Shown here piece by piece: positions 1-64,000 of a stretch of DNA of 64,000 nt (positions within the stretch are counted from its first letter, which is position 1; every line of letters starts with the position of its first letter). Source of the DNA: Antedon mediterranea (lineage: Eukaryota > Animalia > Echinodermata); the NCBI RefSeq assembly GCF_964355755.1, contig NC_092673.1:32981648-33045647 (forward strand), read 5' to 3'. Under the pieces are notes generated by a model, which was not told where the DNA came from, searched no databases, and saw only the letters and a program-made list of their open reading frames with translations. The translations under genes were made by a program, and so were the position numbers.

Positions 1-329
1 ACGAGAACCGGTGTTTCAACGCAGTATGACCGTATATAAGTAACAAGGAAACTGAAATTGCATTTTCTTGAGAACTACTTGTCAAAAAAACTTTTATACA
101 AGAGGCAAGAGTTATAATTTGTGATTTTTAGTTTTAAGACATAATTTGATTTAATGTACAGGATTTTTGATACGATTAGTTAAAAAAAACCTATTTCTTT
201 TCAAATTCACCTGTTTGTTTTTGGCGTTGCTGTTTTATTGTTAGTCAACAATTGTTAGTTGAAAGGCTTGTTACATAACCATTACACCAAACTCACATAC
301 ACTTGGCTGTAGTGAAATTAGCCTAAATC

Positions 330-1790
330 ACACACAGCCTTAAGAAACATAGATGCATTCCCATTTAATCACATTATCGATGATGATGAATTCTTGCATG
401 TCATTCACTATTACTTTTGTGACGATAGAATTGACTTTGATAGATTTAATTCTTTAATTTTTAACCTTTTTGATATTAGCCTAATTTTAAAGAAGTTATT
501 AATGACAACGATGCCCAATTATTATCCGAAAATATTGACTCTTGTGCCTATGAATATATCGATAGTCTTAAAAACAAATATTCAACACAAGATTATTCAT
601 TTAGTATCTTTCACTTAAACGCACGCAGTCTTGTTAAACATTTTAACGATATCAATGTATGCGTAGGTGCTATTAACCATGAATTCTCAGCACTATGCTT
701 CACCGAAACTTTTTTAAATCATAACACGCCCTTTTCCTTTTATAATATTCCCAATTATAACCTCTTGCATGTTCCAAGAGCTGATAGACCAGGAGGAGGC
801 GTTGCCATTTACCTACACCAGAGATTTAAATATATTCTTCGCCCTGATTTATCATTTATCATTACTAATGGTTCGGAATCTCTTTTCATTGAAATCGATG
901 CACAACCCAAAAACATAATCCTTGTAGTAGTATCTCGTTTGCCTGAATTATCCATTAACACATTTAATAAAGATATCTCTAATTTAATTGACACCATTAA
1001 TAATGAGAAAAAACAGCATATATTTCAGGAGACTTTAATGTTAACTTGTTAAATTCTAAAACACACAAAGGAAATTCTGATTTTGATACTTTATTTCAAT
1101 CCAATTATTACCCTCTTATTACTAGGTCAACTAGAATTACGCGTAATTCTGCAACTTTAATCGACAATATTTTTTGTAATAATCTATACGATAACATTTC
1201 TTCCGGAATTCTATATTCGGACATTTCGGATCACTTTCCTGTTTTCTTGTTAATACATAAATCAGAACCTCTCCAACACCTGAAACCAAATTCAAAATAT
1301 ATATATACATAAAAAAGTCAATGATATTTCAATTTCTGCCTTAAGTAATTATTTGTCAATTGTTGACAAATATTTTTTTCTCTCATCCTAAATTAAATAC
1401 CTTGTTTAAAATTGTCAATGATGAGTTACTTACAGTTTCAAATTGGCTCAAGCACAATAAGTTTACTCTTAATACATTCAAAACGAACTATATAATATTT
1501 TCTAAACGTAACATTTCAGATTCTTTAAATGAACAAATATACATTGATAATAAAATCATCAAACGAGTTAATGAAACACAATTTTTAGGAGTAACCATAT
1601 GCCTAGATGACTCTCTGACTTGGAAACTGCATATAAATAAAATCAGTAATCTAGTTTCCAGAAATGTTGGAATATTGAACAAATTAAAACATATTTTCCC
1701 TCAAAAATCCTTATTAACCCTTTATAATACTTTAGTTTTGCCTTACCTTTCTTATGCCAATTTATGTTGGGCAATTACTCAAAAACACAA
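330..1790 (+). mobile_element. Decayed non-LTR retrotransposon ORF2 (CR1/L2 group): AP-endonuclease plus RT C-terminal fragments
   Basis: Frameshifted fragments carry APE motifs (HLNARSL, DRPGGGVAIY, GDFN, TRITRNSATLIDNIF, SDHFP) and post-RT motifs (WLKHNKFTLNTFKT, FLGV..DD.LTWKLHI, LYNTLVLPYLSY). The central RT is deleted near 1365. Confidence 0.85.
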
Positions 1791-2485
1791 AATGGTGTCA
1801 GAATATGCTACATAATTTTTCGCCGATCTTTTATCATTATTTATTTGGTGGTGATACATGGCATTAAATCCTTCACCCTGGTATTCAATAATCTCCGCTA
1901 CATTGTATCGTTATACTTGTTATTAAAATACCATAAATACCATATTTAATTATATTTCATATTGTACTCTAATTGTTATCATTATCCCTTTTATCATTAT
2001 ATTATATAATTGCCTGGTTTATCTTAACTTCTATAATTTATTTATTTATTTATTTTTTTTTTTTATTTTATGTACTTTCACTATTATATATTTATATTTT
2101 AGTCTACTCTGTAGCAATGTTAGTATACTTATAGGCATACGGGGGTCACGACTTAAAGTTCTGTGAACTTACTGTGACCTCCATCCACCCACATTTAATA
2201 TATGTTGTGTAAATTATATATATATATAGGGGCGACTTTTTCTCATTCTCACAGATTTCCTCATCTTTATCGTTTCAAATTAATTAATTAAATTTCAGTA
2301 TATCACCGGGCGGTTTAGAATTAATGTTCATTGCCTGATGTGTTTATATATATATATATAAATCCAAAGGCAAATTACTGAAAAAAATGACAATGCTGTG
2401 GGTATCAGTGGCTGGATCTCAATGGAGATACAAAAATAAAAAGCGAAAAGCTAAATCAAAACGATAAAGTAAACAGCCAGAAAAG

Positions 2486-2527
2486 TTAGCAGAGCTTTCG
2501 GGCAACACTAGCCCTTCATCAGTGCAA
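2486..2527 (-). ncRNA. Minimal type I hammerhead ribozyme (Penelope-like element type)
   Basis: Minus strand reads ttgca CTGATGA a gggc-tagtgtt-gccc GAAA gctc tgctaa. This gives the catalytic core, a 4-bp stem II, a palindromic AGCU stem III, a UC cleavage site and stem I gca/tgc. Confidence 0.75.
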
Positions 2528-4749
2528 GTGAAGGAATTTGGATAACGTCAGAATTTGAATAAGTGAGTGGAAAAAATAAATAAACGAAACGAAACGAAAC
2601 ACAAATCAAAAAATATATAATTTTTCCGGAGAAATCTTATGTAGCGGAATTTTACAGTATGCGGAGGTATGCACTTTCGGATTGCACTTTTTCTAGTTTT
2701 TCATTTTTTTGGGGACACTACTACATCTTTAGAAACCCCAAAGTTTTATATAACAGAAAATCGAAACATAGGTCATGATTGTGGGTGGTTATTCTAGTGG
2801 TGGTTGTACATTACAATTATTATCAGATGTGCATATGTTCGCAAAGATGAACACATTTAATTTGTTTACCTTTTCTGTAGTTAAATTATCAAAGCTTATA
2901 CACTTGTTTAGAGTAGGCCTAACCAGAGAAAAAGATCACTTTGTTTTGATTAGACTGAAAATAACATTCATTTAATCACATGGTTGGTCAACGTGTTTTA
3001 GTAGTAGTAGTAGTAGTAGTAGTTTTAGTGGCGGGGTAAATGTGTATCCCGGATGTTCAGGGTCGTGATAGATACGGATGGGGATCTCTCGGAGACTAGG
3101 CGAAAGGGATAAAATGGGTACATAAAATGTTATTTGGTTTTATATGCACCGCACACTGTATGAAAAAAGCAATCCCATACACCTTCGGGTGATGTTTTTG
3201 TGACCACATTTTTTACTGTAAACAAAATTAATTTGTGTCACGTGAAAAACAAATTAATATTACTTTTTCGTACTGTGGTTAAATGTGACTAGAAGCAGAA
3301 CGCATTCTCAATCAAATTTGCGTGGTATAATTAGACCTATAAATACTGATATCGGAAACTTCTGGATTCTTTGTAATAATGTTAATTAATTATTAGAATC
3401 GAGACAAAAAATCAGATGAGTAATTATTCGATGAAAACTCTGTGAAGATGTTATGTGTGTATACAGTTGTTTAAATGATATCACACGTGATTCATGTTTG
3501 CGTTTACTCTGCCTGATTATAAATCTAACTAACAAACAGATACGAATTCGTTTTCGGCAACTTCTGTATCCTGTCAAGTGTATAACAAAATATAAGAAAA
3601 TTAATGAAAAAAGGAGTAATACAGTATTCATATATGTAAAAATGTTACTTATGAACTGTAACGACATTTACAAGTTAAATAATACGATTTTATGTAATAT
3701 GAGATAATATGAATGTGAATAAAAGTGGTGTTTGCGCCACAAAAGAGAAAAAAAACAAACTTCTGTATTCTTTGCAACAATATAGTGTTTCCTAACTTGT
3801 TTGATTTGTTCAAAATATGGGATAACCTTTAACTTCTCTGTTTATGTTTGCTTAAAATCTTGAATAATGTTGCTGATTACACTCAGATTGACATATATTA
3901 TCATCTTCACGAAAATCCCCCAAAAGTTTTATTAGATAGATCATTACACAACACACCACATTACTTAATTAGGTTATTGCAGTGTGTAAAGCGAAAACAG
4001 AGGCACCAATCAAATTACAGCTGTTCTAAAAGCGTCTGTTCAATAAAGTTATTATATACGTCATTAAGGCAGCCAATCAAATGGGATTATGTTTAATACG
4101 TCAGTAAGCATCATCAAGATAATTATTATTTTCTGTAACAATTTATTTCAGTTTTGGCGAAATAAAGCATGTGAATAAGCATTCATTCGATAATGTAATG
4201 TGTATACTGTAAAATATCGTTTTGATTACAAATCTAGCATAATTATGCTATGTACCATAATTTTTACGTATCTAGCATATTTTGGAAAAATGTCTAGCTT
4301 AAAGTGGCATATTTCTGGAAATTCAATTGGCAAGCATTCTCTTATTTAAGTATTTTTTTCAGAAAAAATACAATTTCACACAAATTTGCACTTTAAACTT
4401 TAACATGTTTGATAACCTATCCTTTCCCATCGTACTACGGTATGATTACGTAACAAAGGTGGAAAGGAGATCCGTTATATAACCTTATCCAGCACTCTTA
4501 TGAAAATGTTTGGTTTACTGTTTACGCATGGCCTATCATAACTACAAAAATGATAGGCAGAGTTTTTTGTTTAATTCAATAAAAAAATGTGTTGTTCCAA
4601 ATAAATATTATTATTATTATTATATTTTCAAGCAAAGAGAATTATTTAATTCCCTCCGAGGTTTTTTGGTCTACTCACTACTTACTGCTTCATACTAATG
4701 TAATATAATGGTGCTATGAGGTTTCTGATTTGTAATAAAGACTCTTACT

Positions 4750-5514
4750 TATGGAACGCCGTTTACGCAACATTTCGATGATATGAATTTTATGACGCGA
4801 TATGTGAATGAAATGCATCGATATGAATTGAATGGCGTGATATATGAATGAAATGTTTTGAATTGAATGCTTTGAATTGAATGTTTTGAATGAAATGTTT
4901 TGAATGAAATGTTTTGAATTAAATGTTTTGAATGAAATGTTTGAATTGAATTGAAAAGTCAAACTATTGGCGGCGTATGTCATTCCCGCTCGCGATTTTT
5001 TTTCAACCTCTTAATAGGCCTAAGCATGGGTACCCTCATCTCCTTTCAACGCTGTCATCAATATGAATCCTTTACAGAGACTCCCTAACAGACCTGAAAC
5101 ATTGGAATACATATTTCCGAACCCAGGTCTGTTAGGATTCTCTGTAAAGGCAGCGTGGAAGAAAGGAGATGAGGGTACCCAGGCTTAGGCCTGTAAGAGG
5201 TTGAGAAAATAATCGCGAGCGAGAATGACATACGCCACCAATAGTTTGACTTTTCAATTCAATTCAAACATTTCATTCAAAACATTTCATTCAAAACATT
5301 TCATTTAAAACATTTCATTCAAAACATTTCATTCAAAACATTTCATTCAAAACATTTCATTCAAAACATTTCATTCAAAATATTCAATTCAAAGCATTCA
5401 ATTCAAAACATTTCATTCATATATCGCACCATTTAATTCATATCGATGCATTTCATTCACATATCGCGTCATAAAATTCATATCATCGAAATGTTGCGTA
5501 AACGGCGTTCCATA
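4750..5514. mobile_element. Foldback MITE, IS3EU-like (TATGG...CCATA ends, 6-bp TSD)
   Basis: Near-perfect inverted arms of more than 300 bp start tatggaacgccgtttacgcaacatttcg. TSD cttact lies at 4744-4749 and 5515-5520. There is an internal 15-bp repeat, aaacatttcattcaa. Confidence 0.85.
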
Positions 5515-5528
5515 CTTACTCGCTTGAC

Positions 5529-5902
5529 TGTCGTAACACATATATTGTTTATTCAGTATAATCAGTACAATATACAACTACAAGTATAAGGATAAGGATA
5601 AGAAACACAGAGGATCAGTGATGCTGTTGGTGAGATGTGAGTGTAGGTGTTCTTCTGGAGAAGTAGCTGTGAGGTGTGTGCTCCGTGAGGTGGCTGTAAG
5701 GTGTGTGCTCCGTGAGGTGGCTGTAAGGTGTGTGCTCCGTGAGGTGGCTGTAAGGTGTGTCTGGGCTCTTCTGAAACTTGGGGGTATATTGGCTCAGTTC
5801 ATTTGCATATGTCATTACGTCATTTTAGAGGTTACTGATTGGTCCTAAGTTGATCCAGGGGTGTTTAGGTGGGAATGATTGATCATATCTGGGGAGGTTA
5901 CA
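5529..5902 (-). mobile_element. Possible solo LTR containing a 27-bp tandem repeat
   Basis: TG..CA ends (tgtcgtaa / ggttaca) and a minus-strand aataaa near the 3' end. About 4 copies of gtggctgtaaggtgtgtgctccgtgag lie at 5660-5760. The TSD is not clean (ttgac/atgat). Confidence 0.4.
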
Positions 5903-8900
5903 ATGATGATTTGGCCCTGTCGAGTCTCTGCTAAAAACTGTCAATATCTAATTGTTTTACGATGGGAACGGTTAGGAAGGTCAAATAAACTGTTTACTTT
6001 TGGGGTTTAATTATTAACTAAATGGACTAAATGTACTTTTGAAACATCTGGACAAACTCTCCTTTGGACTTTCTGGGCCAAGTTTGTGAACTTATTTGAA
6101 TTATGATACAAAGGTTGATTTCTCAATTATAAAAGTATATCATTATATTACACTAACACAATAATACACACACAGAGAACGTGATTCTAATTCAAAAAGC
6201 AGAATTCAGTTTTCAAATCAAATCACCAAACAGTTTTAGTTAGTATACGATTATTGTTTATGATCATATATTTTATATCTAAGCCTATCTTAGTAGTAAA
6301 AACAGAAATATATTCGTATTTAATCACCCACCCACCTTAAGGCTTATCGCATGCTTATTTCGCTCAACATGAAATAATTCGTTACAGAAAATTGTCGTAT
6401 TGGATTAGGACTTTTACCCTTTTTACCATTTTTTCTGATAAATAAAGTACAATATTTCGTTTTGGTCGTCTTTGTCATGTTTTGTAATGATGTTGGTTGA
6501 TTAGAACAAGAAAACAGATGAACTATCAATCGGTGAAAACTCAGCAAATATGTCTGTATAAAGTTGATATGTATTGAAATTACATCGCGTGTGATAATGT
6601 TTGCTTTTACTTTGGCTGATTAGAACCTGAACAACAAACTGACAAACTTGTGTCAACTTCTGCATGATTTGTAACAATGCTGGTTGCGTTGTTTGATTTG
6701 TTCAAAATATGTGATAACGTTGCATTTCTGTGTTAATGTTTGCTTAAAATGATATGGTTGTCGCTGATTACACTCAGATTGACATATATTATCATCATCA
6801 CGAAAATCCCCCAAAAGTTTTATTGATAAAAGATCATTACACATGTCATAATTAGGTTATTGCAGTGTAACAATAACAATAATCTAAATATCACCGATTC
6901 AACAAAGTTTAACAAGTTATAACAGCGAAAAAAGAGGCACCAATCAAATTATACCACATATACACGCCATTCAACCAGCCAATCAAATGAGACTACGTTT
7001 GCTGGTATCATCACCAAATTATTCTTTGTAGCGAATTATTTCATGTTATGCAAAATATGCACGTGAAAAAGCATTAAGAAAACAATCGTCCTAAACCTGA
7101 ATGCGATTTTGATTTTAAACTGAAAATACAGGCAACATAAATTCCACACATAGGCAAAGTGTTCGATAAAATATCCTTTTACATCTTACTACTACCTTAT
7201 AAATGGGGAGAACTTCTTCTCCTGGCCGGCACTTGTACTCCTCATGAATGCAGTATTTACCACCTCAAAGTTGATAGACTGTTTTTCAAACTCTACGATT
7301 TTGTACGTTATTTTTACTCTGTATTTTTCTTTCTAGAGTCCTCTTTTTAACCCTCTTCCCCTCAATATTGTTTTATTCTTTAATGCTCTCGTTATCATCA
7401 TGGTCAAATTTAGTACTTGTTTTATGCACGGTGGAAACCATCCCGATGATGATTTCCATTACTTTTATTTTATCTTACTCGTCACTTTATTTCGTTGTTT
7501 TCGTTTGTTTTATGTTTATTTTTAGGTTTATCTGTAATTAATAATATTAATTCGTGAAGATTTAGATAGCGACATATCTGCAATAGCGCTGTTAACTTTG
7601 ATGTTGCTCCTTTTCAACAACATTCTTCTCCTCAAAGGGTCCCCTCGTGTCAGTGCTTCCAACTACGGCGCAACCTCTTCTGTCCATGAGAGTCGTTGTC
7701 ATTGTTGTCTTAACATTGTTGAACTTTAAATATAAGACTTTGTATTTATACATAGTACATATAAACATACAAGCATAGAGAAATTATGTTTTTTTTTATT
7801 CTGTTGATGTTTTTTGTCTCCTCACTACCTAGGTCTACTGCTCTAACACAATAAACCAATAAAGCAAACACACGGAACTTAATTCTAATTCTAAAAGCAT
7901 TGTGTTCTGACTGAAGCTACCTCACGCATTAGTTAAAATTATATGGACAGCTCTTTTAAATGTGTTTGTGATTAGGAATTGTAAAAATTCATTTTCATGA
8001 ACTCTAAATGAAATAACACCACATGTGCACGTCAAGATCGTGACGTGTGTACGTATCTCTACATTTGTATGATATTTTCACTATTGCCATGTTTTAACCT
8101 TATGTAATTTTGTATTGCTTTTGCTGTGCTTGCTTTTGTATTTTACCCCTTGGTGTCGTACTGTTTGTATTTTACACATTTTATCGTATTTTTAATGTTT
8201 TTATATACGTGACCAGCAAGACTATTTTCGAGTGCTTGACGAAATAAAATAATTGAATTTAACTGAATAACAAGATACGTGCACGTCAAAATCGTGCGAT
8301 CGAAAATTATGTTATTATTATTATTAAATATTTCCAGATCCAAGTCTCCTTCAAGATTACCTTCACCGATTGTGTGAATGGTCACAGAGGTGGGGATTGG
8401 AACTCCGAGAAGTGTAAAATCTTAGGTATTACTCTTAAGAAAGCTCCTATTTTTTTTATTATACCTTTACTGATAATTGTATTCAAAGTGTTCCTATTCA
8501 AAAAGTTCTTGAGGTTTATGTTGACTCTAAACATAATTTTTCTGTTCATGTTAACGAAACCGTTAAAAGGTAAACCGTGTGTTGGAACTCAAGTGGAGAA
8601 ACTGTAAAGATCTCCATCCCAAACCAAAACTCTTTATCAGATGCTAATTCAACCTTCTCTTTATTTCGGTTCTGTTAATTATAACAATTAGTTTGGTTCA
8701 TGTCAATTGTATAGAAAGGTTCCATCATCGTTTCATGCGTTTTGATCTCTCACAAAACTGAGCCAATAAATTCAGATAAATGTTTACCTTGATCTTAACA
8801 TTCTTAATGATTCTGTACATAGTAATTTTGATTGTAATTTTAAGAACTAAACCCACATTTCATGTTCCTTTTGGGAGGGTGAATGTCTGTCTAAATGAAT

Positions 8901-11900
8901 TTTTTGGTAGATTGGGTAAATGTTTTCGCCATGGTTATTTCTTCTAAGAGAGCACTATTACAGTTACTGAGGGAGATTAAAAGCACATTCTCAATAACAA
9001 GTTGCGTGGTATAATCACAACTTTAGGACTGATAAAAAAAAACTTTTCGGTAACTTCTTGATGCTTTGTAATGATGTTTGTTGATTCTACTTTTTGGTTG
9101 AGTTATCATTTGGTGAACAAAATATATTAAAGTCTGTATAAAGTTGGTAGATTTTGAATATTAGGCCTATATCAACCCGTGATGAACGTTTGCTTCGATT
9201 GCAAAACTGATACAAATTCGTATGTTTTGCAACAATGCTGGTTACTTTGTTTGATTTGTTTCAAATGTGATAACGTTGCTTTTCTGTGTTAATGTTTACT
9301 TAATAGCCTTAGGTGTAGGTGTTGCGTCTGATTACACCCAGATTGGCATATATTAATAGCATTACAAGAAATCCCCCCAAAAGTTTTTATCGGAAAATTA
9401 CACAAGTTATAACTTGTTAATTGCAGTGCCATGTTAACAGACAGTAAGCTCTAATGTCACTGATTCTACCGAAAAAAAGGCAAGCCAATCAGATTGCAGC
9501 AAATAATTACACGTCATTCAAGCAGCCAATCAAATGAGAATGTGTTTGCTAGCATCAGCACGCATTATTAAGTTAATTATAATGTCTTTAACTGTTTCAT
9601 GTTGGAAGCACGTGAATAAGCATTCATGCGATAATAAAAATAACCGTTTAAACCTGGAATGAGTTTGTTTTATTTAAAAAAAGCCAACATAACAGTTCAG
9701 ACAAAATGTATAACACTTATTATTATATGGATATGCACCAACCACCACAAAATATACTACGGTGTTACGACTTAAAAACAGTAGAGATACCGTAAATTCT
9801 TCTCCTGCACTTGTACTATGTTGAGTTGTGGTGAACTGTATACTCGCATGTCGTATTCAAATCAACTTCAAAGGTGATCGACAAAGCCTTCAAATCCAAC
9901 AGTTGTTTACGATCTTTTTTCGCTGGTTTTTTCCACTTTTTTTCCACTCCTCATTTTAAACTTTTAAAAGGAGTATAATTCACCCCCAACCTTCTTCCCC
10001 TCAACATTATTTTCTTCTATAGCGTTCTATTTATCGTCATGTTCAAATTAGTTTCAGTGACTTTTTTAAAATAAAGTGCCGAAAGCCATCCCTTGATTTT
10101 GTTTAGTCGTCACACATCACGTTTTCGTTTGTTTGGAATTATTTGGCAGGCACTTTTGTTTTTATTTTTTATGGTTTAGTTTAATTTTGTCTGCATTATT
10201 GTCGTCGTCCTTTTTGTCGTAAGATCAAAATATATATTTACAAGCATAGAGAAATTATTTATTTATTCATGTTTTTTTGACTCCTCACTATACTTAATGC
10301 TTCCTACTAACAAAATAAACCAATAAATCACACACAGAACGTGATTCTAATTCTAAAAGAACAATTTATTTTTCAAATCAAATCAACAAACAGTTTTAGT
10401 TAGTATACGATTATTGTTTATGATCATATATTTTAAAATATATCTAAGCCTATCTTAGTAGTAGTAAAAACAGAAATATTTTCGCATTTAATCACATGAA
10501 TTCTTATTTCGCTCAACATGAAATAATTCGTTAAACAAAATTGTCGTATTCGATAAGGACGTTTACCGTTGAGTATATTTTTGTGATAAATAAAGTACAA
10601 TATCTCGTTTTGGCCGTCTTTGGCATGTTTTGTAATGATGTTGGTTGATTAGAACAAGAAGACAGATGAACTATCAAACGTTGACAGCTCTGCAAATAAT
10701 GTCTGTATAAAGTTGATATGTTGAAATTATATTGCGTGTGATCAATGTTTGCGGCTGATTAAAACCTGAACACAAACGCACTGACAAACTTTTGTCAACT
10801 TCTGCATGCTTTGCAACAATGCTAGTTGCTTTGTTTGATTTATTCAAAATATGTGATAACGTTGAATTTCTGTGTTAATGTTTACTTAAAATGATATGGT
10901 TGTAGCTAATTACACTCAGATTGACATATATTATCATCATCACGAAAATCCCCCAAAAGTTTTATTAGATAGAAGATCATTACACAGGTCATACTTAGAT
11001 TATTGCAGTGTAAAGTCAGCAGACAGTAAAGTTTATAGATATATAAGAGGATAGAAGAGGCACCAATCAAATTTTAGCAAATATACACAACATTCAAACA
11101 GCCAATCAAATGAGACTAGATTTAAGAAATTAGTATGCCTCATCAGGAGAATTATTTCTTGTATCGGATTATTTAGGTTTGGTCAAAATAAGCATTCATG
11201 CGAACAAATATCGTTTTGATTTTAACCCATAGTGAGCAAATCTAGCATAATTATGCTATCTAGCATAATTTTGATCCATCTAGCAATAATTCTAAACATA
11301 ATTTTTGAACATCTAGCATAATCTGGCATAAATCCATTTGCCAAGCATATTTCCCTTTTTCCTTTCTATGGTTTCTTTGGTGAAGATTAGGTATAATTTT
11401 GTCCAGAATCGTCTGGCACAATGTTGTGCTGCCGCCTAGTTTCCATCGCCGGCCACCATATTTTAACACAAAATACATACAATTTCACACAAATGTACAC
11501 TTTAAACGTATTGATAGGCCTATACAGCACCACTATCAAAAGGGTTTGATAACCTATCTTTTCCAATGGTTTGATTGCTTAACAATGGTGGCTGGGAGAT
11601 ACTATACCTATGGCACGCCAGGACGGACATAACTATGTCAAGTTGACCTTGTGCCATATATACCCTTTTCCGGCATGCAGTGTACTCTTATGAAAGTTGT
11701 GGTTCACCGTTTACGCATGGCGTATGTAACTAAACTTAAAAAGTGATAAATGTACTTTTTTCTACTCTGGTTTTCTCTCCCTTCCTTCCTACTTCCTTTA
11801 ACAAATTGTATCATCCCACCACCGTCTTTTCCCTCAACATGATTATCTTCTATAGCGTTCTATTTATCGTCATGTTCAAATTTAGTTTCAGTGACTTGTT

Positions 11901-13943
11901 TATAACACAGCAGAAACCATCCCGACCATCATTGTTATTATATGTTACTCGTCAACTCATTTCGTTGTTTTCGTTCTTATTTATGCAGTCGGATTGTGTT
12001 TTCAGCTTTTTAAAGGTTTATCTGTCAATTTTGTCTGCATTTTCCCGTCGTCATAATTAACATGGTAAAACTTTAATCCTGTTACTTTGTATTTATACAA
12101 ATCTAAATATAAATTTATAGTAATGCATTCATTTAATTTTCTACATGGTTTTTTTTCTACTCACTAGTTACTGCTTCATACTAACACAATAAAACACACA
12201 CGTAGAACGTTATTCTAATTCTAAAAGCACAAGTTATTTTTCAAACCAAATCACCAAACAACATAGTTTATAAGATTATTGTTTCTGAGTATATATTTTA
12301 AAATACTAAAGTAATAGGCTTACCACTAATTTGAACCTATGGTCAGTACACGTAGTAACAACACATCACCTAAACTACAGCATTTCGATTAATTACGGTA
12401 GGCTAGTTATACATTTATCATTAAAGCAAATTTGAATATAGTAATATACTGGCTGTTATGATGATACACCAGAGGTAAAGTAAAACAGCGATCTCTAGTC
12501 TAAGTTCTAGACGTACGGCAATTCGGCTTAATTAATAATAAGAAAAGAAAACCATTTTGGCATATATGGCGTGCCATAACTATACTATATTTAAAAAAAA
12601 CTTCCGCTGATGGCGCTACGTAAAAATTAATGACAAACAATAACTGGCAAGATCGACTATAAGCGATCTCACGAGGAAACAGTAATAATAATATCATTAT
12701 TGTTCATAAATCCTTCAATGAACTGGCAAAGCTTAACTAATTGCAAACATTTATCAAAAATAGTTAAAAATTGTTACTTATTTTTCTCAAAGTCATTAAA
12801 ATGAATACAGTATTTCTAAACAGAGAATTAAAAGCATAAGTCTACTACAAACTTAGAAACATTACATTATGCACATTAACACATTAAACGAAAGAATAAT
12901 TATTATACAATAATATAAGTAATCTACAATATGTAGGTATACATTAAAAATAATACAATATCACAATGCAACTATATTAGCCTACAACTATACAATATTA
13001 CCATTACACCATTAAAAAAATATTAATTACGAAAATTATAAGAAAAAACAACGAACTCAAATTATGTTAATCAAATGTAAAAACAACATTAAAAAATATA
13101 TTTTGTTAATTCACCATGGCAAGTTAACTAATACTAATGATATACGAATTGTACAATAAATGTGAATGGATATAATTGCAAGTGGATACAACGTACGAGT
13201 GTGGATAATGGTAATAATATACGAGAGATTTAATAATGCGAGTGAATGATTATTACACAATTATATGCGAACAAATTATTTATTTTTCTAATTCTAAATT
13301 TAAATTTGTATTAAAAAATATATTCATACATTCATTCATTTATTCAATAATATGTAGGCCACTGGCTCAAGTACAATAATATAAAATAATTAAAATATAC
13401 ATTTAAATTTGAGTAGTGGTAACAGCAAAATAACTATTTCTCTTTTTATATGCGAAAAAGGTTTACTATAGACGTTGTTCCAATGTAATATATAATGCTA
13501 ACATTACTTAATGCTACACAATTTGCACAGTAATATTATTGAAAACATTCATCACTGAATTAGATAATGACGATACAAAAAATAAGTTCATTAAAATGTT
13601 TTAATGAAAAATATAATTGTGATATGGCAATGATCAAATTAAAACGCAAGGATATGCCGTCAAATGTTATATTTAATTGTTCTTAACTGTTATAGGTGTC
13701 GTGTTTTTAAATTGTATTGTTCTGATGATCACTAATGATCAGCTTCAGTTGGATGGACCACCTTCATAATAAGTAAACATTGATATATTACCTGTATTAG
13801 GATTATATAATAGTGTATTATGGATAGTGTATTATGGATTATGCATTTAAATAATGTATTATAAGTTTCAAAATTATCACTACCTAAGTATTTAGTACTT
13901 CACTACATTAAAATACAGTTGTAAAATTCAATTTATGATACTA

Positions 13944-14500
13944 TCCCCATCTCAATAGAAAGCGATTGTACTACGATGGCCAAATCTGCCCGGATCTTGC
14001 TAGATCGGCTGTAGCGTAGTGGTTACGGGACGTAGCGTCTATGATCGGGATGGAACGGCATAGTCCAAAACATGTCCAAAATTTACGTGGCGACATCGGG
14101 GCCAGTCTTGGTCGACTGTCGTCGTACAATCTCCATTTACGGGGGTCCAACGGGACTCAATCGCCTATAACGGGGTAGAACCGGGGCAGAAGCGCCTCCT
14201 TTTTGGACACGCTAGCAGGCCGTTTCGACTGCGTCCATGGCTGTGCAGCGCCGATCGCACACGCTGGAACAATCGGCCCAGAAGCCCAGTACTAGCGGGG
14301 CCAATCTTTAATAACGGGGCTTGGCCGTAACTATGTCTTCCTCATCGTATCTGGATCTGGGTTCTGTCGTCTTCTTCAGTACCCGCGTAGTAGAGTGCTT
14401 CCAGGCGTCTAAAGATAGAAATTGAAGCCGATTCTCCCCTATTTGCAGATCGGGATAGATTGCCATGGTGTCCCTAGATCGGCTTCTATTGAGATGGGGG
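13944..14500. mobile_element. GC-rich MITE of about 557 bp, flanked by TA
   Basis: TIR ccccatctcaatagaa / ttctattgagatgggg with imperfect extension inward, and TA on both sides. Confidence 0.75.
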
Positions 14501-15059
14501 TATACTGTATAAATCAGCGTTCAGCAAACGTTTTATCTCGCAGGCTAAAATCCTCTTCCCGGGACCAACCTGCGGCGCAACTTCTCCCAGCAGCACCAAC
14601 GAAATGAATGTAATGAAAGACCATGACACCTCAGCCCCAACGGTTGAGGCTGATGTAAGAACATTTTAGGTCCCAGAAAATTGCATTGTATTTTTTGGAG
14701 GGTAACAAGCCGCACATCAAACATTTTAAGCAACATCAAATAATGTTTGTTTTCACAATTTCATAAGCCACTACTCCGCGGCCTTTCAAAATTATTTCGC
14801 TTCCCAAATTTGGGCCACGGTCCATAGTTTGCGGAACGTCGGTATAAATGACATTTTGTAATGACTTATTAGACAATCTTCCAAAAACTCAAAATTCCTG
14901 TTATTATACACAAAGTGTAATATTCAAAATGTCATGGAAATCCTACATGCTGTACTGTGCAAAAATGTATACATGGTAATAATGGAGTCGGTACACGTTC
15001 ATTAGCATTTGAGGAATAGTCGGAATTTACCAATCAATCTTAACAATTTTGTTGGTTAT

Positions 15060-17010
15060 TTAAATATCGTAACATTTTTTCATATCTTCTTTTGCTTCTT
15101 CCATTGTAATATCCTTCCATCCGTCTGGAATATCAGCCTCCTTAGCGTTGTAGTATTCAGCAAGTTCAGTATTGTATGTTGCCATAAACCATTTCCAAAA
15201 CTTCTGTGACTCGCCTTCAAGTGGTTCAATTTTCCACGATGCGTAGTAGTCATTCACATTCCTATAATCTCTGTAATTGACCCATTCGTTGTTTGTGTTC
15301 TTGTTACAAAAGCGGCCATTAGCCAATAAAGAAGTTGTGCATACATCTGTGGTGAGTTTTCTTGACTCATTCCACCTATATGCGGCGACCCCTTTCGGTC
15401 TGTGACAATCTGAACGATGGTGATCATGTGGGCCATGAAGGTCGCATAGTGCTTCACAAAATGGACACGCCTCCTGGCAAGCTAGTAGATCAGCTGTAAA
15501 GAAATTACAACAGGATGTGCGTATTTCACTGAAAATGCTCGTATCATAAGCATTAATAATTGTATCTTTGATGACGTTTAGTTCCAATAACAGTTTATCG
15601 CTAAGGATTTTCAAATCCAAATCTCTGTCCTCATCAAAAAACATAATGTCTGTTTTGACGCATAACTCTTTATCAATGTGTCCAAGAAAGGTTGGCCACC
15701 ATGATTTCATTGTAATAGAACCTTTCGCACTTAATGCACGGATAGCTTCTTTGAATCCATTTAATATGTCCTGAACTTTATTATGATATATATCTTGTAT
15801 TGCAGAACTACTAGTGTTATCATCCTTCTGGAAACACATTTTCTCTATTTGTTCAGAAGTGAACATTTTGATGCTCAGTATTGGATTAGATAAGTACTTC
15901 TCAAATGAATGGAAATCGCCCGTTTCTGCTATTTCAACCAGCATCCATGCATGGACAGACATCTTACTTGAAAAACCTTTGTTGGCTTTCAGTTTATCAA
16001 TTACTCCACGTTTGCATTTTTCTGGAAGAGCTGTTTTAATAGCACTTGCAATCCATCGAGATGTAGCCGACGCCACTTTATCAGTTACGTGCACATCATT
16101 ACATTCTTCTTTAAACATTTGCCACAATCCTTCTTTTTGAGACTCCATGTATATTCTCGGATCATTTTCCCGCTTGTATTGTTTCTGCATATTTGTTAAG
16201 ATGGGTATGAGTTTTACCTTGTAATTGCACACGGCTAGTCGAATCTTTCCTTTCACGGTAACGTGAACGTTCTCATCTAATTCTATCTTTCCCAAATCAC
16301 TAAGCAAATCACTAAGAAGTTCACATCCCAGTTGTATAGTGTAACTTCTTCCATTCTGTTCAAGCTTTGTGATTTTTGTTTTAAATTTATTTACAATTAT
16401 TTCTTTAGCACTATTAGCCTTATTTACATATGCTTTGTTGCTACTGAACACTGTTTTACCAATTGATTTAAAAGCTTGTTTTATTGGTGTTTGTTTAACC
16501 GGATGATTGATATCTAAAGACAAATCAGTTTTAAGTACGTCAGTATTAAACGTTTCAGACTGCAATATACTTTTAACTTCTGATTGATCGTTTCCTAAGA
16601 AACATTTGACGGTGACCAATTGAAATGACATGTGTACATCTACGTGTCTATCATCTCCTGGTATGTCTGAAACCCACGTTTTCCAGTTTGTAGCAAATTC
16701 TCGTTCGAGTTGCCAATTAGGTAGTTGTTGATTTCGATACTTGTCGGCAAGTTTGTTAGCTTTTTGATAAATATCTTTATTGTACATTTTAATGTCAGCA
16801 TCAATGCTAGCTCTTTTGATAATTTTATTTCCAGAAGAAATAAATGAGTTCCTTATTTCAGCTTTTATTTCCTCACAAAGACCACTGACTTGAATGTCCA
16901 TTTTACCTTCCCATTGACATGTTTTTGTTTCTTTTGTAAAATAAATTGCCATGCTTGATTTAAATCTGTGGATGTCTTCTTCTAATTCCTGTAAATAACT
17001 GTCCAAGATA
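15060..17010 (-). CDS. VLIG/GVIN1-like GTPase paralogue A, last exon, 3' part (helical region and C-terminal Cys/His motif)
   Basis: An open frame of about 650 aa is colinear with the C-terminal 40% of the 1568-aa ORF, e.g. FFTADLLACQE.CPFC.ALCDL.G.HDHHR.DCHRP and FWKWFMATYNTELAEYYNAKEADIP. Confidence 0.92.
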
Positions 17011-17039
17011 TACACAGCAAAATTTGAAATTCTAAGCAA

Positions 17040-18575
17040 GAAAAAAAAATCTTGTTTTAAGAAAAAATTCTTAAAATAAGTATTTTTTTTCTTGTCAAGA
17101 TTTAAAATTACTTAAAACAAGAAATAATTTTCTAGAAAAGACACATTTTCTTAAATTAAGTTTTGCAATATTCTGGAAAATGCTTATTACAAGAAATATT
17201 TTACTTAAAATAAGAAGTCAATATCATTCTCTTCTTATTAAGAATAGTTTTGCTTAAAACACGATTTGAAAATACTTAATTTGAAAAGTATTTTACTTAA
17301 AATAAGAAATCTATATTTTATTTATCCCTATCAAGAATAATTTTTCTTAAATCAAGATTGATGAATTATAAAAATTACTTAAAACAATCATTATTTTTCT
17401 AGGTAAGACAAAGTTTCTTAAATTAGGTTTCGCAATAGTCTTGAAAATACTTGTTTTGAGAAATATTTTACTTAAAATAAGAAGTCAATTTCACACTACC
17501 CTTATCAAGATTATTTTTACTTGAATCAAGATTCGCAATATTCTTGAAAATGCTTATTACAAGAAATATTTTACTTAAAATAAGAAGTCAATATCATTCT
17601 CTTTTTATTAAGAATAGTTTTGCTTAAAACAAGATTTGAAAATACTTAATTTGAAAAGTATTTTACTTAAAATAAGAAATCAATATTATATTTATCCCTA
17701 TCAAGAATAATTTTTCTTAAATCAAGATTGATGAATTCTAAAAATTACTTAAAACAATAAATATTTTTCTAGGTAAGACAAAGTTTCTTAAATTAGGTTT
17801 CGCAATATTCTTAAAAATACTTATTTTGAGAAATGTTTTACTTAAAATAAGAAGTCAATATCATACTATCTTATCAAGACTATTTTTGCTTAAATTGAGA
17901 TTCGCAATATTTTTAAAAATACTTATTTTGAGAAATGTTTTACTTAAAATAAGAAGTCAATATCATACTATCTTATCAAGACTATTTTTACTTGAATCAA
18001 GATTCGCAATATTCTTAAAAATACTTATTTCGAGAAATGTTTTACTTAAAATAAGAAGTCAATATCATACTATCTTATCAAGACTATTTTTGCTTAAATT
18101 GAGATTCGCAATATTTTAAAAAATACTTATTTTGAAAAATGTTTTACTTAAAATAAGACGTCAATATCATACTATCCTATCAAGACTATTTTTGCTTGAA
18201 TTCAGATTCGCAATATTCTGATTTTGAGAAATGTTTTACTTAAAATAAGAAGTCAATATCATACTATCTTATCAAGACTATTTTTACTTGAATCAAGATT
18301 CGCAATATTCTTTAAAATACTTATTTTGAGAAATGTTTTACTTAAAATAAGAAGTCAATATCATACTATCTTATCAAGACTATTTTTGCTTAAATTGAGA
18401 TTCGCAATATTTTTAAAAATACTTATTTTGAGAAATGGTTTACTTAAGATAAGAAGTCAATATCATACTATATCCTATCAAGACTATTTTTGCTTGAATT
18501 GAAGTCAATTCTATTTTAATATTCTTAAAAATACTTATTTTGAGAAATGTTTTACTTAAAATAGATTGTCAATAT
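17040..18575. repeat. Left subterminal array: 102-bp units (about 17810-18575) plus a higher-order duplication of about 370 bp
   Basis: The spurious ORFs at 17826 and 18224 show a 34-codon period. tgcttattacaagaaatattttacttaaaataagaagtc occurs at 17181 and 17551. CTT-N5-AAG motifs are dense. Confidence 0.9.
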
Positions 18576-19530
18576 CCTTATATTCACACAACGGTAGAGC
18601 AGTTAGCACTTCAGTTTCAACTGATGAAAGAATCTGGGTAATCAAACTGTTTGTGCTTTGAATAATCGATTGCACTGCAACCTAAAGAAAATAATATTGA
18701 TTTAATATTTTTTATATTCAAGTTTTAATATGTTTAAAAACTAAGTTGTGCTTTAGTTGGGGAGCTATATGCAGCCTAACAAAAAAAATGTTATTTGTAA
18801 CAATGAAATTGGTCACAAAAAAATGCAACATAAACTTAGAGTGTATAATGCCTAGGCCTAGTACCCAAGTCCTATAGTTACTATAGCTAATAGTCCTGTA
18901 TAATAACAGTACCAGCAAGGCCTAGGAAATAGACGTATTTCTCTAATAAAAAATAGTTTAAAATGCATAATTGTTGTAATTTTAAAGCAAAATGGCTTAC
19001 CTGTGGAATCTTGTTTCTCTCCTTTAATTTTAGTAGAAAGAAATCAGCATTTTTTATACTATTATCTGCTTGTTCATCCTCTAGTTAGTAGGCCTTCTTG
19101 CTGAGCATCAACACGATAATTAATATTAAACAATCATTAACAGTATAACAATACTAGAATTATCACTACTAACTACTATCGTCAGTTGATAAATCATCTC
19201 CGTTATAATAGTTTTTTTCTTCATTAACTTCGTCAGTCTCCTAGTCTAGGCCTAGTTCTACTTCATCCTCAATTGGCATCCTCGTTTTCTCCAGGCATAC
19301 TTATATACTGATGTTTCCATCGTCAACTGCAGGAGGTTGCCGATTGTTATACTCGTCCTTAAAATGGCGTCTTATGACATGCTTGTAAAACGAATTGTAA
19401 ATTCCAAAGCTTGCCGGGCAGCGAACCACCAATTCCACATGTTACTCGAAAATTCGGAGTATTTCCATGAATTGAATTATAATGCCTTAGCAAATAGGGT
19501 AGCAAATACTGTACCTACTTCAGTTTACTG
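18575..19530 (-). pseudogene. 5' remnant of EnSpm-type transposase (C2H2 zinc fingers and following helices)
   Basis: Hand translation gives LLRHYNSIHGNTPNFRVTCGIGG/CPASFGIYNSFYKHVIRRH (one frameshift), then NADFFLLKLKERNKIPQ, an intron at 18682-19000 (GTAAG..TTTAG), and VAVQSIIQSTNSLITQILSS. It is truncated at the left array and has no catalytic domain. Confidence 0.65.
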
Positions 19531-19895
19531 GCACCAACTTATCGCTTTTTTTCGGACTGCAACAAACATGTGTCATTATTATTGTCTGTCGTATTACTGT
19601 TGGTCCAGACGTTTTATAGATTTGCTTTAACCACCATGGAGGTTTATACCTCCATGCTTTAACGTTGAGCAGTATAATGACCTTATACATTCTGGGTAAA
19701 AGGCCAGCGATAAATTTTTGGTTATAGTTGAAAAACAACACTGTGTGTGGTCGATGACCTAGCTCCCGGCGGGATCATGGCCAACGGTTTTTTAAAGTAA
19801 TCATTCAAAATCTAGAGTTTGTAAGTAAAAGACACCTTTCATCGCAATTTATATATTAAATGCTTCAATAGGCCTAGTAAGATTAGTCTAATATA

Positions 19896-22067
19896 ATGTC
19901 GAAGGAAGACGCTTTGTTGAAGATCCGAGAAATAGATGAAGAAGTGGCCAACATTTTAACAGGTTCGTAGGCCTAATAATTATATTTTAATCTGCCAGCA
20001 GTCTAGGCCTAGCCTCCCTAGGCTCCTTCCTAGTTAGTAATACTGTAGGCCTGGAACTAGTAGGTCTAGGCTAGCCTACTATGCCTGTACTGACGGACAG
20101 GTGTATAGGTTTAGCTTAGCATTTTAGTTCAGACATTGACAGAAGGGACAAATATTGTCGGACCTATTTCAGCTAGGTATAAGGAAGGCCTAATAATACT
20201 TAATAGATAATACAATTATAATGTAACAGTTATTTTGTAATGTAGCCATGAAATATCTACGAAGGATTATACTGTATTATTTATATACACATATTCCAAT
20301 GAGAAATATAATGACATTTAAAAACACTTGAAGTGTTTTTAAATGTCATTATATTTCTCATTTCTCTTTATATTTAATTAATTGTACACACTAAGTAATT
20401 CCCGAAGTGATCACATCAATATTGAAACTTTATGTTTTTAACTCTAAATTTAAAAAAAACATACTAAAAAAACAAACAAAAAACATACGTACTGCATAAC
20501 TAAAATTGTTATATTAAATTTCTTTTTAAAAAACTGTGTTATTTACAATATCTTAAATTATTTGTTAGGTAATTGAAGAAGTTCGAAGGATACTAATTAT
20601 TACTAGGCAAAGAGGAATGAAATACAAAAGAAAGCTTTTTAAAAAAGTGCTTAGCAAATTTTTCCAAAGAAGAGAATAATATAGTTTATTTTGGTATTTT
20701 AAAGAGAAACACCAGTCCTCCATCTGGTAAGTACAGTGTATGTTTTTGTACTTTTATCTATTCATAAATAGTTTTATAATGGACCAATGGTAGTGAGGAA
20801 AATACGTGTACATATTGTGTACGTATTTTTAACAGCTTGGTTCGACTCAAGCTAGTGTCATGCACTCCTCCCTTTGACAACTAAAATTAAATAAATGACT
20901 TATGAATATTAATTTTTGACATATTAATGCTCTCCTGGCCAGCCCACCCTTTCCCCTTCCTTTTACATTGACCACCTACAAAACTGTAGGCTACATTATT
21001 AAAAATTTGAGCTACAGTATATCAAGTTTATGTCCATACATTATTCCACTCATTTAAATAAATTTATATAATATAATGTTTTCAATTTGTTATTTTTGGT
21101 TAGGTTCAAAGATAACCCATATGTTGTCAAATCTGTCAAACATATTTGTTGGGAAAAACTCATCAAAAAAAGTCTGCCGACCTTGAAGGTATTTAGTGTT
21201 TTTAAAAATTTAAAATACAAGTAACATTATGTACATTAAAAAAAAATATCTTAAAGTGTTTTTTTAAAATCAAATTTATCTTAGCTTAAAATTCGAGGTA
21301 TATACTATGTTTACAATAATTTATTAAAATCAAACAATTAAACAAAATTTACATTTAATTGTATGATTGTTATTATAAACATTGATACAGAATAAAAACA
21401 TCAATCAGGATTGAGCACCGTTTTGCGTATTGTCTTCCTAAATAGTAATATTAAAAATAAATTTAGACCCTAATAATTTAACTAAAAATAATAGATACAG
21501 CCAGGCCTGTCTTTGGGATCGGTATAAACAGGGCAAAGTTTGTGATTAAAAAGTTCAAATGCATATTCCACCCACCCTTATGTCTTATAATGTAAAATTA
21601 TTCTTACCACCGTTCTAATATTGCGTCATGTTTTTGTGTTTACCGCCCCAGATATAGGATTCTAAAACCACACCGTACCCAATTAGTTGATGATGTTACA
21701 CATATTTTAAATACAGTAATAACTAAAACTATATTAATCTCTTTTCATTTTTAGGAACATGAATAAAGATCCAGAATCCTGGTCTTCACGCCGATCAGGT
21801 AATATGCCGGTATTGCTTTTGGACACAGAAATGGCCTACATTAAAGTTTAGCAAACAATTCTAACTACAAAGAAAGCAAAATTAGATGAGGCTCTAGTTA
21901 CTCTCCTCTCCACTTTTTACCTTCTGGATTTCGATTATCCAAAATGAAAAGAAGTAGGCCTCACTATCCTTTAACAGTTAGTGATTTGTGATGAAAACAC
22001 ACCTGTACACTTGACAAAGGCTGTTGAATCATCATTAGTATACATTAATAAATTTAAAGACACCTAA
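19896..22067 (+). pseudogene. Decayed multi-exon accessory gene (ORF2/TnpA-equivalent, SAMD3-like C-terminus) of the EnSpm element
   Basis: It starts MSKEDALLKIREIDEEVANILT. AG/GT-bounded exon remnants lie near 20570-20726, 21104-21188 and 21756-22067. The last reads DEALVTLLSTFYLLDFDYPK*KEVGLTIL*QLV, matching the FYxFxxxYP motif of animal EnSpm ORF2. Confidence 0.6.
20298..20362. repeat. Perfect hairpin with 32-bp arms and 1-nt loop
   Basis: aatgagaaatataatgacatttaaaaacactt g aagtgtttttaaatgtcattatatttctcatt. Confidence 0.95.
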
Positions 22068-22359
22068 TAGTTTAAAGCCCAGGTGCGGGAGAAGAATTTT
22101 ACGAAATTTGTATTTTACCATTTTAATGTTTTTAAGTTTTCTTTTGATGGCATTTAATATTAATAAAAACAAGTTTGTTTTAAAGAAGTTGTATATATTA
22201 TTGTATCTAATGTCATGTAAATTGTAGTTCTTAATGAAAATAACAGTATTGTTAATATTATGTTTTATAACATTCTTGAATTTATTTGTTTAAGTAAAAT
22301 ATTACTTAAAATGAGTATTCATTTATCGTTCTTAAAATAAATTTTTAATGATTTATATT

Positions 22360-23957
22360 TTATAGAATTCTTGTTTCAAGCAATTTTTTTCCCAATATAA
22401 GTAAGAATTTACGAATTTTAATTTGATAGAATTCTTGTTTCAAGCAATACTTTTCTTAAAATAAGTAAACATTTACTGGTTTTTATTTGATAGACTTCTT
22501 GTTTACTTATTTTAAAAAAAGTTTTGCTTGAAACAAGAATTCTACAAAAAAAAATCGGAATATTCTTACTTATTTTAAGAAATATATTGCTTGAAACAAG
22601 AAAACTAAAAATATAAATCGGAATATTCTTACTTATTTTAAGAAAAATATTGCTTGAAACAAGAATTCTACAAATAAAAATCGGAATATTCTTACTTATT
22701 TTAAGAAATATATTGCTTGAAACAAGAATTCAAAAAATACAAATCAAAATATTCTTACTTATTTTAAGAAAAATATTGCTTGAAACAAGAATTCAAAAAA
22801 TACAAATCGGAATATTCTTACTTATTTTAAGAAAAATATTGCTTGAAACAAGATTTCAAAAAATACAAATCGGAATATTCTTACTTATTTTAAGAAATAT
22901 ATTGCTTGAAACAAGAATATTAAAATTAAAAATCGAAATATTCTTACTTATTTTAAGAAAAATATTGCTTAAAACAAGAATTCTAAAAAATACAAATCGG
23001 AATATTCTTACTTATTTTAAGAAAAATATTGCTTGAAACAAGAATTCTACAAATAAAAATCGGAATATTCTTACTTATTTTAAGAAATATTTTGCTTGAA
23101 ACAAGAATTCAAAAAATACAAATCGGAATATTCTTACTTATTTTAAGAAAAATATTGCTTGAAACAAGAATTCAAAAAATACAAATCGGAATATTCTTAC
23201 TTATTTTAAGAAAAATATTGCTTGAAACAAGAATTCAAAAAATACAAATCGGAATATTCTTACTTATTTTAAGAAATATATTGCTTGAAACAAGAATATT
23301 AAAATTAAAAATCGGAATATTCTTACTTATTTTAAGAAAAATATTGCTTAAAACAAGAATTCTAAAAAATACAAATCGGAATATTCTTACTTATTTTAAG
23401 AAAAATATTGCTTGAAACAAGAATTCTACAAATAAAAATCGGAATATTCTTACTTATTTTAAGAAATATTTTGCTTGAAACAAGAATTCAAAAAATACAA
23501 ATCGGAATATTCTTACTTATTTTAAGAAATATATTGCTTGAAACAAGAATTCTATAAAATACAAATCGGAATATTCTTACTTATTTTAAGAAATATATTG
23601 CTTGAAACAAGAATTCAAAAAAATACAAATCGGAATATTCTTACTTATTTTAAGAAAAATATTGCTTGAAACAAGAATTCTATTTTAAAAAATCGATAAA
23701 TTGTTACTTATTTTAAGGCAGATACTGCTTAAAACAAGACTTAAAAAAGCAATTAAATTCTTGGTAAGAATATTGTTCTTAAAGTATTATTTCTTGGTAA
23801 GAATAATTTTCTTGATAAGAATTTGTGTGATTCTTGTTAAGAATTTTACGATTCTTGGTAAGCCAAAAAGTATTGAAATACGGACAAGTCAAAATTTACT
23901 TGTTTCAAGAAATATTTTGCTTGAAACAAGTTTTTTTTTTCTTAAAACAAGAATCAG
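22360..23957. repeat. Right subterminal array: 63-bp units with 379-bp higher-order repeat
   Basis: A 21-codon period is visible, and ORFs 22650-23036 and 23029-23415 are nearly identical (offset 379). Units at about 22360-22500 are in the inverted orientation. Confidence 0.92.
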
Positions 23958-23969
23958 AATTTTGCTGTG

Positions 23970-26750
23970 TACTGTCCATCTTTCCTCATCTCTTCTGCTG
24001 TGAGTTTCTGACATTCAATTTGGAGTCCGTAGCTGTATTCCAGTGCGTTTCTTCTGAATGTACGGGCATGCTTCACATATTCTACATTCAAAGCGTTAAA
24101 AGCTTGAATCTCGATAGAATTTTTGAAACTGAATACAAAATGTTGACCTAATATTGCATTCCAAAGATCGCGTAGCAATTTTGGAAACTCAGCTATACGC
24201 TTAGGTTCGGAATATTCCATGAATTCAAAGATTTGTTTCTTTACTTGAAGAATGCATTGGCTGTAACCAGGATTAGGGGGCGCCATTGGTAGATCTCCTT
24301 GCCAAAGGCTGGAAATGTACATAATGTGTTTGTTTTCTTGAAAGTTAATGACATCAGAAAACGATCGATATTTTTCACTGCAATTCTCTTCGGCCGCAGC
24401 AATTTTTGTCATTTCATCCAATGTTTCTCGCATACGTCTTTTTTGTTTCGTATTCAAATCAGATGCTCTGACATCAGTGACATTTTGATGTACAAATAAG
24501 CAGCTGGGTTTAATATTAACATTATTGATTTTCATAAAAGCGTGGACAGCAATTTGAAGTGTGTCTTGCATGTCTGTTGGGTTTTCTCCCATAATATTTA
24601 TTATGGTAAGATCACCTAATCCAATCACTAGCGTGGCAAGTTCATTATCACGACTGGTGTCCTGTTGAATGCTGGTGAATTCAGGAGACCGCAAACCCTC
24701 AGTGTCAACCACAAGCATGTAGTCACATTGTGTCTCTTCTCTTAAACCTTTATCTAACGATACCAGTTGGGCGAATATACCTTTAGTACATCTTCCAGCA
24801 CTAACAGAGAATTGTAAACCAAACATAGCATTTAACATGGTTGATTTTCCGCTACTTTGAATGCCCAGTACAGATAACACAAACACTTTTTTATTACCAA
24901 CTTGGTATTTAAGAGAATTGAACACGGCTTCAATCCAAGTGAGAGGCACGTGGGTTGCATCACCATCCATCAGCTCAATAGGGTATCCATGTATTAACAT
25001 TTCAGCAGTAACTTCTGCTAAGTAATCACTGTCAGATATTGGTAATTTCAATGCTGATAACATTTCGTAATTCTGTCCAATTTCTCTAGTGAAATGTTCC
25101 AATCCTACAGATTCATGAGATAGTTGCTGTTCAAGTTCATCAAGTTTATATTTCATTGTTTCCAATGTTGGTTTAGATGTTTCTGGTTTGTCTTTGTTGT
25201 GGTCACATAATTCATTCCACTTTGCTATGTACTCTTCACGTATCGGCTGTAGCTTTTGAATGCTATATCTATCGGCCATTATCTTTACTAATCCAAAGAA
25301 ATATTTTCTTTCAATAGTCTTGTAGCTGAATGACTGTTTAAACAACATATACGTGCTTTGGCTGCGTTCCTTGCGTTCCCTGTGTAAATTTAATTGCAAA
25401 CTACGTAAGTCGTTTATCTCTTTCTTTACCTTTTCAACATACACCTCGATTTGCATATTTCCTTTTCCTAGTAGCCGACGCTGTTCTTTTTTCTTGTCTC
25501 CAATTTTCACTGTTATCATCTGCAAGGGCAGTTCCTTATGTTTCCCCTCTTTTTCGACGAGCTTAAGTAACATACCAACTGTCTTTTTTGCTTCTGAACA
25601 ATCAAATTCGTCAACGTGGAAATTTATTTTGTCTGCTACTTCAATGCACTCCTCGATACTCCTATCATGTAGGCCTACAATTTCCCGGTTACTTCCCTTG
25701 AAATTACATTTAAGCAGTTTCCAAATTTCTGCACTTATTTTCAGCTCGTTTTTGTTGAATGACTTAATACATTGTACCTCTTTGTTCACATCTCGAAAAT
25801 TTTCTTGAATTTCACGTAAGACTTTTTTTAAAACTTCTCCAGCAGAGCCGTCCAAGATAAAAATGACGTGACCCATTTGTCTGTACAATGATTTAAGTAA
25901 CGTAGCGTCATGGTCATTAAAGTTAGCACATGAAACAAATGCAATAGTGACCAGTGATATCTCTGATAAAAATTGTGTCTGAAGTTGGAAATCCGATGCA
26001 TTTCCTCGTAGGTTTATGAAAGCTATTGCTTCTGAAACAGTACCATTCTGCGTTGGAATGTACCACGCTATTTCTAATAACCCATTTGATAATTTTCGTT
26101 CTAAATTACCACCTTTGCATCCATAATTAAAGAAAGTATCATGTTTCTGCTCATTAATGACACAGTTGACAATTTTTGATTTGGATATTTTAGGTCTTCC
26201 TAATCGCAAAGCAGAAACAATCGGTAACTTTTCTACCACCATTGACCGTTCACAAGACGAACCTGATATTGTTTTCCAATTTTTTGTTATTGTGCTCATT
26301 CCCCAGACAATCAGTTTCCATTGTTTATCCTGTACGTTCGTCACTGGGACCAGTAATGGTATAGCTAACTGACATAGCGACAATTTTTCAATCAAAATTT
26401 GTGTTAAAAAATTGTCACAACACAACAAAATGGCCACCAGTGCGTCTAATGGACTCACGTGACCGTTTTGTTTACCTTGATTTGGGCTTTCGTCTTGTAG
26501 AACAGAAAGAAGTGAACAAGATTGAATTTCTTCTAAATCAAATGATCTTCCTTCATAGTTACATATTATAAGATTTTGTAAGATATACCAAGGTATTTTG
26601 CTTGGGTCGTCATTGAGTTCATCTGGTGAAATCACATGTTTGGAGACTACCTCTTTACGAGTTAGTTTTCTGGGATAATATTTCTGTAGTCCTAGATGTT
26701 CAACCATCTGCTTATGTATGTTAATTTTATCTTCTCTTTCATCTAAAGAA
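23970..26750 (-). CDS. VLIG/GVIN1-like GTPase paralogue A, last exon, 5' part (URGCP-like domain and VLIG-type G domain)
   Basis: G1 GIQSSGKS, G2 GRCT, G3 DTEG, then DNELAT and FVHQNV. The acceptor tttcag lies at 26751-26752 (phase 2). The frame runs into the transposon TIR and stops (YTAKF*). Confidence 0.93.
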
Positions 26751-26845
26751 CTGAAAGTACAACGAGTTTGATGAATAAACATGATAAATATGATGATCCC
26801 AACGGCAAATACTTATTTATTAATTAATTCCACATTTTAACTTAC

Positions 26846-26909
26846 TCTACATTCTTCTGCAAAGGTACTTCTGTCGTCCTCAGTAAAGGTATGATTACGG
26901 GTTTAAAAT
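26846..26909 (-). CDS. Paralogue A exon 5 (64-nt linker)
   Basis: ttttaag|ATTTT...GTAGA|gtaagt; phase 1 to phase 2, reads (D)FKPVIIPLLRTTEVPLQKNV(D) and joins exon 4 to the GTPase exon in frame. Confidence 0.75.
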
Positions 26910-28229
26910 CTTAAAATAGAAAAACACTTTGGATTTGTTTTATGTATCTATCGTTATCAATTCAAAAATTGTTTTTTATCTATTTGGAGATTGTAAAAAG
27001 GTTTAATTCAGATCCACATCCGGCACCGTCGCTTGAGTTTGAAACATAAATGAACATAAATACATTAGAGAACTAGAATTGAAAGAGTTCCTAATAACAT
27101 AAAGTATTATTTTTTGTTGTGTATTGTCATATTTTATGGCCAAAAAATTAAAAGATAAAGGTTTGTATAGACTTTTATGATTTAAAACACAGCAAGTTAT
27201 AAGCGTTTTCTGAAAGAAAATTAGGACATATTTTTAAAGTGAAAAATTCAGAAATAGCTTAAATTTGGTCTGTTTGACATATTATAACATGACATTTGGG
27301 AAGGAGGCGAGACAGTGTGGTTGTACACTTTACAAAGTTTAAACTATACAGTGCAAATCCAAATTAGATCATAAAATAGTAAATAAAATTTGCATCGGCC
27401 GATGTATCATTGCTATTTTGAACCACCTGAACATAAGGTTCGGCCAATTAATATTTTGTTTGCCTCATCCTCAATCATGGTCCCTCCACTGAAATCTCGC
27501 ATCGGCTCAATCCATTAATTCCAAGTTGGAACTTTGATAGGATTTTTACTTAGGCCTAATTTCCGGTCAATTAAAAGGCCATATTATTCTCAAAACTGTT
27601 TCTTAACTCACAAAGGTTGGGGAGTGGTGGTGGACGAGCCTCTCAGTGTGTATTCCAGATTAGTTTTTTAAATAATAACCGTCATTAACTTTTTTTTATA
27701 GTTTCAGCATTAATATATTCCTAAATGCTTGAAGTTTCAATGTGACGGGTTCTCTTCTTTAAAAAAAAAAGATGCAACAAAGGCCGCAGAGACAACATCA
27801 GGCCTTAGAACATCCCAGCTGCAAATGACTCGGTTGCCAAAAATATCGCTTTTCAATGTATTGTTTTATTTTTAACTTTTTGGAATTCCGACGCTTGCCT
27901 GTACCACCTCACGTAAGATAGGTTGTAGCTAAGGATGGTTGCTTACGACGGTCGTTTTAGAGAGGTGATCGCGTAAAGAAACGCATTTGCACATTATTTA
28001 GACATAGATTTGTAAAATATATAACATTTTCTAAATTTGCTGTGATAGTAACTACATTAGCTGTCAAGCAATTTTCGTTACTACATTGACCGTTCTACAT
28101 TAGCTGGTGTTGATTTTGTATTAACTGCTTAAGCTGGAGGTTTCACTACATTAGCGGTGGATTGTTCTACGTTAACGGTTGCTTCAAGATTAGCTGGCAT
28201 TTTCTACATTGGCGGTGGTAACAAGTTGG

Positions 28230-29720
28230 TTCAACAACACCCTCTTTGATAAAGATGCAAAGTTTGAAAATTTAGCACAACATCTTTCTATGCAAGATGA
28301 GTGCAAAAATATTGAAGAATACTGGGGGGAAATGAAAACTGCAATTTATGACTGTGTTTGGTAAGAAGATCAAAAACAACCCAGATTGGTTTAAAGAAAA
28401 GTATGAAAAGTTCCTGCCTGTCATTGAGAAGAAACCTACAGCTCTGTTAGCTTACAAGACTACACGGCATAATCTTGCTCCTACGTTTAGCCAGGGCAGA
28501 TGTGCAATGAGTTGTGCGCCAGTGCATTAACAAGTACTGGGAAGAACTTAGTGCTCAGAGAAAACAAGATGCTGACACAGGGTACTTGAAGGGCATGTGT
28601 AGAAAGAAAACAGCACAATTTTAAGACCGAAATGGTAATCTTCAGGCAAGGCTGGTGGTATACCAACTGAAATTGTTAAAGCAGGTGGCCAGACTCGTAC
28701 ATCATCTGCATGAGATTATTAGTTTCTGTTGGTCTCTTTACAACGTCTGCTGCCTTTAGCTGCGAAAAGAATCTCAATGTGGTTTTTGCTCTGGAAGATA
28801 TACCATTGATATGATTTTCTCTATTAGGAAGCTGCAGGAAAAATGTGTATCGATCTGTTATCCATCAATCTCACTAAGGCGTTTGACCTTATTAATAGAG
28901 ACTGTCTATTTGAAATCCTAAGGAAAATTGGATGTCCACCTACTCCAATAAATATTATCCGATCCTTCCATGAAAGAATGCAACCTACTGTCAAGTACAA
29001 TTATGCAGTGTCTGACTCATTTGATGTCGAGAGAGGAACAAAACAGAACAGAACAGAAGATGTTCTTGACCCTCTACTCTTTGGGATTTACTTTGCAGTC
29101 GTCCTCCAAAGAGCTTTTTTACCATAATCATATGGAAGGAGTTTGATTGCATTGTAGATCTATTGGCAAGCTGTACACCCCGGCCAAACCAACTGGCCAA
29201 AACAATTTTTCTGGAAACTGTACTGGAAATTGTCTTACCTTGGTCCAGTTATAACTAATAGTAACTCTCTTGATTGCGAACTAAACATTCGAATCGGAAG
29301 ATCTTCTAGTAGTTTTAGTCAGTTGTCTGTACGTGTTTGAAAAAACAAAAATATTAGAGTGACTGTGTATGAAGATCAAATTGTATATGGCATGTGTCAT
29401 TAGTGTCCTTTTTGTATGGAGCTGAATCGTGAACAACCTATGCTAGACCAGAAAAGAAACTAAATGTCTTAAATATCAGATGGCAGGACAGGGTAACAAA
29501 CAACAGTATCCTTGATAGATGTGGCATTCCTTCGATGTTTACATTAATTCGACAGCGAAGACTACGATGGCTTGGTCATGTCAGAAGAATGGATGATACA
29601 AGAACTCCAAAGGTTATGCTGTGGGGTGAGCTAGCGAATTGCAAACGATCTTTTTTTGCGTTTCAAAGATGCATGTAAAAGAGACTTGAAGGCCATGGAT
29701 ATCAATGTTAACACCTGGGG
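28230..29720 (+). mobile_element. Decayed RTE-clade LINE
   Basis: Fragments KNNPDWF, INLTKAFDLINR..LFEILRKIGCP, DPLLFGIYF, YLG..I, RQRRLRWLGHVRRMDDTRTPK. Confidence 0.85.
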
Positions 29721-29721
29721 A

Positions 29722-29833
29722 AAAAGGCCATATAGATGGCTGCAGTCCTGTGTGCAAATTTGAGTTAATGTTTACCTACCGACCGACCGACCGACATAGT
29801 GAGCTATAGAGTCGCGTTACATACGACTAAAAA
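29722..29833 (+). mobile_element. Short Helentron/DINE-1-like non-autonomous copy
   Basis: aaggcc..., (CCGA)n, then catagtgagctatagagtcgcgttacatacgactaaaaa; same family as 38671-39462. Confidence 0.6.
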
Positions 29834-30164
29834 GGCTGATGACCGAAGGTCATAGAAAGACTGTATTCAGTCATTCCTCATTTTCTCCACATTATATTAT
29901 GACACGTTCGTTAATTTCCTTAAGGGTTAGAGTATCTTCAATTGACCGTCACAAAACAATTCGTATAAACAATTTAAAAAACTCATTATCTCTATATCGT
30001 GATATCAGATTTTTTTTTAATCCCAAAATATTGTATATATAAATATTGGTCATATACAGTGGTATCCCAGAATGTTTCAAAAAGTGGCTCCCTCAGACTC
30101 AAAATTGTACTGAGAGCGGGGAAAAGTATAAACATATAATATATATTAGCCCATAGACGCAATC

Positions 30165-31530
30165 ACTGGGTGGCAAATGGCCGGGTGGCAAATGGCCGGT
30201 GGTGGCAATTGGCCGGGTGCCAAATGGCCTAGGTGGCAAGTGGCCTGGGTGGCAACAGGCCGGGTGGCAAATGGCCGGTGGTGGCAATTGGCCGGGTGCC
30301 AAATGGCCTGGGTGGCAATTGGCCTGGTGGCAAATGGCCGGATGGCTAAGGCCCGGGTGGCTAAAGGCCGGGTGACAACATACCTAAGGTGGTAACAGGC
30401 CGGGTGGCATTATTTTTTTCTATTAGGAAAGAAACTATAGAGTCTGTGCATTTATGAATATTCATGATGTGACGGAAAAACTTAGAAATAGTTCCCACAC
30501 GATAATCGAAAAATGTTGATATCTTGTCGCGCTAGAACTGCTAATGCACGAAAAGAAACGTTACAAATGTTGCTTATGTTTGTAAAATAGTTATTTCTTG
30601 ACATCTAACAATGTACATATTAGAAATTAAATTAATTAATTAAAAACCACAAACCTCTAGAATTAGCAAGAACTGTTGTTACCTTCCTGTGGTCCACATT
30701 CAATGTTTAATATTATCTATATTTTATAATTTTCAAAAACGACCTGGTGGTAATTATCCTAGGTATTTTTATGGTATTTAATTTGTAATAAAAAGTTCAA
30801 TTTCAGGCAATATCATTCCCCAAAAAGAAAAATGTGTATGTTGCAGATGTAGATTTTCCGTTCAAACCACGCCTATTTTTAAAGTTAAAAAATATAAGCA
30901 ATCTCAACAATTAAATAAAATATATAGTAAGTATGGGCCTATAGCATATAATTATATATAGCTAGCCTACATTTTAAATATACAATACAATATAAAACGG
31001 GCCTAGGCCCTAAGATTAAGAAGCCATTTTACTTGTTAAATAAACTTTGTTGGTCCTAGTCCTAGACCTACCTACTCCTCGTCATAGGGTAGTTAAAACG
31101 AACACCAAATAATTAATAAAGGAATGTGCTGTTATATATTAAATTAAATGTTGTTAATATACCTGAAGTAGGGGAATATCACCATTGATCACCACACACA
31201 AACACCTCAACAAAAACATAGATATTATATCAGTGAAGAAGTAGGCCTCTCTTCACTGATATTATCGAAGACTAGCAAGATCTGCTTTCGCTCGCGAAAC
31301 GTGTGTCTTGCAAGTATGACGTCATGATCTCACGCATGCCTCGTGAATATTCACGCCCTCTATAGCGTATGCCTTAACCTATTAGGAAAAAATAATGCGG
31401 CCGGGTGGCAACAAGCCGGGTGGCAAAAGGCCGGGTGGCGAAATGGACGTGTGGCAAAAGACATTATGAGGAAAGGGCGGGTGGATAATAGGCCGAGTGG
31501 CAAAAGGCCAGGTGACAACGGACCAGAACC
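30165..31530. repeat. 15-bp GC-rich minisatellite (ggccgggtggcaaat) split by an insertion
   Basis: Arrays at 30165-30406 and 31398-31530 are in the same orientation. Confidence 0.85.
30407..31397. mobile_element. MITE of about 990 bp, Mutator-like (9-bp TSD)
   Basis: Imperfect TIR gcattattttt..cta(t/a)tagg..ctatagag. ggccgggtg lies on both flanks, but the flank is itself repetitive. Confidence 0.55.
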
Positions 31531-32329
31531 TAAAATATAAATGTGTAGCTTTCAGTTACAATACAAAAATTACCATAGAAAAACATTTATATAAACAGTT
31601 TGAAAAGGGGAAATTTTGCTATTTTCCCCAATCACACAGACAATAGTAATACTGTACGTTGTTCGTTGCAGATGGGTACCGGTATTTATTATAAAAATTG
31701 GTGAAAACTTTAGGCTAACAACACGTTCAAGTTTCTTTACTCACTTTTTTCTTCTTGTTTACTTGTAGTTGCCAACTCCGCAGAAGCTATTTTTGCTTGG
31801 TCCGATTCCTCTGTTTAATATAACCAATCATGTGTAAATTACATTTTACAATTCTCATTAAAAAAGAAAAAAAAAATCCGAGAAAAACACAATATAAAAA
31901 GTTTTGAATAAAGGGGGATGTTATGTTGATATAAGTTTGCAATACACCACGTGTATATTGTTCTGAAATGAACTGCTGATGTTTTTTAACGCAAACCTTC
32001 AAACAAAATGGATTTTGCTATTTGTTTCACAATCACGCACATAAAAGTAATACTGTACGTCCTTTGTTGCAGATGTTACTGTAAATGATTATAAAAGTGG
32101 GTGAAAAACTTTAGGCCAATCACACGTTAAAGAATCTCTAGTTACTCATTTTTCGTCGTATACCCCAATTCCTACGCTTAGATACCAATAATGAGTCAAA
32201 AGTAACAAGAAACTTTATTCGCGCCTTTACAAAATGGCGGCTAAAAAAATGGTTTCATTTATAAGCACATTTTAATTTTAGTTACAAATCCAATATCTGA
32301 AATAGAAATATTTAATTGAAATTTCTTAC

Positions 32330-32665
32330 CTATTTCCTTCAGTTTTCTCACAGCAGAACAAAAAAACTTGTAACGAATTGTAACATCAATAACCTCTTGT
32401 CGCTGGAATTCGTCTACTATTTTTGTTGCTAAAACTTTGTGCAACTTTCCACTTGCATACACTTCCCACAGGTCTTCCAATGCTTTAGTGTCATATGCAG
32501 CTACGCGTAACACTAAAGATCCAGATTCTGCTGAAATAGAGTCTACATTATGTTCACGCTTGAAAAAATCAGCAAGCTTATACACTCCAGCAAAAAATAA
32601 ATTGATAGGCGATGATGTCCAGTTTGAACTTTGATTTCTACTCAGATATCATATTAACTGCACAC
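32330..32665 (-). CDS. Paralogue A exon 4, TRADD-N-like module, with in-frame TGA at 32649-32651
   Basis: tttttaag|GTGTG...ATAG|gtaag, 336 nt, phase 1-1; motif SGSLVLRVAAYDTKALEDLWEVYASGKLHKVL. Confidence 0.72.
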
Positions 32666-33049
32666 CTTAAAAACAAAACGTGAAACTCTTATACTAAAGA
32701 TGTAAGAACATGAACAATAAAGATTAGGCTAAAAAAACTATTTAATAGTTTAATTATTCACGTTTTTTTTAAAATGTAAAACATATTTTATTTTATTTAA
32801 AAAAGATATTTAATTTTATATTCATACAGGATAAAGGATAATGATGGAGCACCTGCTTTACATATAATCTGGTTTATAGAAAATAAAAGGTTAAAAACAT
32901 GCATATACAATTCTTTAAAACTTGCTAAACGGTAAAATAACAAATAAAGTAAAAAATATATGTACATTTATGATAAAAGGAGTGAAAATACAAAAAAAGA
33001 ATAAAACACATTTGTAATTGGACAAGGTACAGGTAGTGACTTAAACAGA

Positions 33050-35420
33050 AGCAATAAAATAGTTTTAAAAGACAATTTCTGAAATGAATCCTCACATACA
33101 ATCATTATCAATATAACTGTTCTCAAAATGTTAAAATAGTGAGGATTTATATTGAAATATTTGTTTACAATTTGGATGATTCTTTAACTTCTTGCAGTAG
33201 ATCATTCCATACATGAGCGTCGGCGAATTTTAGTGAAGTCCTCATTATTTTTACATTAGGGTTAGGGGAAACCATAATTATTAAGAGTATTGGATTGCCT
33301 AGTATTATGTCCATGTTTATCGAACACAATTTCTATATCATTGCATAGTCTTGAAGGTGCAGTGCCAACATTTGAACATTAAACATGATATCGCATAATT
33401 TCTTCTTATATTTGAAATGTTTTCTAAGATAGATAATTCATTATATCACGTCACCACGCGTCGTTTTATAATTTAAATTGTTTGTAATTAGGTATAATGT
33501 TCTCATTAAATGTTTATTTTTAATTGTATAAAAACCTAGATAGTAAATTTAATTTTGCACAGACAGCTTTTGTTACCGTTGTAATATGGTGCTTCCAAGA
33601 TAGCTTGTCATCAATTTCGAGTCCTAAGTACCTAATATGTGAAACATTTTCAATACACTGATTTCCTAGAAGAGCTTCAAGTTTACAATATCGAGTATTG
33701 CATATCTATTTTTAATTTATATTATGTCCTTGTGGTATTCCGATTTCAATGTTTCTTTTTTCTGATATCTTATTATCATATTTAACAACCTGTTCTCTTT
33801 CACTAATGTAATTTTCAAAACATTTAATCTCATTATTCATAATACCGTAGTTTCGTACTTTTTACTCGGGTACCCGAGTTTAGGACTCTCTCATCCTCTC
33901 CATCTGGACACTATTGAGCCAACTTTCAAGTCCTACTAGTTTTTTACGCGGCTCTAAAACATGGCATGCATATACTAGGGTAATAGGTGAACAAAGCTAT
34001 AGAGATAAAATGCTCGTACTTCAACCGGATGCAGAATTATGACGTCATAAACATGGTACCAATCGAAAATAAAAAATTTATAAAGTACTCCTCCCTTATT
34101 CGTTGTAGTATTGAGCTGGGATTTGGCATGAATATACTACAGGAACATTTCCTCAAAGCTATAGAGCCGTATTTTTAGTCTCTACAGCTCACTATGTCGG
34201 TCGGTTGGTTGGTCGGTTGGTCGGTAAACACTAACTTGTATATGGCCTTGTCTTGACAGTTTCATCTAGCTAAGTCAATTTTTCACAGTATATTCCTTAT
34301 GGCCAGGAATCGATGTGATTATGTTTTCACGGTGCGTAATAAAAAATTACGCGGTGGGTCTACGCACGATTTAACGAAATCACGTTTGTAATCATATCTT
34401 CACCAGCATGAATCACATGCCAAATAAAATTTGGTACTCATAAATTTCAGGGCATAAATCATCATATGGCAATACAATTACGTGCGTAGCGCATGTAAAG
34501 CATGCGTACGCACGCTTAAAATTTTCAAAATTTTCAAAATTTATTTTTGATGAAATATATATATATATATTTTAAGCGTTTAAAAAATTGCCATAAGTGC
34601 GCAGATTTTGTTAAATGTTAATATGCACTCTTTTTGCCCGATTTCTGTTTTACAACCTTTCTTTAATAATATCATCATATTTTATTCACTTTTCAACTCG
34701 AAATTACGTTATATGAGCACGTCACGTGTATAGTATAGTCGATTGGTTGGTCGGTCGGTCTGTAAACATTAACTTGAGCACGCGACTGCAGCCATCTATA
34801 TGGCCTTGTTTAATTTCAAACCGGATGCAGCCATATGACGTCTCGAAGATGGTACCTTGGTGCCAGACAATTTTCGTCGTAATATAGCCGTGTTTGGTGA
34901 CATTTCAAAGGTCTTGACTTGGAAAATAAGAATATATACAGTAAAACCTATTTATGATATTGTGACGTCATTTCTGCTCCCGGAAATAGCAAAAAATAGC
35001 TGTATTTGGTAGCGAGGTTATTTATGTGTATGTGTCTTATGATGTCATTACAGCTTCTTTTGCTGTACCCCGAGTATCGCACATTCGTGCTTGTTCCAAT
35101 AGCAGAGCGTGATCAACAGTGTCGAAACATTTGGAGATATCTAAAAAACATGTTCCGATCATTTCATGCTCATTTAAAGATTCAATCCATTCATCGATCA
35201 CTCTATGCAAGTAAGTCATTGTTGAATGGTCTTTTCTAAATGCATATTGGTCTATATAGTTATTAAGTTGAATTTGTTTAAATAATCCGTTAATTGATTC
35301 TGTATGATTCTTTCCAGAAATTTAGAAACATGACAAACTACTGAAATTGGTCTATAGTTACTTTATATTTCGTTTGCCTTTCTGCTTTCTTCCAGTCCAT
35401 GAGCTGACATTGCTTCCCTA
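33050..35420 (-). mobile_element. Decayed CR1/L2-type LINE fragments interrupted by later insertions
   Basis: IGTCFLDISKCFDTVDHALL (35037-35219), YLGLEIDDKLSWKHHI near 33590-33640, and a 3' FADAHVWNDL remnant near 33200. Confidence 0.7.
33940..34812 (-). mobile_element. Helentron/DINE-1-like non-autonomous element(s)
   Basis: Reverse complement of the 38800-39330 core (e.g. tcataaatttcagggcataaatcatcatatggcaatacaattacgtgcgtagcgcatgt), (GGTC/GGTT)n tracts and a ggccttgtt end. Confidence 0.65.
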
Positions 35421-36015
35421 TAAATTACGGTTTATCAGGATTTTTTTTTTCTATCTATAATTTTTGGATGACTTGATTTTTGATGAATGACTATAATTAT
35501 TATGTGACATTTATTTATTTATTTTTAAAGGGGCGGGGGGGTGACGCTCGTGTTGCTTCTTCACTGTCGACAAATAAGGAGTATTATCAATGTGTTATTT
35601 TATAATAAACGATAGATATTTTAAGCCCGGCTGGCGATATTTTTACCTACAGGATAGTTGGGGCATTACAAGATATTAGCCAATCAGAATATTGTATAAT
35701 TTTAAGATAGCCGGCCTATTTCCTAAATAACGGAAATTCTAAATACTATTTTAAAAAACATCGAAGACCTTAGTCTTTACAAGTGTGCCACACAAATTGG
35801 CTTGCCGAAAACCGTTGATACGATTTATGTCCCCCTGTCCTAATTTATGCAATGACGTAACCCAAGATGTAATCTATATATACACGTCCTGATTGGTTAA
35901 TATTTTGTGATGGGCCCAACTAGTATGTAAATAAATTAAATCTTGCATCCGGGACTACCTTTAATTAACTGTAAAATGTACTAAAATACGAAGTACATAA
36001 ATATAAGCACAATAC

Positions 36016-36060
36016 CTTTACATTGACATGCTTCCAGATCAATGTCGGGTGATTGGCCAT
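36016..36060 (-). CDS. Paralogue A exon 3 (45-nt linker)
   Basis: tttttatcttccag|ATGGC...TAAAG|gtatt; phase 1-1, reads (D)GQSPDIDLEACQCK(G). Confidence 0.7.
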
Positions 36061-36308
36061 CTGGAAGATAAAAAAAAATCTATTTACATTTACTGAAAAA
36101 TGTGTGTATGCATCAATAACTAAATTTGAAACATAAATAATGAAAATTGGCTGCTATATCTCTGCATGTGTGAAAAAACCTAACCAATACAGTATATAAT
36201 AATAGTACAGTACTATTATTGCAATGCACATCATGGAACGGCAAAGACATGCATGATCGAACCACCAATATAATACCGTATTTAAAATATAAAAATATCA
36301 AAGCTCAC

Positions 36309-36641
36309 CCTTTTTCTGCAGTTCTCTTAAAGCAACTGTGTAATCGATTGGTTTAATGTCTGTCGTCCAATTATCTATAGCCATTTGCTGATGCTGTGGA
36401 TCAATGATGCCTACTAAACTCTTGAGAAGCTTTTTATTTGAATGTATATCCATTAATGTTAATAAGCCAGATTGATCATTTATGTTTAGATAAAGTAATA
36501 GTGAGGTTGGATACATGTTCAATGTACTCTTAATTAGATGAACAGATGGACATACATTTCTGAAATATTCTCCAAGGAGAGGATGTTTCCAGTTTAAGGA
36601 TGATTCTGGTGTTGGATCAAAAGTTATTGGAAGTTCTGAAT
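36309..36641 (-). CDS. Paralogue A exon 2, diverged TRADD-N-like module
   Basis: ttttatag|ATTCA...AAGG|gtgag, 333 nt, phase 1-1. Size, phase and pattern match exon 4 (SS.NW..P...F; SL.L....D...L..L......KL.K.L; ends ALRELQKKG vs AVRKLKEIG). Confidence 0.72.
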
Positions 36642-36825
36642 CTATAAAAGAGAAAAACACTAAAATTACAAAGTAAATAATGATGATAATAATGATGTTT
36701 GATGATAATTAATCATATTTTGAAAAGAAATACTAAAGACAAAATGGAACAAAACTAGTATTTTTTTTAATGAAAGCATTATGCTTCCTTTTAATATCGT
36801 AAATAATACAATGTGCATACATTAC

Positions 36826-37351
36826 CCCTATCAAGTAGTAGATTTTTTGCACGTTGGTTAAGACGAAGTGCAAAGTTCTCAATTTTACGTGGTTCATCCG
36901 CTAATTCTCCGATACTCTCTAGTTTGAAAACTACAATCCAAATGTTTCGGAAGTGAAACTTTCTCAGATTGTAGTAAGCGATAACTTGTGATAACCTCTC
37001 TTTCTGAATTTCTTGTAAGGCTTTAAATAGCCTTCTCCGGTATGGTGACAATGGTTGTATATCAGTATTATGAACTCTGTTTGTCTTCATATACTCTAGT
37101 ACAAGATCTTCAGCAGCCTTAATTTGTGTCAGTTTCACAATGTCTAACAACAGGTTGACATTAGTAGGTAGGATGTAACCTTTTAGCTCAAGTTTATTGA
37201 ACAAATCATGTGCTATTAAACCATGCTCGTCGAAGTCTCCGAAAGGTAGGTGATCGCATAGGCAGAATTTGAGCAAACGATACTGATCCCCCTTGTAGTG
37301 TTCACCAAGATTAGCTTTTAAGTCCCTGAAGTTCATATTCAAATTTGCCAT
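36826..37351 (-). CDS. Paralogue A first coding exon: tandem death-effector-domain-like folds
   Basis: FRDLKANLGEHY...LLKFCLCDHL...DLFNKLELKGYILPTNVNLLLDIV, then LSPYRRRLFKALQEI...VFKLESIGEL. Donor G|gtaat at 36825; 5' acceptor tttttgcag at 37372-37373. Confidence 0.75.
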
Positions 37352-38670
37352 TTTATTGCATTTTGGTTTTGCTGCAAAAAGTAGTTTAGAAGATGTAGTG
37401 ATGTTGCCAGCAACATTAGCTCAAATTTTATTGTCTCATTAATCACTGAAATTAAAAATAAAGATTGGTTTACTGATACATGTTTTCGAATAAAAACCTT
37501 CCATAAAAATTTATCCATAACAATTTTTGCTTTCATTAGGATGGTAAATAGTTAAAAGCAAAGGATAAACGATTTCTTTGTAATTATTCTGAACACAAGA
37601 TTTGTGTAGGGCCTATTCGCCCTGGACAGGAGGAATTAAATAGAAATAATTTCCATACATACTGTTAAATTACAGAGCTTCCTACTTCCTACACAGTCAT
37701 TTACGTAGTCAAACTATCCATACCCATAATAACTCAGTAAGCTACGGTCTATAACTACTACGTCTTGAAAGATGTACTAGGTTCTTTAAAGTGCACATGA
37801 GCATTTTGGGTACATAGGCCGTAAGCAGTAGCTAAAAAAGGCCTGGAAAATGAATTTCGTTCCAACGTTCGGGGCCTAGATTTTGAGAGTTGAGATTTTG
37901 AAATGAACATATTTCCCACACTATTATCAAAAGTTCTCCACAAAATATCCAGTCAATTTCGAGCAATTGCCCCTCAAAGGTACCCCCTACTGCAAAAATA
38001 GCACTTTTTTAGGTCTGGACCAATTTGTATGTAGTAATAACATTACAAACACTTGACCAAGTGTTATTATATATTTACCATGTGGGTAGTCAAGTGGATT
38101 ATAAACACATATCTAAAATTTCAAATTTAAATCTACGTATTCTGTATGTGAGAAAAACTGAAAAATTTAGATTATTTAGTCAATTTGAGACTTTTTGGGA
38201 TTTTTTAGATGCAGTATCTTCATAAATAATTCACATACTATGTTTATATTTTCTGTATGACTTCTTGAGAGGGTTGGTAAACAGCATATAAAAAAAAGTG
38301 TGATTTTTTACAAATTGTATAGATAATTTTGAGGTTTTGGCCATTAGGAGTGATATCTTAGAAAATAACTTACTATTCTTGTCTTTATATTCAGGCATTC
38401 GGGTATTCTAGTTGAATAGTGACACACCGGTGAACTTTCAGCGAGAAAAAATGATTACACACTCGATTATTGTAACTGAAAAATTGCATTTTTTTGTTTT
38501 TAGTGTAAATTTAAAAACACTAGAGGGTTCGCTCTGGAAATTGAAGCCCGGGTGACACCTATGCATATGACTTATGAGTAATGTATGTTTATTTTGTGAT
38601 GTTTCATGGTGGTCCATAAATTAAGTACGCCAAAAATATTGCTTCCAGGGTAATATAGCAAATTAGAGTT

Positions 38671-39462
38671 TAACAAGGCCAACAGCCATTAAGTCGCGTG
38701 CTACAATGCATAGTGATACCGGACCGACAGACAGACCGACAGACAGACCGACAGACCGACAGACAGACAGACAGACCGACCGACCGACATAGTGAACTAT
38801 ACTGACCGAAATTACTGAACATGTTTAAAAATGTTGAAATGTTTAAAAACATTTATATTTTTTTAATTTACACGTGCGTAGCCTGTCACTTTTGACGTGC
38901 TCGTATAACGTAATTTCGAGTTGAAAAGTAAGTCAAGAAAACAGAAATCGGGCAAAAAGAGTGCGCAATAACATTTAACGCGCAGTGCACGCGCAAAAAT
39001 ATGCGCACTCATGGAAATTTTGTAAACGCTTAAAATTGCCTGAAACGTACTCTTATTTCATCGAAAATAAGTTTTGAAAATTTTAAGTGCGCGTACGCAT
39101 GCGTTACATGCGCTACGCACGTAATTGTATTGCCATATGATGATTTATGCCCTGAAATTTATGAGTACCAAATTTTATTTAATTGTGATTCATGGTTGTG
39201 AAGATATGATTACAAACGTGATTTCGTTAAATCGTGTGTAGACCGCGTAATTTTTTATTGCGCACCGTGAAAACATAACCACATTGATTCCTGGCCATAA
39301 GGAATATACTGTGAAAAATTGACCTAGCTAGATTAAACTGATATCAAGATAAGGTCAGAAAGCGATAAAACGCATAGTGATACCGGACCGACAGACCGAC
39401 AGACAGACCGACCAACCGACCGACATAGTGAACTATAGAGTCGCTTCCACGCGACCAAAAAA
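38671..39462 (+). mobile_element. Helentron/DINE-1-like non-autonomous element
   Basis: taacaaggcc start, two (CCGA/CAGA)n tracts and a 3' hairpin gtcgcttccacgcgac followed by aaaaa. Confidence 0.65.
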
Positions 39463-40879
39463 TGTACGAATAGAGAACAATATAGGCTAATTATTATATT
39501 CGGTCTTGTGTGTGTGAGATTTGAACCTGTACTGAAAATAAGTTTGGTAAGATGCGTGATGTATACCAATTATGATTGATTACGTCCCCTGTCAGTAATG
39601 ATGTATGGACACTTGACAGCAATCGGTGGTTAGGAACGTAAAGGGGAAAAGTCACTCAATAGATTTATTTATTTGTAAACAAAATGTACATTAATTCTCC
39701 CTGTAATGATGTAAAAACTTTCAACAATTGGTATTACAACAATTGGTATTACAACAATTGGTATTTTAATATTTGCATTAAAATGCAAATAATATAATTG
39801 TAAAGAACAGTATACGTATATTGATATTATTATATATATTATCTGAACGTTACACTCAGGAGGAAACCGTTAATAGGGGTCATCAATCTCTAACGTGACC
39901 GTACCATGAGACCAAAAGCATAGTTTATCAACGTGGGTGACAGTGAAGCGGGGCTTTAACATTTGTATCACAATATATCATGACAACAGCATCTTGTTAA
40001 TTTTGGAACAAAATGATCAAATAACAACTTTCGTAGCCTACTTATATTTTGGTCGTAGTAGACATCATTTATAATTATAAATAGAACAAGCAACAGAAAT
40101 AATCGATAAACAGTAAAGGTGTTTCCCTGGTAGGCCTTGTCTCCTATAGTAACATTGAATCGCACCTAAATTTGATAAAATGATTAATAAATAGCATAAA
40201 TAATTAGTAAAATTACTAAAACAAATTGTATTTCACGTAAAGTAAAGGCCTTTATAATTGATATTTGAATATCTAAAACAAATAAATTGTAGTTCACGAT
40301 TCAGTTGAATCACTAAGATCACATTGTAGTTCACATAAAAGTAAAGGCCTTCAATAAAAGTTAAATTACTAAAACAAATTGTAGTTCACGTAAAATAAAT
40401 GCCTTTAATCAATATAATTGATTAGTTGAATATCTAAAACAAATTAATTTCAGTAGTTCACGATACGTTGAACCACTAAAATATTTTTACACACAACAGT
40501 GCAATCACATTTTACTATCTGGTAATGAATAATATGATGTATTTTTTATTATCCACAAATAAGACTGTTGTCAAATATTGTCAAGTATTGTAATTATTAC
40601 AAATTGCTTTAAATATAACCAACCAGTAATAAATTATAAATATTATAGCAAATATAGTATACAACTTTATAGTAATAACTGTTGCTTATGTCCAGTACTA
40701 CAAACATAATATAACATTTAGAATGTTGAATAAGCTTTAAAAACTCGATCTTTAAAAACTATCTACCAAACAATATATATATAAACAATATAGCCCTAAT
40801 ACCTGATGTGAAAGGTTAGTTTTTCCAAAAGTTTTGTTTTTATTTAGAGTTTTGCTTATTTATTTATTAAATCATCTCC

Positions 40880-41233
40880 AATGGAGAACTGCCTTCCATT
40901 ACCGATGTGCACCTAGAACACCTCCAGAAAGATTTTGAACGCATTGAGTCCGATGCCTCTCATCCTCTCCACAAAGTGATCATAGACCAACTTAATCCAA
41001 GTGGTAGATTGAGGCTCCTCAGTGTGAAAACAAATCGATATGCTAAATCCTTTATTCCCTCCGGTATCATCCAGTACAACAGAAAGTCAAAAAGATAATT
41101 TTTTCTTGTATTTTTTGATGTTTTTATATGAATGGTTTTATGCTATATTTGTTTTTATTGTGTTTTCTTGTTATTATGACGAGCAATGAATTTCCTTTTT
41201 CAGGATCAATAAAAGTTATCTTATCTTATCTTA
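40880..41233 (+). mobile_element. 5'-truncated LINE 3' end (L2/Rex-Babar-like) with (ATCTT)n tail
   Basis: SHPLHK...[22 protein letters not shown], then aataaa and the ttatc tail. A near-identical inverted copy lies at 62737-63133. Confidence 0.8.
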
Positions 41234-44200
41234 TGAGAAAGAGAAAACCAGCCGGTCACTGATATACCCACAGCATTGTCCGATCCGTTACACTATAGTA
41301 TGTATAATTTTACTGTACTAATAAGCTGGATAATCATTTTGCAGCCAGGCCTGGTACCATTTCTGTAAAAAATAATGTTCCATTATTATCTAAGTTGAAT
41401 GAATGTTATATAAAGCATTTTTAAAGTTTTAGAGAAACATTAACATATCCAATATGTGATGCATTTACTGTGCCATGATTTTGGTCAAACTATGGATACA
41501 TAGATCAGATATTCTCCATAGTCAAAAGCATCCATTCAAGACTTACCTCGTGCCTATTAGTTTCAAGAATATTTATAATTTTTGTCCTTAGGTCAGTTTT
41601 TTCTGAGGGAGTAGTGGTAGATTTGTTTTGCATTTGTGTCTCCTCAACCTACACAGCTATACACAGTACAAAGAAGTAAAAATAATGACAATAAAGTACC
41701 AATCAGTAAAATCATATAAAATACAGTAATGGGAAAACAACTGTAATAAATTATCCTTTAATTACATAATTTAAGTATTAATTTATAAGAAGGAAAAAAA
41801 GGCTGAAGTGTGTTATATTTCGTATGTTATGTTATCTAATTTTAATACTAAATACTAAAAGCTAAGCTTTTGTTGTGAAATAATATTAAAAAGCTTATTG
41901 AAATTGAATTGAAAAATAGTGTGGTACACATAGGCCCACATCCTAAGGATGCCACCCAAATGTAGCCTGGTTTTGTTTAGCCTAACTAGGCCAACAAACT
42001 GCATTGTCCACTAAATAGTATAATAATAATACTACTACTACTAGCCTAGGCCTAGAAATACCATTAACTCAGGGGCCTAAGCACTACTACTAACGAAGAG
42101 TTATATAGGCCTATTGCTATTCTCACCTGTTTTGTATGGTTTTCTTGGCAAATATTAATCATCTGTTTATAATCATCTGTTTGACTGCCGTTATTAGACA
42201 CCCAGCATTATTAGCCTAGAGTAGTATGCTGCTACCCTCTCAGTCCTAACCAGCTATGAAGTATATTGAAAGTAAGTAGCCTAAAACACTAGCTATAGTC
42301 TGGGCTCCAGACGGAGTTTTGTCTTAAAGGCCAGGTGCGGGCAAAAAATGTCTATTGATCATACATTCCAAGAATTATCGATCTTTAGTTTCCCCTATGT
42401 TTCATAATTTTTTGGAGTTTATTTGTGTTACACGAGCTTGTTGAAAATAAGCACTTTCTTGTCAGTGGGGGGATAGTTCAAATTACACAGTAAAATCTCT
42501 ATTCTTTTGTACACAAATTTTGTAAATAGAGAGGCATTTTAAAAAGCTATGAAAAATAAACGGCGTGGTAAAAAATGTTATCAGATGACTAAATATAGGT
42601 AATATAACTTGAATATTACATTTCTGATATTTTTATTCAATTTAAGATTTTTATTTTCATGCTATAGCAAAAATTATCCACTGTATATCCACCATTTTTT
42701 TTCACCGTCTAGGGAGTCATCAGACATGTTATTACATTAGGTTAACTACCTAACTACTGAAAAAAAGTCTTCCTGGTTTTTATGGAAGAATTTTGCCAAA
42801 TTTTGTATTTGATCATATTAAGGGAAATTCATGTTTTTTTGTCTCGATTTCTGTTACAAATATTTGATTTATGTACAATTGACCAAATATTATATTTAAA
42901 ATTCATGCCTGTACCTGAGCTTTTATTAGTAAAAATATAAATATTTTTGCACACGTTTCATACGTGTATTACTTGAGTTTGGATATTTTCAGACAAAAAT
43001 CGCGGTCGAAATAAAAACAAATAAATAAAAAAAAAGACAATAAATACAGACTTGGGGCAAGTCTACACTAGCTACAGTAGCTAGGGCCTTGCAGGCTGCG
43101 ATATTTCTTTTCGTACATAAATTGGGGACCTCTCGTGAAATGTCACAAAATAAACATGAATATTCATTAGTCATATCCATAAGGTAAGAATTGAGCTAAC
43201 TACAATTCGCAAATGCAAACGCTTTCTGTCGAGCCGTCTGTGTACTTTATAGTGAGATAGAGATTATTTAGAGGGTTTAGGTTTAGTTATATTTAGGAAG
43301 TAGTTTGGCTATCTTTCACATAAGGGGTCCCCAACTTATGTACGAAAAATAAAATGGCGGCCAGCCTACGTGTGGATAGCCTAGCTATCTTTTGGCCTCT
43401 TATTTTCTCTAAAATGTGTTTCTAACCAACCATAATCATACACCATGTTGAGCACGAAACACTTTTCATACAAGCATATCATCTTTTTTCGCTGAAAATG
43501 TCCGTTTACAACGTTTGTTTAAGTAGCAAAATAACCAAACTTCCTCGACTCGCGAAGGATACATGTGTTGATACCTCAGTACACACTGCTGAACTCCGTG
43601 CGTTTTGGGGGATTCCCCAATGTGTAATCATAATATGATTGGTGAAATACAATCACGTGGTACATATTTTTGGACGTTGCGGATAATTTTGAACATGTTT
43701 CCTTCGCGGGACCAAATCACTCACGCCGAAACATATACATTTATATCAAAATAGAGTACCAAAATCAATCGATGATTTCTCAAAATTGACACGCACGATT
43801 CTGGAGAACTTGTTGTTATGAATTGTTAACTATATACAATTAACATTGTAAATATGTTTAAAAATGCTAGACCCCTAACACTGCAACGAGATGAAACGAT
43901 ACAATTTACTGCTTACGGCCTAAAGCGCCATTTACACTAGATACGATAACGACACTGGACCTACGGTTTATAGTCCTTATCCACATAGTGGCAAAATCTA
44001 GCATAGGCCTAATTATGCTATATAGCATCTGTCATTTAGCATTTATTCTAGGAATAATTTTAGAAAATCTAGCATAATCTGGCATAATTCTGAAAAACCA
44101 ATTCTGAAGCTTTTGTCTAGATTTTTTAAACATATTTACAATGTTAATTTTATAGTTAACAATTCAATTTTAATGTTAATTAGTGTTTAAGTCCAGTGCA

Positions 44201-44799
44201 CACAAGGGCGAACAGGCCTATGGTATTGATTAAATTAACTGTAGGCCTATAAATGCATTGTGTAACTTATTTCACTGAATACATGTACGGTTGCTATAAA
44301 AACGAATTAACTTACAATGTAAACACTTGCCAATATTATAATATCATTATGTGTTTTACGTTAACGACATAATCATACAACCGCCAACAATTTTAACCTA
44401 CGTTAAGTTAATAATAACCTTGTCTACTGTTTACAGGAGAAAGACAGAGATCGTTGTACAGCAGCAGAAACTTGAATTACACGGATCTTTTGTACAAAAT
44501 ACCTGAAGCATAATAAATGTACAGCGATGTCGATTGATAACCCAAACTCCTAATAGTTTATTGTTATGCATATTATTCACCTTTTTGTTATTGAGTCATA
44601 AAAATACATTTCAAAGCAACAGTGCTTACCAATAATAAGGAGATTGGATAGGAGCAATTTAACATCAAGAGACACGTTACACATTTACATAATACTGAAC
44701 GGGTGCGAATCCCGGATTTCTGAAATAGGACACGGGAGGGGGGTGATAATAAATTTGTGTCTTACGAAAATGTTCAACTCAATAAGGCATTATATAACC

Positions 44800-45880
44800 C
44801 TAATAAAGAAGAAATGAATATGTTGGATGTAAACCAGTCTATCATTTTATGGATAAATACTTTTTTAAAGGATAGGGAAAAATGTGTCTGTTTTAACTAT
44901 AAGTGTAAATCTGAAATCCGCACATGCAATACCGGAACGCCCTAAGGCTGTGACCTTTCAACAATTCTTTTCTCTTTATAATACTAATGACTTTAACTGT
45001 AATATAAATGACCACATTTTAACAAAGTTGTTTTTCTGTAAAATAAAATACCTGTCTTGTAGGGCTTGTAAAATATAATTCTACTCAGTTATACTTTGAT
45101 AATGTAAATCGGTTCTCTTATTGGTGTAGGCCTACTGATAATTACTTAAAGTTGAATATCAAGAAGACAAAATAGATTATTATTATTATTATTGATGATA
45201 GGAAATGTGTTTAGAATCACAGTTAGATGACAATTATGAATGATAAGGTTGAGATTGTAAAACATAAACATTTAGGTACAATAATATTGATGATAAACTT
45301 GGAAAGAAAATTCAACATAGGTGCAAAGAGAGGCTTTATTTTTTAGGACGTATGAAGAAATTCCATGTTTGCAATAGAATCTTGGTGTTGTTTTATGAAT
45401 CAGTAATTTTAATTATTATCAGTTTTAACATTTTGTGCAATAGATTGGTTTTATAGCCTTGATAATTAACAAAGTATGAATAGAGTAGAGAAAATCAGTA
45501 AAACAGCTTACAGAATAATATAAACTAAAAACAGTAAGAACGCTAAGATATGGTTAACAGTGCCAACAGTAAAAATACAGTTATGTCGGATGAGTATCAT
45601 CCTCTCCACTATTACCTTGTCTTTAGTAAGTCAGGGCGTTTAGTGTACCCAAGATGGAAAACCAATAGGATGAGAAACTGATGAAACGTTGATTTTTTTT
45701 TATGCTATACCGTACTCTTACACCAATCTTGCTTGTATTTTGTATTTTAAATGATGTATTTTATCTGTATTTTTGTATTTGAAACGATGTATTTAATCTT
45801 TTTGTATTTCTATGTGAATTTTTAAACAAACGAAAATAATTTCAAATCATGTACTATATTTTACAGTTTTTGACAATGAA
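44800..45880 (+). mobile_element. Decayed L2/Rex-type LINE RT fragment
   Basis: ILWINTFLKDR, NTGTP.G, SLYNTNDF, LKLNIKKTK, RLYFLGRMKKF and HPLH remnants with many frameshifts. Confidence 0.7.
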
Positions 45881-47383
45881 TAAATGAAATTGAAAAATTC
45901 AGAATGTTGAATGTTGGCTTTCACAATGGGTGCGCAGTGCAATCGATACCACAAGATCCGCCCCGCCGGAATAATTTGAGATAACAGACTCGTATTCGTA
46001 TGTTCCCTTTACTTCCGTCTTTTAGAATTGCAAATATCAGTATGGTAATTTGTTTACTTAGAAGTGTGCTAGTTATTCAGCACTGAACAAAACCCACGAA
46101 AGCAAAACATGACCATAATTTAACTACTCCGAACACTGCTCTTCCCGCCCCTCTGGTGTTTTCGGCACAAATTCGCGTATTAAAAATGTCAGTCTCAACA
46201 AGATATAGTTGACCTCCCATGGTTTATTTTGGGGGTTGGTTCCTCCCTGGTTCCACCGGCCCTGCTGTATATGGATTTTATTTCTGTGAAAGCATCGTGC
46301 ATATTATTCTATATTTAGTTATGAGCCTGTAATATACAGACATCATGTACTGTACTCGTCATTTAATTGAGATTATTCAATTTTTCTTCATTATCGTTCT
46401 CTTTATCACCATGCCAAAGTTTAACTGTATTAACATGAATAGGTACCTTGCATATATTGGACATTCAAGAGTAAATTTCAGTGGATGAAATCGTGTGTGA
46501 TTAATAATTTGTTTATATTTACCTCGTCGTTGTTATATCAGCAGGTTTTCGCGGTTATCAATTGTCAAATGTCTTTATCGTCATGTTAGCCTTCAATGTT
46601 TAATAACATAGAGGAATATATAAAGCAATTGATTGGTGATTTATATATCTATTCACATAGACATAGACATAATGCTCTGTTTGCTAATTGACGTTATTAT
46701 GATCAATATCAGAGTTGTAAATGTGCAATTAAGAGACTTTTTTTGTTATTTTTTAAGCTATCATTGTTTGCAGCGCCAACTATGAATAATAAATAAATGT
46801 TATTTAGTTCCGAAACAACAAAGGAATCGACTGAACCCACTGCACAATCAATCAATCGTTCGATTTATATAGCGCCATTCCAAGGAATTAATAAAATACA
46901 GAACGTGATTCTAATTCTAAAAGTACAATTTATTTTTGCAAATCAAATCACCAAACAATTTTAGATTATACAATATTAGTGGTTATGAATATTAATATTA
47001 CAATAATGTTACGTATGCTTATCTTTCTCATTAAATAACAAACAATACCAGCAGAATCATTAAACACATTGAATCGACTAAAGTAATTAAACTTAAAGAT
47101 GTATTGTTTCCCAAAAACATAAAAAATGAAGAGACTTTCAATACGATATTTTGTAGTTTTAATAAAGTTAATCACTTCCGTAGAAAAAAAAACTTATAAA
47201 ATGACAAAATAAATGGTTAAATTCAACAACAAAAAACCATTGGCTGCAGCCAATTTGATATTTTTTTGCTTTAAATTACATTTTTTTAGGTAAATACATT
47301 TTTTTTTCGATCCAATTTTTGTGACATTAGAATGGCAATTTCAACAAACACTTTTAAAATTATTTTTTAGGGGCGAATATACA

Positions 47384-48575
47384 TCAGTCAAATGGCCGAG
47401 CGGTTAAGGCAGGTGCGCCGTTTACCGTACCTAAAGAGCCAACAACATCGGCAAGGGTTCGAGGCTGACTCGCTCCTAGTTCTGGTGGTGGAACAAGTCT
47501 TCTCGGATAAGGACTATAAACCGTAGGTCCAGTCAAAGAATATATATCACAAGAATGAGTATTCCGCGATTTTTGCATGAGAAATTTGTAACAGAGAGCT
47601 CCAGAGAGTGATGCCCGCCCTAATAAGGGCGGATGTATACATACTAAATAAGACTTGATTTAATAGATATTATACATGTCACATTAAATAGAATTATGAT
47701 AATATATTTTGCAATTGTAAACTATTTTATAATACATATTTATTAACAAACTAGTGTACATTCACTTTTACAGACAATTATTTACTAACATGCTAAGTTA
47801 GTTCACAAAAAAAGCCTAACACAGCAACACCAAAATCAACGAATCGTTACTCAGCACGGCCTATTCTTTACCATTGCCGTGTACTACTCTACGCCCGGTA
47901 AATTAAGTATTGTTTTTATGATATAAATTAGTATAAAATACATGTTATCAATAGGACAAAATGTTAAATATCATTAACATTTATTTGTTTTACCAGAAAC
48001 AAGTTAAATATAGGAATATTATTAAACTATCGTTCGTGAAAACGCGTCAACACCAACACGCCCGGTCACGCTATCGTAGCGCCCGGTTGATAAAGCAAAC
48101 TGTTTATACGGCAGCTTTTACTAAATAAATTGCATAAAACGAACAATTAAATATCAAATAGTATTTAACATGATGTTGGCATGTAGTTTATAACATTTTT
48201 TATCATGAAAATACTACCGGTGGTCCAGCCTTTTGATTAGTGAAACCGTCACAAAAAGTTGTATACATCCCAGATACATCCACACTTATGGCGGCGCCCT
48301 ACCACATGGACAATATTACTGTTACAGGGAAAATCGAGGATTACTCATTCTTGTGATATATATTCTTTGGTCCAGTGTACACAGTTATAACCTGTGTGCA
48401 CTTTAAAGAACCCAGTTCATTATTCGAAAAGATTAGGGGGTTACCCCGGTGAACTGGTTCACAAAATAGCCCCTGTATCAGGGGGATTACCACCTATCTG
48501 ATAGGACAGTGATTAATTCACTATTGGTAATCCTTGGCCACATTGCCTAAAGACATAAAATAAAATAAATAAATT
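47384..48575 (+). mobile_element. tRNA-derived SINE with Deu/Nin-like central domain, interrupted by a MITE
   Basis: A box tggccgagcgg and B box ggttcgaggc; ggataaggactataaaccgtaggtcc...ttaaagaaccc...ttcgaaaagattagggggttaccccggtg; A-rich tail. Confidence 0.8.
47534..48369. mobile_element. Non-autonomous P-element-like MITE (836 bp)
   Basis: 28-bp perfect TIR caaagaatatatatcacaagaatgagta; 7-bp TSD gtccagt at 47527-47533 and 48370-48376. Confidence 0.85.
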
Positions 48576-49375
48576 AAGAAAATTAAAAAAATTAATTTAG
48601 AAGCGTAATTCACTGGCCCCTACATTGGGTAGGCTCATTAAAAGCGTTATGGGGCAAACATCGTTTACACGTGGTTCTGCAAGAAGGTAGATTGTATTAA
48701 ATATCATAAGCATATTATTACTGTTATATTGTTCAGAGTCAGTAGCAGAATATTAGATTATATTTTCATATTCTGTAATCGGCCTAATTACTGTAATTGT
48801 AAAATACAGTAATACAGTATTAGTTTTAATTTCCCACAGTCAGAAAACTAATTTAAAACATTAAAATAAAAAAATGATTACAAACTTTCAAACATTACAC
48901 ACTGAAAATACTAATTAACAAATTAACAAATGAAAGAATAACTATTGTAAAATAATAGATATTACTTTAATATTAATTGTAAATGTATTATCTCATTGCT
49001 GTGATAAGAACTTAATTGTTAAAAGAATTAAATCACTTTTTTAATGGATATGAAACCGTATAAGTAAAATACCTTAACTGAAGTAACTATTAAAATTAAC
49101 AATATGAAAACAATACAATGAAAAAAATTAAAATATTCATACAAAAATGGTGCCACTGATACTAACACATTTAAATGATACGATTAAAAATACGATTATG
49201 TATATCACGGCAACTTAACCGACTAAATATTTGAATTTATACAATATTGTATAATAATAATGCGAGTGAATATAATAATATGCGAGTGAATATAATATTC
49301 AAGAAATATATACGGTAGTATTATACAAGACGATCTATAATGTAATTATTAACTCGAACTTAGTTATGGAAACTA

Positions 49376-49698
49376 TTTGTTTGTTTTGTTTGTTTTATCT
49401 TTATACTGGGTGACCTCTTCAGTCAAAGACTGATCTCCCAGAGGGCCCAGTTGGTGATCAGTGGCTGTGATATACTAATACACCGGGGTAACCCCCTACT
49501 CGTCTCGAAAGATGTACTAGGTTCTTTAAAGTGCACACGAGCAAGTTGTGTACACTGGACCTACGGTTTATAGTCCTTATCCGAGAAGACTTGTTCTACC
49601 ACCAGAACCATGGAGTGAGTGAGCCTCGAACCCCTGCCGATGTTATGGTTACGTGATTACGGTTCCACTGTCTTAACCGCTCGGCCACTCACCCACCC
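49376..49698 (-). mobile_element. Full-length tRNA-derived Deu/Nin-domain SINE
   Basis: Minus strand has A box tggccgagcggttaag, B box ggttcgaggc, the same central domain, and an (AAAC)n tail. Confidence 0.85.
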
Positions 49699-50540
49699 AC
49701 TAATATTCCTAAAATTACAAAATACTTTACATTCATACATATAGAAACATTTATCATTGATTTATAATTATGACACGATTATTATTATTATTATTGATAT
49801 TATTGTTATTATTATTATTATTATTATTATACTAATGCTACAATTTAAACAATACAATACAAACAATTATTTTATTTATTTACATTAAAATGTTTGGAAA
49901 CATCATTGAATTATATTCTCAAACGTTTAGTCCATTAATAATATTTAAAAGAAAATGTAATTTAAAATAGTGTGATTCATTGAATTTATGATAATGATTA
50001 AATCAATCTTAATCGGTTGATCGAGCCAGTTTTCGTATCCTGGTAAATGTTGAATTTATGAGTATCGTAATATATAAGACGTGAATTGTATTTTCTGACA
50101 TTTTAGATAATAATACGCTTCTATATGAGAAGATTGTAATATTTTCCATATAATTATTATTGATATCAACATCTTCGAGGACCAGCAATAGCTTCCAAAA
50201 TGATGAGCATTAATTATTATTAAAGATCAGTCATTTACTGTGCCAACAAAATACATTTAAATATGTTGGCAACACAGTCATGGTACGTTTTGTTTTGATA
50301 GACGAAAAAAATAAATTGATCTACGCATTAAGGATTTGGTTGGGATTTATTTAATATAGTGCGGAGTATATTTCTTGACTATATTTGCTGTGACGTCTGT
50401 AAATGCCACTTTTAGGGTATCCGTGATGACATGAAGACACCATAAAGAATTCTCCAGACGCTGGTACAGCACATTAGCCCAATTATCCGTCATAGAAACA
50501 GTTACCAATAAATCTTTCAAACCTCTTTGTTGTTGATTAC

Positions 50541-53500
50541 TTAAATGTTGTACAATTTTTTTATATCTTCCTTTGCCTGTTCCATTGTAATACGCTTCCA
50601 TCCGGCTGGAATATCAGCCTCCTTAGCATTGTAGTATTCTGCAAGTTCAGTATTGTATGTTGCCATGAACCATTTCCAGAACATCTCTGACTCGCCTGCC
50701 AGTGGTTCAATTTTCCATGATGCGTAGTGTTCATTCACAGTCCTATAATCTCTGAAATTAATTGAAGTGGAGTTTGTATCTTCGTTTATAAATCTGTAGT
50801 TGGACATTACTGCAGTCGTGCATAAATCTGAGTCGAGTTTTGTAGAATCAGTCCACCTATATCCGGCAACGCCGTTGGGTCTATGACAATCTGTACGATG
50901 GTGATCGTGGATGCCATTGAGGTCACATAGTGCTTTACAAAATGGACACACCTCCTGGCAAGCTAGTAGATCAGCTGTAAAGAAGTCACAACAGGATGTG
51001 CTAATTTCACTGAAAATGCTACTATCATATTCTCTGATAATTTTGTCTTTGATGCCGTTTAGTTCATCTAACAATTTATCGCTAAACTCTTCCAAAGCTA
51101 GATCTCTCTCCTCATCAAAAAACCGAATGTCCGTTTTGATGCACAACACTTTATCAATGTAATCAAGTAAGGTTAACCACCATGACTTCAGCGTAATGTC
51201 ACCTTTGGCATTCAAAGTAGCAATAGCTTGATTTAAGGCAGATACTATATTATGAACTTCACAAGCGTATATCTCTTGTAGTACAGAACACCCGGCTTTC
51301 GTCGTTTCAAAACAGACTTTCTTTATTTGTTCAGATGTGAAGTTCTTTATGCAAAGTATTGGATTACACAAGTACTCTTTAAAGCAATCAAAATTGCCTT
51401 TCTCTGCCATTGCAATAAGCATACTTGCGTGAAGAGACATCTTACTTGAAAAGCTTTTACTTGAGGAATATCTAAGATGATCAATTACTCCAAGTTTGCA
51501 TTTGTCTGGAAGAGATATTTTAATAGCACATGCAATCTCCCGAGATATAGCCGACGCCGCTTTACTAATTATGTGACGCACTGTACATTCATCTTTAAAC
51601 GTTTGCCACAATCTTTCCTTTCTTGATTCCAAGTATAGTCGTGGGTCATTTTCGTGTTTGTACTGCTCCTGCATTTTTTTTAAACTGGGTATCAGCGACG
51701 TTTTGAAATTACACACGGCTAGTCGAATCTGTGCTTTTGATTTCAAGAGACTTTTTCCATCTAATTTGATCTCTTTAAGGTCACATGATAGCGAGTTAAA
51801 ACAATCAAATCCGAGTTGGTTTGTGTAATTTGTTCCATTCAGTGTGTGATTTGAGATTTGTTTTTGTAGTTTTTCTACAATGTTTTGCTTTGTACAATTA
51901 GCATCGTTCACATACGTTTTTGCACTTGCATTACTGAAATATGATTTAAATTTTTTCCAATTTCTTAAATGCAAATCATGTTCGGTAACTTCAGTTTCGG
52001 AAGACTGGAATGCAAGAGACACTTCAGCTTTGTTGTTCTCTAAGTAGTTCTCTTCTGCTATTTTTTGAAAAGATCTACCAATGTCAACGCAATCATCACT
52101 ACTTGGAATATTGGAAACCCATGTCTTCCAGTTGTTAGCAAACTCCTTTTCAAGATCCATGTCAGAGAGTTGTTTGTTACGGTACACATCGGCAAGTCGT
52201 TTAGCTTTTCGATATATTTCTCTTTCATGCATTTCAATGTTAGCGTCAATTTCAGCTCTCCCTATTACTTTATTTCTAATAGATGTAAATACACCTTTCA
52301 TCTCCTTTATAATTTCTTTGCAAAGATCTTCAAGTTGTAACTCTATCTTACCTTGCCATTGACAAGCTTTTACATCATCTGCAAAATATGATGTCATGCT
52401 TGCTCGGAAGGCAATAATGTTATCCTCTAGCTTCTTTAAGTACCAATCAAGAATTTGCTCCCCTTCTTCTCTCATCTTTTCAGTTGTTAGCTTTTTACAT
52501 TCACTTTGAAGTCTGTCACTGTACTCTAGTGCATTTCTTCTGAATGTACGAGCATGCTTCACATATTCTGCATCCAGAGAATTAAAAGCCTGAATCTCCA
52601 GAGAATTCTTGAAACTGAATACAAAGTTTTGGCATAATATTGCTCTCCAAAGATCAGACAGCAATGTTGTGAAGTCAGTTATACTTTTAGGTTTGGAATT
52701 CTTGATAAATTCCAAGACCTGTTTCTTTACTTGGAGAATGCATTTGCTGTAACCAGGATTAGGGGGCGCCATTGGTGGGTCTCCTTGCCAAAGACTGGAA
52801 ATGTACATTATGTGTTTGTTTTCTTGAAAATTAATGACATCAGAAAACGATTTATATCTTTCACTGCAATTCTCTGCTTCAGCTGCAATTTTTGTAATTG
52901 TATCCAACATTTCTCGCATACTTCTTTTTTGTGTCGTATTCAAATCTGATGCTGTGACATCAGTGACGTTTTGGTGTACAAATATGCAGCTGGGTTTGAT
53001 ATGAACATTTTCCATTTTCATAAAAGCATGGACAGCAATTTGAAGAGTGTCTTGCATGTCTGTTGGATTTTCTCCCATAATGTTTATTATGGTAACATCA
53101 CCTAAACCAATTACAAGCGTGGCTAGTTCGTTGTCACGATTACTACCCAGTTGACTGGCGAATTCAGGAGACCGCAAACCCTCAGTGTCAACTACAAGAA
53201 TATAGTCACATTGTGTGTCTTCTCTTAAACTTCTATCTAACGATACTAGCTGGGCGAATATACCTTTAGTACATCTTCCGGCGCTAACGGAAAATTGTAA
53301 ACCAAACATGGCATTTAGCATGGTTGATTTTCCGCTACTTTGAATGCCTAATACAGACAATACAAATATTTTTTTGTTGCCAATTTGGTCCTTAAGAGAA
53401 GTAAACACGGCTTCAATCCAAGTAAGGGGCACGTGAGTTGCATCACCATCCATCAGCTCAATTGGATATCCATGTAGTAACATCTCAGCAGCAACTCTCG

Positions 53501-55247
53501 CCAAGTGTCGATTATCAGAGTGATGAGTTGATAATTTTAATTCTGCTGACATTTCATATTTCTGTCCAATTTCTCGATTGTAATGTTCTAATCCCAACGA
53601 GTTGTGCGAAAGTTGTTGTTCAAGCTCATTAAGTATATCTTTCATTGAATTTAATGATGCTGTCAATGTGTTTGGTTCGTTTTTTCTTTCGTCACATAAC
53701 TCATTCCATTTTCTGATGTATTCTTCACGTATTGGTTGTAGCCCTTTGATGCTGTATCGATCAGTCATAATCTTAACAAACCCAAAGAAATATTTTCTTT
53801 TTATAAGCGAGTTTGTAAATGGGGCTCTGAACATTTGATATGTGCAACATTTGTTTTGGTGTAGGTCTAGCTGTTTACTACGTAAGTCTACTATCTCTTT
53901 CTTTCGTCTATCAACGTATTCTTCAATTTGCATATTTCCTTTTCTTAGTAGTCGATGCTGTTCTTTCCTCGTTTCTCCAATTTTTACTGTTACCATCTGC
54001 ATGGGCAGCTCATTTTCTTTCCCCTCTTTAATAATGCGGTCAAGCAATATTTTTGCACTCTGTTTTGCTTCGAAGCAATCTTGTACCATTTCGTCAACGT
54101 GATAATTCCTTCTGTGTGCTACTTCAATGCACATCTCGACACTCCTATCAGATACAATATTCCTATTACTGTCTCCTTCAAAATTAGATCCAAGTAATCC
54201 CCAAATTTCTCCACTTATTTTCAGCTCGTTCTTATTTGATGCTTTAACATAGTGTACTTGTTTCTTCACATCTCTGATGTTTTTCTCCATTCTATAAAGC
54301 GCGTCTTTCAATTCTTTCCCAGAAGCTCCATCTAAGATAAAAATTACGTGACCTCTTTGTATGTACAATGATTCAAGTAATCCAGTGTCGTGTTTGTCAA
54401 AATCAGTGCAGGAAACAAATGCAATAGTGACTAGTGATATATCTGATAGAAAATACGTATGCCTTTTAAAATCTGATGCATTTCCTCGCAAATTTATGAA
54501 CGTTAGGGCATCTGAAAAAGCATTTGTACGTTTTTGTGTGGGAAGGTACCATGCCATTTCTAATAAGCCATCTGATAATTTTCGTTCTAAATTTCCACCT
54601 TTGCATCCAGAATTAAAGAAAATATCATGTTTCTGCTCATTAATGACACAGTTGATGATTTTGGATTTGGATATTTTAGGTCTTCCTAATCGTAAAGCAG
54701 ACACAATCGGTAACTTTTCAACCGCCATTGATTTTTCGCAAGACGAACCTGAACTTGTTTTCCATTTCTTTGTGATTGTGCTTATTCCCCACACAATCAG
54801 TTCCCATTCTTTGTTAGATACGTCCGTCACTGGGATCAGTAGTGGAATAGCTAACTGACATGTCGACAATTTTTCAATCAAAATCTGTCTTAAGAAATTG
54901 TCTGAACACAATAAAATAGCTACTAGTGCATCTGTTGGACTCACTTGACTGTTTTCATTACTGAGACTTGTTTCATCGTCTTGCAGAACAGAAGAAAGGG
55001 AAAAGGCCGTTCCATGAAAACCTTGACTTTCTTCTAACTCGAAACATCTTCCTTCGTAGTTACACATCATAAGATTTTGCAACATGTACCAAGGTATTTT
55101 GCTTGGGTCATCATTGAGTTCCTCTGGTGAAATTTCCTTTTTACAAACTTCAAACACTCTTTCACAAGTTAGTTTTCTGGGATAATAATTCTGTAGCCTT
55201 AGATGTTTAACTACCTGCTGGTAGTGTACATCACATTTAACTTCCAT
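50541..55247 (-). CDS. Very large inducible GTPase (GVIN1/VLIG/URGCP family), paralogue B, intact 1568 aa
   Basis: Uninterrupted ORF with URGCP-like N-domain (LLCSDNFLRQ, CQLAIPLL, LRLGRPKISKS, NLRG), G motifs GIQSSGKS/GRCT/DTEG/DNELAT, and C-terminal CPFCKALC..H.HH...CHRP and FWKWF. Acceptor ttttttag at 55257-55258. Confidence 0.95.
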   Translation of the reverse strand: MEVKCDVHYQQVVKHLRLQNYYPRKLTCERVFEVCKKEISPEELNDDPSKIPWYMLQNLMMCNYEGRCFELEESQGFHGTAFSLSSVLQDDETSLSNENSQVSPTDALVAILLCSDNFLRQILIEKLSTCQLAIPLLIPVTDVSNKEWELIVWGISTITKKWKTSSGSSCEKSMAVEKLPIVSALRLGRPKISKSKIINCVINEQKHDIFFNSGCKGGNLERKLSDGLLEMAWYLPTQKRTNAFSDALTFINLRGNASDFKRHTYFLSDISLVTIAFVSCTDFDKHDTGLLESLYIQRGHVIFILDGASGKELKDALYRMEKNIRDVKKQVHYVKASNKNELKISGEIWGLLGSNFEGDSNRNIVSDRSVEMCIEVAHRRNYHVDEMVQDCFEAKQSAKILLDRIIKEGKENELPMQMVTVKIGETRKEQHRLLRKGNMQIEEYVDRRKKEIVDLRSKQLDLHQNKCCTYQMFRAPFTNSLIKRKYFFGFVKIMTDRYSIKGLQPIREEYIRKWNELCDERKNEPNTLTASLNSMKDILNELEQQLSHNSLGLEHYNREIGQKYEMSAELKLSTHHSDNRHLARVAAEMLLHGYPIELMDGDATHVPLTWIEAVFTSLKDQIGNKKIFVLSVLGIQSSGKSTMLNAMFGLQFSVSAGRCTKGIFAQLVSLDRSLREDTQCDYILVVDTEGLRSPEFASQLGSNRDNELATLVIGLGDVTIINIMGENPTDMQDTLQIAVHAFMKMENVHIKPSCIFVHQNVTDVTASDLNTTQKRSMREMLDTITKIAAEAENCSERYKSFSDVINFQENKHIMYISSLWQGDPPMAPPNPGYSKCILQVKKQVLEFIKNSKPKSITDFTTLLSDLWRAILCQNFVFSFKNSLEIQAFNSLDAEYVKHARTFRRNALEYSDRLQSECKKLTTEKMREEGEQILDWYLKKLEDNIIAFRASMTSYFADDVKACQWQGKIELQLEDLCKEIIKEMKGVFTSIRNKVIGRAEIDANIEMHEREIYRKAKRLADVYRNKQLSDMDLEKEFANNWKTWVSNIPSSDDCVDIGRSFQKIAEENYLENNKAEVSLAFQSSETEVTEHDLHLRNWKKFKSYFSNASAKTYVNDANCTKQNIVEKLQKQISNHTLNGTNYTNQLGFDCFNSLSCDLKEIKLDGKSLLKSKAQIRLAVCNFKTSLIPSLKKMQEQYKHENDPRLYLESRKERLWQTFKDECTVRHIISKAASAISREIACAIKISLPDKCKLGVIDHLRYSSSKSFSSKMSLHASMLIAMAEKGNFDCFKEYLCNPILCIKNFTSEQIKKVCFETTKAGCSVLQEIYACEVHNIVSALNQAIATLNAKGDITLKSWWLTLLDYIDKVLCIKTDIRFFDEERDLALEEFSDKLLDELNGIKDKIIREYDSSIFSEISTSCCDFFTADLLACQEVCPFCKALCDLNGIHDHHRTDCHRPNGVAGYRWTDSTKLDSDLCTTAVMSNYRFINEDTNSTSINFRDYRTVNEHYASWKIEPLAGESEMFWKWFMATYNTELAEYYNAKEADIPAGWKRITMEQAKEDIKKLYNI

Positions 55248-55919
55248 CTTATCTTTCTAAAAAATTGAAGTAAACAAAACGAATGAATAAAATGTTTGAT
55301 GTTTGAGGTATTTATTAAATAAGCCTAATAAGGACTTTTTTAGATTAAATAATGCCCACATATCTTACTGTCGAGCTGTAGGTATACCACTCCTATAAAA
55401 ATCACAAATCACCAAAACCATCAGCTCATTGGCATTATTGCGACAGATCTTGTTTTTAGGGAAAGTGGGAAGTGCATGCATATAAAGAGTGAATCACGGT
55501 GGGCATTTTGTTGTGAATTAACTTGAAGGGTGCAGTGTCCAGGTACTATGAGCTTACCAAAACGTCACTGTGTGGTACCTTGTAACGTAATGCCACTTGA
55601 GCTAGAAAATGACAAAATACAATTTTTTTTAACAGATTTATGTATGTAAAGTAAGGTACTGTATGATGTAATGTAATTGGAACATAATGGTCCGCGAAAC
55701 CATTTTCAACTCAAGTGCTTTATGGAAACAGGTTCATTAAGATGGTTTTTGCTGTATTTCAACAACGTGTGCCATTAAGCCTAGGAGGTACAAATATTTG
55801 CCATTTGTTATAGCTAAAGCACATATTACAATACGATGCTATAATAATTGTTTGCCAAGAAAAACAAAATTCTGTGACAGGACACAATCGTAAATTCTAT
55901 GAAATTAAAGCAGAATTAA

Positions 55920-56282
55920 AGCAACAGTTTCCTAGAGAATCAATAGGTGATCTACGTTGGTGAATAATCATCTAATAAATATTAAAATTTACCTGCGCCA
56001 AGATTTTATGCTGTTTTTAAGTGAAAATAATTACGAATGTTACGAATTTGATGAGTTCATTAGAAAATCTGTTTTTAGTTTTAAAAATCGTGTGAACGCA
56101 AGTAGTAATTCTTTGATCATGGCCATTAATCGCCACGTTCTTAATGTGTCAAGAATGCACATACACTGGAATGCTTTGTTGCATTGACTTTATATATTTA
56201 TATATCTTTGTTTTTGTTCTATGAGCTGTTAGATTAAGATTTTTTTTCTTTCCGAAATAAAAAGATGAATGAATGAATGAAT
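55920..56282 (+). mobile_element. LINE 3'-end fragment with (TGAA)n tail
   Basis: FDEFIRKSVFSFKNRVNASSNSLIMAI-type ORF2 end, aataaa, then gaatgaatgaatga. Confidence 0.55.
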
Positions 56283-57243
56283 TAAATGATTATTTTTACG
56301 TTGAAGATTTCTTTATTCAAAATGAATTATTTAATACATACAAATAATTCATTAGGCCTAATTGTTTTATATAAATATCGATTGTTCTAAAGTATTTATA
56401 ATATATATTTATTATAATAATTATATTATTTCACCGTCAATCTTGAATCGAATGCAGGTCATACAAAGGTGGCGCTCTAATTTTGAGCGCGGAGTAGCAG
56501 AGTATAGGTATAAATAGAAGGCGCACTGATAGACAGGTGCCTTTTCCCAAAGCTGACTTATACTACTATTGAATATCATTTTAATCGATCAATCGGATCA
56601 ATGTGACAAATTAATTGTGATACGTAACTATAGTGTAGGCCTACTACTAACGTCGCTTTGTCCAACCCTCTCATACAAATTTAGGTCAGCAAAGGACTGG
56701 CAAAGGATATCATTAACATTAATGGCATTAAGTTATGGAATGAACTTTCACCTGAAATTAAAAACATCGCAGATAGAATTGTGTTCATTAAGAGAATAGG
56801 TACCGGTTACCTTCTAACTTAGCCCGGATTAATTATCGTAAAAGGACACAGGTGAACACTCATGCGCAGTAGGCCCTAGTGTATAATTTCCTTTACCGTT
56901 TAATCAATAGGTTTTGGGTGGGTGGCCCGAATAACATCTCTCATTAGGAGAACTTAGAGATTTAGACCTAACACTGAAAATTTAAACTGTTCTCCTTCAT
57001 CGGCATAAAACTCTCTTTTAATAATTGAAATTTTCATCTATCATTCCGGTTCCTGAACTACTATCGAAGCGAAACAAACTAGATTTAACAATAGGCCTAC
57101 GTACCTTATTTCTTGATTTGCCTTTATTCAACCAAATGCAAAAGCCTCTTTCGGAAGAACATCGTGGTAGGATGTGCGAACAAAACGATTGCAATGTGGT
57201 TTGTAGTTTACTTTGTGGGTGGGTGGGTGCTGCTTTCTGGCTA

Positions 57244-57366
57244 ATCTGGTTTTTGGGGAAATTCCAACTTTGCAGCCATTGGTTAATTCGCTGTGAAAAT
57301 GTAACAAAGGATGAAGCGGTTCAATCTGGCTTTTGGGAAATTCCAACTTTGCAGCCATTGGTTAAT
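57244..57366 (-). promoter_or_regulatory. Duplicated NF-kB site plus CCAAT module, candidate promoter of paralogue B
   Basis: GGGAAATTCC at 57256-57265 and 57335-57344, each followed by aactttgcagccATTGGttaa. A minus-strand donor aataag|gtacgt lies at 57103-57104. Confidence 0.6.
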
Positions 57367-58199
57367 AGTACGTAAATAAATGTGTAACGAAAGATGACTA
57401 GGGCAATAATTTTTTTTTCTTTGTATAATATGGAAAATAAATGATGATGATGAGTGTAACATGAAATATCTAAAGAGAATGAGAATAAAGAAAAATTATA
57501 ATTAAAAATTTAAGTTTTTAATTTCTGGAATACAGTTCAGATTAAATAGAAACTCACCAACAGCAGCCCATGTCTGCATCATGGATATTAAATTGAAGGG
57601 TCGAGCAATTGCAGAGAGCTGGGAGGGCATTGGAGGGGCAACCTCTTAACTCTCTCCCTTTTTTTGAAAGCAGAGAGAGAGGGGAACGCCAGGGTCTTAA
57701 ATACTTACTGGGAGATTTGGATGAATGGTGTGCCAAGAGATGGTTAAATTTTGGTTCAATAATCATACCCAATAAAATATCCTGCACCTAGCCTGGGTAA
57801 GACAGTTTTGAGAATATATGAGTCATCTATCGGTCAATAGGTCGAAAATATTACTATATTAGTAAATTTAGAATTGTAGATATTCAATGTCAATATTGTA
57901 TAGTGTTTTTTGTTTTTTGTTTTTTTTTTGTTATAACAACCATTAAATAAAGGTGGGGGGACCTGTTTGTGTAGATTTACAGTTTTATAAATACGTATTG
58001 CTAATGATTTAATGACAAGTTTCAGATAATAAACAAAAGAAAATTCTGTAAAATTTAGTTTGCTGCTAAGTTTAATTAACCTCATGTTGGCCTACAGACA
58101 TCAAATAAAAAAACACCCATCTCTATTATAATTACTGTTTTCAATAAATTAAAAAATAATTTAATACTAAGAATCTGACTAGACGTTTTGTGTAATTCA

Positions 58200-59290
58200 T
58201 TAATTATTAAATAAGCATGAGATTTCTATGTCATCGCCTTCATCAGTGTTCATTGGTGACACTCCTAACCTCTGACTCTTCTCATCATTGCTCATGGGTG
58301 AATCTCTTAACCTCTGACACTTCTCATCAGTGGTTATTGTATACGTTAATCCTTGACTTCTTTTACAAGTGTTCATTTGTGGATCTTCTAAACTCGGACC
58401 ACCTTCTTCAGTTTTCATTGGTTGATCCCCTGATAACCTTTGACCACTTTCCTCCATTTTCATTGGTCGAGCCCCTGATAACCTTTGACTCCTATAAGTC
58501 ATATTTCCAGTCTTTGGTATACAATTGATTGTTGATTTTTTATTTCTCTTTCCTTGACCATTATTATCATTGCTATCAATATTATCATCTTTAATTTTCT
58601 CCAATGCAATTTTTAAATTTCTTGTAAATTTGAAATACAAAACGATGTATGATCAAATATAATCCAGAAAATATCTCCATTTGATTACAGATCATGTGAG
58701 GACCATGTCTTGAGACAACTTATCTGTCATCTGAATGACACCAAGGTCCAGTATTATATATATGCAGTGATTAAAATAGGTAAGTATTGATTTGGTAGAG
58801 AGGAGATCTTAACTGTAATATTGTAGCTTACTGCATTCCATGATGCCTTATACGACTATGTTGCTGTCGAGTCGAAAAGTCATTCATAAACATGTGAGCA
58901 TGCACAGAATCACTGTCTCGTCTTGAAGGTGAAAGGTTGCTTATATATTATCCATGCAGAAATACAGTACATGATAGTTTACAGTTCTGACATTTCCAGT
59001 ATTTCAGACATTTTTTTGCTACAGTATTTACCTAACGATATAGCTGGTCAAAATATTGACATATACCTGTTAAAATTGGTTACAATCTGCTAACAGGTTG
59101 CAAAGACTTTAAAGAAGAACACGTTTCTTAAGCTCTGTCTACACTATCAAACTAGTTTGACAAAAAAAAAGTGTGATGTGCCCAAATATGGTAGTGACGT
59201 GATGTCATCGTGCCGATATATGGGCACATAACATTTTTTTGTCACATAAAGTTTGATAGTGTAGACAAAGCTTTAATAAAATGCATTGAT
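58200..59290 (-). pseudogene. Duplicate of TYW3 last intron and terminal exon with mutated acceptor
   Basis: Colinear with 61055-62030. The acceptor tatttcAG has become tatttcAA. The frame is still open, with one extra tail repeat. Confidence 0.85.
59130..59275. mobile_element. Palindromic PIF/Harbinger-like MITE (shorter copy at about 61918-62022)
   Basis: agctctgtctacactatcaaact...agtttgatagtgtagacaaagct with TAA/TTA-type flanks. Confidence 0.65.
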
Positions 59291-59535
59291 TTTATAGTTG
59301 TTAGCTATTTATAGCAGACCTATAATTGCATCTTCTTAAAACCTTTAAAAACATTTGTTTAGCATAATAAATATATGCAAATAAGAGCGTCGTACCAGTA
59401 ACTACAATACGAGACAGTACCAGGCTTAATGATTTGCTTCGACAGTACAGACAACACAGTAATGGTAACCTTTGAAATCGTAGGACAAGTCATCAATACT
59501 GTCAAATAAGATATTCACAAACACAAAGTAAACAC

Positions 59536-60589
59536 CAGGCCCGTAGCCAGGGGGGGGGGGTTATGGTTCGGGCGAACCCCCCTTTACAGCGAACCCCCCT
59601 TAACCGACTGCGAACCCCCATCCCCGACATGCCCAATACCTCACCCTCATCTCCGAAAATCGTCCAAATACGTGCCCCACAGTACAAAAAGTTGCTCGTA
59701 AACTCGTTCGGAATAACTCATACAGTACCTTCTTCCCTGTATGAGCGTACTTCGATAGTCTGTAAAGAGTTGCAAATGAATTGCCGATTTTAACCTGAAA
59801 AATGAATGTTTGGTCCCTGCATGTAACATGATATTGACGCGTCTCACAGCGAGCTGGGGAAGGGGGGGGGGGACGAACGATTCGTACAAAGGACACCGCC
59901 AGACAACTGCGTACCAATTGTTTAGATCACTGGCAGTCAGGCAGCATGCATAAAGTATATAGCCTTCCGACATACATCAGTATTTATGTGTGGCTATGAA
60001 GTATAATGTATCATAGAGGATTATAGTGAATATTAATATTTTACACTATAATATCTATGGTATCATGTACTGTAGTTCACATTATGGCATCCGATTATTT
60101 TTTTCTAGACCACCAGCCGATACGTACTCAAATGTATCAATATCACCTATTTACATTGGCATATTTAATTTCCTCAACAAATTGCTGTAAATAAATATTA
60201 TAGATAGAGCTATAATAAGAATTGCATTTGCCTTCACCCAGTGTGCTTTTTTCGGCGCTTCTCCTAGACGTACGTTCGCATTGAACTTGAACGCAAAACA
60301 AAATATCGAGTAAATGATCCTACAATCGGCGGTTCCGCACAGAGCACGGGCATCTAACATACGGCAACAAATGCTATAAAAATAGTCCACGAGTCCAAGT
60401 ACGATCGTTTTGCTCATTGGTAGCATGCTGCATGAGAGTGTCTTTTCCGGCCATCTAGGGGTGTCATTTAACAAAATTTGCTTCGCCTCAGGCCCCACCC
60501 CAGGGGGGGGGGGGGTAGGTATGGGGGTGGGGGTGACCCAAATACTTAGTGTGCGAACCCCCCATTGACAGATCCTGGCTACGGCCCTG
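59536..60589. mobile_element. hAT-like MITE (about 1.05 kb)
   Basis: TIR caggcccgtagccagg / cctggctacggccctg, with (g)taaacac repeated on both flanks. Confidence 0.75.
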
Positions 60590-60715
60590 TAAACACTAAC
60601 CCACAATCTTGTTAATTGCCTTGATTCAACCGAATGCGAAAGTAGCCTACATCCGTGTGTGTTGTGAACGAAATGTTCCTGCAATATGGAGCTTTTGAAA
60701 GTGATTCACCACGCC

Positions 60716-60755
60716 TGGTTTTGGGGAAATTCCAACTTTGCAGCTATTGGTTAAC
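60716..60755 (-). promoter_or_regulatory. Third copy of NF-kB plus CCAAT module
   Basis: ctggttttgGGGAAATTCCaactttgcagctATTGGttaa; the site is at 60724-60733. Confidence 0.5.
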
Positions 60756-61053
60756 ACTTTTCCCAGGTTAGTCACGATTTTTTTTACAGAGTTCCTTCAG
60801 ACAACCATGGAGGAAATACAACCGACTGGCTCCCAGGTCAACGTCGTTTTGAAAAAAGAAAAACAGTGTTTGTTTTGTTTTCCAGTGAGGCTGTTTGTTT
60901 AGATTTGTTTTATGAAAATAAAAATAATTGTAAATGTAAATAAGAAGAGAAGACTTTTTTGTTTTTATTAATATTATTAATTTTAATTCATCTACTGTAC
61001 ACTTAATAATAAAAAAGTAGCTGATTTAAACAAAACTATATATTTATTGTAAT

Positions 61054-63776
61054 TCATTGATTGTTAAATAAGCATGAGATTTCTATGTCTTCTCCATCAG
61101 TGTTTATGGGTGAATCTCTTAACCTCTGACCCTTCTCATTAGTGTTTATGGTTATATCCGTTAATCCTTGACTTGTTTTACAAGTGTTCATTTGTGGATC
61201 TTCTAAACTCTGACCACCTTCTTCAGTGTTCATTGGTTGATCCCCTGATAACCTCTGACCACGTTCCTCCATTTTCATTGTTTGATTCCCTGATAACCTT
61301 GGACCCCTATTACTCATATTTCCAGTCTTTGGTATACAATTGATTGATTTTTTATTTCTCCTTCCTTGACCATTATTATCTTTGCTATTAATATTATCAT
61401 CTTTAATTTTCTCCAATGCAATTTTGAAATTGCTTGTAAATCTGAAATATAAAACGATGTATGATCAAATATAATCCAGCACATATCTCCATTAAATTAC
61501 AGGTCATGTGAGGACCATGTTATGAGACAACTTATCTGTCATCTGAATGACACCAATGTCCTTAGTAATTAAAATAGGTAAGTATTGATTTGGTAGAGAG
61601 GAGATCTTAACTGTAATATTGTAGCTTACTACATTTCATGATGCACTATACGACTATGCTGCTGTCGAGTCGAAAAGTCATTCATAAACATGTAAGCATG
61701 CACAGAATGACTATCTCGTCTTGAAGATGAATGGTTGCTTATATACTATCCAGGCAGGAATACAGTACATGATAGTTTACAGTTCTGACATTCCCAGTGT
61801 TTCACACATTTTTTTGCTATATAACTAACTATATCTGGTCAAAATATTGACATATACCTGTCAAATCTTTTTTTGCAATCTGCCAACAGGGTTGCGAAGA
61901 CTGTAAAGAGAGCTCTTAAGCTCTGTCTACACTATCAAACTAGTTTGACAAAAAAAGGTGTGATGTGCCCAAATATGGTCACATTTTTTGTCACAAAGTT
62001 TGATAGTGTAGACAAAGCTTTAATATGCATATTAGTCGCAATTTACCTATCAATTCTTCTGAAGTTTTCTTCCATTTTCTCATTGGCTAGCTGTGCTATA
62101 TAATGTAAATATTCCGTACTGACAAGGATATGTCCATCTTTTGACAGAGGTACCTCCAAACCATGAGTGCTTCGTACCGCCTCATTAAGAAAACAAATAA
62201 ACAATTTCAAATTTAATACATTTCTCAATATTCATTTACATTTCTATTAATAAAATTAAATGTAGAAGATAAAATATGTAACATTTGTTACGTAAAGTGG
62301 GAATCTAATTTTATTATTATTTAATTTTTGTAGTTCACTGCTAACAATTTTTTTTTAATTAAAAAATTTCTTGTCTTTATATACACTTATTTAGTAAAAT
62401 CGGGTTCTTTTTTTTTAAACGTATTGTATAATATATATAATATTATTTGTACTGCATATTTCAATTATCATTGTTACAAGGAAATAAAAGTTGTAATTAA
62501 TTTATAATTTTTATATCTAAAGAATATAAAAATGAAAATAGGTAATTGTATTGATTACTTTGATATTTATTAAAACATACAGTTATGATTTTGCCTTTCT
62601 TTCCTATGGATATCCCAGAATTCCTAAATCCAGATGCTATTGCAGCCTCATGCTTGAAGAAGAAAACAATCATAACAATGGAGTAATTCATAATGGTATT
62701 TTAACAGATTTTAGCAAATGTCTGATTTTGAATTTAAGATAAGATAAGATAAGATAACTTTTATTGATCCTCAAAAAGGAAATTCATTGCTCGTCATAAT
62801 AACAAAGAAAACCCAATAAAAACAAATATAGCATAAAACCATTCATATAAAAACATCTAAAAAATTACAAGATAAAATTATCTTCTTGACTTCCTGTTGT
62901 ACTGGACGATACCGGAGGGAATAAAGGATTTAGCAAATCGATTTGTTTTCACACTGAGGAGCCTCAATCTACCACTTGGATTAAGTTGGTCTATGATCAC
63001 TTTGTGGAGAGGATGAGAGGCATCCGACTCAATGCGTTCGAAATCTTTCTGGAGGTGTTCTAGGTGCACATCGGTAAAGGAAGGCAGTTCCAGACCAATC
63101 ATTTTACCAGCCCGACGGATGAAAGTTTCAAGTACAGGCATACATTTAAAATAAATGTACATAAAACAAATACCGTATGTGTAACAAAAACGGCAAAAAA
63201 AAATACAAAATAGTGTAGCACATAAAAATCCCAAAAATTATGAACATAGGTGAAATTATAGATCGATAATTATTAGAATGTATGATCAATAGAAATGTTT
63301 TATTTTTATAAATTCAGAAAGCAAAAAAAAACTTGCATAGCACCCTCTAGAGTTTTTTTTTGTAGCGTACATGGTTTCAGAAAATATCACCACCTCTCAT
63401 TCTGCCTGGATCTACACTACCTTGATTTTGGAACCCAAAGCATTTAGGCTTTTGTGCCCCTCTTGACTGGAACTTCTACACTGGTTCATATGGCCTGTAT
63501 TTCATCAGATGGTGTTCCCCTGGTCTGCCCAGTGATTTTTAGTGTGGTTTTGAATTAATTACACTACATGTGTGATATTAATGATGGTACCTCCATGGTT
63601 GATGCCTACTAAACAGATTTGTTCTGATGATTTTTACATGGTATAAAGCTTACATATTTGTTTTCATTTAGACTTACCAAGATCCTAGCTTTTTCAATAT
63701 CTGAACATTGAACATGTAAAACAAATGGTTCAAACTTAAAGAATGCATTCCCAGTAATATTTGGCACACATTCCTC
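61054..63776 (-). CDS. TYW3: tRNA wybutosine-synthesizing protein 3, last four exons (63678-63776, 62581-62652, 62047-62180, 61054-61441); 5' exons lie beyond the window
   Basis: [43 protein letters not shown] and [15 protein letters not shown] match TYW3. All GT-AG junctions are phase-compatible (0,0,2). Confidence 0.93.
62737..63133 (-). mobile_element. 5'-truncated LINE 3' end in TYW3 intron
   Basis: Near-identical to 40880-41233, with an (AGATA)n tail on the plus strand. Confidence 0.8.
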
Positions 63777-64000
63777 CTGCAAAAGAAAATCAGTAAATTT
63801 AATACAGTTTATATCATGGTTAAATTTAGAGCATGTCCAGCAACAGCACCACTATAAACTATCAAAATCTGATTCTCCTTCCTAGTAATGATTGAATACC
63901 AGTTCCACCAGGCTCATTTAACACTATTAGTTTCAAATTGTAGTCAATTCAAATACAATAAAGCATATTTTTTTACATGAAAAATGTTGAAACCCTTTGT

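What the first reader, a model, noticed from the sequence alone, without database searches (positions are those of the whole stretch)
15060..37351. Giant GTPase fused to tandem death-effector-like domains and two TRADD-N-like modules
Seen: six minus-strand exons (37351-36826, 36641-36309, 36060-36016, 32665-32330, 26909-26846, 26750-15060 minus the transposon). They have canonical GT-AG sites and matching phases (1,1,1,1,2) and sum to 6036 nt, or 2011 aa. Known: VLIG/GVIN1 are immune-inducible giant GTPases; tandem DEDs nucleate FADD/caspase-8 filaments; TRADD-N binds TRAFs. Inferred: a DED-DED-(TRADD-N)x2-URGCP-GTPase protein, i.e. a giant-GTPase sensor wired directly to caspase or TRAF signalling. 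It would be analogous to an NLR but built on a GTPase. I do not know this architecture as characterised. The domain calls are by eye.
Basis: partly seen in the sequence, partly recalled or inferred. Interest (0 to 1): 0.88.

Follow-up and report, generated by a model that had tools for sequence, protein, structure and literature searches.

The report
Broken feather-star DED–giant-GTPase fusion gene
This feather-star locus likely joins a caspase-8-like pair of cell-death domains and two predicted TRADD-N-like modules to a giant immune GTPase, but this copy carries a premature stop codon and a 7-kb transposon, and no transcript joining the parts has been seen.

Summary
The six exons, their GT-AG sites and the 6036-nt sum are real, and the domain calls hold. 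Exon 1 is a caspase-8-like tandem DED. Exons 2 and 4 are one TRADD-N-like (PF20694-type) family. The last exon is a URGCP/VLIG GTPase. The 2011-aa protein cannot be made, though. A 6957-bp CACTA-like element cuts the GTPase exon just after the G domain. The public model is only a 917-aa GTPase fragment. Support for one gene is indirect: a same-genome paralogue (XP_071948946.1) joins the sister DED pair to a VLIG exon at the equivalent point, and no other coding exon was found between. No RNA run was listed. The DED pair is a roaming crinoid cassette, also found on NLRs, Roc-COR GTPases, caspases and RIG-I. DED+TRADD-N fused to immune GTPases (AIG, GBP) is already published. The VLIG partner is what appears new. 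Verdict: a new variant of a known kind, likely a recently disabled allele.

The parts
36826..37351 (-). Exon 1: ATG plus tandem death-effector domains (175 aa), phase-1 donor
   Evidence: Pfam DED E=5e-4, below cut-off. Family profile hits caspase-8 at E=2.7e-6. Homologue P0003 model matches caspase-8 tDED, Z 16.5, rmsd 2.9 over 160 aa. Sister to the DED pair of P0001, support 99/92.
36309..36641 (-). Exon 2: TRADD-N-like module A (symmetric phase 1-1)
   Evidence: No Pfam hit on its own. Same family as exon 4 and 29 other copies. 37% identical to P0002/P0003 module A.
36016..36060 (-). Exon 3: 45-nt linker exon (phase 1-1), predicted from splice sites
   Evidence: Strong GT-AG sites. A linker of like length lies at this place in P0132. 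No transcript seen.
32330..32665 (-). Exon 4: TRADD-N-like module B (symmetric phase 1-1), carrying the premature stop
   Evidence: Pfam TRADD-like_N E=0.007, below cut-off. The Atlas places the homologous module of P0157 with PF20694.
32649..32651 (-). Premature TGA, codon 307 of the joined frame
   Evidence: Present with 0 differences in DNA contigs of runs X1 and X4.
26846..26909 (-). Exon 5: 64 nt (phase 1 to 2); uncertain, not needed for the frame
   Evidence: Good splice sites. No homologous hit. An alternative phase-1 acceptor lies at 26742.
23970..26750 (-). Last exon, 5' part: URGCP domain plus complete URGCP-like (VLIG) GTPase domain; acceptors at 26750 (phase 2) and 26742 (phase 1)
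   Evidence: PF25496 E=8e-71 and PF25683 E=1e-119, both above cut-off. Motifs GIQSSGKS, RCTKG, DTEG, FVHQN are intact. The public 917-aa model P0278 covers only this part.
17013..23969 (.). 6957-bp CACTA/EnSpm-like non-autonomous DNA transposon inside the GTPase exon
   Evidence: CACAG..CTGTG ends, 12-bp TIR, TA duplication. 63-bp and about 102-bp subterminal tandem arrays. No intact transposase ORF. The superfamily name is recalled.
15060..17010 (-). Last exon, 3' part: C-terminal 649 codons of the VLIG protein, still an open frame, ends in TAA
   Evidence: 57% identical to the intact paralogue. dN/dS 0.36 against it.
50541..55256 (-). Intact tandem paralogue: stand-alone VLIG GTPase (public model P0279, 1568 aa) with no DED or module exon upstream in the window
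   Evidence: DED and module profiles hit only exons 1, 2 and 4 in six frames of the window.

Best explanation
This is likely one crinoid immune gene, made by exon shuffling of a tandem-DED plus two-TRADD-N-like cassette onto a VLIG/URGCP giant GTPase exon, and the copy here is broken by a stop at codon 307 and a 7-kb transposon. Shown: the exons, the domains, the intact GTPase motifs and both lesions. Inferred: splicing of the cassette to the GTPase exon, and that the loss is recent (only two lesions in 2011 codons). Predicted working of an intact allele: the GTPase polymerises on a cytosolic microbe or its vacuole, as human GVIN1 coats bacteria. That crowds the N-terminal DED pairs, which seed a DED filament and recruit crinoid caspase-8-like or cFLIP-like proteins carrying the same DED-pair family. 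The TRADD-N-like modules would act as adaptors for an unknown partner; TRAF is only a guess.
For: All cassette exons are phase 1, and the GTPase exon has a phase-1 acceptor (26742). It gives D followed by 14 residues before the conserved HLG, the same spacing as the DED-to-VLIG junction in RefSeq model P0001. The window's DED pair and P0001's are sisters among 56 rows (99/92), and P0001 is the only one of the 150 listed DED-pair carriers with a VLIG core. Four other genes on the same contig have DED2-moduleA-moduleB and all continue into further domains (DED pair, LRR, RING-NHL, ubiquitin), so exon 4 needs a downstream exon. 161 held proteins gave 0 tblastn hits outside the known exons, and the gap holds LINE and repeat debris. 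The GTPase exon lacks the in-frame ATG that stand-alone paralogues have about 13-20 codons before the conserved start motif. dN/dS is 0.28 before and 0.36 after the insertion, with no frameshift. The same DED-pair family sits on 2 caspase-domain proteins named caspase-8-like and cFLIP-like. GVIN1 coat: bioRxiv 10.1101/2025.03.24.645074 (abstract and passages).
Against: No transcript was seen. The public model here is a 917-aa GTPase that starts at an internal Met and does not include the DED exons. P0001 lies on a contig of the same length as the window's own proteins, so it is a same-genome paralogue, not an orthologue in a second species. It is itself a gapped, truncated prediction without the modules. 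The GTPase cores do not follow the DEDs: the window core groups with P0289 (0.997) and the kinase-VLIG P0280, not with P0001. None of the 7 Anneissia VLIGs held has a DED. The pairwise dN/dS covers both branches, so it does not date this copy's loss. Exon 1 is only 24% identical to the caspase's DED pair.
Confidence: 0.62

Rival explanations
1. Two neighbouring genes: a short DED2-TRADD-N adaptor gene and a separate URGCP-sized GTPase gene that starts at the internal Met, as the public annotation has it.
For: The public model P0278 has this form. The 5.4-kb gap is long. Short DED2+module proteins exist (P0156, P0157, P0167). Several VLIG paralogues stand alone.
Against: No terminal exon for the cassette was found. 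That Met is not conserved in paralogues. The sister DED pair is joined to a VLIG exon in P0001.
Confidence: 0.2
2. The allele still works through alternative splicing. Skipping exon 4 removes the stop in frame and gives a 1230-aa DED2-TRADD-N-URGCP-G protein that ends just after the G domain. A cryptic splice could even remove the transposon (1881 aa).
For: Exon 4 is symmetric; isoform arithmetic is. The insertion falls after the whole G domain. The transposon's 3' end holds a strong in-frame acceptor (17031; 13 of 14 pyrimidines) that pairs in phase with a GT at 23972. Four other Antedon models (P0001, P0280, P0281, P0284) also end shortly after the G domain. Human GVIN1 was long called a pseudogene but works.
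Against: The cryptic donor is weak (CA|GTACAC). Two independent lesions must both be tolerated. The truncated paralogue models may simply be decaying genes.
Confidence: 0.13
3. A dead-on-arrival chimera: the cassette landed upstream of a GTPase exon and the fusion never worked.
For: The DED tree and the GTPase tree disagree. The cluster is rich in transposons and truncated models.
Against: Two DED-VLIG juxtapositions with sister DED pairs at 68% identity imply long persistence. Frames are open apart from two lesions.
Confidence: 0.05

Closest known systems
Invertebrate DED + TRADD-N (DEDD2-clade) expansions with variable C-terminal effectors (Kaur et al. 2021, eLife, PMC8195603; section 11 read whole, other passages, supplement searched)
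   Same: Constant death-fold plus TRADD-N region joined to a swapped effector. Reported in echinoderms. Partners named include AIG and GBP GTPases, TRIM, polyubiquitin and RLR helicases, which match partners seen here.
   Different: 'VLIG', 'GVIN', 'very large' and 'URGCP' had 0 hits in the supplementary files searched; the first three terms also had none, or were not all tested, in the main text ('very large' 0, 'GVIN' 0). [quoted passage not shown]
GBP-DED of amphioxus and GBP-CARD of zebrafish (PMC6400534, passages)
   Same: An immune GTPase fused to a death-fold domain; zebrafish GBP4 binds ASC through its CARD.
   Different: GBP family (about 65-70 kDa, size recalled), not VLIG. No TRADD-N modules are described there.
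Vertebrate GVIN1/VLIG-1 and URGCP (bioRxiv 10.1101/2025.03.24.645074, abstract and passages)
   Same: PF25496 plus PF25683 core and G motifs; 30% identity to bird GVIN over about 1600 aa. GVIN1 coats cytosolic bacteria.
   Different: Bird GVIN has about 850 residues before the core where this gene has DEDs and modules. No death-fold domain is described for GVIN1 in the passages read.
Mammalian CARD6 (recalled; the Dufner 2006 and 2008 papers were not held)
   Same: As I recall, an N-terminal CARD joined to a URG4/VLIG-like region, so a death fold on this protein family has a precedent.
   Different: CARD rather than tandem DED, no TRADD-N, and as I recall no active GTPase. Not tested here.
RefSeq XP_071948946.1 (P0001), Antedon mediterranea
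   Same: Sister DED pair (68% identical) joined to a VLIG exon at the equivalent point.
   Different: No modules, gapped and truncated at 1217 aa. A prediction named only 'interferon-induced very large GTPase 1-like'.

Membership tests
VLIG/GVIN-URGCP GTPases | URGCP domain (PF25496) followed by URGCP-like GTPase domain (PF25683) | tested here: met
   Both far above cut-off
VLIG/GVIN-URGCP GTPases | Intact P-loop and G motifs | tested here: met
   GIQSSGKS, RCTKG, DTEG, FVHQN, as in paralogues and nearly as in bird GVIN; the motif numbering is recalled
VLIG/GVIN-URGCP GTPases | Uninterrupted core of about 1570 aa | tested here: not met
   Transposon after codon 926 of the exon; met by the paralogue at 55256-50544
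VLIG/GVIN-URGCP GTPases | Infection- or cytokine-induced expression, GTP hydrolysis, coating of microbes | not testable with these tools
   No RNA holder listed
Caspase-8-type tandem DED | Two packed death-fold bundles superposing on caspase-8 tDED | tested here: met
   On homologue P0003 (52% identical to exon 1): pLDDT about 90, Z 16.5, rmsd 2.9, 160 aligned; Foldseek E=3e-5
Caspase-8-type tandem DED | Pfam DED gathering score | tested here: not met
   Exon 1 scores 20.8 bits against 35.9; homologue P0002, with several DEDs, scores 59.9
Caspase-8-type tandem DED | RxDL and FL surface motifs (recalled) | tested here: inconclusive
   In the profile alignment to caspase-8 the DED1 Phe is kept; RxDL and the DED2 FL are not evident. 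Read from a consensus alignment, not from a structure of exon 1
Caspase-8-type tandem DED | Filament formation and caspase recruitment | not tested
   No complex job was run
TRADD-N-like domain (PF20694) | Sequence or fold match to the family | tested here: met
   Homologous module of P0157: Atlas feature score 0.92 (214 of 256 shared) and structure TM 0.66 to PF20694 clusters. Pfam hits at E 0.007-0.08 in exon 4 and 4 of 14 homologues, all below cut-off
TRADD-N-like domain (PF20694) | Match of my own model to a solved TRADD-N structure | tested here: inconclusive
   Modules had pLDDT about 50-78 in a 640-aa model whose hit lists were filled by DEDs
Vertebrate TRADD (PF09034) | TRAF2-binding surface | not tested
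   The TRADD cluster ranks 28 of 30 at 0.76; per PMC8195603 that clade is confined to vertebrates
NLR (STAND) receptors | NACHT or NB-ARC plus repeat sensor | tested here: not met
   No such Pfam hit; an analogy only, though the same DED pair heads 20 NACHT proteins among 73 scanned
CACTA/EnSpm transposon (features recalled) | CAC termini, short TIR, 2-3 bp duplication, subterminal repeats | tested here: met
CACTA/EnSpm transposon (features recalled) | Transposase ORF | tested here: inconclusive
   No long coding ORF; a 51-aa remnant gave no Pfam hit

The most novel reading that the evidence does not exclude
Feather stars have wired the giant VLIG GTPase straight to caspase-8-type death. A microbe-coating VLIG polymer nucleates DED filaments from its own N-terminus. 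The tandem VLIG cluster swaps its N-terminal cassette (DED pair, DED+TRADD-N, kinase, acidic repeats or none) by exon shuffling, as NLRs do, and intact or exon-4-skipped DED-VLIG proteins are made in living animals.
Probability: 0.3. Interest if true: 0.7.

Novelty: new variant of a known kind. Interest (0 to 1): 0.42.

Why it matters
VLIG/GVIN is a little-studied class of immune GTPase; human GVIN1 was only recently shown to coat bacteria and needs unknown co-factors. GBP-CARD and GBP-DED fusions once pointed to the GBP-inflammasome link. In the same way, a natural VLIG-DED fusion predicts that VLIG coats can feed caspase-8/cFLIP signalling, which can be tested in crinoids and in human cells. 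The value of this locus is limited: the copy is broken, the fusion is inferred from DNA, and the cassette is so promiscuous that one more partner is expected.

Tried and rejected
Single-sequence AlphaFold of exon 1: pLDDT 38, not used. Sequence search of exon 4 against PDB: only weak hits (best E 0.39, nearly all transthyretin), rejected as chance. My model's modules were not matched to a TRADD-N structure in lists filled by DEDs; no conclusion drawn. No RNA holder listed. Run X5 (another sample, 'RNA?' by guess) covers intronic repeats, had no depth over exon 4 and showed no listed joint at an exon boundary; tables were cut, so this is no evidence either way. No whole genome was held. My early reading of P0001 as an orthologue in another species was dropped. 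An exon-1 read-through ORF is not in the protein collection. An alternative exon-4 acceptor behind the stop was rejected as weak. The Atlas survey of URGCP clusters for CARD or DED partners did not complete. No complex prediction was run: the caspases held come from another species, and a DED-DED pass would reflect likeness to solved structures. Paper searches for this architecture listed no paper describing a DED-VLIG fusion; I saw listings only, and subscription journals are mostly missing. In PMC8195603, supplement file 4 is cut and file 13 was not searched, so a VLIG fusion could be listed there. Earlier scan notes: none by sequence or place.
Full report
Observation. The window is AT-rich animal DNA (33% GC). 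The six exons have GT-AG ends and the stated phases. The 'transposon' is 17013-23969: 6957 bp, a 12-bp perfect terminal inverted repeat, a TA duplication and long subterminal tandem arrays. These features fit a non-autonomous CACTA/EnSpm element (name recalled). Removing it gives 6036 nt as claimed, but the translation has a stop at codon 307 as well as at the end. The TGA lies at 32651-32649, six codons into exon 4, in a stretch that is open in three homologues. A 2275-nt DNA contig covers it with no difference in runs X1 and X4, both of one sample and perhaps the source of the assembly. So this copy cannot make the 2011-aa protein. As the DNA stands it gives 306 aa, or 1230 aa if exon 4 is skipped.

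Source and annotation. The window's own proteins P0278 (917 aa, 100% identical) and P0279 (1568 aa) lie on a contig of 36,192,472 bases. Named Antedon mediterranea RefSeq proteins lie on a contig of that same length, so this is most likely that feather star. P0278 begins at an internal Met of the last exon and ends in the transposon; the public model misses the DED exons. At least 12 VLIG models lie on this contig. Several are truncated, and their N-termini differ: DED pair (P0001), protein kinase (P0280), a hydrophobic stretch (P0284), acidic repeats (P0004) or none.

Domains. The last exon carries PF25496 and PF25683 far above cut-off, with intact G motifs; the insertion falls behind the G domain. 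Exon 1 alone scores below the Pfam DED cut-off. A 50-row family profile finds caspase-8 first (E 2.7e-6), then cFLIP and FADD. The collinear homologue P0003 was folded with 51 rows. Its DED pair is confident and superposes on caspase-8 tDED (Z 16.5, rmsd 2.9, 160 residues). This is a test on a 52%-identical homologue, not on exon 1 itself. Exons 2 and 4 belong to one family of 31 copies in 22 sequences held, the window's included. The copy in P0157 falls with PF20694 TRADD-like_N by features (0.92) and by predicted structure (TM 0.66). The vertebrate TRADD cluster ranks far lower, so TRAF binding has no support here.

The cassette. Homologue P0003 finds 198 representatives at E up to 0.001; 150 were listed. 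I scanned 73 of them, mostly the longer ones. 20 carry NACHT, 12 Roc or COR, 3 kinase, 2 caspase, and single ones RIG-I helicase, Rel, TIR or ubiquitin; several are NHL/B-box proteins. All 15 whose names I looked up are crinoid; the rest were not looked up. Four genes on the same contig have DED2-moduleA-moduleB and continue into other domains. Only P0001, of 150, has a VLIG core. Conversely, of 204 VLIG-like proteins held (the best 120 of 190 long ones and 84 near-length ones), 1 has the DED pair and none has the module.

One gene or two. For one gene: the cassette exons are phase 1, and the GTPase exon has a phase-1 acceptor at 26742 with the same spacing to the conserved HLG as the junction in P0001. 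The window's DED pair is sister to P0001's (99/92, 56 rows). No other exon was found in the gap, and the usual start codon of stand-alone paralogues is absent. Against: no transcript; P0001 is a same-genome, gapped, truncated prediction; and the GTPase cores do not group the same way, the window's being sister to P0289. That mismatch fits cassette swapping, gene conversion or unannotated exons. I put one gene at about 0.8 in all, and a disabled allele at about 0.62. dN/dS against the intact paralogue is 0.32 (0.28 before and 0.36 after the insertion) with no frameshift, which suggests recent loss but does not date it. Immune GTPase, caspase and death-effector genes are often present or absent between individuals in amphioxus (PMC12373286, passages); the same may hold here but is untested.

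Mechanism. Inferred throughout. Human GVIN1 forms a coat on cytosolic bacteria (bioRxiv 10.1101/2025.03.24.645074, abstract and passages). Tandem DEDs of caspase-8 polymerise (PDB entry titles). An intact fusion would therefore turn coat assembly into DED crowding and recruit caspase-8-like or cFLIP-like proteins, which in crinoids carry the same DED-pair family. Identity to such a caspase's DED pair is low (24%), and the surface motifs look divergent, so the partner is open.

Comparison and novelty. PMC8195603 (section 11 whole, passages, supplement searches) describes DED+TRADD-N constant regions with swapped effectors in echinoderms and other marine animals, including AIG and GBP GTPases, and lists a URGCP-named sea-cucumber protein with CARD, DED and TRADD-N. 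PMC6400534 (passages) reports GBP-DED and GBP-CARD fusions. CARD6 as a CARD plus VLIG-like protein is recalled only; PMC6949089 gave just the citations. Ten library searches listed no description of a DED-VLIG fusion. It is a member of the VLIG family by domain, not an NLR, and a new variant of a known kind. Interest 0.42.

Noticed in passing
window 50541-55256 (-): Intact stand-alone VLIG paralogue, 1568 aa in the public model; 72% and 57% identical to the two halves of the broken copy. Small candidate GT-AG micro-exons lie just upstream (about 55367-55391 and 55578-55601).
   Followed up: partly
window 58203-63776 (-): 3' exons of a TYW3 tRNA methyltransferase gene (Pfam TYW3). Its putative last exon with the preceding intron is duplicated in tandem (61057-61464 and 58203-58652, 89% identical).
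   Followed up: partly
window 17031 and 23972 (-): The transposon's 3' end carries a strong splice acceptor in frame with the downstream coding sequence, and a weak GT at the insertion site is in the same phase, so the element could in principle be spliced out leaving six extra codons.
   Followed up: partly
P0280 (XP_071948948.1), same contig: Protein kinase domain fused to a VLIG core, a second unusual N-terminus in this cluster.
   Followed up: no
P0198, P0193, P0148, P0250, P0230, P0210: The crinoid DED pair also sits on a RIG-I-like helicase, a Rel-homology protein, caspases, a ubiquitin hydrolase and an ENTH protein; a RIG-I with tandem DEDs at its N-terminus is notable.
   Followed up: no
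window about 28300-29700 (+) and 33500-35400: Decayed LINE-type reverse-transcriptase fragments (weak RVT_1 hit) and high-copy interspersed repeats fill the introns.
   Followed up: partly
window 4750-5514: Small inverted-repeat element with 14-bp tandem arrays in both arms, MITE-like.
   Followed up: no
PMC8195603 supplement file 4: PIK36113.1 (Apostichopus japonicus, CARD+coiled-coil+DED+TRADD-N+CARD, 1289 aa) is named URGCP-like and may be an independent death-fold/URGCP fusion.
   Followed up: no

What the first reader, a model, noticed from the sequence alone, without database searches (positions are those of the whole stretch)
17011..23972. 7-kb EnSpm transposon in the GTPase exon can be removed in frame by excision or by splicing
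Seen: precise excision (element plus one TA) gives DGQ-Y-ILDSY, aligning without gaps to the paralogue. Both halves (about 927 and 650 codons) have no stops. The element's left end supplies a strong minus-strand acceptor (atttttttttcttgcttAG, 17032-17033), and the target site contains a GT (ca|GTacac, 23971-23972). Both are phase 2, so splicing 23972..17032 gives DGQ-ISNFAV-YILD, a full-length protein plus 6 aa. Known: maize dSpm insertions can be spliced out of exons. Inferred: either a recent knockout or polymorphic allele, or a transposon becoming an intron. The element's internal genes are decayed while the host frame is intact, which fits either recent trans-mobilisation or tolerated intronisation. 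The donor is weak.
Basis: partly seen in the sequence, partly recalled or inferred. Interest (0 to 1): 0.8.

Follow-up and report, generated by a model that had tools for sequence, protein, structure and literature searches.

The report
Young transposon splits sea-lily immune gene
A 7-kb mobile DNA element with many near-identical copies sits inside the large coding exon of a GTPase gene of a likely sea-lily genome and most likely cuts that gene copy short; the in-frame splice that would repair it exists on paper but needs a very poor splice signal, and no RNA was available to test it.

Summary
The anatomy is real. A 6,957-bp element (17013-23969; 12-bp inverted ends, TA on both sides) splits a VLIG/URGCP-type GTPase exon. 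Removing it plus one TA gives 1,597 codons without a stop; the proposed splice gives the same plus 6 residues.

The intron reading is weak. The donor matches 3 of 9 consensus positions, against 5-7 for six host donors. The same in-frame solution arises at 53 of 310 TA sites in this gene. The element's ends are high-copy and match this copy at 215 of 215 bases, so the insertion is young and intact halves need no splicing. A modelled upstream exon also holds a TGA. Read-through stops five codons into the element.

Three DNA-like runs of one sample show the insertion junction and no empty-site contig. No RNA holder was listed, so splicing is untested. EnSpm fits the ends, but no transposase match passed.

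Verdict: probably a recent knockout of one copy in a large gene family; leaky dSpm-like splicing is not excluded. The scan noted similar exon insertions on other DNA, none on this sequence.

The parts
17013..23969 (.). Non-autonomous DNA transposon, 5'-CAC..GTG-3' ends, 12-bp perfect terminal inverted repeat
   Evidence: a high-depth contig ends exactly at 23969 and another starts exactly at 17013
17011..17012 (.). TA target duplication, left copy
23970..23971 (.). TA target duplication, right copy
17096..18576 (.). Left subterminal tandem arrays (about 102-bp unit)
22352..23739 (.). Right subterminal arrays (63-bp unit, 19.6 copies, plus inverted copies)
18570..19520 (-). Decayed coding remnant with a C2H2-like motif and a strong donor at 19000; likely the N-terminal exons of a transposase (resemblance recalled, not confirmed)
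   Evidence: only hit is a zinc-finger motif in an unrelated protein; none
20565..22060 (+). Decayed exons of a likely second element gene (resemblance to SAMD3-like partner of animal CACTA recalled, not confirmed)
   Evidence: no hit
23972..26750 (-). 5' part of the large exon of VLIG/URGCP GTPase gene A; holds the whole URGCP and GTPase domains
15060..17012 (-). 3' part of the same exon, 650 codons, stop-free
23954..23956 (-). In-frame TGA met five codons after the insertion point on read-through
23971..23972 (-). Proposed donor GT (3 of 9 consensus matches, no -1G, no +5G)
17032..17033 (-). Proposed acceptor AG, 19 bases inside the element's left end
22482..22487 (-). First AATAAA inside the element on the gene's strand (6 in all)
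26846..37351 (-). Six modelled upstream exons of gene A (DED-like, TRADD-N-like and short exons) with consistent phases
   Evidence: model is inferred
32649..32651 (-). In-frame TGA in modelled exon 4 if the acceptor at 32666 is used
50541..55256 (-). Paralogue B, uninterrupted 1,571-codon exon, used as the empty-site reference

Best explanation
A non-autonomous cut-and-paste transposon with CAC..GTG ends and a TA duplication sits in the large exon of a VLIG-type GTPase gene, and it likely inserted recently and likely disables this one copy of a multi-copy family. Shown: the element, its ends, the duplication, the high depth and identity of the ends, the read-through stop. Inferred: a transposase from another copy moved it; transcripts read into the element, stop five codons in and end at an AATAAA about 1.5 kb inside or use the element's own stronger splice sites; the product, if any, keeps the GTPase domain and lacks the last 650 residues. 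The halves are intact because little time has passed.
For: Right end: one 215-base contig ends at 23969 with 0 differences at depth 906 against 5-5.9 for the gene path (run X3); 890 against about 12-21 in X2. Left end: 3,416 against 32.7 (X1) and 20,574 against 171 (X4), and contigs join the same end to other flanks. 0 of 215 puts divergence under about 1.4%; at 0.1-1% neutral divergence the 3' half stays stop-free with probability 0.90-0.35, or 0.79-0.09 with an assumed indel rate. Donor 3 of 9 against 5-7 of 9 for 6 of 6 host donors, all with -1G or +5G; 101 of 145 GTs in the same exon score higher. In-frame fit at 53 of 310 TA sites of gene A and 59 of 292 of gene B. Two 8-of-9 donors and 6 AATAAA inside the element on the gene's strand. 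132 of 269 contigs laid in X1 are 90-95% alike, so close paralogues are many. Possible second lesion in exon 4.
Against: The acceptor is the best of 379 in the element and lies at the very end; the flipped orientation has no strong in-frame acceptor (0 of 310). No empty-site contig in 3 of 3 runs of the source-like sample, which a simple heterozygote would be expected to show. Length varies at this site in the family (104 of 118 homologues differ within 5 residues, mostly one shared vertebrate deletion), so 6 extra residues might be tolerated. Both halves show dN/dS of 0.27 and 0.36 against paralogue B, though this reflects the long time before insertion. At the upper bound of 1.4% divergence an intact 3' half has probability only 0.23, or 0.04 with indels. 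Contig depth is a rough guide to copy number, and only the ends were laid. The exon 4 stop depends on an inferred model and can be bypassed.
Confidence: 0.76

Rival explanations
1. Leaky dSpm-like rescue: a minority of transcripts are spliced from the GT at the target site (or a nearby cryptic donor) to the element's terminal acceptor and give full-length protein plus 6 residues.
For: Join is in frame and stop-free; strong terminal acceptor with 19 retained bases that are open in all three frames; indel-tolerant site; introners that carry the 3' site and take the 5' site from the duplication are described (PMC9860276 passages).
Against: Donor weaker than every host donor and than 101 of 145 exon GTs; 7-kb span with stronger donors and poly(A) signals; site lies 9 residues into a confidently predicted helix in paralogue B; possible stop in exon 4.
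Confidence: 0.13
2. Established new intron: the element is fixed and efficiently spliced, and gene A is fully functional.
For: Both halves intact; no empty allele seen in one sample.
Against: Ends identical to a high-copy family; no sign of donor improvement; ten times longer than the longest introner family median of 654 nt.
Confidence: 0.03
3. Function is restored in some cells by transposase excision at the DNA level.
For: Perfect ends and a high-copy family suggest recent mobility; removal of element plus one TA restores the frame.
Against: 4 of 5 cut variants shift the frame, including the one keeping both TA; no empty-site contig; no active transposase was located.
Confidence: 0.04
4. 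The truncated protein (GTPase domain without the last 650 residues) is made and kept as a useful variant.
For: URGCP and GTPase domains lie wholly before the insertion; stop and AATAAA follow within 1.5 kb.
Against: No evidence of expression; insertion looks young; possible upstream stop.
Confidence: 0.03
5. Assembly artefact.
For: The left-junction contigs reach only 21-25 bases into the element, short of the tool's 31-base rule, and the runs may be the window's own source; no listed piece bridges the right junction.
Against: Exact target duplication and terminal repeats; the junction contig has 0 differences in 3 of 3 runs.
Confidence: 0.01

Closest known systems
Maize dSpm insertions spliced from exons (A2 gene, Menssen et al. 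1990 EMBO J 9:3051, title seen only in reference lists; bz-m13 recalled)
   Same: Defective CACTA-like element in an exon; a splice site near the element's end; a few extra codons would remain.
   Different: By its title the maize element carries sites at its termini and splicing was shown; here the donor is borrowed from the target site, is very weak, and no RNA exists. Animal host, 2-bp TA duplication, 7 kb.
Introners that carry the 3' site and co-opt the 5' site from the target duplication (Gozashti et al. 2022, PMC9860276; 2025, PMC12130899; passages read)
   Same: Same geometry; some families add codons; one echinoderm (purple sea urchin) has introners.
   Different: Introner families have median lengths of 30-654 nt and are defined by many spliced copies; this is one 6,957-bp copy with no shown splicing.
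EnSpm/CACTA within the CMCT clade (Kojima 2025, PMC12730594, passages read)
   Same: 5'-CAC..GTG-3' ends; duplication within the clade's 2-5 bp range; long subterminal repeats.
   Different: That paper gives 3-bp duplications for fungal EnSpm and TA for the separate ESTA lineage; here TA, and no transposase core was found to place it.
Interferon-induced very large GTPase 1-like (VLIG/GVIN, URGCP) proteins of crinoids
   Same: 69% identical to an Antedon mediterranea protein, 51-57% to four Anneissia japonica proteins; Pfam PF25683 and PF25496.
   Different: Gene A is interrupted, and its modelled DED-like and TRADD-N-like upstream exons were not matched by the five crinoid proteins tested.

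Membership tests
EnSpm/CACTA (CMC) DNA transposon | Short terminal inverted repeats, 5'-CAC..GTG-3' | tested here: met
   12-bp perfect repeat; criterion
EnSpm/CACTA (CMC) DNA transposon | 2-3 bp target duplication | tested here: met
   TA on both sides; 2-5 bp for the CMCT clade; 2 bp in animal EnSpm is recalled
EnSpm/CACTA (CMC) DNA transposon | Subterminal repeat arrays at both ends (recalled feature) | tested here: met
EnSpm/CACTA (CMC) DNA transposon | DDE transposase with C(2)C and H(3-4)H motifs | tested here: inconclusive
   No core found in this copy; remnants gave no passing hit; an autonomous partner could not be sought (no genome)
Non-autonomous, recently active family | Many near-identical copies at different sites | tested here: met
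   End contigs about 40-180 times the depth of the gene path with 0 differences; other flanks; ends only
Introner / transposon-derived intron | GT..AG sites that remove the element in frame | tested here: met
   formally met but common by construction
Introner / transposon-derived intron | Donor strong enough for U1 recognition, like host donors | tested here: not met
   3 of 9 against 5-7 of 9 by simple consensus count; no trained splice model was available
Introner / transposon-derived intron | Splicing shown in RNA | not testable with these tools
   No RNA holder listed
Introner / transposon-derived intron | Several copies forming introns in different genes | not testable with these tools
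   No genome held; no other copy in the window
VLIG/URGCP very large GTPase | URGCP and URGCP-like GTPase domains above curated cut-offs | tested here: met
   E 8e-71 and 1e-119; crinoid VLIG best hits

The most novel reading that the evidence does not exclude
A young, high-copy animal CACTA-like family carries a built-in acceptor 19 bases from one end, so that any insertion in this orientation at a G-TA target can be spliced out in frame with 6 extra residues: a 7-kb introner in a crinoid, caught here creating an intron in an immune GTPase gene.
Probability: 0.1. Interest if true: 0.65.

Novelty: new member of a known kind. Interest (0 to 1): 0.25.

Why it matters
On the best reading it is an ordinary but clear snapshot of gene loss in an expanded immune GTPase family by an active transposon. 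If splicing were shown, it would extend the maize dSpm and introner route of intron gain to a multi-kilobase element in an animal, with a rule (G before TA, one orientation) testable across about a hundred copies in one genome.

Tried and rejected
Whole genome: none held, so no copy census or autonomous partner. Sequencing runs: no RNA holder listed; 4 of 5 listed runs hold the stretch and all come from one sample. The fifth (X5, other sample, RNA only a guess) covers the element end at three other flanks and not this flank; lack of cover is no evidence either way. Zygosity from depth: inconclusive; one unrelated contig is 1.3-2.5 times the gene path. Element proteins: Pfam six-frame 0 of 6, word searches no hit, HMMER one zinc-finger motif hit; the protein atlas gave no answer. 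End motif in metagenome contigs: 0 matches. The two maize papers were not held. Literature searches for animal EnSpm with 2-bp duplications gave 1, 0 and 1 papers, so that point stays recalled. Rejected: dN/dS against paralogue B as a test of current function, since it averages over time before the insertion; 'decayed interior, intact host' as support for intronisation; Tc1/mariner or IS3EU as the class (ends differ; Tc1 ends recalled).

Full report
OBSERVATION. The insertion spans 17013-23969 (6,957 bp), has a perfect 12-bp terminal inverted repeat beginning CACAG, and has TA on both sides. Long tandem arrays fill both subterminal regions. It interrupts a minus-strand reading frame whose parts are stop-free. 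Of five cut variants only element plus one TA keeps the frame, giving 1,597 codons that align without a gap at the site to paralogue B at 50541-55256 (672 of 918 identical before, 368 of 636 after). The proposed splice is also correct on paper: 1,603 codons with six extra residues.

HOST GENE. The 5' part holds complete URGCP and URGCP-like GTPase domains. The best homologues are crinoid very large GTPases (69% Antedon mediterranea, 51-57% Anneissia japonica), so the genome is probably a crinoid (inference). Six upstream exons can be modelled from an ATG at 37351 with consistent phases; they include weak DED (E 7e-4) and TRADD-N (E 8e-3) matches, both below the curated cut-offs. With the best-looking acceptor, modelled exon 4 has an in-frame TGA at 32649-32651. 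Skipping the exon or using a GAG acceptor at 32585 avoids it. This is a possible second lesion, not a proven one. In sequencing contigs 132 of 269 pieces laid on the 5' part in run X1 are only 90-95% alike, with summed depth up to about 25 times the gene path, so close paralogues are numerous.

AGE AND FAMILY. Four runs of one sample hold the gene; they may be the window's source. In X3 one 215-base contig ends exactly at 23969, differs from this copy at 0 positions and has depth 906 against 5-5.9 for the gene path; X2 gives 890 against about 12-21. At the left end the values are 3,416 against 32.7 and 20,574 against 171, and several contigs join the same end to other flanks, also in a second sample. 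Depth is a rough guide, but tens to over a hundred copies of the ends are indicated. In X2 the 31-mers with A, TA and ATA before the end have depths 800, 600 and 130, which suggests a TA preference; laying favours longer matches, so this is biased. Zero differences in 215 bases bound divergence at about 1.4%. At 0.1-1% neutral divergence the 3' half stays free of stops with probability 0.90-0.35 (0.79-0.09 with an assumed indel rate); at 1.4% it is 0.23 (0.04). Intact halves therefore do not require splicing. The dN/dS of 0.27 and 0.36 against paralogue B describes the time before insertion.

EMPTY SITE. In 3 of 3 runs of the sample one contig runs from the 3' part across the left junction 21-25 bases into the element with 0 differences. 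No contig at 88% or more leaves at 17012 towards the 5' part. This falls short of the tool's 31-base bridging rule, and contigs cannot show absence. It fits a homozygous insertion or a gene copy present on one haplotype only; depth does not decide. On the 5' side a near copy with three or more differences is laid only from 23972 onward; its continuation was not among the 24 of 102 loose ends shown.

SPLICE TEST. The acceptor is good: best pyrimidine tract of 379 minus-strand AGs in the element. The donor is poor: 3 of 9 matches to the recalled consensus, no -1G and no +5G, while 6 of 6 modelled host donors score 5-7 and have one or both; 101 of 145 GTs in the same exon score higher. U1 complementarity is a major determinant of donor choice (PMC6280755, passages). 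The frame match is built in: the element leaves 19 bases and the host loses one G, so any G-TA target works. In-silico insertion at every TA gave this solution at 53 of 310 sites in gene A and 59 of 292 in gene B, and some in-frame GT..AG at 179 of 310 and 173 of 292; the flipped orientation gave 39 of 310 and 35 of 292, none with a strong acceptor. A read-through transcript meets TGA five codons in, six AATAAA and two 8-of-9 donors inside the element. In a model of paralogue B the site lies 9 residues into a helix with pLDDT 96-98, but 104 of 118 homologues differ in length within 5 residues, mostly by one shared vertebrate deletion. Tolerance of six residues is therefore open. No RNA holder was listed, so splicing is untested.

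CLASS OF ELEMENT. Ends and duplication length fit EnSpm/CMCT as described in PMC12730594 (passages). No search confirmed it. It is best called an EnSpm-like non-autonomous element.

COMPARISON. The closest cases are the maize dSpm in A2 (title only, from reference lists in PMC4219821 and PMC8195511; text not held) and introners that take the donor from the duplication (PMC9860276, PMC12130899 and PMC11282704, passages). The review notes that exon insertions usually inactivate the gene unless usable signals exist. No supplements were read.

VERDICT. A real, recent insertion that most likely disables one copy of an expanded GTPase family (0.76). Leaky in-frame splicing 0.13, established intron 0.03, other readings 0.08. 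Interest 0.25; the introner reading has probability 0.1 and would deserve 0.65.

Noticed in passing
window 32649-32651 (-): In-frame TGA near the start of modelled exon 4 (TRADD-N-like); could be a second disabling change, or bypassed by skipping the 336-nt exon.
   Followed up: partly
window 26846-37351 (-): Modelled upstream exons would join a DED-like and a TRADD-N-like domain to a VLIG GTPase; both Pfam matches are below cut-off and the five crinoid homologues tested do not match these exons.
   Followed up: partly
window 4750-5514: 765-bp foldback element with TATGG..CCATA ends and a 6-bp duplication, matching the IS3EU description in PMC12730594.
   Followed up: partly
window 23972-24056: A near copy of the 5' flank (differences at 24010, 24023, 24047) at single-copy-like depth is laid only from 23972; allele or paralogue unresolved, and no partner appears on the 3' side.
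   Followed up: partly
window about 20298-20362: Near-perfect hairpin with arms of about 32 bases between the element's two oppositely oriented coding remnants (read by eye).
   Followed up: no
window 58191-59192 and 61048-61979: 89% identical duplication upstream of paralogue B with 42-45-bp repeats in a short minus-strand ORF.
   Followed up: no
window 30168-31520: Two arrays of a 15-16-bp GC-rich unit flank about 1 kb with a short inverted repeat; probably another mobile element.
   Followed up: no
window 480-1815 and about 28200-29700: Decayed pieces that recall LINE endonuclease/reverse transcriptase (recalled resemblance; the two ORFs scanned gave no Pfam match).
   Followed up: no
window 47534-48369: 836-bp stretch with inverted ends and a 7-bp flanking duplication.
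   Followed up: no
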